24,870 bases of DNA. Source: a virus. Made by a program: the position numbers and the translations under genes. Below the pieces are notes generated by a model, which worked only from the letters and a program-made list of their open reading frames with translations, was not told the DNA's origin and did not search any database. Location of the stretch: positions 1 through 24,870 of IMG/VR virus record IMGVR_UViG_3300017989_000050. One strand, written 5' to 3'. Each line of letters starts with the position of its first letter. The stretch's first letter is position 1. Positions 1 through 24,870 of this stretch are shown here, one piece after another.

Positions 1-123
1 AACTCCCCCGGCCGCATCCTGCAAAATCTCCCAGACCTCATCGCCAAGGATCTCCTTGCATGCGTCCCTCTTGTCCGCGGGCACCTTGTCGAAAATGGTC
101 TTGAGCCGAGAAGAATACGTCCC
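1..123. repeat. terminal direct repeat, left copy (circular closure / terminal redundancy)
   Basis: 1-123 is identical base for base to 24748-24870. Confidence 0.97.
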
Positions 124-876
124 CTCAAACGCTCCCGACGGGACGCCCATCTTCGATCGCAGGTAGTCCTCCAAGATGCCCTCTCCCACACCAATCAGCT
201 TCTGGAACAGGAGGTCCGTTCGGGCTGCGTTGCGCTCGTCCGATGCCATGCGTTCCGCGTGTTCGCGGGCTTCTCGTTTTTCTTGGTTGTCGAGCCGCAT
301 CGCCTCAACCAGGCCGGCGTTGTTGTCGGCAAGCTGGCTGCTCAGTTCGACGGTCTGCCGTACGACCTTGTGCACGAGCTCGACCGCCTCTTTCCAATGC
401 CCGTGAGCGTCTTCCGCAGCGCGCCGTAGAACGTCCTTGTCGGCGGCGTCCTCGACAAGCTTCGACTGCGTTGCGGCCTTCCTGGGGTCGAGCTGCGCAA
501 TTTCGTCGTCGTCGTGGTCGTTGAAGTCGAGCTGATGCACCCAAAGGATCTTCGACGTCTCCCCGGACTGACTCTCTCCAAGGGCAACAACGCGGACGAC
601 TCGCTTCCCATCGTGCCTGTCGTAGACCTCGTGAGCCATCGCGACCAATGCGGCCGCGCCTCCCTCAGGCGACACGTTCTCTCGCTTGTCCGGCATCGCG
701 ATCCCGCGTCCGGTCTCTCGCCAGTGCGGCCCGCTCTTGAACTCGATCGTGCATCGCTCGGTGTAGGTCCATTTCGTCCTCAGCTTCGCCGCAACTCGCG
801 CGGCAAGGAAACGGTCGAGAGACGAGGCGCCGTCTTCGGCGTCGGTCAGTAAGGTCCAGCTTTCAGCGGTAGACAT
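1..876 (-). CDS. hypothetical acidic coiled-coil protein: first 292 codons of a 342-aa gene that crosses the circular junction (continues 24747..24595)
   Basis: ATG at complement 876-874. My codon-by-codon translation (MSTAESWTLLTDAEDGASSLDRFLAARVAAKLRTKW...) has no stop down to base 1. The frame continues ...KVPADKRDACKEILGDEVWEILQDAAGGV|SDEAF..., matching track ORF 24595..24831. It is missing from the ORF track because it runs off the window edge. The central part is charged and helical (EKREAREHAERMASDERNAARTD). Confidence 0.7.
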   Translation of the reverse strand, partial: MSTAESWTLLTDAEDGASSLDRFLAARVAAKLRTKWTYTERCTIEFKSGPHWRETGRGIAMPDKRENVSPEGGAAALVAMAHEVYDRHDGKRVVRVVALGESQSGETSKILWVHQLDFNDHDDDEIAQLDPRKAATQSKLVEDAADKDVLRRAAEDAHGHWKEAVELVHKVVRQTVELSSQLADNNAGLVEAMRLDNQEKREAREHAERMASDERNAARTDLLFQKLIGVGEGILEDYLRSKMGVPSGAFEGTYSSRLKTIFDKVPADKRDACKEILGDEVWEILQDAAGGV

Positions 877-1108
877 GGCTTGTCTTCTGTCTTGGGTACT
901 CGTTTGGGTTCGATTTTGGGTTCGGGGTTGCCTCTTCTCCCTTCGAAAACGGCGCCGCAGCGGCCGTAGGTCGACATCTCGGACCCCAAAAATGCACCAA
1001 AAAACAAGGCAACGCACCACCTATCATGGTGGACGGTCCATAAAGTTGGGTCGCATGGTGTTTGCGTTGGCCCGGCGACATGCCCGAGGCCCCAAACGCA
1101 GGTTTCAG
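877..1108. promoter_or_regulatory. divergent intergenic control region between the minus-strand operon and the + strand late operon
   Basis: 232 bp between two divergent start codons. It is less GC-rich than the flanks. It has three ~12-bp phased repeats (TCTTGGGTACTCG / TTTGGGTTCGAT / TTTGGGTTCGGG, 889-926), A-tracts (984-1005), and a TATCAT hexamer (1022-1027) inside the partial palindrome CCACC-TATCAT-GGTGG. Confidence 0.5.
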
Positions 1109-1438
1109 ATGTCGTCGATCAAGAAGTTCGAAGAGAAGGCCGCCCGTCAGTCCGCCAAGAAGCGGGCCGAAAAGATGCAACTACAAGAGTTCATCGCCGG
1201 TTTTGCGATGGGAGCGGCCGAGGGGTTCGCCGAAAAACAGGGGATGAGCCTGGTCACCGACGGTATCGGGCCGTTGAAGTTCTCGTACGTCCAAGCGGGC
1301 CTCGGCTACTACCTGGCCACGAAAAAGAGCGGAAAGCTTCGCGAGGCCGGCTCCGCCGCCGCGGTGATCGGGCTCTACAAGATCGGCAAAGACATCGGGA
1401 CGAACTTCGAGCTCGGCGGATTCCTCGGCGGCAGCTAG
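1109..1438 (+). CDS. small basic / Gly-Ala-rich hypothetical protein (109 aa), first gene of the late operon
   Basis: ATG 1109 is in frame with track ORF 875..1438. The 875-1108 part of that ORF lies in the repeat-bearing intergenic region and is Arg/Trp-rich and junk-like. The product has a Lys-rich N-terminal helix (SSIKKFEEKAARQSAKKRAEK), then Gly/Ala-rich hydrophobic segments. Confidence 0.55.
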   Translation: MSSIKKFEEKAARQSAKKRAEKMQLQEFIAGFAMGAAEGFAEKQGMSLVTDGIGPLKFSYVQAGLGYYLATKKSGKLREAGSAAAVIGLYKIGKDIGTNFELGGFLGGS

Positions 1439-1548
1439 CCGCTCGCGCGCACATTCAGAAGTTCCCGGACGTCGCACCGGGGGACCAAGGCGACCCTCCC
1501 GGACCCCACGGCCGGGGCAACAAGCGTGGGTTCACGGAGCACACAGCC

Positions 1549-2211
1549 ATGAGACTCATCCAAGAAGCACTGTCCCCCAACGTCCAAGAGGCGATCCGTT
1601 TGCAGCACCGCGGCGCAGCGCCGCGTGCCCGGTTCGGCATCGGTGGAGGCTGCACGCCTCGCACCGCGACTCCCCCGCCCGGTTCGAGCAACTGCCCGAG
1701 TCCTCCTGTGGTCCCCGGTTGCATCCGCCCCGGACGCACCTGTGATGTGTCGCGTGTCGGCGCAACCCAGGTTGTCACCGGCGGCCAGCCGTTCAGCATC
1801 ATCATCGAGCCCACGCGGGTCACTTGGTTTCAGCCGCTTGGCGTTCGGTGTGTCATCACCGACCTGTCGAACAGCGACCTGAGCCACCGTGTGTTCTTCA
1901 CGGGCGTGACGATCAACGAGACCCCGCAAGAGTCGGTGAACAACATCACCCCGACGGCTCCCGCAGCCGCGGGCGATCGTATCGACGGCTGGTGGTCGGA
2001 CGATTGGATCGACCCCGACGGCTACGCCGTCCCCGTGGGCTGGGGGTGGATCTCTCGAGAGAGCAACACCAACCAGCTCAAGGTCCACGGAATCGCCCTT
2101 GGCATTCCGAACACCACGGACGTCTTGCTCTCGGTGTCGTTGTACGGAAACGGGGCGAACAGCGTACCCGCCGGCATCGCCGATTCAACCCAGCCGCGCT
2201 ACCGCCCCTAG
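1549..2211 (+). CDS. hypothetical beta-rich structural protein (capsid candidate), 220 aa
   Basis: Track ORF with GGAG about 10 nt upstream of the ATG and G/C-dominated third codon positions. The N-terminus is Pro/Cys-containing. The body is beta-type and Trp-rich (VFFTGVTINE, DGWWSDDWIDPDGYAVPVGWGWISRE). Confidence 0.65.
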   Translation: MRLIQEALSPNVQEAIRLQHRGAAPRARFGIGGGCTPRTATPPPGSSNCPSPPVVPGCIRPGRTCDVSRVGATQVVTGGQPFSIIIEPTRVTWFQPLGVRCVITDLSNSDLSHRVFFTGVTINETPQESVNNITPTAPAAAGDRIDGWWSDDWIDPDGYAVPVGWGWISRESNTNQLKVHGIALGIPNTTDVLLSVSLYGNGANSVPAGIADSTQPRYRP

Positions 2212-2234
2212 GAGCCATCAGGGGCCTCGTTACC

Positions 2235-3017
2235 ATGGAGAAGACCGAAGACGTCGGGCGTTCAACGTGCGGGTCATCGCGCGAGCGCATCCACGTCTTC
2301 GGCTCGTACGGGGACCCCGCGGCACCGTTGACGTGGCCCAGCTACGGCAAGACCGTTCCGGCCACGTGGGGTGTACAGCACGACTGCCCGCGGCTCTGGC
2401 TCGTATCAGGTCGCGGCTGGTCGGTGCAACGCTTCGACGCCAACAACGCCTTGGCTCCCCTTGCGGCGTCTCGCGTGGCGGACGGGACGAGTCGGCCCAT
2501 GGCGAAGCTTGCAATCCAAGTCGCAGGGATGGCGGTCGGCAAACAGCCGATCGTCATCGACGCGGACCAGACGATCGAGCTCTACGCCCAGTCTCTGAGC
2601 GTCGCTGCCCTCGTGCCGGTGACCGTCGATGAGGTCCGCTCGACGTCTTCGCTCGAGGTCCCCGCTGGACAGATTGCCGTCGACGACCTCTTGGGTGTCG
2701 CCATCGAAGGCATCCAGGCTCCGATCGGGGCCAAGACCGCGACGCTGACTCAGTACGTTGTGGCGCCGGCAAACACCGTGACATCGGTACCGGTCCCGCG
2801 CGCCGCAAAATCGGTCTTGGTGTCACCTGCCGACCTCGCGGCCCCGGGCGCCTGGACATGGCACGTGGGAGACCCCGCAGTCCTGGCGTCATCGCTCACC
2901 GTTGGGTCGTTTGCCCCCTCCGATGAATCCCTGCGCGTACCCGCCGCAACGCATCTGAGCGTCGCTGCCGACCCCGCAGTCCGAATCTTCGCCATCACCT
3001 GGACCATCGCGCCATGA
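2235..3017 (+). CDS. hypothetical beta-rich structural protein (capsid candidate), 260 aa
   Basis: ATG 2235 lies inside track ORF 1824..3017. The upstream 137 codons overlap the previous gene out of frame and are Arg-rich. The sequence is rich in Val/Ala/Ser/Thr. Its stop overlaps the next start (ATGA at 3014). Confidence 0.6.
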   Translation: MEKTEDVGRSTCGSSRERIHVFGSYGDPAAPLTWPSYGKTVPATWGVQHDCPRLWLVSGRGWSVQRFDANNALAPLAASRVADGTSRPMAKLAIQVAGMAVGKQPIVIDADQTIELYAQSLSVAALVPVTVDEVRSTSSLEVPAGQIAVDDLLGVAIEGIQAPIGAKTATLTQYVVAPANTVTSVPVPRAAKSVLVSPADLAAPGAWTWHVGDPAVLASSLTVGSFAPSDESLRVPAATHLSVAADPAVRIFAITWTIAP

Positions 3018-3544
3018 ACAACCTTCAAGCTCAGCTCAACCCCGGGACCTTCCTCGCCTCGTTGCTCTTCTCTGCCGGCCTGGATGCCGCGCTTTACGGA
3101 GCGGTCGACACCACCGTGATGCGGTTCGTGGGGACCGGCTCCCCGATGGGGACCGGCCTCGCGCAAGTGACCACGGCCGACAACGGAACGATCGTGACGG
3201 TGAGTCGCGCGGGCCTGTACGCCGTGCAGCTGCGCGGCAACAACACGGCCAACGGAACCCTGATCACGGGCATCACGGTCAACTGCGACGCCTTCGCGTT
3301 GACCAACCCTCCGAACTTCGGCACCGCGGGGACGCGAGACGTCGACGTGACCGAGGGGCAAGATGCGGCGGGCAACGGCGCCTCGTGTGCCCTGACCAGC
3401 CTTGTATCGGTGAGCAACGCCGACATTCGGGCAGGCATCGCGGCAGGGGCTGCCGGTGCGCAGCTTCGCGTGCACGGCAGCGGCGGCGGCATCTCGCAAG
3501 GCACCGCGTCCCTTCAGATCCGCCGAGTCCAGTCCACGTTCTAG
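3014..3544 (+). CDS. hypothetical small beta-rich protein, jelly-roll / C1q-TNF-like appearance, 176 aa
   Basis: ATGA overlap with the upstream gene. Composition is rich in Gly/Thr/Asn/Ala, with alternating patterns (GLYAVQLRGNNTANGTLITGITVNCDAF, AQLRVHGSGGGISQGTASLQIRRV). Confidence 0.65.
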   Translation: MNNLQAQLNPGTFLASLLFSAGLDAALYGAVDTTVMRFVGTGSPMGTGLAQVTTADNGTIVTVSRAGLYAVQLRGNNTANGTLITGITVNCDAFALTNPPNFGTAGTRDVDVTEGQDAAGNGASCALTSLVSVSNADIRAGIAAGAAGAQLRVHGSGGGISQGTASLQIRRVQSTF

Positions 3545-3556
3545 GAGGCCCTCTCG

Positions 3557-3991
3557 ATGCTCTATGGAGTCCGCTTGCGCAGCGAAGAAGCGCCCTCTCA
3601 GGCGTTCTTGGAAGCTGCGATCGAAGAGGTGACCCGCGGAAATGTGGGCTACTTCTTCGAGGAATGGCAAGCCGGGAGGGAGCCCCCCTGCTGTCTTGGG
3701 TGCGCGGAGATTCGCCATCTCCCCGACGAGCCCGCCGCGGTGACTGAAATCGTGGGCGCTCGAGACGTCCTCACCAGGGGGGCTGCATCTTGCCAGTCTG
3801 CGGCGGCGTACTACGCAGGCCGTGAGAGGGCTCTGGCGCTCTGGAACGGAGCGGACCCCCAGACGGCAGAGGTCCAGCACCGCGTGGTGCTCGAGCCGCG
3901 GCATCACCCGCACGCCCCGGAGGGGTACTGGCACGCGCTCGTCGTCACGCCCGAAGGCGTGAAGGACGTCACTGAGGAAATGGACACCTGA
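3557..3991 (+). CDS. hypothetical protein, possible transglutaminase-like / papain-like Cys peptidase core, 144 aa
   Basis: AGGAGG 9 nt upstream of the ATG. The order Cys...His...Asp (GAASCQSAAAYYAG ... YWHALVVTPEGVKDVT) resembles the transglutaminase-core arrangement. This is a motif-level guess only. Confidence 0.55.
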   Translation: MLYGVRLRSEEAPSQAFLEAAIEEVTRGNVGYFFEEWQAGREPPCCLGCAEIRHLPDEPAAVTEIVGARDVLTRGAASCQSAAAYYAGRERALALWNGADPQTAEVQHRVVLEPRHHPHAPEGYWHALVVTPEGVKDVTEEMDT

Positions 3992-4662
3992 TGCTCGCCC
4001 TACTCTTCGTGCTTCTCCTCGGTATGTCCGGATCGCGTCGCAGCGGTGCGAAGAAACTCCCCCCTCCCCCGACGCCCGACCCGAAAAAACTCCGGGAGCG
4101 GGTCTGCGCGCTCGTAGCCGCGGGGCACTTCGTCGACGGCATGCTTCCGCTTCTGCTGCGCGAGCTCTACCCCGCGGTGTCGTGGCCGGCGGGAGAGGAG
4201 TGGGACCGCAAGGACGTCGGCGCACTTCCGGTCGATGACCGCGCGAAGTACGACGCGACCAAAAAGGAACTGGATCGTCTCCTCAAACGAAACAAGTTCA
4301 TCGCCGAGTGCACCGATGCGATGACCCCCTACGCGGAAGGGGGCGTGGCGATCCGGGACGGCGACTACGTCGCGACGTGGCGCTACGACCACCGCATCGA
4401 CGACCCTGGCGGCAACCTCCGCTTCGACGATTTGGATGTCGCCCGAACCGCGTTGCTTCGAGCCCTGTACTTCTTCGGAGCCCCGGTCTCCGAGGCGGAC
4501 ACGTTCGTCGAAGCGTCGATGCTGCCGTCCGGCGTGCGCCGCTCGATTTGGGCGATGCCCGGCGGCGGGTACCGAGTCGTAATCGTTCTCGAGGATGACA
4601 GCTCGGCGGGGTACCAAGCGGCGACGCTTGACGATGCGCGCGCGATCGAAGGTGGCGGATGA
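3991..4662 (+). CDS. membrane-anchored hypothetical protein, 223 aa
   Basis: TGATG overlap with the upstream gene. N-terminal TM segment (LALLFVLLLGM) followed by a basic Pro-rich linker (KKLPPPPTPDPKK). Confidence 0.7.
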   Translation: MLALLFVLLLGMSGSRRSGAKKLPPPPTPDPKKLRERVCALVAAGHFVDGMLPLLLRELYPAVSWPAGEEWDRKDVGALPVDDRAKYDATKKELDRLLKRNKFIAECTDAMTPYAEGGVAIRDGDYVATWRYDHRIDDPGGNLRFDDLDVARTALLRALYFFGAPVSEADTFVEASMLPSGVRRSIWAMPGGGYRVVIVLEDDSSAGYQAATLDDARAIEGGG

Positions 4663-5495
4663 AGACCGAGGAAGTCGGCATCGTCGCGCTCTTGCTGCTC
4701 CTGTTCGCGTCGGGGTCAGGGGGAGAACCGCCCAACAAGGGGCCCGACAAAATCAAGCCGCCGCCCCAGCCCGACCCCGGGCCGGAGCCGGTCGAACCGG
4801 TCGAGCCTACGCCGGAAGTCGTCGACCCGCCGATCGACGAAATCACGAACACGGATTGGCCGGTGCCCGGTCACTTCTACGTCGTGCGTCCGGCGCAAGA
4901 CGGGGAAAAAGGCGACACCGGTCTACGCATCGCAAAACGAGCGCTCGCAGACGCGGCCTTCCGAGCTGCCAAAGAGTTCTTGGGCGCATCCGACGATGGC
5001 GCACGCGAGTTCGCCAAAGCCTACTCGAGCGACGGTCCCCGTCAGTACGCCTACCTCGACAAAATCACCTGCGAGTCCTGGAACGACGCGACCGTGACCA
5101 CGTACGGCTACGGCGACAAGGCCCGGGCGGCGCCTCTTAGTGGTCGGGCGATCCGGCTTCTCCCTCAGCACGCAGACAACCTGTCGCGACTTCGCCAGGG
5201 AAAGCGGGCCGTTCGTGAGATGCACTTCGGCAAGAGTAGCGACCGCACCAACGGAGTCCGACGAGGCGGCGGCGGCGATCGCCACGAGACCCTCTATCTC
5301 CCGGGCGTCGACCTGGCGCCGATCATTGAAGGGAAGCTGGCCATCGGCGGCGGAACGTGGCCCGACGGGAGCTCAAAGGCGCACCCCCCCAAGTGGGTGC
5401 TCGATCTCGGCGTGCGCGACCGTTCAAAGTCCGTCACGAGGGGGAACCTGCTTCGCGGTTGCGGAGACAAGGTGAAAGTTGAGGTGGTGCGGTGA
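4659..5495 (+). CDS. membrane-anchored protein with a TonB-like Pro-rich spacer, 278 aa
   Basis: ATGA overlap. N-terminal TM segment (VGIVALLLLLFASG), then PPNKGPDKIKPPPQPDPGPEPVEPVEPTPEVVDPP, then a globular domain. Confidence 0.7.
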   Translation: MKTEEVGIVALLLLLFASGSGGEPPNKGPDKIKPPPQPDPGPEPVEPVEPTPEVVDPPIDEITNTDWPVPGHFYVVRPAQDGEKGDTGLRIAKRALADAAFRAAKEFLGASDDGAREFAKAYSSDGPRQYAYLDKITCESWNDATVTTYGYGDKARAAPLSGRAIRLLPQHADNLSRLRQGKRAVREMHFGKSSDRTNGVRRGGGGDRHETLYLPGVDLAPIIEGKLAIGGGTWPDGSSKAHPPKWVLDLGVRDRSKSVTRGNLLRGCGDKVKVEVVR

Positions 5496-5992
5496 GCTGC
5501 TCAAAAGCATACAGGGACCTGGTGGTCACCCACGGTGGCCTGACGATCGACAATCAGACCGGCTTCGTTCCAAGTCACTTCGACTACGATGAGTGGTTGG
5601 CGCTTGCCCGGCGTCTGGGCCTCCGAGCCTTCACGCACCTCGAGCGGCTCAAGACGACCGCGCCGGAGGCCGGGGAGCTTCGTCAGCAATACGAAGGACT
5701 CGAGGCTCAGTTCCAGTCGCTGCGCGCGCGGTACGAGGCGCTGCCTTCGATCTGGACGTGCTGCTTTATGTACGAGGACACGACGCGCAACATCGGCGAC
5801 GCCGCGTCACTGTGCATCGAGACCGCGTGCTTGATGGAGGAGATCGACAAGGTCATCTCCCGCGCCGGCGCGTCGCCGCCGGTTGAACCTCCCACCCACG
5901 GGAGTGCGACGAAGCCCAAAACCGTCATCGCCGGAGCGGGGACGCTCGCGCTTGCGCTCGGCGCTGCCTATCTCTGGTTCAAGTCGAAGTGA
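5492..5992 (+). CDS. tail-anchored membrane protein, 166 aa
   Basis: GTGA overlap. Helical N-terminal part and a C-terminal TM segment (VIAGAGTLALALGAAYLWF). Confidence 0.65.
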   Translation: MSCSKAYRDLVVTHGGLTIDNQTGFVPSHFDYDEWLALARRLGLRAFTHLERLKTTAPEAGELRQQYEGLEAQFQSLRARYEALPSIWTCCFMYEDTTRNIGDAASLCIETACLMEEIDKVISRAGASPPVEPPTHGSATKPKTVIAGAGTLALALGAAYLWFKSK

Positions 5993-6477
5993 TGAGCGGA
6001 CTCTGGCTACTGCTGCTGCTCGTGCTCGCTTCCCGCGGGCGTGGATCGAGCGTGCCCGCCGACGGCAAAAAGAAGGACGGGGGGCGCTTCTGGGACTCTT
6101 CCGGTGGCTCAACGTTCGGAGGCTTTGACTTCGCCGGGAACGGCATCGAAGTCGACGAGGAGTGCGGAGCCGTTGCCGAAGGACGTTGGTTCTTCCCCTT
6201 CGACTGGGCGACGGTGAACACGCGAGCCGAAGAGGCCGACACGGTCGGAGGAACACTCGCGATCGGCCGAGACAATACCGTCTTGGGCTTCATCGACTAC
6301 CTCACCGACACCGAAGGGGTGACAGAGCCGGAGGTCATCGCGGCAAGGATCCTCGAAGAGGTCGCCCCCACGTGCGCCACGGCACCAGTGGACAGCTGGC
6401 GGCCAGCAATGCGGGCTTGGTACGGATCTCTCACCGAACGGGTCACGGCCTACGTGGGGCAGGACTTGATCGGATGA
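5992..6477 (+). CDS. secreted / membrane-anchored hypothetical protein, 161 aa
   Basis: ATG 5992 overlaps the upstream TGA (GTG 5989 is also possible). N-terminal hydrophobic segment (GLWLLLLLVLAS). Confidence 0.65.
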   Translation: MSGLWLLLLLVLASRGRGSSVPADGKKKDGGRFWDSSGGSTFGGFDFAGNGIEVDEECGAVAEGRWFFPFDWATVNTRAEEADTVGGTLAIGRDNTVLGFIDYLTDTEGVTEPEVIAARILEEVAPTCATAPVDSWRPAMRAWYGSLTERVTAYVGQDLIG

Positions 6478-7208
6478 AAGCTCGCGCTGGAATCGGAATC
6501 GCGCTGCTCGCCGCGCTGACGCTCTTGGCGAACTCGCCGAGCGACCCCGGCACGCCGTCGACGCGGCCGCCCGGCGGCGCAAAGCTGGTCCGCGAGCTCG
6601 GCCAGCGCGGAGGGATGACGGCGGGGCAGATCGACTTCCTCACGTTCGTTGCATACGGAGAGTCGGGGTTGAAGCCCGACGTGGGGCTTGGGGACGCGGC
6701 ACTGTTCCCGCCGGGGACGCGGCCGAACACGAAGGCCAGTCAGTCGTTGCAGGTCGCAGAGGCTTACGCTGCCCGCAAAGCCTACGACCGAAACCGCGGG
6801 TGGCTGGGCAGCTGCCCGCATCCCGAGTCCGCGTATGCGTTTGGCAGTGGCGGCTTGTTCGCATTTCTCCCCGTCTACGCGCTCGCACAGTTCAAGGGTA
6901 CGGCGCTCGAGTGCGCGTCTCCGTACTCCGTCTTCGATCCCGCTTTCGCGATGGCGGCGGCGTACGGGTTCGCGCGCGGACTGACGATGCGCGCGGGCTT
7001 CCTCGGCACGTGGGAGTCGCTGCGCTCCGGCTGGGGACTCCCCTCGGCGATGGATGACCTTGAGCGCATCGCGAAGAAGTCCGACAAATGGAAGCGGCAG
7101 CTCAACGCGGTGGGGTTGCCCGCCTCTCGGCTCAAGGCTGAGGCACCCGCGTTCCCAAGGCGCGATCTGGTCGAGCTGTACCAGGGCATGGGTGGGGGGA
7201 ACGCATGA
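6474..7208 (+). CDS. putative lytic transglycosylase (SLT-like) with signal peptide, 244 aa
   Basis: ATGA overlap at 6474 inside track ORF 6162..7208. Signal-like N-terminus (GIGIALLAALTLLA). Glu-Ser catalytic-type motif FVAYGESGLKPDV followed by GSGGLFAFL and AAAYGFARG, as in goose-type/SLT domains. Confidence 0.5.
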   Translation: MKARAGIGIALLAALTLLANSPSDPGTPSTRPPGGAKLVRELGQRGGMTAGQIDFLTFVAYGESGLKPDVGLGDAALFPPGTRPNTKASQSLQVAEAYAARKAYDRNRGWLGSCPHPESAYAFGSGGLFAFLPVYALAQFKGTALECASPYSVFDPAFAMAAAYGFARGLTMRAGFLGTWESLRSGWGLPSAMDDLERIAKKSDKWKRQLNAVGLPASRLKAEAPAFPRRDLVELYQGMGGGNA

Positions 7209-7318
7209 CATTCGACGAAGACGCGAAGCCCAGCAACTACGTGGCGCGAGGGTTCTACTTCGCGATCGGTACGTGGATTTTCTGGTCGCTGGCCAACGCC
7301 CTCACGGAGGACGACTGA
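7205..7318 (+). CDS. 37-aa single-TM miniprotein (below the ORF-track size cut-off)
   Basis: The ATG at 7205 overlaps the upstream TGA (ATGA), and its own TGA (7316-7318) overlaps the next ATG (TGATG). Product MTFDEDAKPSNYVARGFYFAIGTWIFWSLANALTEDD has one hydrophobic helix. It exactly fills the gap between two coupled genes. Confidence 0.55.
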   Translation: MTFDEDAKPSNYVARGFYFAIGTWIFWSLANALTEDD

Positions 7319-8241
7319 TGCCTGCTTCGAAGTCCGGCAGCCGCGCCACATACCCGAGCGGAAAAGCTGCGGCGCGAGAGTTCTACGGGGAGAATGCCGC
7401 GTTCTTCGACAACGTTCGGGACCCGGTCGACGGTGTGCGCGACTTCCTGGATGGGCTCAACGACAGGCGTGGGCGTCGCGTGTCAGAGACAACGGCCGGG
7501 CGAAAAATCCTAGCCGAACGCTCTGGGCGGAAGATGATCGAAGGCGCTTTGGCGCTTGTGTTCGCGCAGCCGCGGCGAAAACGCTGGGACGCTGTGGATT
7601 GGCACGAGGTCCGCCGACTTGAGGAATCGCTCTCACCGTTCTACGAACCGTACGGCCAAAGGTCAGCCCAATCGCCAACCCTCGTGTGGAAGCCGTTGGC
7701 CGCAGTTACGGACGAGGATGTCGGGTCTCTCGCTCCCGAGGTCGCAAACCTCTACTACGCGCAGAAGCACAAAAAGAATCTGCGGGAGCTGGTCTCGCGT
7801 CTGTCCTCCACGTTTGAGGCGCGCAAGGGATGCCTGACCCCGCCCCAGCGAAAACACGTGAAGGCCCGAATCCGCGAGTGGACGCGTTGGGCAAAGGACC
7901 CCGCCCGGGTTCCGGCCTACGCATGCGATCCGGACCCAAAGTCGGGCGGGATGCTTTGCGACTACCCCAGAATCGAAGGCGAGCTGGCGCGACTGCGCGA
8001 TGCGTGCCGCAGTAAGTACGATCCCGAGTGGATCGAGCTCGAGCGCGGTCGGCCTGGTTTTCAAGAGCCGCTACGTGCCGACGAACAGCCTTTGCTGCCG
8101 GTCGAGGCGTTCGAGGACGAAGCGCCGAAGGAGCCATGCACAGTGAAAGAGGCGGCAGGGGTGATGGGGCGCCACGCCGCCAGGAGACGCCAACGCAAGC
8201 CAAGACGCCCGCAGGTGATCATGGGGAGGCTAGTCACGTGA
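7318..8241 (+). CDS. hypothetical basic protein, 307 aa
   Basis: ATG 7318 inside track ORF 7054..8241 (TGATG coupling). Charged and helical, with a strongly basic C-terminus ([16 protein letters not shown]). Confidence 0.65.
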
Positions 8242-8516
8242 CCAAGAAACGCAGCAAGAAGACGACAAAACGACGCGCGAAGAAGACGGCCAAGAGGAAG
8301 ACGGCCAAGAGGAAGACGGCCAAGAAGAAGACGGCCAAGAAGAAGACGGCCAAGAGAAAAACGGCCAAGAGGAAGACGGCCAAGAAGAAGACGGCCAAGA
8401 AGAAGACGGCCAAGAAGAAGACGGCCAAGAAGAAGACGGCCAAGAAGAAGACGGCCAAGAAGAAGACGGCCAAGAAACGAAAGCCGTTCGTCCACTGTGG
8501 GAGAGTCGTCGGCTGA
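8238..8516 (+). CDS. histone-H1-like, Lys-rich (K/R)KTAK pentapeptide-repeat protein (putative DNA-condensing protein), 92 aa
   Basis: GTG 8238 overlaps the upstream TGA (GTGA), with GGAGG 8 nt upstream. Product: [18 protein letters not shown], then repeated (K/R)KTAK units, ending [14 protein letters not shown]. Confidence 0.75.
8280..8474 (+). repeat. 13 tandem copies of the 15-bp unit AAGAAGACGGCCAAG (coding, in frame)
   Basis: ACGGCC recurs every 15 nt from 8286 to 8466. The last six units (8385-8474) are identical. Variant units carry AGG or AGAAAA in place of AAG codons. Confidence 0.95.
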
Positions 8517-9097
8517 TGCTTGATGGGGTCATCATTGGGATTTTCGCGGCGTTGCTCGCGGTCGGCTCGATCGGGCGGACCTCGGCGACTGCGCGTGCCC
8601 AGGTGCGCCCCTCGTGCAGCGTCTCGATTCTTCTCCTCGAAGCCGACCGCATCGCGATGTCGAAGGCGATCGACACGGCGAGCGGCGGCCTGGGCTTCTC
8701 ACACGCGGCCTGGGACGCATGCGAATCCGTCGACGGGGTCGACGTGGGCATCGACTGTCGCCCGGGAAAGGGCGTGCATCGTCGGCCGCTCGCCGACATC
8801 GTCGGGGCCCGTCGGCACGTTCGCGTCTTCCTCCCGCTGCTGGAGGGGCGTGAGGCGTATGGGTGCGCCCGGGCTCGGGTCGGCGAGGCGTACGACGGTC
8901 TCGCGTTGTTCCTGACCTCCGGTGGTGGCCGTCGCCGCGGCACGATCTGCTCCGAGCTCGTCTACGAGTGCTTGCCGGCTCGTCTGCAAGCTCGCATCCC
9001 CCTCCCCTCCGATCGACCGGTCTCCCCGAACGACATCGCCCGCGCGTTCGGCATCGCCAACCCGTCCTCACCGGACGTTCATCTCACCGAGGTCTGA
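8516..9097 (+). CDS. permuted papain-like amidase, YiiX/YaeF (NlpC/P60 superfamily) type, N-terminal TM, 193 aa
   Basis: TGATG overlap. TM segment [15 protein letters not shown]. The motif series matches E. coli YiiX in order: [19 protein letters not shown] (SKAI..A...SH), [26 protein letters not shown] (G.pYD) and the catalytic-type [10 protein letters not shown] (yCSELV). Confidence 0.65.
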
Positions 9098-10005
9098 TGC
9101 TCTGGCTACTCGCACTTGCAACCGTGGCGCTTGTCGCCTCCGCCGAAAACAAGAATCCTCCGCCCGCGCCGGTCGGAAACTCCGGACATGTGCCGCTCAA
9201 CAACGTCGACACGTTCGAAGTGCTGACCTACACGGTGCTCGTCGGCCAAGATGAAGAGGGCAACTGGGATTGGCGCGCGTGGCTGACCACGGTGTTTGAG
9301 TCGCGCGACGAGATCGACGGCCTCGAAGAGGGCCAGGGCTTCGACTGGCCAACGCGCGAGGAAGCAGAGGCCGAGGCGCGCGCGTGGGCGGAGTCGCAGT
9401 TGCGCGGGCCGTTGGGGACGTCGGTCCCCGTGGAACCCGCGATCACACGTCGGGGCGTCCGCGTGTCGGGAGACGGCAGCGCAGTGTCGGTGACCGACAT
9501 CGACGCGTGGATCGCCCACGCCGCGCCCATCATCAAGGGGCACGACGTCGAGTCTCCGCAGGCCGACGACATCATGCGGCTGACGCTTCACGGGGCGTTC
9601 CCGGAACGCGGCTTCGACTCGGGCGCGAGCCCCTCGATTCGCGGTCAGTCGTGGGAGAAGACGCGGGAGCGCGTTCAAGCGGTCATCGACAAAATCCTCG
9701 CCGGCGAGCTGCTCAGCGTGCAGCCGCTAGAAGAGGTTGTCGCGGCCCGCGTCCTCAACATGTCGGCGCCGACGGTCGAAGGCGCGAGCGCCTTCCTGCA
9801 CACGGGGGCGAACAACGGCAACGAGCACGCGATCGTCGTGCGGCCGATGCCGTCCGGAGACGCCGCGTGGTGGGTCTGGCAGGGGCCGCGTCGCGACTGG
9901 GACGACGCCGCGCAAGTCGGCACGGCTCGAGACACGGAGGAAGCCAAGGGCGCCGCGAAGGCGTGGGCTGACGCCTACTACAACGTCGGAGTGAGCACAT
10001 CGTGA
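9097..10005 (+). CDS. secreted / membrane-anchored hypothetical protein with internally repeated W-x-W...EEA...AWA motif, 302 aa
   Basis: ATG 9097 overlaps the upstream TGA, inside track ORF 8863..10005. N-terminal hydrophobic segment LWLLALATVALVASA followed by a Pro-rich stretch. Confidence 0.65.
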   Translation: MLWLLALATVALVASAENKNPPPAPVGNSGHVPLNNVDTFEVLTYTVLVGQDEEGNWDWRAWLTTVFESRDEIDGLEEGQGFDWPTREEAEAEARAWAESQLRGPLGTSVPVEPAITRRGVRVSGDGSAVSVTDIDAWIAHAAPIIKGHDVESPQADDIMRLTLHGAFPERGFDSGASPSIRGQSWEKTRERVQAVIDKILAGELLSVQPLEEVVAARVLNMSAPTVEGASAFLHTGANNGNEHAIVVRPMPSGDAAWWVWQGPRRDWDDAAQVGTARDTEEAKGAAKAWADAYYNVGVSTS

Positions 10006-10352
10006 GACCCATGGGGAACATCAACGGCGAGAATGGACAGACCGGAGCGCTGCGAGAGCGCAGTGTCACGGCGAGCACCACGCTGGTCGAGAGCGACGGT
10101 GGGCGCGTGCTCGAAGCGGACCCCGCCGCCGCCGGCGGAGCGCTGACCATCACTCTTCCGGCCGACAGCTGTGGACCCGGCTACTTCACCGAGGTGATGC
10201 AGGTGTCCGCAGGGACGGTGGTGTTCGCCCCCGCAGCGGGGACGTCGATCGACTCGGCAGCGGGCGCCACCCAGCTCACCCAGCAATGGACCTCGGCACG
10301 CATGCGTCGCCGAGAGACCGGCACATGGGCTCTGGAGGGGGCGCTCTCGTGA
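10002..10352 (+). CDS. small hypothetical protein, paralogue A of the 11966..12322 product, 116 aa
   Basis: GTGA overlap (ATG 10011 is an alternative start). Shares ...DGG.vL...GPG(Y/F)...(V/I)MQ..AGTV...TQLT.Q...R...TW.L.G.L with the 118-aa protein. Confidence 0.65.
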   Translation: MRPMGNINGENGQTGALRERSVTASTTLVESDGGRVLEADPAAAGGALTITLPADSCGPGYFTEVMQVSAGTVVFAPAAGTSIDSAAGATQLTQQWTSARMRRRETGTWALEGALS

Positions 10353-11956
10353 GCCGGCTCTGGCGATGGATGGGCGGTCGAGGGACGGCCTCCGCCGTGC
10401 TCTCGCTGCAAGTCACCTTTCAGGGCGGCTCGGCGATGTTCGAGACGGAGCGGGCAGCCCGTGAGGGCTCCGCCGGCGGCTCGCTGCAAGGGCTCACCAT
10501 CGCCGTGCCCGGCAACGCACCGCTGGGGAATCACTACTTCTACTTCCGCCAGACCGACCAATACGGCCGCGTCGTCGGGTTCTCGACTGCGGCTCTGTAC
10601 GCTGCGCTGGCCGGATACACCCCCCACGCGGTCGACATGCCCGCGGGGGTGAACGACATGGACGCCGTCGCCGACATGTTCCGATCGGTTGCGGCGACCG
10701 TGTTTGCGGCCGCCGTCCGCGTCGACAACGTCGTGACGATCGCCGACCCGAACATCGACGCCGCGGGGGCCTTCCTGCCCTCGAGTGGCGGCGGCGGTGG
10801 CGGAATGCTCGGCACGCAGGATGTCTCGTCGAGCAACCTTTTCACGCAGCCGGACTCGAACGTCTGTTCTCTCGTGACGCCCGCGTTCGCGGATGACACG
10901 TACCTCTTCGCGGTTCAGGTCGACATCGGCTCCGCGTACGTGGACCCGTTGCGGTTCGGTCTCTACGTCGGCGGAGGGGTCAACGCGCCCGGCGGGACGC
11001 CGCTGTTGTGGGACTCCGGGGTGTGGCCGGCGGCCGTGGTGACTGGCCAGTACCTGACGCTCTTCCCTTCCTCGCTCGTTCAGGTGCCCGCAAGCACGCG
11101 GTTGCAGGCAATCATCGTGGGCGCCGCCGGGACCACAACCGAGGTCGGCTACCAGGGCGCCAGCGGTGCGGGAGACTGGGAGACGAGCCCGGGCGGCATC
11201 TTCAACGTCAACGCCGCGATTCCGCCGAACCCGGCCGCAGCACTGCCGGGGACCTTCCCCGCCGGCGGCAGCCTGACGTCGGCAACGTTCACCTTCAACG
11301 TGCGACTGATCTACAGCACGCTGCCGTTGCGAGGAGACGGGGCGCTACAGACCCAATACGGCGTGCACGTGGCCGCGAGTGACCTCGCGTTCACCACGGC
11401 ATTCGCTGCAAACGTTCTCCAGGGCGGCGCCCTGCCCCCGCAGCTCGAGGGGCTCGGGCTCGACTTTGTCGAGATCGCGGCAAACGACGATGCATCGTTC
11501 CGTCTCGCGGCCTATCAGGGCGGAGCACTGCTCAACCCGAACACGGCTGACCTGGTCTACGACGTCGGCCAAGGTCCCGCGGGGCCTGGTCTGCCGATCG
11601 GCTGGTACCGGCGCAACGTGCCGGCGGCTGTGCACGCCCCCATCGATCGAACGCGACTCATCTGGAGCGCGGCTCGGGACAACGGCGGAGCAACGGTGCG
11701 CTTCTCCAACGTCCCCGGTCCCGGGCCCGCGGGTCCCGACACCAACCCCATGGACTACCCCGACAACACGCCGGGCAACGAACCCGAGTACGAGTCCTTC
11801 TCGTCGAACCCGGGCTTCGCAATCGACCCCACCACGCCGTTTGAGGCGAGCTTCCCCGCCAACACCACCAACGCCCCGATCGACACGCTGCCCGGAAACG
11901 TGCAGGGGTCGAAGCTGGGATTCCGCATCCGCCCCGTCGAACTCGCTGCCATCTGA
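10349..11956 (+). CDS. large beta-rich Gly/Pro/Ala-rich protein (spike / host-recognition or large capsid candidate), about 535 aa
   Basis: Track ORF 10286..11956. I chose GTG 10349, which overlaps the upstream TGA; ATG 10370 or 10436 are also possible. No TM segment. Has a poly-Gly linker (SSGGGGGGM) and a C-terminal Pro/Asn-rich region. Confidence 0.7.
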   Translation: MSRLWRWMGGRGTASAVLSLQVTFQGGSAMFETERAAREGSAGGSLQGLTIAVPGNAPLGNHYFYFRQTDQYGRVVGFSTAALYAALAGYTPHAVDMPAGVNDMDAVADMFRSVAATVFAAAVRVDNVVTIADPNIDAAGAFLPSSGGGGGGMLGTQDVSSSNLFTQPDSNVCSLVTPAFADDTYLFAVQVDIGSAYVDPLRFGLYVGGGVNAPGGTPLLWDSGVWPAAVVTGQYLTLFPSSLVQVPASTRLQAIIVGAAGTTTEVGYQGASGAGDWETSPGGIFNVNAAIPPNPAAALPGTFPAGGSLTSATFTFNVRLIYSTLPLRGDGALQTQYGVHVAASDLAFTTAFAANVLQGGALPPQLEGLGLDFVEIAANDDASFRLAAYQGGALLNPNTADLVYDVGQGPAGPGLPIGWYRRNVPAAVHAPIDRTRLIWSAARDNGGATVRFSNVPGPGPAGPDTNPMDYPDNTPGNEPEYESFSSNPGFAIDPTTPFEASFPANTTNAPIDTLPGNVQGSKLGFRIRPVELAAI

Positions 11957-11965
11957 GAGCAAGCC

Positions 11966-12322
11966 ATGAATCACGCATCCCCCGGAAACCTCAATGGCCG
12001 CAAGGCTGACTACACCGGCACCAACGCCGCGCGCACCATCACCGCCGACTACCAGGTCCGGGAGACCGACGGCGGCGTGCTGCTGGTGGTGGACAGCGCA
12101 GGGCCCGTGTTCATCTCGCTCGAGGGCACCGTCGGTCCCGGCTTCTCCGTCGACATCATGCAAGAGGGAGCGGGCACGGTCTCGATCCTCGGGCTGCCCG
12201 GACAGACGGTCCTGTCTCGCGACGACCGCACCCAGCTCACCGGGCAGTACGCCCGCGCCCGCGCCCGCTGCATCCGCGCCGATACGTGGGTGCTCGACGG
12301 TGACCTGACCACGGGCGGCTAG
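11966..12322 (+). CDS. small hypothetical protein, paralogue B of the 10002..10352 product, 118 aa
   Basis: Track ORF. Motif sharing as listed for paralogue A. Confidence 0.65.
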   Translation: MNHASPGNLNGRKADYTGTNAARTITADYQVRETDGGVLLVVDSAGPVFISLEGTVGPGFSVDIMQEGAGTVSILGLPGQTVLSRDDRTQLTGQYARARARCIRADTWVLDGDLTTGG

Positions 12323-12371
12323 ACCTCCGCGCCCCTTTCAACGCAACGCCAACCCGAACAACGAAACTCCC

Positions 12372-12773
12372 ATGACCAGACTCCGAACTCATTGCCTGCT
12401 TCTCGCCTCCGCCCTCGCTGTTCCTCTCACGCTCGGCGTGGGGGCATGCGAGCTGTCCGGGTGTGCCGCCGGCTCGAACGTTGGGCCGACGCTTCAGAGC
12501 GTCGTTGCGCGCGTTGACGTCCCGCGGCTTCTCGAGTGTGCCCAGGCCGGCGACGCGAAGGCGGCCGCAAAGTGCCTCGGCGCCCGGGCGCTGACCGAGG
12601 GCTTGCGCCTGGCGATGGACGAAGCGACGCGGCTCGCCGAGGACGCTCAGCTTGCATCGGCCAAGGGAGCCGGCGCGGACGACATGAGCGAGCCTGAACG
12701 AGCCGCGCTCGCAATGCAGCTCGACCACTCGCTAGACCGCCTGGCCGACGAGATCGCAGCCACGCACGAGTAG
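12372..12773 (+). CDS. putative lipoprotein (possible outer-membrane spanin-like component), 133 aa
   Basis: Signal peptide plus lipobox-like LTLGVGA|C. The mature part is helical and Ala-rich. Lies immediately upstream of the TM coiled-coil and amidase genes. Confidence 0.55.
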   Translation: MTRLRTHCLLLASALAVPLTLGVGACELSGCAAGSNVGPTLQSVVARVDVPRLLECAQAGDAKAAAKCLGARALTEGLRLAMDEATRLAEDAQLASAKGAGADDMSEPERAALAMQLDHSLDRLADEIAATHE

Positions 12774-12785
12774 AGAGAACCGGCC

Positions 12786-13148
12786 ATGGTGGAGTCGGTA
12801 TCGGCAGACGCTCTCGATGTCGGCTCACTCGTCGGCAACGGAGGGCTCAGTGCCGTGCTTGCAGTCGCGGCGTGGCGACTGAGCACGGCCGCAAAACAGT
12901 TCGTCGACACCTTCAAGCAGGCGGTCGCCCAGTGGCGCGAGGATGCGAAGGCTCAGCGCGCGCACTTCGAGTCCGAAGAGAACTTGCTGCGGGAGCTTCG
13001 AGACGAGCGGAAGACGTGGGACGCGGCCAAGGAAGCCGAGGCGAACTGGCGGCGCTCGATCATGCAGGTGAACACCCGCCTCGACAGCATCGACGACCGC
13101 ATCGACCGCGCAATCGCTCGCGCTGGCGAAGATCGGGGGCACGGCTGA
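12786..13148 (+). CDS. membrane-anchored coiled-coil protein (i-spanin-like or holin-like), 120 aa
   Basis: N-terminal hydrophobic segment (GGLSAVLAVAAWRL), then a charged coiled-coil (QWREDAKAQRAHFESEENLLRELRDERKTW). Its stop overlaps the amidase start (TGATG). Confidence 0.55.
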   Translation: MVESVSADALDVGSLVGNGGLSAVLAVAAWRLSTAAKQFVDTFKQAVAQWREDAKAQRAHFESEENLLRELRDERKTWDAAKEAEANWRRSIMQVNTRLDSIDDRIDRAIARAGEDRGHG

Positions 13149-13981
13149 TGCTCGGCGCGTCTTTGCTCGCCGCCCGACTCGCAGCGCTGCTCCACCCCAC
13201 GGACGTCTCTCGAATGTGGGAGCCCGGAGAGGCGGAGTCCCCCGACGACCTCGCAGCATGTGAGGCGGAGCGGTGCGCGACCGAAGAGGTCATCGCCGAC
13301 TTCGAGGTGGTCGATCTCGAGGGCCGCGCAGCGAAGGCGCGGTACCGGGGCAAGAACGGCAAGCCGGGCAAGCTGAAGCGGACTCGGTACCCACGCGTGT
13401 CGCTCGCGAAGCGCCGCGTGGTCGTGTCTCTTCACCAGCCGGGGGTCGAGCGGACCGAGGCGCGTTGGCGGCAGACGGCGGACCGGGTGACGTCGCATCG
13501 CTTCATCGGGCCGACCGGCGTTCGCTACCGCCAACACCCGCTCGAAACCCGTCTCGTTGCAACGAACCGCCTCGACCGGGCACCGTGGCATGCCATCGCG
13601 ATCGAGGTCGCGGGCAACTTCGAACGGCTCGACGGTACCGGAACGTGGTGGAACCCGGACCGATTCGGGCGAGGTCGGGCTACCGACGCGCAGATCGAAG
13701 CCACGCGGGTTGAGATTGCTTCGCTCTGCGAGGAAGTCTCCGAGCTCGGCGGCGAAGTCGAGGCCATCGTTCCGCACATCATCGCGGGGCGAGACCGCAA
13801 CGGCCGTCCGAACCGGCAAGCCTGCTGTGGCTCGCGCGTGTGGTCGGAGGCTGGCGAGTGGGCCGGGGCTGTCCTCGGGCTCAGTGTGCCCGCGCCGGGC
13901 TTTGCTCTCGGCGGCCTGCCGGTCCCGGACGCGTGGCACGGGCCGTACTGGGGGCGCTGCGATCGATTCCTGACGGGGTAG
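13148..13981 (+). CDS. N-acetylmuramoyl-L-alanine amidase (Amidase_2 / PGRP / T7-lysozyme type) endolysin, 277 aa
   Basis: ATG 13148 inside track ORF 12872..13981. Motifs appear in the expected order: VVVSLHQPG (first Zn His), SHRFIGPTGVRYRQ, WHAIAIEVAGNF, TDAQIEATRVEIASL, then PHIIAGRD...QACCG (His/Cys ligands). Hydrophobic N-terminus (LGASLLAARLAALL). Confidence 0.7.
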   Translation: MLGASLLAARLAALLHPTDVSRMWEPGEAESPDDLAACEAERCATEEVIADFEVVDLEGRAAKARYRGKNGKPGKLKRTRYPRVSLAKRRVVVSLHQPGVERTEARWRQTADRVTSHRFIGPTGVRYRQHPLETRLVATNRLDRAPWHAIAIEVAGNFERLDGTGTWWNPDRFGRGRATDAQIEATRVEIASLCEEVSELGGEVEAIVPHIIAGRDRNGRPNRQACCGSRVWSEAGEWAGAVLGLSVPAPGFALGGLPVPDAWHGPYWGRCDRFLTG

Positions 13982-14407
13982 CAGCCCAAATCGGCGCGGG
14001 GGTTGACTTCGCGGATCGAGCGGGCGACGATCTTGGGGAGGCAAGAGAAAACCCCCGGCCGGCGATGGTGCCGACAGGGGGTCCGAGATGCCTCCCTCAC
14101 ACGAAAGGAGAAGACTTCACAACCCGATCATGGAAAGTCTCCGGGGTCAACCCACTTTTTCGCGATCGGGCGATGTTTTGAAGAGGCGACGTAGTAGACA
14201 GTAGCGAAATTATCGGCGTATGGACCTATGGCGCGGGCGCGATGGAACGCCTGGAGCGATACCCGAAAGGGACGCGTACAGGGGCCGGGTTGAAGTCCCG
14301 GACCGCAGCCACTACCTGCGCAGCCTCGGAGGCCCCTGGCCTCCGCCCGATAACGACGACTCTGTATATTATGTCAAATCTTTGAGGCGTGAAGTCGGCC
14401 ACGGCCG
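13982..14407. promoter_or_regulatory. non-coding control region between the late and early operons (AT-richer core 14180-14400)
   Basis: No convincing ORF. TTGACT-17 nt-GACGAT at 14003-14031 (+). GC hairpin CGGAGGCC-cctg-GGCCTCCG at 14327-14346. TATATTAT at 14365-14372. A consensus TTGACA on the complementary strand at 14372-14377. Confidence 0.45.
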
Positions 14408-14953
14408 ATGCAAGCCCTGAATCCCCGAGCCCTCGAACTCGAATTCTACCGCCGCCGAGCATGCCCACCACGGCAGCTCCCGCTCGCGCGGCTCCGACTG
14501 TCCCAACCCAACGGGAGCACATCTCGGCGAGCGCGGTCGTCGAGCACCAACAACGCAGACCCCCGGGCCCGCGCAGCCCGGGGTGTCACCTATCACCCCG
14601 CCACCGAGCAGCACGCGGACCGCTCGGAGTGTCCGGCATCCCGGACGACGGCAAAAACTGCCGGAAAGTTTCCTGAAACGGACTGCGGACGACGGCCGAC
14701 CGATCGTCCGTGTTCTGACATCAGGAAGAAAGCCAGGCCGGCGACTTCCAATCTCACCAAGTCCCTGACTCGGGCTCGGTGGGGCCTTCGCCGGCAAACG
14801 ACACGAATCGCTGAGCTCCGAGCCGAGCTCGAGCGCCGAGAGGCACGAGCCGCGCAGTACCGCGGTCAGGTCGCGACCTTCAGCGAACAACTCGCCGAGG
14901 TCGACCCCGACGCCTTGGACAGCACCCACGACGTCAGCGGGGGTGCCCGATGA
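14408..14953 (+). CDS. hypothetical protein; only the C-terminal ~65 codons look protein-like and the start is uncertain
   Basis: Track ORF. The C-terminus RIAELRAELERREARAAQYRGQVATFSEQLAEVDPDAL is a plausible coiled-coil and ends in the conserved GGAR-ATGA junction. The 5' two-thirds is Arg/Pro-rich and contains hairpins and direct repeats. There is no internal ATG. Confidence 0.3.
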   Translation: MQALNPRALELEFYRRRACPPRQLPLARLRLSQPNGSTSRRARSSSTNNADPRARAARGVTYHPATEQHADRSECPASRTTAKTAGKFPETDCGRRPTDRPCSDIRKKARPATSNLTKSLTRARWGLRRQTTRIAELRAELERREARAAQYRGQVATFSEQLAEVDPDALDSTHDVSGGAR

Positions 14954-15249
14954 AGCCGTCGGATGCAACGAGCGAGGCCCCGGCTAAGTCGGAGCTCTGC
15001 GTAGCGTCGGAAGTCGCCCAGCACCTCGCCGGCGAGGTTTGGCGCTCGCTGGACGCCGAGGCCCAGCGCGAGCTGCTGGCGTTGTCTCAGTACGCAGTGC
15101 CAGTACGAGTGTCGCTGCGCGCCGCGCTTTCGGAGGCCGGGCTCGTTCAGCTGAATGGGCATCACCTGCTGCCGTGGGGAGCAATGGTTGCTGAAGTTGG
15201 AGGTGCTCGACGCTACGACGAGCGCATCGCCGACGGAGGTGCCCGATGA
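14950..15249 (+). CDS. small early protein, paralogue family member 1 (99 aa)
   Basis: ATGA overlap preceded by GGGGGTGCCCG. Shares the family pattern with 15246..15515 and 15742..16032. Confidence 0.65.
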   Translation: MKPSDATSEAPAKSELCVASEVAQHLAGEVWRSLDAEAQRELLALSQYAVPVRVSLRAALSEAGLVQLNGHHLLPWGAMVAEVGGARRYDERIADGGAR

Positions 15250-15515
15250 AGGGCGAGTACCCCTCCCCGGCCACGTTTCAGATCGCGGCTCGTGAGGCGC
15301 ACGGCCTCGCGGCGGAGACCTACGACGCGCTTGGGGAAGAGGCCACGCGCGTCCTCCAGTACGCGCTCGCATCGACAGCGGTGCCAGTCGGCTGCGATGC
15401 CGTTGTCGAACAGAGGCTTCGCGATGCTGGATGCGTGAAGGGGGAGCAACCCTTCTCGTCGAGCTCGGTCACGTTCTGGGGGCAGTTCGTGCTCTCGACC
15501 GGAGGTGCCCGATGA
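15246..15515 (+). CDS. small early protein, paralogue family member 2 (89 aa)
   Basis: GGAGGTGCCCGATGA junction at 15235-15249; family pattern shared. Confidence 0.65.
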   Translation: MKGEYPSPATFQIAAREAHGLAAETYDALGEEATRVLQYALASTAVPVGCDAVVEQRLRDAGCVKGEQPFSSSSVTFWGQFVLSTGGAR

Positions 15516-15745
15516 AGGCGTCGTTCGAAGCCGCGAAGCGGGCGTACGAGGCCGCGTCCGCTCGCTACGAGGCGCTCTCCAAGGTGCTCGATGCGGAGGT
15601 GATCCTCTTGGGGAACAGCCACGGCACCCTCGTCGACCCGAGCGACCTCACCGCTCGCTCCCAGCAGTTGGTCGAGGCCGCGCATGAGGTGGTCGCCGCC
15701 GCCGGCGAAATGCAGCGCCACTCGGCAGAGGACGGTGCCGAATGA
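15512..15745 (+). CDS. small helical hypothetical protein (77 aa)
   Basis: GGAGGTGCCCGATGA junction at 15501-15515. ATG 15512 inside track ORF 15431..15745. Confidence 0.6.
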   Translation: MKASFEAAKRAYEAASARYEALSKVLDAEVILLGNSHGTLVDPSDLTARSQQLVEAAHEVVAAAGEMQRHSAEDGAE

Positions 15746-16032
15746 ACGCCGCACCGAACCTGATGCAGACCCGGCGTCTGGGGGCGGAGAAGCTGGCCGC
15801 CCTCGCCTGGCGAGAACTCAGCGACGCCGAACGAGCGTTGCTCGTCTCGCTCACTGACCACGACCCCTACCCCGCCAGCCTTCCGCTTCGAAACGTGGAC
15901 GCAGCGGTTGCTGAGTCGCTTGCCACGGCCGGCGCTCTCGACATCGAAGGCGACCGATTTGGCCTGACGCTTTGGGGGCTGTTCGTCCTTGGCGTCGGGC
16001 ACGAAGTCGACGTGACCAAGGGGGCGCTATGA
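15742..16032 (+). CDS. small early protein, paralogue family member 3 (96 aa)
   Basis: ATGA overlap. Shares ...W(R/Y).L..E....L ... AG ... T.WG.FVL..G with members 1 and 2. Confidence 0.65.
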   Translation: MNAAPNLMQTRRLGAEKLAALAWRELSDAERALLVSLTDHDPYPASLPLRNVDAAVAESLATAGALDIEGDRFGLTLWGLFVLGVGHEVDVTKGAL

Positions 16033-16235
16033 CCCTGCACGGCACCATCGAAGAACTCGTCTGGAGTCGGGTCTACGCAACGGAGTTCGCAAGACTCGAA
16101 GAAGCGTCCCGAGGCCCCGGGGAGAACAGCGAGGATCGAAGGGGACGTCTTCTCGGAGGCGCGCAATTCGCATCGATCGCCGCCGACGAGTCGATCGTGG
16201 CCCTTCGCTATGCACGAGGGAGGCGGGAAGGATGA
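16029..16235 (+). CDS. small hypothetical protein (68 aa)
   Basis: ATGA overlap at both ends. ATG 16029 inside track ORF 15972..16235. Confidence 0.55.
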   Translation: MTLHGTIEELVWSRVYATEFARLEEASRGPGENSEDRRGRLLGGAQFASIAADESIVALRYARGRREG

Positions 16236-16618
16236 GCCGGTTCCTACACCGACCCGAGCAGGAAACGCTTGTCGCCGGCTACCTCGGACGCGTCGTTCCC
16301 ACGGCAAGTGCGGAGTCGATCGACTGGCTCTCGCGGATGGGGTTCGTCGCCGCGTGGATGAACGTCCCCGGCGGCTACGCGCTGCGCCTCACGCAGAGTG
16401 GGCTCTATTTGGGGAGAAGCTACCTCGAATGGCACCGCTGGGAGCGATGGCGCGACCTCTACCAGTCGCTGCAATCACGCTCTGCCCTCGAGCGTGACCC
16501 CAAGCGCCGGCGCATCCTCGCCAAGCGCTCGCAGCGTGCCTACAGGCGCGCAGCGGAAGCCATCGCACGCGCGACTCCCATGGAGCCGCCCGCTGGAGGT
16601 GCTCATGTCCGGAACTGA
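16232..16618 (+). CDS. hypothetical protein, possible winged-helix DNA-binding type (128 aa)
   Basis: GGAAGGATGA junction. The N-terminal half (SIDWLSRMGFVAAWMNVPGGYALRLTQSGLYLG) has a wHTH-like recognition helix and wing. Basic C-terminus. Confidence 0.6.
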   Translation: MSRFLHRPEQETLVAGYLGRVVPTASAESIDWLSRMGFVAAWMNVPGGYALRLTQSGLYLGRSYLEWHRWERWRDLYQSLQSRSALERDPKRRRILAKRSQRAYRRAAEAIARATPMEPPAGGAHVRN

Positions 16619-16706
16619 CCCCATCACCCAGTGGGCCGCGGTGAGCTTCACGTGGCTGGTTGGGCTGACCTACATGGTGCTCGTGATGTGGAGGAAACGC
16701 CGATGA
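16605..16706 (+). CDS. 33-aa single-TM miniprotein (below the ORF-track cut-off as an independent gene)
   Basis: GGAGG at 16595-16599, 5 nt upstream of ATG 16605. Product MSGTDPITQWAAVSFTWLVGLTYMVLVMWRKRR. Its TGA overlaps the methyltransferase ATG (ATGA at 16703). Confidence 0.5.
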   Translation: MSGTDPITQWAAVSFTWLVGLTYMVLVMWRKRR

Positions 16707-17266
16707 CGTCTTCTCCGACAGAACAGGCGCCGGACATGTCCTCGCAAGGCACGTACTCGTGCCTGCTGGCAGACCCGCCTTGGCACGAGAGCGGCGGGGG
16801 GAAGTGCAAGCGGGGCGCCGATCGTCATTACCCGCTCCTGAAGACGCCCGACATCATCCGCGTGATGCTGTCGGCGGACAGCTGGCGCCCTGCCCCCAAC
16901 GCCCACCTTTGGCTTTGGGTGACCAACAACTATCTGCCGGACGGGCTGCACGTGATGAAGGCCCTCGGGTTCCGATACGTGACGAACGCGGTGTGGGCGA
17001 AGGACAGGATGGGGCTCGGGCAGTACCTGCGCGGGCAACACGAACTCCTCTTGTTCGGGGTCCGTGGCCGTCTTCGTGGCGCGTCGAAGGTGACCCCCTC
17101 GCTACTGGGCGGGGGCCTGCTACGCCGAACGAAGCACTCGAAGAAACCCGAGATGGCCTACGCCGCGATCGAGCAGGTCAGCCCGGGCCCACGGGTCGAG
17201 TTTTTCGCCCGCTCGCTCCGTGAGGGCTGGGACTCGTGGGGGAACGAGGTGCCGCGTGAATCCTAG
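16703..17266 (+). CDS. MT-A70 family N6-adenine DNA methyltransferase (orphan), 187 aa
   Basis: GGAGGA 7 nt upstream. Catalytic DPPW motif (CLLADPPWHE), then YPLL...HLWLWVTN, GFRYVTNAVWAKDRMGLGQYLRGQHELLLFG, KHSKKPE and VEFFARSLREGWDSWGNEV, all in the family order. No adjacent restriction gene. Confidence 0.9.
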   Translation: MTSSPTEQAPDMSSQGTYSCLLADPPWHESGGGKCKRGADRHYPLLKTPDIIRVMLSADSWRPAPNAHLWLWVTNNYLPDGLHVMKALGFRYVTNAVWAKDRMGLGQYLRGQHELLLFGVRGRLRGASKVTPSLLGGGLLRRTKHSKKPEMAYAAIEQVSPGPRVEFFARSLREGWDSWGNEVPRES

Positions 17267-17435
17267 GCATCGGCGGATGTTCTGCGCGCTGCTTCGCAAG
17301 GCCGCGGACTCGATAGACGCGGCCGTGCGGTTCATCCCGGGCAACCGCTCGGTGTCCGCCCGGCTCGGCTTCCTCGCGATGGAGCTCCGCGTCACTGCGG
17401 ACGGCTTCGAAGGGACGATCGATGCGAAGGCGTAG
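17256..17435 (+). CDS. small hypothetical protein (59 aa from GTG 17256; ATG 17277 alternative)
   Basis: GAGGTG precedes GTG 17256, inside track ORF 17220..17435. Confidence 0.4.
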   Translation: MNPRHRRMFCALLRKAADSIDAAVRFIPGNRSVSARLGFLAMELRVTADGFEGTIDAKA

Positions 17436-17694
17436 TCGCATCGGGCAGCCAAGGCGGCGCCCCCGTCCGCGGCAGAAGGTCATGTGCCGCGGCGCGGGCT
17501 GTCGCGAGATCTGCGAGTACGCGCGGCGGTGGTGCTCGAACTGCTGGGCGAAGCTGTCCGATGGTGCACGCGAGAACATTACGCGGACCGTCTCGTTCCT
17601 CGCGAGCCACCCCGGAGACCGGGCAGCGAGCTACTGCCTCCCCTTCGCCATCGCCGTGGCCGATCGGGAGCTGGAAAGGCTGGCCCGTCGATGA
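17422..17694 (+). CDS. Cys-rich zinc-ribbon-like small basic protein (90 aa)
   Basis: Track ORF. Arg-rich N-terminus, then C-x4-C-x3-C ... C-x2-C (CRGAGCREIC...WCSNCW). Confidence 0.55.
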   Translation: MRRRSRIGQPRRRPRPRQKVMCRGAGCREICEYARRWCSNCWAKLSDGARENITRTVSFLASHPGDRAASYCLPFAIAVADRELERLARR

Positions 17695-18056
17695 AGCCCC
17701 GTCACACGATGAAGGGCGCCAAGAAACGCCTGTGTGCGGTGTGTCGCCATCGCGTGTTCTACGTCAGCGCGAGCCCGTTCAAGCTCGACCGCGTAGAGAA
17801 CGGTCGAGCTCGAGGTTCGGCGGTGCTCGACCTCCCGGCAGGGGCGCTCATCTGCGGCGTCTGTGTTGCTGCGAACCCGGGCCTCGCGCTGAAAGTGAAC
17901 CCGCTCCCCGTTGCCTACAAGACGAAGTCGTGCCACCGGTGCGGCGGTAGTAGGCGCGTCCCGGCCCCCGCCCACGCGGCGCCCAGGTGGAAAGGCACGA
18001 AACCGGAGACGGTGCCGTGCCCCGTCTGTCAGGGGAAGGGCGAGGTGGCGGCGTGA
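17691..18056 (+). CDS. zinc-finger protein with DnaJ-type CxxCxGxG motifs (121 aa)
   Basis: ATGA overlap. Motifs CAVC...CGVC and CHRCGGSRRV...CPVCQGKGEV. Confidence 0.6.
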   Translation: MKPRHTMKGAKKRLCAVCRHRVFYVSASPFKLDRVENGRARGSAVLDLPAGALICGVCVAANPGLALKVNPLPVAYKTKSCHRCGGSRRVPAPAHAAPRWKGTKPETVPCPVCQGKGEVAA

Positions 18057-18550
18057 AGGCGTTGACAGTTCACCAGCCGTTCGCGCACGCCATCGTCGCG
18101 GGCTTCAAGAACGTCGAAAACAGGACTTGGCGCCCCTCGAGACTCGGGCTTCGGATCCTCATACACGCGGGCAAGGGGACCCCCTCCCCAGACGCGCTCG
18201 CAGCTGTCGATATGGACGACGACGTCGACCATCTCCCTCGCGGTGCGGTCGTCGGCTCCGCGGTACTTTCGGGATGGTTCGACGCCCACGAATGGCGCAT
18301 GGATGGTGGGCTCTCTTCGGGGACAACGAAGGGAGCGTGGGGAGCGTGGGGGGAGTTTTGGGTAGACGCCCTCCGGAGCAGCCCTTGGTACACCGGACGG
18401 ATTGGTTGGTGGCTCACGTCGGCGCGAGTGTATTCCCGCCCCGTCCCGTGCCGCGGGCTCCAGGGGCTCTGGGTCCCCGACTCTGAGGTCCTGGCGCGCT
18501 GCCACGACGAAGAAGCCAAGCACGACGAAGCTCGGAGGTCGGAGCGGTGA
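18053..18550 (+). CDS. ASCH domain protein (165 aa)
   Basis: GTGA overlap. The N-terminal KALTVHQPFAHAIVAGFKNVENRTW is the typical ASCH opening (QPWA..I..G.K.iE.R.W). Confidence 0.7.
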   Translation: MKALTVHQPFAHAIVAGFKNVENRTWRPSRLGLRILIHAGKGTPSPDALAAVDMDDDVDHLPRGAVVGSAVLSGWFDAHEWRMDGGLSSGTTKGAWGAWGEFWVDALRSSPWYTGRIGWWLTSARVYSRPVPCRGLQGLWVPDSEVLARCHDEEAKHDEARRSER

Positions 18551-18971
18551 TGCTGTCGTCGAGCTCGAGCCCCTCGCCGTCGGCTGGATGCCACACAGCG
18601 ACCCGGCCCCCGACGGTCGGATCGTTTGGGCCCCCGGTCTGCCCTGTCCGCCACGCCACGCACGGGCGCGCCCTCCCCTGCCGACCGCCCCTGTCCCGAC
18701 GGTTTGGCCGTCTGCATGGACGCCAAGTGGCCTCAGCGTGCGCGACGTCGACGCCGTTTTCGGGCCTCGCCCTCCCAGCCAATTGGGCCGTCGCAGACCG
18801 GCTGGCGGTCCGGTGGGCTGTAAATGCCTCGCGGTCCGAAAATACAGTGATAGCGGGCAGTTGGCGCTCGCCTGCAAGTAGGCGGAAAAACGCCCCTGGT
18901 CTTAGAACCCAGGGGCCAAAGACCACCCACCCCCTCCCGGCCGCCCCACGCCGCACCGTCGGAGGTTCACG

Positions 18972-19205
18972 TTGACCCTCTCGCACTTCCACGGACACGT
19001 GGATGACGCCGGGGTGCCCGTCGTCCACGGGGAGGCTTTAGCGCTGGTCGCGTTCTTCGCGATCCTGATTGGACGCGAAGTCCCGTCGGCGGACAGGCTC
19101 AGCTTCTCGCTGGTCGAGATCTACGAAGACGAGGAGGCCGAAAGAAACAGGCGGCGCGGCCGAAACGGGCTGCGCCCCCTCCCCACCCCTCCGGAGGCGT
19201 CGTGA
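18972..19205 (+). CDS. small hypothetical protein (77 aa), TTG start
   Basis: GGAGG at 18961-18965, 6 nt upstream of TTG 18972. Contains a hydrophobic segment (ALALVAFFAILIG). Confidence 0.45.
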   Translation: MTLSHFHGHVDDAGVPVVHGEALALVAFFAILIGREVPSADRLSFSLVEIYEDEEAERNRRRGRNGLRPLPTPPEAS

Positions 19206-19615
19206 ACCCGGAGGTCAAGAAACGACTGGAGACGGTGCTCAAAATGGCCGTCGAATCCCAGACGGAGCGCTGCCCGTGCGAGCTCGACGAGGGCTGCGAG
19301 CACTGCGGGTGGACCGGGGTGCTGATCCCTCACCGCCACAGCGACGGGGTCATTGCCGGTGTGTTGGGCGCGTGCCTGGCCGCCATGGCCGAGCTTCGTC
19401 GACAGGGCGCATCCGATGCGATGCACGACGTCCTGACCTGGGCGACGGCCTACATCGCGCCGATTCTCGAGGAGTTCCCACCCGAGGAGTCGTACGGCCG
19501 TTTGCTCGATGAGAGCCGAAAGGGTCGCGCGCTGGTCGAAGAGGCTCGGCAAGGGCCCTCTGAGCCGCTTTCTGTCGACGAGATGCAACGTCGCCTGAAG
19601 GGGGACCAGCGGTGA
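19202..19615 (+). CDS. hypothetical protein with CxC...CxxC cluster (137 aa)
   Basis: GTGA overlap; motif ERCPCELDEGCEHCGW. Confidence 0.6.
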   Translation: MNPEVKKRLETVLKMAVESQTERCPCELDEGCEHCGWTGVLIPHRHSDGVIAGVLGACLAAMAELRRQGASDAMHDVLTWATAYIAPILEEFPPEESYGRLLDESRKGRALVEEARQGPSEPLSVDEMQRRLKGDQR

Positions 19616-19866
19616 GCATGCGTTCGGTCGCGCACTTCCTCGGCTTCTTCTCCGATGGGGAGTCCGTGTGCTGCATCTGTCAGCGATCGGGTGGCTTCGT
19701 TGCGTGGCTATGCCGCGGTGAGGTGCTCGCGGCTCCGCTCTGTCGAGAGCACGCGGACCAAGTCCCGCGCCAGTCGATGCAGGTAGACGACATCTTCGGC
19801 GTCGTCTACGGACCCGGCCGCGGCCGCTCGTACGCGCTGCGGGGAAGGATGCGGCCTCGTCGGTGA
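19612..19866 (+). CDS. small Cys-rich hypothetical protein (84 aa)
   Basis: GTGA overlap (ATG 19618 alternative); motif VCCICQRSGG...LCRG...LCREH. Confidence 0.55.
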   Translation: MSMRSVAHFLGFFSDGESVCCICQRSGGFVAWLCRGEVLAAPLCREHADQVPRQSMQVDDIFGVVYGPGRGRSYALRGRMRPRR

Positions 19867-21809
19867 AGCTGCGGAACGCACCGTGGACCGTCGCCCCTCT
19901 CGACCGCTCGATCGCGCAGCGGCTCGACGGGATGATGCCGAAGGCGATCGCGCGCCTCCGGACCGACGGCGGCACGACGTTCTGCATCAAGACCAACGCC
20001 AGCGACTGGCACCCGGATTTCCGCAAGACGTTCGAATGGCTGGTGAATCAGACAGCCGAGCAGCGCCGCGCCCGGAAGACGAACCCGATCGTGGGCCTCC
20101 CGGTCCCCTCGGTCCCCGGACGCGGCCAGGGCGATGCGTTCGCGACCGACGATGACTCGCCCGACCCGCGGATGCTCGGGTGGGCTGACGCCGCTCGAGA
20201 CAACCCCTTCGCCCCGCGCGTGCCCGTCGAAGCGTGGGTGACCGGCGGCGATACGCCGTGCCTGCACTTCCACGCGGCCGATCGGATGTTCGTCACGATG
20301 TACCAGCGGACCGAGCCCGCCGAGGGGCCCGGACAGAAGGGCGTCACGAAGTGGGAGTGCCGCGTCCAGTGCAAAGCGCGGGAGCTCTACGCCGACGGCC
20401 TCAACCTGTGGATGGTCCGATGGTTGGGGCTGTGGGGGTGGCTGCTCGCCGGTCGCTACTGCCTCCCGAGCGAAGCGCACGCCCTCGGATGGCGGACGAC
20501 GCAATGGCACGTGAACAGCGACTTCACGGGGCTGCACATGCTCACCGAGGACGCGTGGAAGGTCTGCGGCTGGCTCTCCGGACGGGCATATGGCGACGGC
20601 GGAGCGGCCGAAAACCGCCGGGAGGCGTCCGCCGTTCACCGGCGGGAGCTCGCCCACATTGAAGAGTTCAAGAAGGCGAACCCGAACTTCGCAAACACGC
20701 TGTACCTCGGCCGACTCACGTCGGACACCTGTCTCGTCGTCTACAAGAAGACCGAACAACTCGCGGACGAGAAACAGGTCGAAGCGGCCGCGTCGATGTA
20801 CGCCCCCGAGTGGAGAGCGAACGGCTGGGACGGGCACAGCGACATCACCCGCGTCGAGCTGAGGTTGAGGAAGAAGGCGCTCATCTACGTCGACCCCGAG
20901 AGCCACGATGTCCTCTTCGACTTTCGCGACCCGGCAATGCTGCTCAAACCCGAGGCGCGTCGACACGTCTGGCAGTACGTCACCAGCAAGCGGCGGTTGA
21001 CCTGCCCCGCGAACGAGCGTTCGAGGCTCACCCGGGCGATGGTCGATCCGGCGTGGATGAACGTCATCCGGCTGGGGTACGACGCCCCGAACAAAGACAT
21101 CCGCCAGATTCCCCGCAACGTCCGAGCCCTCACCCGGCAAGAGCGGCTGGCCAAGAGCCAACACCAGGCGATGCTCGCCGCGGTCAAGTTCGCGGCGCAG
21201 AACGGCGCGGCACTAAAGAACTGGCGAGAGGTCGGCGAAGTGCTCGTCGCGGTCGGGAACCGGATGCGAAAGCACGGCGCTCCGGCAGAGATGAGCAGCC
21301 TCCCGCGCATCGTCGACGTCGCGGAGGCCGGAGACTACGCGGTCCAAACCTCGGTCTTCTTCCGCGGTGAGGCGGATGCCGCCTACGAAGACTTCGTCGA
21401 AGAGGTTGGGATCGACCTCGAGCCGATCGAGTGGTCGAAGGCGCTCGGGAAGTACGGCGACCGACTACGGCGCTTCCTCGCAAAGTCGGTCACCCGAGAG
21501 ATTCAGCGCTTCACGGGGCTGACAGCCGTCACCCGGGACTTCTGGGACGAGCTGCAACTGGCCGCGTCGAAGGGGCACGGCGAAGAAGCCGACGCGCTCG
21601 CAGTGGAGGCGGTAGCCCACGCGATCGAAGACCACCTACCGCTCGGTCCCACGGCCGCGCTCGACGAACTCGAGGAACGGTTGGCCGATGTCGAGATCGA
21701 GCGTTCGGGCCGAAGAGTCAGCCCGGACAAAGCCGAGCGAGCACGCTTCGCGGCCGAGCTCGAGGGGCTGTTCTACGACGCCCTCAGAAGTTCAGAAGAC
21801 GAGAACTAA
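19863..21809 (+). CDS. rolling-circle replication initiator, Rep_trans (replication initiation factor) like, 648 aa
   Basis: GTGA overlap. Motif series typical of the Rep_trans family: [33 protein letters not shown] (lYiG.r.s...riYdK, candidate catalytic Tyr) and [13 protein letters not shown] (tRvElql). Long acidic helical C-terminal extension. Followed directly by ssb. Confidence 0.55.
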
Positions 21810-21840
21810 CGAGAGAACCCACGAGAGAGACGAGAAGACA

Positions 21841-22326
21841 ATGGCAGGCGTAAACAAAGCAATCATAGTCGGGAACCTGGGGCGAGAGCCCGAACTCCGG
21901 TACACACAGGGCGGGAGCCCGGTGTGCCAGCTCAGCGTCGCAACGACGCGGGCGTACACCAACAAGAACAACGATCGGGTCGAAGAAACCGAGTGGCACC
22001 GAGTCGTCGTCTGGGGGAAGAGTGCGGAGCACTGCAACACCTATCTGGGCAAAGGACGGCAGGTGTACGTAGAGGGCAGGATTCAGACTCGAAGCTACGA
22101 AGACAAAGAGGGAATCAAGCGGTACTCCACCGAAATCGTCGCCGACACCGTGCAGTTCCTCGGGTCGAGGTCAGACGGCGGCGGAAAGTCGACCGGTAGC
22201 AGCGGCGCCCGTGGGGGGTCCAAGGGGGCGCGCTCCGGAGGCGACCCACCCGCGATGCCCGACGATGGCGGGTGGAACGACAACTACATTCCCTCCGATC
22301 CCGGGGACGACGACATCCCCTTCTAG
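21841..22326 (+). CDS. ssb: single-stranded DNA-binding protein
   Basis: ATG 21841 inside track ORF 21688..22326. Canonical OB-fold N-terminus ([25 protein letters not shown]...[11 protein letters not shown]...[24 protein letters not shown]). Gly-rich linker and the hallmark acidic tip DDDIPF. Confidence 0.95.
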
Positions 22327-22348
22327 TCGGCCCGCTGGCCACGATGCA

Positions 22349-22386
22349 AAGCGCCCGGAGGTCATCGACCCCGGGCGCTTCTTCGT
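22349..22386 (+). terminator. GC-rich hairpin with short T-rich tail after ssb (terminator / attenuator), copy 1
   Basis: AAGCGCCCGG (22349-22358) pairs with CCGGGCGCTT (22371-22380). Inner GGTC/GACC pairing, then TTCTTCGT. Only about 20 nt separate it from the next ATG. Confidence 0.45.
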
Positions 22387-22400
22387 GCATGCTGACAGGC

Positions 22401-22775
22401 ATGAGACGCCTTCTCTTCGCCCTGCTGCTCGTCGCTCCGGCCTGCGATGACTCCCCCGACTCTGGGACTTGCGAAGAGGCCTACGAGCCTAGCTCCCCAG
22501 AAGACGCGGGCGGGGATGATGCGGATTCATCAGTGCCCGAGGCCGAAGAATTGGAAGACTCCGAACGATACTGTGCGGCGGTCGCAGTGATGGACGAGCT
22601 TTGCGCAGACTGGCGATGGTTCGCGGGCGAAGGTGAAGACGACAGCTTCGTATTCGGCTGCTGGACGGCAGCGCTTTCGGAGTCCGAGAACCGTTACTCG
22701 AACCGCTTCGATGACCTGCTGCTCGTGCACGTTGTGGACGGGGCAGCGGTCTATCCGCCCGATGCGTGCACATAG
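22401..22775 (+). CDS. small secreted (or atypical lipo-) Cys-rich acidic protein, paralogue 1 (124 aa)
   Basis: ATG 22401 inside track ORF 22272..22775. Signal peptide MRRLLFALLLVAPA|C, which is either an AXA signal-peptidase site or an atypical lipobox. Conserved Cys pattern shared with paralogue 2 (C..VA.MDELC..W...GCW.AA...C). Confidence 0.65.
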   Translation: MRRLLFALLLVAPACDDSPDSGTCEEAYEPSSPEDAGGDDADSSVPEAEELEDSERYCAAVAVMDELCADWRWFAGEGEDDSFVFGCWTAALSESENRYSNRFDDLLLVHVVDGAAVYPPDACT

Positions 22776-22794
22776 GCCCATCGACCACGACGCA

Positions 22795-22832
22795 AAGCGC
22801 CCGGAGGTCATCGACCCCGGGCGCTTCTTCGT
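22795..22832 (+). terminator. GC-rich hairpin with short T-rich tail, copy 2 (identical to copy 1)
   Basis: Same sequence as 22349-22386, offset by 446 bp. Confidence 0.45.
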
Positions 22833-22846
22833 GCATGCTGACAGGC

Positions 22847-23122
22847 ATGAGACGCCTTCTCTTCGCCCTGCTGCTCGTCGCTCCGGCATGCGACGAAGAC
22901 GACGGTGTAGAACCGCTGACGGTTGAGAATGACCCGTTGTGCACGACGGTCGCGATCATGGACGACGAACTCTGCCCAGGGTGGCGGGAGGAGTCGCGAG
23001 ACTACGGTGCGGGGTGTTGGGCTGCAGCGTTCAACGTGATGGAAGAGCGCCACGGGGAGCAGCTGATTCTCAGTTCTGCTAGGGAAAACCGGCCGGCCCC
23101 AGACCTTTGCTTAGAAGAGTGA
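22847..23122 (+). CDS. small secreted (or atypical lipo-) Cys-rich protein, paralogue 2 (91 aa)
   Basis: ATG 22847 inside track ORF 22766..23122. Signal peptide identical to paralogue 1; four Cys conserved. Confidence 0.65.
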   Translation: MRRLLFALLLVAPACDEDDGVEPLTVENDPLCTTVAIMDDELCPGWREESRDYGAGCWAAAFNVMEERHGEQLILSSARENRPAPDLCLEE

Positions 23123-24580
23123 GCCGGCCGCCAGTGCAGCGCCGGCTAGAAGAAAGAGCCCCCCGGCGCTTCCGCCCGTCTCTGAGGGACCTGCGACCGG
23201 AGAGACACGCTCCGGCTTGCCCTCGAACTCACCGAGACCCGGCGCGGCCAAGGGGCGATCGCCAGCGGTGGCGGTCTCGAACTCGGCGCGATAGTCAGCA
23301 TCTGGTATGTCCGCTGAGGACACCTTCCATCGAGCCATGTGTGTAAGGAGCCGGGCTCTTCTGTCGCGAAGCTTCTGTCGAAGCTTTGAACTCCGAAATG
23401 CGGGTTGCGATTCTGAGCAGTAGGCAACGACAAGGGTGTCTAGAAGCTCGTTCTGGACTCGCTTGATCTCCGCCATCCGGTGCGCCGCGAACTGGCCAAG
23501 GTCCCACTGACCCGCGACGCCGTAGAACCCGACCTTCGTTGAACGCTGGAGCGCTTGAAACCCGACGTACCGGTCAAGGTACATCTTCACGCCGCCGTTC
23601 ATTGCCTCCGATGCGAGACCGTTGGCCGCGTCCGCCCACGCTTCCCAGGCAAATGTGATGCCCCTCGTATCGAGGTCGAAAACAGCGGCGGTCTGAGTCG
23701 AACTGACCGCGCTCCAAAGCGCTGAGCCCACTCGTCGGAGGGAAGGCGTCGCGTCCCCGGAAGACGAGATCGTGCCTTCAAAAACAGCATCCCAGTCGCG
23801 TCGGACAGATGCGCGTTGAGATGAAGTGAGAGTGCCAGAGGGGTCGCTGCAAACCGTGCCCGCCTTGTTGCACGGAAGGTAGTTCTCAGCGGTCCAGTGG
23901 ATCGACGAGTTCAACTGGCCCGCAACAATGTTGGTCCCGGGGACAACGCCGAACCCGCCGGCTGAGCTATCGCCCTCGTACTTGACGGAGAAGCCGCCCT
24001 CCGCAGTAGGCTCGACACGCCAGGCGGTCACTCGCTCGGCGGGGGGCATGAAGACTCTTCGAAGGTCGCCGCCGTAGTAGCTACGAAGCGCGTCCGATGC
24101 TCGGTCCTGGTCGAGGGCCTTCAGGTACCGAATCGCCTGCGGTGCCGGCTTCTTCTTCCGGCTCATCCGCACGATGGTGTCGACGAGCTTGATCGCGAAC
24201 TTGGCCGCGACGCCGATGATGGGGACAGCGCCCATCCCCTCGAGCCCGAGATCCATCGCGCTGGTGAGAGTGCCTTCACCAAAGCTGCGCCAGTTCGCCG
24301 GCCCCCACTTCCACACGGCCTGCTCGAACGCGGGCAGGACAGCCGAGGGGACGCCGAGGTTGACGGCAGAGATGCCTTGGACCCACCGGTTCGCCCGGGC
24401 GGCGTTGGTGGTCATCGACTCGCCAAGGCCGGACTCCGAAACGATCCGCTCGAGGTCCGGATTCCCCCATGCAAGGCGGATGGTCTCCGCGTCGGGGAGG
24501 TCGCTCTTGAAGTCGACCGCGTCGGCGGAGTCCAGAGAGAGGTCGCGTAGTCCGGGGACTTCCTTGGTGTCGATTCGCAT
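23111..24580 (-). CDS. tail-anchored membrane protein of unknown function, 489 aa
   Basis: Track ORF. GGAG 9 nt upstream of the ATG (minus strand). Normal amino-acid composition, unlike the antisense shadow ORFs. Internal hydrophobic stretch (GMGAVPIIGVAAKFAI) and C-terminal TM segment (GGLFLLAGAALAAGSLF). Its 3' end overlaps the convergent + gene by 12 nt. Confidence 0.75.
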   Translation of the reverse strand: MRIDTKEVPGLRDLSLDSADAVDFKSDLPDAETIRLAWGNPDLERIVSESGLGESMTTNAARANRWVQGISAVNLGVPSAVLPAFEQAVWKWGPANWRSFGEGTLTSAMDLGLEGMGAVPIIGVAAKFAIKLVDTIVRMSRKKKPAPQAIRYLKALDQDRASDALRSYYGGDLRRVFMPPAERVTAWRVEPTAEGGFSVKYEGDSSAGGFGVVPGTNIVAGQLNSSIHWTAENYLPCNKAGTVCSDPSGTLTSSQRASVRRDWDAVFEGTISSSGDATPSLRRVGSALWSAVSSTQTAAVFDLDTRGITFAWEAWADAANGLASEAMNGGVKMYLDRYVGFQALQRSTKVGFYGVAGQWDLGQFAAHRMAEIKRVQNELLDTLVVAYCSESQPAFRSSKLRQKLRDRRARLLTHMARWKVSSADIPDADYRAEFETATAGDRPLAAPGLGEFEGKPERVSPVAGPSETGGSAGGLFLLAGAALAAGSLF

Positions 24581-24594
24581 TGAGACTGCTCCGT

Positions 24595-24870
24595 CTAGGC
24601 GCTGGCCGTTTGTAGGAGCTTGGCGAGCGCCGCGACGAGCCCCTTGTTTTCTTCCCCCATGGCGGCAGCAAGCCGCATAAAGGTCTGACCGTGGTTGGTC
24701 ATCTTGGCGGCGACACGACGGACCAAAGCGCGAAATGCCTCGTCGGAAACTCCCCCGGCCGCATCCTGCAAAATCTCCCAGACCTCATCGCCAAGGATCT
24801 CCTTGCATGCGTCCCTCTTGTCCGCGGGCACCTTGTCGAAAATGGTCTTGAGCCGAGAAGAATACGTCCC
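24595..24870 (-). CDS. 3' end of the junction-spanning 342-aa gene (24748-24870 duplicates 1-123)
   Basis: Track ORF 24595..24831 (its M is a GTG-encoded internal Val). The frame is continuous with complement 876..1. Stop TAG at 24597-24595. Confidence 0.7.
   Translation of the reverse strand, partial: GTYSSRLKTIFDKVPADKRDACKEILGDEVWEILQDAAGGVSDEAFRALVRRVAAKMTNHGQTFMRLAAAMGEENKGLVAALAKLLQTASA
24748..24870. repeat. terminal direct repeat, right copy
   Basis: Identical to 1-123. Confidence 0.97.

Follow-up and report, generated by a model that had tools for sequence, protein, structure and literature searches.

Organization of the element

The window, that is the whole 24,870-nucleotide stretch of DNA analyzed, begins and ends with the same 123-bp direct repeat (positions 1..123 identical to 24748-24870), an assembly overlap that makes the contig a closed circle of 24,747 bp. 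Two further assemblies contain the same element. A chain of co-oriented late genes occupies the plus strand from 1109 to 13981, 12 of its 19 junctions overlapping by 1 or 4 nt. This chain had been recognized in a first-pass annotation, with 24 genes where 20 are counted here (g01 to g20), and its first ten genes are matched by an independent gene call on an identical ENA contig. As also noted there, at least 10 late products are anchored or bear a signal peptide. Hydrophobic anchors at either terminus, signal peptides or a lipobox were recognized in g04, g06, g07, g08, g09, g10, g13, g14, g18, g19 and g20. Strand composition is without strong asymmetry (AT skew +0.06, GC skew +0.01).

The late operon opens, as in all relatives, with g01 (1109..1438), a small conserved protein of 109 aa with a hydrophobic C-terminal half. 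The beta-rich g02 (1549..2211; 220 aa), containing three invariant Cys, lies directly 5′ of g03 throughout the lineage and may be a second capsid, penton or assembly protein. Next comes g03 (2235..3017; 260 aa), the conserved, probable double jelly-roll (DJR) capsid protein, whose family comprises 127 clusters at 50% identity with a uniform length of 250-300 aa. The conserved, beta-rich g04 (3014..3544; 176 aa), with an N-terminal hydrophobic helix, is a candidate vertex or minor capsid protein, and g05 (3557..3991; 144 aa) is a conserved Cys...His...Asp protein whose family members in relatives match Transglut_core (transglutaminase/papain-like; E = 2.3e-5). The g01-g05 core, with the divergent gene m2, is kept in all distant relatives.

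The AF2 model of g03, built from a 106-sequence alignment, has a pLDDT of 94.4 and a pTM of 0.91 and folds into about 16 strands forming two tandem beta-barrels. In Foldseek searches the PhiCjT23 capsid was its top PDB match (prob 0.97), PM2 P2 was also among the PDB matches, and the matches in BFVD included the major capsid proteins (MCPs) of the tectiviruses GC1 (0.98) and Wip1 (0.96). TM-scores were low (0.25-0.35), E-values only about 1e-4, and non-viral two-barrel proteins (PHM, pirins, vicilins) matched the model about equally well; the identification of g03 as a DJR capsid protein, which we consider likely, is hence based on fold class plus context and not on tight superposition. No sequence link to the MCPs of FLiP or PhiCjT23 was found with hhalign (E = 0.66 and 0.81), and the g03 sequence gave no signal of internal duplication. 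Judging from the model, the capsid is probably not novel.

The genes g06 (3991-4662), g07 (4659-5495), g08 (5492-5992) and g09 (5989-6477) encode products with N- or C-terminal membrane anchors, candidate internal-membrane virion proteins, of which g07 and g09 are retained in distant relatives. The conserved, signal-anchored g10 (6474..7208; 244 aa) displays an invariant E-S ... GxGG motif like that of lytic transglycosylases. Present only in this genome, g11 (7318..8241; start uncertain, 7054-7318) ends in RKPxxxVIMGRxV, a motif common to the basic protein g12. The latter (8238..8516; 92 aa) is lysine-rich with KKTAKK repeats; its position is conserved in relatives (75 aa in L003, 81 aa in L012), as is a C-terminal RKPxV..GRVV. 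The DNA-condensing-type basic protein announced by the first-pass annotation is therefore present, and g12 is a candidate for condensing or tethering the genome.

After the conserved, N-terminally anchored g13 (8516-9097) and g14 (9097-10005), the paralogs g15 (10002-10352) and g17 (11966-12322) flank g16 (10349-11956; 535 aa). Both paralogs match C-terminal domains of phage virion/minor-tail proteins in PHROGs. The g16 protein is 53% identical in the distant relative L004 and is replaced in the close relative L007 save for its first ~10 residues. These observations argue strongly for g15-g16-g17 (10002..12322) being an exchangeable spike or receptor-binding module. At the end of the operon lie a lipoprotein (g18, 12372-12773), a protein with a TM segment plus a coiled coil (g19, 12786-13148) and a predicted signal-anchored Amidase_2-type endolysin (g20, 13148-13981), all three orthologs of which match Amidase_2 (best E = 3.3e-4). 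There is a strong case that g18-g20 lyse the cell, and the endolysin cassette proposed earlier is plausible. From the "three or four wall hydrolases" of the same proposal, g20 and the g05 family have HMM support and g10 and g13 do not, their SLT-like and permuted papain-like assignments being motif-level guesses only. The many small anchored proteins are very probably components of an internal membrane like that of PM2, PRD1 and FLiP.

The remainder of the plus strand carries the early functions. Small ORFs fill an early/accessory region (14408..19866) containing three apparent paralogs (14950-15249, 15246-15515 and 15742-16032), an MT-A70 DNA methyltransferase (16631-17266) and an ASCH-domain protein (17987-18550). 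The 648-aa Rep (19863..21809), devoid of a helicase domain, shows invariant ...SD..LV(I/V)Y(K/R)K... and RVE(L/W)RLRKK motifs and a sub-threshold Pfam match to the Rep_trans rolling-circle initiators (PF02486; 24.9 bits vs a cut-off of 29.6, E = 1.8e-5). The rolling-circle Rep of the first-pass annotation thus finds a Rep_trans signal in 9 of the 20 family members, weak and below the Pfam threshold. Over its motif region, Rep can be aligned with Rep_trans proteins from PhiCjT23 and Cellulophaga ssDNA phages; hhalign gave only E = 0.058, and profile searches of PDB and PHROGs returned no Rep. The bacterial-type SSB (21838..22326; acidic DDDIPF tail), already named in that annotation, is solid (PF00436, E = 4e-40). 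On the minus strand, m1 (23111..24580) encodes a conserved 489-aa protein with a C-terminal hydrophobic anchor, whose association with Rep and SSB extends even to distant relatives (L006, L012, L021, L022). The gene m2 (342 aa, acidic, helical) spans the window junction, with its 3′ part at 24595..24870 and its 5′ part at 124..876, and is divergent from the late operon in all relatives.

Probable integration at the host dif site

Between the lysis genes and the early region lies a dif-like attP, overlooked in the earlier reading together with the Xer-mediated integration it implies (14352..14379, plus strand; AACGACGACTC-TGTATA-TTATGTCAAAT). Over its central region and XerD arm (17 bp, 14363-14379) it matches the host dif of an integrated relative without a mismatch, and L007 and L008 have the identical 17-bp core in their attP sites. 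Upstream by 9 nt lies a conserved GATAA (14349-14353), and just upstream of attP a hairpin with an 8-bp stem (14327..14345, plus strand) has counterparts at the corresponding position in four relatives, where the stem sequences differ; it may be a terminator or an accessory element of attP or of the origin. The integrated relative, syntenic with the element, is a 26.1-kb prophage placed exactly at the host dif site, bounded at both junctions by the 19-bp direct repeat ATGTATATTATGTCAAATC. Its left junction restores a full dif, TTTTCCGATAA-TGTATA-TTATGTCAAAT, next to host genes for an ECF sigma factor and a Ser/Thr kinase, and the right flank encodes a kinase, an S26 peptidase and LepA. Pfam searches found no integrase in the window, and recombinase genes are absent from the dif-type members; the more distant L006 and L021 encode Phage_integrase. 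It is highly probable that the host Xer recombinases integrate the element at dif, which would account for its lack of an integrase.

Absence of a packaging motor

None of the six frames of the window contains a Walker A motif of the form [AG]xxxxGK[ST], the looser GK[ST] matches not being P-loops, and the motif is likewise missing from the element genes of every relative examined. Among the ~40 products, Pfam and PHROGs gave no match to a terminase, portal, HK97 MCP, tail, tape-measure protein or FtsK/HerA ATPase, and m1, m2 and g02 had no NTPase match in Pfam, PHROGs or NCBIfam. The first-pass claim that Walker A, packaging motor, portal and tail are missing was thus borne out, and by sequence the packaging ATPase appears genuinely lacking in the window and in all relatives examined, the structural module being without a P-loop ATPase in every lineage member examined. 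In the 13-kb fragment of L009, a distant member of the MCP family, a DUF927/Toprim primase-helicase stands in place of the rolling-circle Rep and no packaging ATPase was found, so the loss of the ATPase may not be tied to rolling-circle replication. The accompanying premise, that the known membrane-containing icosahedral phages encode an FtsK/HerA ATPase, is incomplete, since DJR phages without such an enzyme have been described: FLiP and PhiCjT23, with ssDNA genomes of 7.6-9.2 kb, and the Odin group, of 7-11 kb (PMC5894146, PMC9719478).

Relationship to known systems

The lineage comprises at least 127 capsid clusters with genomes of 20-26 kb, and searches of phage, plasmid and IMG/VR collections found no relatives, in keeping with the undescribed lineage that had been suspected. 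The closest parallels are the Flavobacterium phages PhiCjT23 and FLiP (Finnlakeviridae and relatives), with ssDNA, an internal membrane and a DJR capsid. The element shares with them a circular genome in which almost every gene lies on the same strand, a Rep_trans-type rolling-circle initiator, the lack of a packaging ATPase, a swappable spike and many small membrane proteins; its modeled two-barrel capsid protein has PhiCjT23 as best PDB match, PhiCjT23-like prophages also integrate at dif without an integrase, and FLiP-group contigs carry an SSB (Yutin et al. 2018). PhiCjT23 itself is a ssDNA, membrane-containing, dif-integrating DJR phage with Rep_trans, whose paper mentions no ATPase (PMC9719478). 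In contrast, their genomes measure 7.6-9.2 kb, with metagenomic FLiP-group contigs of up to 17 kb, and that of the element 24.7 kb; neither its MCP nor its other structural proteins detectably resemble theirs in sequence, its host is a high-GC bacterium and not Flavobacterium, and it adds the lysine-rich protein, m1/m2, g02, the methyltransferase and the lysis cassette.

The PM2-like DJR phages are IMEXs (PMC12715192). The element resembles PM2-like corticoviruses and the dif-type Vibrio DJR prophages in its temperate, circular nature and rolling-circle Rep, the DJR capsid and inner membrane (here predicted), and a dif-like attP used with host XerC/XerD and adjoined by lysis genes (PMC12715192); both lineages include dif-type and int-type members (here L006 and L021). 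It differs in lacking their FtsK-like packaging ATPase P9, in a 2.5x larger genome, and in an attP of the XerD-arm type with the extra GATAA and adjacent hairpin; no P15/P16 (XafT/RstR-like) homologs were detected. With the Odin group (Yutin et al. 2018), also without an ATPase (PMC5894146), it has in common a DJR MCP preceded by a conserved protein of no assigned function; that group differs in its 7-11 kb genomes from marine sediments, its replication module, and its ParB and PD-(D/E)XK nucleases, domains not found in the element. The filamentous IMEX phages CTXphi, VGJphi and TLCphi likewise combine a Rep_trans-family (RstA-type) initiator, a ssDNA-binding protein and integrase-free, host XerCD integration at dif, but their Zot/pI assembly ATPase and secretin are absent here, and the large beta-rich structural operon with a lysis cassette points to an icosahedral particle released by lysis, not an extruded filament. 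The Microviridae (phiX174) also dispense with a packaging ATPase, and by analogy a rolling-circle initiator would feed the genome into the capsid; theirs are single jelly-roll capsids with 4-6 kb genomes and no membrane, and no homology to them was detected.

Proposed packaging and alternative explanations

In the reading we propose, with a probability of roughly 0.6, the window represents a temperate phage without a tail, in its excised, circular state; the phage would belong to an uncatalogued lineage with uncultured high-GC bacteria as hosts. That the element is a non-tailed virus at all is very probable, and the earlier reading of a virion-type late operon of such a virus, and not of a tailed phage, is supported. 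In the likeliest mechanism, by analogy with FLiP and PhiCjT23, the Rep_trans-type initiator would start rolling-circle replication, with SSB coating the displaced strand. In the absence of a packaging motor, encapsidation would most likely be coupled to replication, the genome entering the capsid, or being enclosed by it, as a strand condensed by protein. The conserved, lysine-rich g12 would neutralize the DNA and could tie it to the shell by means of the C-terminal motif shared among relatives, in analogy with the small, very basic protein J of phiX174. A packaged ssDNA genome is a tentative proposal, at slightly less than even odds. Speaking against it, the genome is ~3x larger than that of any characterized ssDNA DJR phage, L009 has its primase-helicase instead of a rolling-circle Rep, and strand asymmetry is not strong.

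It is rather unlikely, but deserves weighing, that the same DJR, membrane-containing temperate phage encloses dsDNA without a motor of its own. Capsid and membrane might form around a genome that the basic protein has already condensed, as has been proposed for the Odin group and as capsids do in polyoma/papillomaviruses, or a host translocase might be borrowed, such as FtsK, already active at dif, a co-option for packaging of which we know no precedent. A size of 20-26 kb is typical for dsDNA DJR phages, and a gene for a DNA methyltransferase is present. In L009 a primase-helicase replaces the rolling-circle Rep and still no packaging ATPase was found, the Odin group is reported to combine dsDNA genomes with the lack of an ATPase, and PM2 has dsDNA despite a rolling-circle Rep and a dif-like attP (PMC12715192). 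The 9:1 skew of GGGNAGGG motifs to one strand is weak evidence, as this KOPS-like skew could be coding bias. Against dsDNA, an FtsK/HerA ATPase is found in every characterized dsDNA DJR phage of similar size (PMC5894146), while Rep_trans, SSB, a dif-like attP and no ATPase are exactly the gene set of PhiCjT23, whose MCP is the top structural match.

A non-viral element is improbable. It would be an integrative plasmid-like IMEX whose large operon serves envelope remodeling or encodes secreted proteins, and g03 would be a two-barrel protein of cellular type that binds carbohydrate or acts as an enzyme. Cellular DJR homologs reportedly exist, non-viral two-barrel proteins almost equal the capsid proteins in Foldseek, IMG/VR holds no relatives and most products lack a known function. 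However, partition, conjugation and mobilization genes are absent and there is no ATPase at all, leaving no known transfer route except a particle, and none of 72,556 plasmids is a relative. The plasmid alternative of the first-pass annotation is further disfavored by dif integration, the capsid-like protein, the virion-protein domains matched by g15 and g17, a late-operon grammar closing with an anchored amidase next to attP, the cassette replacement of g16 with its N-terminus kept, typical of receptor-binding proteins, and a structural core that, as is seen in virus families, is joined to varied modules for replication and integration.

The same annotation had taken the missing terminase, portal, tail and packaging ATPase, combined with Rep, SSB and the histone-like protein, to suggest a pleomorphic/enveloped virus or a wholly new capsid fold around a pre-condensed genome. 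The many membrane proteins, the basic condensing protein and the missing motor would fit, but this is very unlikely: structure prediction and Foldseek gave, for the highly conserved, abundant two-barrel, all-beta g03 near the head of the late operon, best matches to DJR major capsid proteins, and pleomorphic viruses have no need for such a protein. Equally far-fetched is a packaging ATPase diverged beyond recognition or of a non-P-loop fold, for which m1, m2, g02 and g14 are conserved and uncharacterized and m1 co-occurs with Rep and SSB even where the structural genes differ, in view of the absence of Walker A, to our knowledge the most robust motif known, from all six frames and from the element genes of the relatives examined, and of any NTPase match for m1, m2 and g02 in Pfam, PHROGs and NCBIfam.

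The tail-less temperate phage proposed here would thus belong to a lineage in which one structural core is paired with different replication and integration modules across relatives, and which does without a packaging ATPase at a genome size 2-3x that of the few known phages managing without one.

Genome organization and conserved core

The last 123 bp of the window are a copy of its start, which closes it into a circle of 24,747 bp with about 66% G+C. Gene calling by codon bias gave some 39 genes, 37 of them on the plus strand, in agreement with an independent call on the identical ENA contig, and m2, a minus-strand gene of 342 aa, spans the window junction; tRNA and Rfam scans of the window were empty. 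The co-oriented late operon (1109-13981) holds 20 genes (g01 to g20), where the first-pass annotation had counted 24, and 12 of its 19 gene junctions are overlaps of 1 or 4 nt. At least ten of its products have a signal peptide, a lipobox or a hydrophobic anchor at the N- or C-terminus, as that annotation had proposed. Comparison with the relatives L004, L009, L012, L013 and L021 defines a conserved core composed of the divergent m2, then g01, g02, g03, g04 and g05, followed by g07, g09 and g10; g02 and g03 are neighbours without exception in the close and distant relatives compared. An MT-A70 DNA methyltransferase (16631-17266) and an ASCH-domain protein (17987-18550) were also recognized. 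Three small early proteins (14950-15249, 15246-15515 and 15742-16032; 99, 89 and 96 aa) appear to be paralogs with the common pattern ...Q/SYA..(V)PV....L..AG....G....FWG.FVL..GG; they have no family match and are missing from close relatives.

Integration at the host dif site

The element is a circular episome, a syntenic relative is a prophage located at dif, the dif-type members are recombinase-free, and packaging ATPases are lacking lineage-wide among the relatives examined. The lineage is rare. Searches among 5.8 billion proteins returned 19 homologs of the putative replication initiator Rep, 6 of g16 and, by word-indexed search, 2 of g03, many of them on contigs of 20-26 kb (20.4-26.0 kb for the relatives' contigs, 26.1 kb for the prophage), and only 2 of 185,579 species-representative genomes carried a relative. 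The MAG-bin labels of the relatives, 'Proteobacteria bacterium' and 'Pirellulaceae', are unreliable for contigs of 17-22 kb. A megablast search of the window and tblastn searches with Rep and g03 against phages and plasmids gave zero matches, as did IMG/VR scans with Rep, g02, g03 and g16; at the sensitivity used, the lineage (MCP, Rep and most other proteins) is absent from INPHARED, PLSDB, IMG/VR and PHROGs, and the literature search found no published description of it.

A relative whose Rep is 70% identical lies integrated within a bacterial contig of 133 kb, and its proteins recur on a 273-kb contig. The whole prophage, covered by joining two loci, measures 26,130 bp (ERZ27287088), is integrase-free and has the perfect 19-bp direct repeat ATGTATATTATGTCAAATC at both ends. 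An ECF sigma factor and a Ser/Thr kinase lie on its left flank, and a kinase, an S26 signal peptidase and LepA on its right. The left junction (attL), TTTTCCGATAA-TGTATA-TTATGTCAAAT, is a canonical 28-bp dif, to be compared with GGTGCGCATAA-TGTATA-TTATGTTAAAT of E. coli; in the right junction (attR), the left arm is derived from the phage and is followed by this central region and XerD arm. Window positions 14363-14379 (TGTATA-TTATGTCAAAT) reproduce without change the host dif's central region and XerD arm as read at the left junction; compared with E. coli dif, one of the 17 positions differs. This 17-bp attP sits in the only sizeable intergenic gap, at the boundary between lysis and early genes, which is where the prophage ends fall, and the same 17-mer occurs in L007 and in the distant L008 (Rep 46% identical). 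Pfam found zero integrase or recombinase domains among about 40 window products and zero in the integrated copy. [quoted passage not shown] The more distant L006 and L021 encode a tyrosine integrase, hence the lineage has both 'dif-type' and 'int-type' members, a split likewise seen in the PM2-like DJR prophages of Vibrio described in 2025 (PMC12715192).

Several features surround the site. Stable hairpins lie just upstream of the dif-like core in the window (14327-14345), in L003, the locus adjoining host LepA (13939-13960), in L007 (5952-5968) and in L008 (7263-7285); their position is kept, their stem sequence differs, and the DNA fold z is -2.2 to -4.0 for sequences folded individually. 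Three of the four have CCCTG in the loop or 3′ stem. After each hairpin comes a conserved GATAA (window 14349-14353), corresponding to the host XerC arm at its 3′ end; a spacer of 9-11 nt (window 14354-14362) separates it from TGTATA. Possible roles of the arrangement are a late-operon terminator (a T-run follows it in L008), part of an origin, or an XerC half-site that has been displaced. Downstream of attP the genes begin with the early gene e02 (14408-14953), which lies leftmost in the prophage; its C-terminal ~70 aa are conserved (...ARWGLRxQTxRxAEL...ERREARAAxYR...DVSGGAR) in L005 (~3314-3900), L007 (6020-6469) and L008 (7330-7662). Its position would suit a regulator or, in analogy to XafT/P15, a factor for Xer activation or excision; homology of e02 to XafT/P15 was not detected. 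The circle carrying the dif-like site also contains the FtsK-orienting-type octamer GGGNAGGG, nine times on the minus strand (4062, 9000, 11430, 15261, 15865, 16888, 18182, 18671 and 19177) and once on the plus strand (18033), a marginal skew that may reflect coding bias, and the octamer may not be the KOPS of the host.

A candidate double jelly-roll capsid protein

The g03 product (2235-3017, 260 aa) belongs to a family that an exhaustive HMMER search resolved into 127 clusters at 50% identity, uniformly of 250-300 aa; for comparison, PM2 P2 has 269 aa and the PhiCjT23 major capsid protein (MCP) 239 aa. An AlphaFold model from a 3-sequence alignment (pLDDT 39) was discarded, and the one from 106 sequences reached pLDDT 94.4 and pTM 0.91, all-beta with about 16 strands. 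Its best Foldseek match in the PDB is the PhiCjT23 capsid protein, 7zzz_A (E = 1.2e-4, probability 0.97), with PM2 P2 at rank 18 and P23-77 VP17 weak; the TM-scores are only 0.25-0.35, and the non-viral two-barrel proteins peptidylglycine monooxygenase, pirins and vicilins score nearly equal. High-probability matches in BFVD include the MCPs of the tectiviruses GC1 (0.98) and Wip1 (0.96), with homologs from a medusavirus, an asfa-like virus and a mimivirus at lower ranks. A sequence-level link is absent, since hhalign of the family against MCPs gave E = 0.66 for PhiCjT23 and 0.81 for FLiP, and no internal repeat was detected between the N- and C-terminal halves; the mutual HHpred link of the FLiP and PhiCjT23 MCPs is itself barely there, at E = 1.2 (PMC9719478). 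PDB sequence and profile searches with Rep, g03, g10, g13 and g20 returned only noise (calmodulin, Tn3 resolvase). We regard the fold class of the model, with two jelly-roll-like barrels in tandem, as secure, and fold, size, position, conservation and context together make g03 quite probably a double jelly-roll (DJR) capsid protein. An undescribed non-tailed lineage had been proposed at first pass; the element is tail-less and unrecorded in the collections searched, and what probably falls away is the novelty of the capsid, g03 being DJR-like.

Replication proteins

Rep (19863-21809, 648 aa) matches Rep_trans (PF02486) with E = 1.8e-5 and 24.9 bits, below the gathering score of 29.6, and PF02486 is also matched by 9 of 20 members of the Rep family. 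The Rep_trans motif sought was the catalytic-Tyr region G.r.S....r.Y.K followed by R.E. Residues S287, D288, Y294, K296 and R330-V331-E332 are invariant, within the block ...SD..LV(I/V)Y(K/R)K...RVE(L/W)RLRKK, which aligns over 143 columns with Rep_trans proteins of PhiCjT23 and Cellulophaga ssDNA phages (hhalign E = 0.058-0.1); the catalytic Tyr is presumably the one placed by comparison with the pT181 family. Rep is therefore a probable Rep_trans rolling-circle initiator, and the earlier assignment rests on a match with a score under the Pfam threshold. The adjacent SSB (21838-22326), likewise called at first pass, is unequivocal (E = 4e-40) and has the bacterial DDDIPF tail. Locus L009 (884-3742), on a stromatolite metagenome contig (ERZ909567), has a DUF927 helicase and a Toprim_3 primase instead of Rep_trans and SSB. 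As L009 carries the g03 family, the structural module has been combined with at least two replication modules.

The minus-strand gene m1 (23111-24580) encodes one internal and one C-terminal hydrophobic segment and has no family match. Homologs of about 490-540 aa are found in L006 (14054-15547), L012 (285-1904), L021 (10900-12438) and L022 (12861-14486). It accompanies Rep and SSB lineage-wide, even where most structural genes are unrecognisable, its orientation flipping among relatives, and stands out as the best candidate, so far unexplored, for a packaging factor or one that links replication to assembly.

Absence of a packaging motor

The lack of a Walker A motif reported at first pass held in all six reading frames, where zero [AG]xxxxGK[ST] strings occur; GK[ST] turns up a few times in looser contexts, none of them a P-loop. 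Pfam, PHROGs and NCBIfam gave zero matches to terminase, portal, HK97 capsid, tail, tape-measure, FtsK/HerA or Zot families (NCBIfam zero of any kind for 10 key proteins); the ~100-aa C-terminal domains of g15 and g17 were the sole tail-related matches in Pfam and PHROGs. The FtsK/HerA-type (A32-like) ATPase that adjoins the MCP as a hallmark of the Bamfordvirae-type DJR phages of Tectiliviricetes/Ainoaviricetes was found neither in the window nor in the relatives. The relatives fetched have no packaging ATPase either, their only true Walker A motifs being in host LepA (L003) and in the DUF927 replicative helicase of the distant L009; a Walker-like string of L021, ATYKSGKS, sits in an amidase ortholog and is not a P-loop. 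As the motor is missing in every relative fetched, its absence is a property of the lineage and not an assembly gap.

Several known types were considered and rejected. A tailed phage (Caudoviricetes) is set aside because terminase large subunit, portal, HK97-fold MCP and tail genes are all without Pfam or PHROGs match; an Inoviridae-type filamentous phage, because there is no P-loop protein and no Zot match; an actinomycete integrative conjugative element, because FtsK-like TraB and integrase are lacking; a sphaerolipovirus-like virus with two single jelly-roll capsid proteins, because there is no ATPase and g03 has two barrels; and a corticovirus, because its defining ATPase is absent from the window. 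For the Odin group, the described ParB and PD-(D/E)XK nuclease domains are unmatched in Pfam, and it is these domains, not the MCP sequence, that set the element apart.

In function and architecture the closest systems are the PhiCjT23/FLiP group and the PM2-like dif-type DJR prophages. PhiCjT23, whose gene set resembles that of the window, is an ssDNA phage with dif-flanked prophages, a membrane inside the capsid, a Rep_trans initiator and a DJR MCP, and its description mentions no ATPase (PMC9719478). The FLiP group has rolling-circle Rep and SSB genes and no packaging ATPase (Yutin et al., PMC5894146), a combination that the window probably shares; the motor is missing in FLiP, PhiCjT23 and the Odin group as in the window. 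Finnlakeviridae and PhiCjT23-like genomes measure 7.6-9.2 kb (metagenomic relatives up to 17 kb) versus 24,747 bp for the window. The element is therefore not placed in Finnlakeviridae, the genome size lying outside this range and MCP homology being supported at fold level only.

Candidate spike and lysis genes and a conserved basic protein

The paralogs g15 and g17 match the C-terminal ~100 aa of phage virion/minor-tail proteins (phrog_21510, E = 1e-9; also 18179 and 8780). Between them, g16 (535 aa) retains 53% identity in the distant L004, whereas the otherwise close L007 has an unrelated 542-aa protein in this slot, of which the first ~10 residues are kept (VSRLWRWMG vs VSRLFRQFG). Such a pattern agrees with a receptor-binding spike that can be exchanged and is held by its N-terminus, with the g15 and g17 domains on either side.

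The lysine-rich g12 (8238-8516, 92 aa), the basic protein noticed at first pass, is unique by BLAST, yet has counterparts at the same position in L003 (75 aa) and L012 (81 aa). A C-terminal RKPxV..GRVV is common to the three and also ends the unrelated g11; the polylysine g12 and the g11 tail (8190-8241) end alike in RKPxxV.MGRxV. The gene before g12 in the relatives encodes a TM protein of ~55 aa that has a tail of poly-Asp/Glu (L003 7796-8184; L012 9258-9679), and the acidic TM and basic proteins are perhaps a paired module, a placeholder-and-replacement system for genome condensation.

From three or four wall hydrolases proposed earlier, two have profile matches: g20, trimmed to its real start, is an Amidase_2 (3 of 3 orthologs match, best E = 3.3e-4), and the g05 family has Transglut_core (E = 2.3e-5 in relatives); g10 and g13 are motif-level guesses with zero HMM support. 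The g18 lipoprotein, g19 TM/coiled-coil protein and g20 anchored amidase at the operon 3′ end form a plausible lysis cassette.

A model for genome loading without a motor

We strongly infer that the particle is icosahedral and tail-less, that its DJR-type shell encloses an inner membrane holding the anchored proteins, that the vertex spike can be exchanged and that release is lytic. In the model that we propose, Rep would nick the DNA and drive rolling-circle replication, the displaced strand would be coated by SSB, and the genome, charge-neutralised, would be loaded or enclosed in a replication-coupled manner with no motor, g12 condensing and tethering it. Tentatively, with a probability of about 0.4-0.45, the packaged genome would be ssDNA, the weakest step of the model. 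Against this stand a genome three times as large as the characterised examples, and L009, a distant capsid-family member that has a primase-helicase and no packaging ATPase in its 13-kb fragment; base composition skews of the window are uninformative on strandedness. The main rival, a dsDNA version in which the capsid assembles around condensed DNA (a route suggested for the Odin group, which likewise lacks an ATPase) or a host translocase helps, we consider rather unlikely. That the element is a non-viral plasmid, the alternative left by the first-pass annotation, is improbable, given that transfer and partition genes and plasmid relatives are lacking and that the late-operon grammar, the virion-domain matches of g15 and g17 and the cassette behaviour of the candidate spike g16 all point to a virus. 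The pleomorphic or novel capsid proposed at the same time is very improbable in view of the two-barrel model of g03, with DJR MCPs as its best matches, and so is a hidden, diverged ATPase, disfavoured by motif and profile searches.

Implications

The element is a temperate, Xer-exploiting, tail-less phage, probably with a DJR capsid, from a diverse, uncatalogued, ATPase-less lineage, and thereby exposes a phage group missing from IMG/VR, INPHARED and PHROGs. Xer-exploiting, integrase-free lysogeny of icosahedral phages reaches past Vibrio, Pseudoalteromonas and Flavobacterium. DJR-capsid viruses are defined by the capsid protein together with an FtsK/HerA packaging ATPase, and the two published exceptions (FLiP and PhiCjT23; the Odin group) had been put down to 'small genomes'. 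The lineage keeps the capsid-type protein without the ATPase in at least 127 capsid clusters at 50% identity, in dif-type and integrase-type members and in genomes of 20-26 kb, unusually large for this condition. Such a diverse, large-genome lineage makes motor-less DNA entry concretely testable, with Rep, SSB, the basic protein with its C-terminal motif, g02 and m1/m2 as the candidate set.

It is possible, if somewhat doubtful, that the lineage consists of ssDNA DJR phages of 20-26 kb, in which rolling-circle replication drives packaging and the strand is condensed by a polylysine protein dedicated to this task. Among known ssDNA viruses, Aeropyrum coil-shaped virus has the largest genome, ~24.9 kb. 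Spiraviridae genomes rank above the 17-kb contigs of the FLiP group (PMC5894146). If the reading is true, genomes of 20-26 kb would be about three times that of FLiP and on par with the largest, motor-less, replication-coupled encapsidation would scale far beyond 'small genomes', and the ssDNA DJR branch would gain a large, diverse sister group in high-GC bacteria.

Follow-up and report, generated by a model that had tools for sequence, protein, structure and literature searches.

A (K/R)KTAK repeat protein of a phage-like element that looks like the split-off basic tail of its upstream neighbour

Known polycationic repeat proteins and the repeat gene

Known DNA-compacting polycationic repeat proteins are chromosomal, namely H1, Hc2 and AlgP-like proteins, and also occur in eukaryotic viruses. 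The C-terminal tail of H1 is a disordered polycation, rich in Lys, Ala and Thr, that offsets the charge of DNA, and microvirus J combines a small basic body with a short non-basic C-terminal end that binds the capsid. The J protein of phiX174 coats the DNA and enters the procapsid in a motor-less, rolling-circle-coupled mode of packaging (PMC13386984); Lys-rich pentamers of Hc2 bind DNA and vary in number, in-frame, between strains (PMC2848022); H1-like AlgP associates with polyphosphate granules and bears on granule spacing (PMC9239181); and polyvalent-type proteins of phages and conjugative elements have been proposed to accompany DNA when it is packaged or transferred (PMC5512222). Searches of isolate-phage, PHROGs and IMG/VR resources returned no DNA-compacting polycationic repeat protein.

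The gene described here lies in the window, the whole 24,870-nt stretch of DNA analysed, which holds the circular replicon (24,747 bp) of an unclassified phage-like element with relatives in Myxococcota genomes; the replicon was absent from the IMG/VR, GenBank phage and PLSDB databases searched, and no GenBank phage was matched when the entire window was used in a megablast search. The features are as follows.

7318–8241, + strand: upstream gene, with a 307-aa product (called in public assemblies; has homologues)
8158–8238, + strand: codons of the upstream protein's tail, presumed source of the duplicated module (alignment, motif scan)
8225–8229, + strand: Shine-Dalgarno (SD)-like GGAGG, 8 nt 5' of the GTG (read off the sequence)
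8238–8516, + strand: gene of the 92-aa polycationic protein, from a GTG start to a TGA stop (translation)
8279–8476, + strand: 15-bp tandem array, consensus GAAGAAGACGGCCAA (TRF, repeat search, pattern search against shuffles)
8484–8513, + strand: codons of the non-basic C-terminal tip of the 92-aa protein, related to the upstream protein's tip (motif scan)
8516–9097, + strand: gene of the downstream 193-aa protein, with an N-terminal hydrophobic segment and an ATG overlapping the repeat-gene stop

Translation of 8238–8516 gives a short N-terminal stretch, 13 (K/R)KTAK units, KRK and a 10-residue tip, confirming the original prediction of a mostly Lys/Arg/Ala/Thr product with 13 such units; the KKRKPF tail that it named is present, although the non-repeat tail is longer, at 13 residues. 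The 10.5-kDa protein contains 42 K, 9 R, 16 T and 14 A (46% K, 17% T, 15% A) with a single Pro and no KPAA, carries a net charge of about +50 (pI about 12), and is of low complexity from residue 3 to residue 82. Its start GTG (8238–8240) overlaps the upstream stop TGA (8239–8241) and its own TGA (8514–8516) overlaps the downstream ATG (8516–8518), in agreement with the GTGA and TGATG junctions and dedicated GGAGG reported earlier. A longer ORF from the program-called GTG 8028, inside the upstream gene, was rejected for the start at 8238, which is supported by the related lineage L014, carrying ATGACCACGAAACGC where the window has GTGACCAAGAAACGC; the start itself is conserved (GTGACC in the window, ATGACC in L014). 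The array region is open in all six frames, and the strand could not be chosen on GC3 alone because this is 0.89 in the KKTAK frame and in the codon-aligned antisense (LAVFF)n frame alike; the coding strand follows from synteny, the conserved tip and the relatives, and by sequence comparison the 92-aa ORF is a real coding gene. An exact look-up of the full-length protein found no record, a word-indexed search gave 17 candidates, none of which scored, and PDB sequences yielded nothing.

The product had been called histone-H1-like, a name that holds for the Lys-rich short-repeat composition seen in the H1 tail and Hc2 but not, by profile searches, for family membership, with no Pfam match to the Linker_histone winged-helix at E≤0.01 or E≤10; on these grounds it is an analogy in composition and architecture, not a family assignment. 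Lys/Ala/Thr-richness is common to the H1 tail and the 92-aa protein, whereas the latter has no globular domain, almost no Pro and a strict periodicity, and is not homologous. Hc2 models were the only ones to score at all, each far below threshold (PF07382, 14.8 bits against a cut-off of 40; NF038052/NF038053, 12.4 against 135 and 11.3 against 80). With Hc2 (hctB) and the Bordetella and Burkholderia (BpH1) proteins it shares consecutive Lys/Arg-rich pentamers with Ala and Thr, and in-frame variation in pentamer number is found in both Hc2 and the 92-aa gene, a shared property that does not prove common descent. The pentamer, however, has three basic residues here and two in Hc2, the protein is 92 aa long against 165–237 aa, the 36-aa super-repeat is absent, and Hc2 is chromosomal whereas the present protein comes from a phage-like element and shares its tip with a neighbour.

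The likeness to J lies in a basic body that ends in a short, non-basic tip, and in a setting among putative morphogenesis genes of a replicon that has an RCR initiator and in which no packaging ATPase was detected. There is no Pfam match to Microvir_J, the 92-aa protein is 2–4 times longer than J, repeat-built and without sequence similarity to it, the replicon measures 24.7 kb against 4–6 kb for microviruses, and the repeat gene is dispensable in related lineages. AlgP is broadly comparable as a Lys/Ala-rich, tandem-repeat, H1-like bacterial protein, but it is cellular, its repeat is KPAA in place of (K/R)KTAK, and no similarity was detected. Polyvalent or DNA-escorting proteins are connected to the locus through the upstream core domain, which is also part of giant multidomain proteins carrying DUF3560, PcfJ and a weak LPD29 match. 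No such domain is present in the 92-aa protein and the core is not among the named polyvalent domains; the link is one of association only.

Across nearly all ORFs, Pfam, PHROGs and NCBIfam searches identified only MT-A70, SSB, a weak Rep_trans, ASCH, Amidase_2 and the domain of a 118-aa protein, whose C-terminal part matches ‘virion structural protein’ PHROGs (1e-9). The replicon encodes an RCR-type Rep (Rep_trans, below the cut-off; Rep_1 in L014 and L020), an SSB and an amidase, and the earlier observation that a packaging ATPase is lacking was upheld in that neither the replicon nor its relatives show a detectable P-loop ATPase: none of the real reading frames, whether in the window or in the relatives, has a Walker A motif, and no ATPase family was found in the three profile collections searched with the replicon. 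The repeat gene sits within a long, co-directional, tightly overlapping + strand block that includes this virion-structural-type domain and ends in an Amidase_2-like gene, with no terminator-like site from 7277 to 8883 and many small neighbours bearing hydrophobic N- or C-terminal segments. Description of this block as a structural operon draws on the virion-structural-type domain and the amidase, but is thinly based because the capsid candidate searches gave nothing; the AF2 model of the 260-aa candidate was unusable (pLDDT 40.6, from a 4-sequence alignment), and profiles of the 220-, 260- and 176-aa beta-rich families against PDB sequences returned noise only. Rfam and tRNA searches found nothing.

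Variation of the array and distribution among relatives

TRF detected one array in the window (period 15, 13.2 copies, 95% matches, score 354), and GAAGAAGACGGCCAA with at most two mismatches occurs 12 times, all within the array, against 0.08 occurrences expected from shuffles; the 13th unit, at 8354, has three mismatches. Units differ by K/R exchanges (AAG/AGG/AGA) or synonymous changes (AAG/AAA) only, and the last six are identical, as first noticed, in a register one base away from that originally given (8384–8473, not 8385–8474).

The count of 13 units derives from a single assembly, the array being spanned by 0 independent contigs, and 7 of the 9 independent contigs reaching such arrays end inside them. 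The ERZ27256770 contigs match the window at 100% identity on either side of the array interior, as far as 8359 and again from 8379 onwards. The strain in ERZ23498687, with flanks 99.75% identical, has three KK units in place of two before the AGAAAA-marked unit, a gain of one unit that bears out the predicted copy-number polymorphism. Arbitrary collapse or expansion in independent assemblies had been named as the mark of an artefact; most short-read assemblies do break at the repeat, but the sole interpretable difference is a clean in-frame unit, which fits true slippage polymorphism over arbitrary artefact. L003 has a longer perfect run, but one AGG>AAG substitution would explain this equally well and no difference in copy number is claimed from it. 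Breakage of most short-read assemblies at the array goes some way towards accounting for the rarity of complete genomes in this element family.

Lys-rich proteins at the same position in related elements, suggested as a check in the original prediction, were found as K/R/T-rich ORFs at or beside that position in L015, L014 and L020, the L015 counterpart being complete (79 aa, +43). Start position, basic composition and C-terminal tip are common to these three lineages, whereas the repeat units differ; the array period is 15 in the window and 24/27 (super-period 51) in L015, whose repeat unit is resembled by the N-terminal 10 residues of the window protein. On this comparison of units, the basic body has expanded independently in different lineages. 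Two more distant lineages (L017/L018/L019 and L021/L022/L023) have no repeat gene, the upstream and downstream genes abutting there (with the 193-aa gene directly after the upstream gene in L017 and L021), and their upstream proteins have slightly longer Lys-rich tails. Within this family of 18–25 kb phage-like elements, the repeat gene thus occurs in a single sub-clade only and, being missing from two related lineages, is not essential to the family.

The upstream family and the origin of the repeat gene

The upstream protein has a helical core (residues about 10–250) and a disordered basic tail, and its AF2 model is acceptable (pLDDT 74, below 50 in the tail). Foldseek with this model gave no match in PDB or BFVD at E≤0.001, tblastn against phages and plasmids found nothing, and IMG/VR scans with the upstream-family alignment and with the downstream 193-aa protein were also empty. 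The core domain is nonetheless matched by 114 clusters, forming an uncharacterised and unnamed family with relatives also at chromosomal sites in Myxococcota and within giant multidomain proteins, and with fusions to DUF3560 (6 members), PcfJ and, as a weak match below threshold, LPD29. Among 109 family members, 12 contain 30-aa windows with at least 50% K+R; in P0075, 9 RKTAK units lie within the same polypeptide, encoded by a 15-bp array (AAG CGG AAG ACC GCG) built from codons different from those of the window; 21 end in IPF, in 20 cases after acidic residues in the manner of SSB. These recurrent Lys-rich repeats and SSB-like tips point to the 92-aa protein as a genome-associated accessory of its neighbour, not a free-standing histone.

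The tip of the 92-aa protein copies that of the upstream 307-aa protein, a relative's form being KRPTVIMGRLVSV. In a six-frame translation of the window, GR[VLI]V within three residues of a stop is restricted to these two gene ends, a restriction that also holds in L015, where the tips, each running to the stop, are RPRVVMGRLV and RPTVIMGRLVSV. The 10 aligned tip codons of L015 carry five synonymous and two non-synonymous differences, which argues for selection on the peptide; the window tips have diverged (FVHCGRVVG vs VIMGRLVT), so the idea of a shared partner is weaker for the window lineage. Homology of the VMGRLV tip to the T.RG(I/L)V(G/Y) motif with which other members of the family end is not claimed, as the GR and RG orders differ.

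Because the tips match, the repeat gene looks like a duplicated upstream tail, split off and expanded by slippage. The 3' end of the upstream gene, comprising a basic stretch and a V(I/V)MGR(L/V)V tip, would have been duplicated, and the duplicate would then have acquired its own start and SD and grown by replication slippage. The ~250-aa helical core is absent from the 92-aa protein, only the basic tail and tip being shared, and by this alignment the protein appears to be a derivative of the upstream tail and is not a domain member of the upstream family. A programmed −1 frameshift joining the two ORFs was rejected because they are separated in L015 by an 11-nt spacer that includes an SD and in L020 by a whole inserted gene.

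Proposed function and alternative readings

By analogy with other polycations, the 92-aa protein most likely binds the DNA of the element by charge; that polycations have an affinity for RNA, polyphosphate and anionic lipids as well counts against a DNA-only reading. The best explanation, which is given about an even chance of being right, is that of a tail-derived, detachable nucleic-acid-binding arm of the upstream protein that compacts and escorts the genome. The disordered polycation would contact the phosphates of the element DNA non-specifically, neutralising and compacting it, while the short tip would dock to the partner of the upstream tip (perhaps a protein of the capsid or a membrane, or whatever receptor the upstream protein itself has), and the DNA–polycation complex would thereby enter the particle and/or escort the genome; repeat number would set the charge per molecule and be quick to change. 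Virion location and docking partner are the least secure steps of this mechanism.

A strict packaging protein like microvirus J, with a possibly single-stranded genome threaded into procapsids by a motor-less rolling-circle mechanism, neutralised by the polycation that enters with it and tethered inside the capsid by the hydrophobic tip, is unlikely; this is the original idea of a virion-associated condensing protein at its most pointed. The missing Walker A motif and ATPase family, the presence of an RCR-type Rep with an SSB, and the arrangement of basic body and short non-basic tip (PMC13386984) are in keeping with it, but a motor of divergent sequence could be present despite the missing motif, dsDNA phages and plasmids use RCR Reps too, and homology to J is absent; two related lineages hold the same gene set without the repeat gene, which is therefore not the family's general packaging device.

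Slightly less likely still is an intracellular, non-virion role, whether in compaction or silencing of the host nucleoid, in nuclease shielding of replicating or incoming DNA, or in replication with the upstream protein and SSB. The acidic-IPF tips, chromosomal Myxococcota loci and DUF3560/PcfJ giants of the upstream family point to DNA metabolism or establishment, such that this family may act in replication or establishment and not in virions; the element's own SSB ends in DDDIPF, and the cellular analogues Hc2, BpH1 and AlgP belong to nucleoids or granules (PMC2848022, PMC9239181). On the other side, the repeat gene lies in the middle of a late-type block and overlaps both neighbours, the replication module is elsewhere (14–22 kb), and no independent promoter-like site was found.

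It is doubtful that the window is the complete genome of unclassified, non-tailed, motor-less viruses of Myxococcota packaging by rolling-circle-coupled, polycation-assisted condensation. The strategy of J would there be scaled about five-fold, possibly to a ~25-kb ssDNA genome, with the repeat protein as a charge-neutralising packaging factor whose unit number tracks genome length; charge is +50 for 24.7 kb in the window and +43 in L015, whose contig of about 21 kb may be incomplete (n=2).

A polycation directed at a non-DNA polyanion (anionic membrane lipids, polyphosphate or RNA), serving as a membrane–DNA bridge, an entry or lysis helper or a polyphosphate binder, is improbable. It would suit the many small neighbours with hydrophobic terminal segments and finds parallels in AlgP on polyphosphate granules (PMC9239181) and in the plasmid partitioning protein TubY, whose C-terminal region is reported to bind membranes as well as DNA (PMC7762940), but nothing specific speaks in its favour and the family context of SSB-like tips and DNA-linked fusions favours nucleic acid.

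Very improbable is a neutral product of slippage, in which a microsatellite-like, hypermutable insertion is tolerated for its unit length of 15, a multiple of 3, and the ORF has been under no selection for function, or a mis-assembled array. Most contigs do end inside such arrays, none independently spans that of the window, and the full-length protein is not on record; yet the gene persists in four lineages with differing repeat units and a conserved start and tip, its units vary by K/R exchange or synonymously, the ERZ27256770 contigs match perfectly on both sides, and the same pentapeptide arises from different codons in a distant family member. Barely credible is a functional unit at the level of DNA (iterons or an origin, pac or a recombination site) or of a hydrophobic (LAVFF)n antisense ORF at 8234–8473, both rejected: 13 direct repeats look like iteron arrays and the antisense frame is open for 79 codons with its GC3 of 0.89, but the replicon has no copy of the unit outside the array, some 11 kb separate the array from rep, and the relatives keep protein composition and tip rather than the DNA unit. 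The antisense peptide is not conserved (L015 antisense being of ATLRRLL type, by inspection), and its ORF depends on a TTG start and opposes a block that is otherwise unbroken on the + strand.

As a tail-derived arm of its neighbour, the repeat protein would offer a traceable origin for a polycation, by duplication of the neighbour's tail and subsequent growth by slippage, with polymorphism of repeat number caught between strains. It also ties the polycation to a widespread, unnamed mobile-element domain that pairs repeatedly with Lys-rich repeats and SSB-like tips, a pairing that represents the first testable functional handle on the dark upstream family; if the protein is in particles, it would bear on how 25 kb of DNA is condensed without a motor in such elements.

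The repeat gene and its copy number

The locus comprises three genes:
7318-8241, + strand: upstream gene, encoding a 307-aa protein
8238-8516, + strand: repeat gene, encoding a 92-aa polycation
8516-9097: downstream gene, encoding a 193-aa protein

Positions 8279-8476 form one tandem array of period 15, with 13.2 copies and 95% matches in TRF, six of whose units (8384-8473) are identical. The unit GAAGAAGACGGCCAA, allowing up to two mismatches, occurs 12 times, every time within the array, against an expectation of 0.08; the array is real and far above chance. Translation of 8238-8516 yields an N-terminal stretch, 13 (K/R)KTAK pentapeptides (the count in one assembly) and a C-terminal tail, giving a 10.5 kDa protein with 42 K, 9 R, 16 T and 14 A and a net charge of about +50. 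The gene overlaps both neighbours, through GTGA at its start and TGATG at its stop, and GGAGG lies 8 nt 5' of the start, all of which confirms the array as originally described. All six frames are open across the array, and GC3 is 0.89 both in the sense frame and in the codon-aligned antisense frame, so that strand and frame must be judged by comparison with relatives.

The same element is present at 99.7–100% identity in at least eight samples, where the contigs reaching the array all stop within it (scaffold_3255 at both ends, L002, L003, L005/L008 and L006); contigs of related lineages (L014, L016 and L020) likewise stop within their own arrays. Arrays are crossed only by the window and SPJJ01033187.1 (L015), and as a result the full-length repeat protein is not on record. 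Two contigs of ERZ27256770 are identical to the window up to 8359 and from 8379. The strain in ERZ23498687 reads KK-RK-RK-KK-KK-KK-RK'-RK..., compared with KK-RK-RK-KK-KK-RK'-RK... in the window, a clean in-frame difference of one unit beside flanks 99.75% identical, which supports the copy-number polymorphism that had been predicted.

Relatives and the link to the upstream gene

Relatives were gathered as homologues of the upstream 307-aa protein, and their contigs were then fetched.

The repeat gene in relatives, by identity of the upstream protein
L015, 67–71% identity group: complete, ending ...KRTKRPTVIMGRLVSV, 79 aa, +43
L014, 67–71% identity group: ORF begins and is cut off by the contig end
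L020, 67–71% identity group: ORF MAKKKTTKKKTTKRRTKKKVTKRRA..., located after an inserted 142-aa gene
L021-23, 60% identity: absent, upstream and downstream genes adjoining
L017-19, 48% identity: absent, upstream and downstream genes adjoining

Upstream tails are slightly longer and richer in lysine in the two groups lacking the repeat gene, and a search of the Myxococcota chromosomal loci for a K/R-rich ORF found none. The inserted gene of L020 (10912-11340) encodes a beta-rich protein and separates the upstream from the Lys-rich gene, indicating that the two need not adjoin or be translationally coupled.

The upstream proteins end in (K/R)R..PRRP(Q/R)V(I/V)MGR(L/V)V, and the L015 repeat protein in KRPTVIMGRLVSV, of which the window's repeat protein has its own 13-residue counterpart. 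In six-frame translations of the window and L015, a GR[VLI]V motif no more than three residues from a stop is confined to the ends of the upstream and repeat genes, and most of the differences between the two L015 tips are synonymous. The simplest reading is that the repeat gene represents a duplicated 3' end of the upstream gene, basic stretch and tip together, which would have gained its own start and then expanded through slippage. The polycation is shown to be real, conserved and fast-evolving, and tied to its neighbour both genetically and evolutionarily, a link that the original prediction missed.

AlphaFold2 predicts a confident helical core for the upstream protein (residues about 10-250) followed by a disordered tail, and a Foldseek search with this model returned no match. 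An exhaustive profile search matched 114 clusters, many of 500–2,400 aa; the counts that follow cover the 109 with E below 1e-10. Strongly Lys-rich stretches occur in 12 of these, for example KKKATKKKATKKKAT and KKKAKAAPKKKAAKKK, including an 811-aa distant member, P0075, with nine RKTAK repeats near its C-terminus (L039, 2657-2792; 15-bp unit AAG CGG AAG ACC GCG, 9.1 copies), the window's pentapeptide encoded with different Thr and Ala codons. A C-terminal IPF is found in 21 of the 109, preceded by acidic residues in 20; an acidic-IPF ending is characteristic of the C-terminal tip of bacterial SSB. In other members the C-terminus is GPYWY..YIGK (DUF6788-like) or a basic motif of the RRLxRRLMR type, a variety suggesting that C-terminal docking peptides can be exchanged on a single unnamed core domain (family P0013-P0124). 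Fusion partners of the core include DUF3560 (six members), PcfJ and LPD29 (a sub-threshold match); together with the Lys-rich stretches and varied tips, these mark the core as a mobile-element domain.

The replicon and its host

Bases 1-123 exactly repeat 24748-24870, a 123-bp terminal direct repeat which makes the window a complete replicon, circular and 24,747 bp long, with a G+C content of about 66%. Its further features are:
24595..876 on the circle, - strand: 342-aa gene spanning the circular junction
10002-10352 and 11966-12322: paralogous pair of about 117 aa, flanking a 535-aa gene
19863-21809: 648-aa putative replication initiator (sub-threshold Rep_trans match)
22329-22450 and 22775-22896: 122-nt direct repeat, 94%, marking paralogous small genes at 22389-22775 and 22835-23122

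Gene calls from public assemblies place one long + strand block at about 1109-13981, its genes mostly overlapping by 1–4 nt, with many proteins bearing hydrophobic N- or C-terminal segments, three beta-rich proteins (220, 260 and 176 aa) and, as its last gene, a weak Amidase_2, whose L021 homologue has PF01510. The 11966-12322 product aligns with the last ~100 residues of PHROGs annotated 'virion structural protein / minor tail protein' (best hit at 1.3e-9), and the two paralogues are candidate host-recognition modules. A block of small genes follows, encoding MT-A70, a weak ASCH, the 648-aa protein and an SSB ending in DDDIPF, along with two - strand genes. The first genes of L014 and L020 encode Rep_1 (PF01446) proteins, as opposed to the window's 648-aa protein, and the replication initiator appears to have been swapped between these close relatives. 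The segment 22207-24870 is hypervariable, at 92–96% identity with indels between strains 99.7% identical elsewhere; the two small-gene products within it have a common signal-peptide or lipoprotein-like N-terminus, MRRLLFALLLVAPACD.

Across the window and relatives L014, L015, L017, L020 and L021, no Walker A motif was found in any real frame, nor any ATPase, terminase, portal or known capsid family, and nothing similar to the element family was found in GenBank phages, PLSDB or IMG/VR. The element can reasonably be read as phage-like, with a late-gene block and no recognisable packaging ATPase, in what looks like an unclassified group of 18–25 kb. Distant homologues of several window genes are held by Myxococcota genomes; the loci L024-L031 in Myxococcota or 'Deltaproteobacteria' genomes and MAGs carry 307-aa protein homologues at 35–42%, and Paraliomyxa miuraensis SMH-27-4 has three such loci. 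Often the gene about 1 kb downstream is homologous to that of the 489-aa minus-strand protein, and the 21-kb MAG contig L027 also holds homologues of the 220-, 260-, 144-, 278- and 161-aa proteins and the amidase. These homologues and the bacterial-type SSB tip make Myxococcota the likely host phylum.

Proposed action of the polycation

Polymorphic Lys-rich pentamers in Hc2 (PMC2848022), and the basic body and non-basic tip of J in a motor-less, RCR-coupled system (PMC13386984), provide the closest parallels to the repeat protein. The original interpretation is supported in part: the proposed histone-H1-like identity holds as an analogy, extending to Hc2, H1 tails and J, and fails as membership, since the protein has no H1 globular domain, scores 12–15 bits against Hc2 models with cut-offs of 40–135, and has no J-family match. 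The polycation would bind DNA non-specifically, neutralising charge, the tip would dock it to a partner, and it would enter particles with the genome and/or escort DNA. Full neutralisation of 24.7 kb of dsDNA corresponds to about 990 copies at +50 each; with about 60, roughly 12% of the charge on a single strand would be neutralised.

A strict J-like packaging factor, favoured by the architecture and disfavoured by the failed family match, is rather unlikely, and an intracellular nucleoid or replication role somewhat more so. AlgP associates with polyphosphate (PMC9239181), and Lys-rich tails therefore need not target DNA; a non-DNA polyanion as target is nevertheless improbable here. The L015 array has a period of 24/27, versus 15 in the window, so that protein composition and position are kept and the DNA repeat is not, which argues for protein-level selection and independent expansions; a neutral slippage product or artefact, for all the contigs ending in arrays, is accordingly a slim prospect. 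The same divergence disfavours an iteron or antisense gene, and a DNA-level or antisense function is scarcely credible: the antisense ORF (8234-8473, - strand; 79 codons, TTG start, GC3 0.89), which would encode (LAVFF)n, was taken for a side effect of the repeat, its peptide not being conserved in L015.

The repeat protein fits a wider pattern, in which a mobile-element core domain repeatedly joins a polycation and short C-terminal docking peptides, the polycation having apparently turned into a separate gene in the window's clade. The unclassified, ATPase-less, myxobacteria-linked element itself is arguably a larger lead than the repeat protein.
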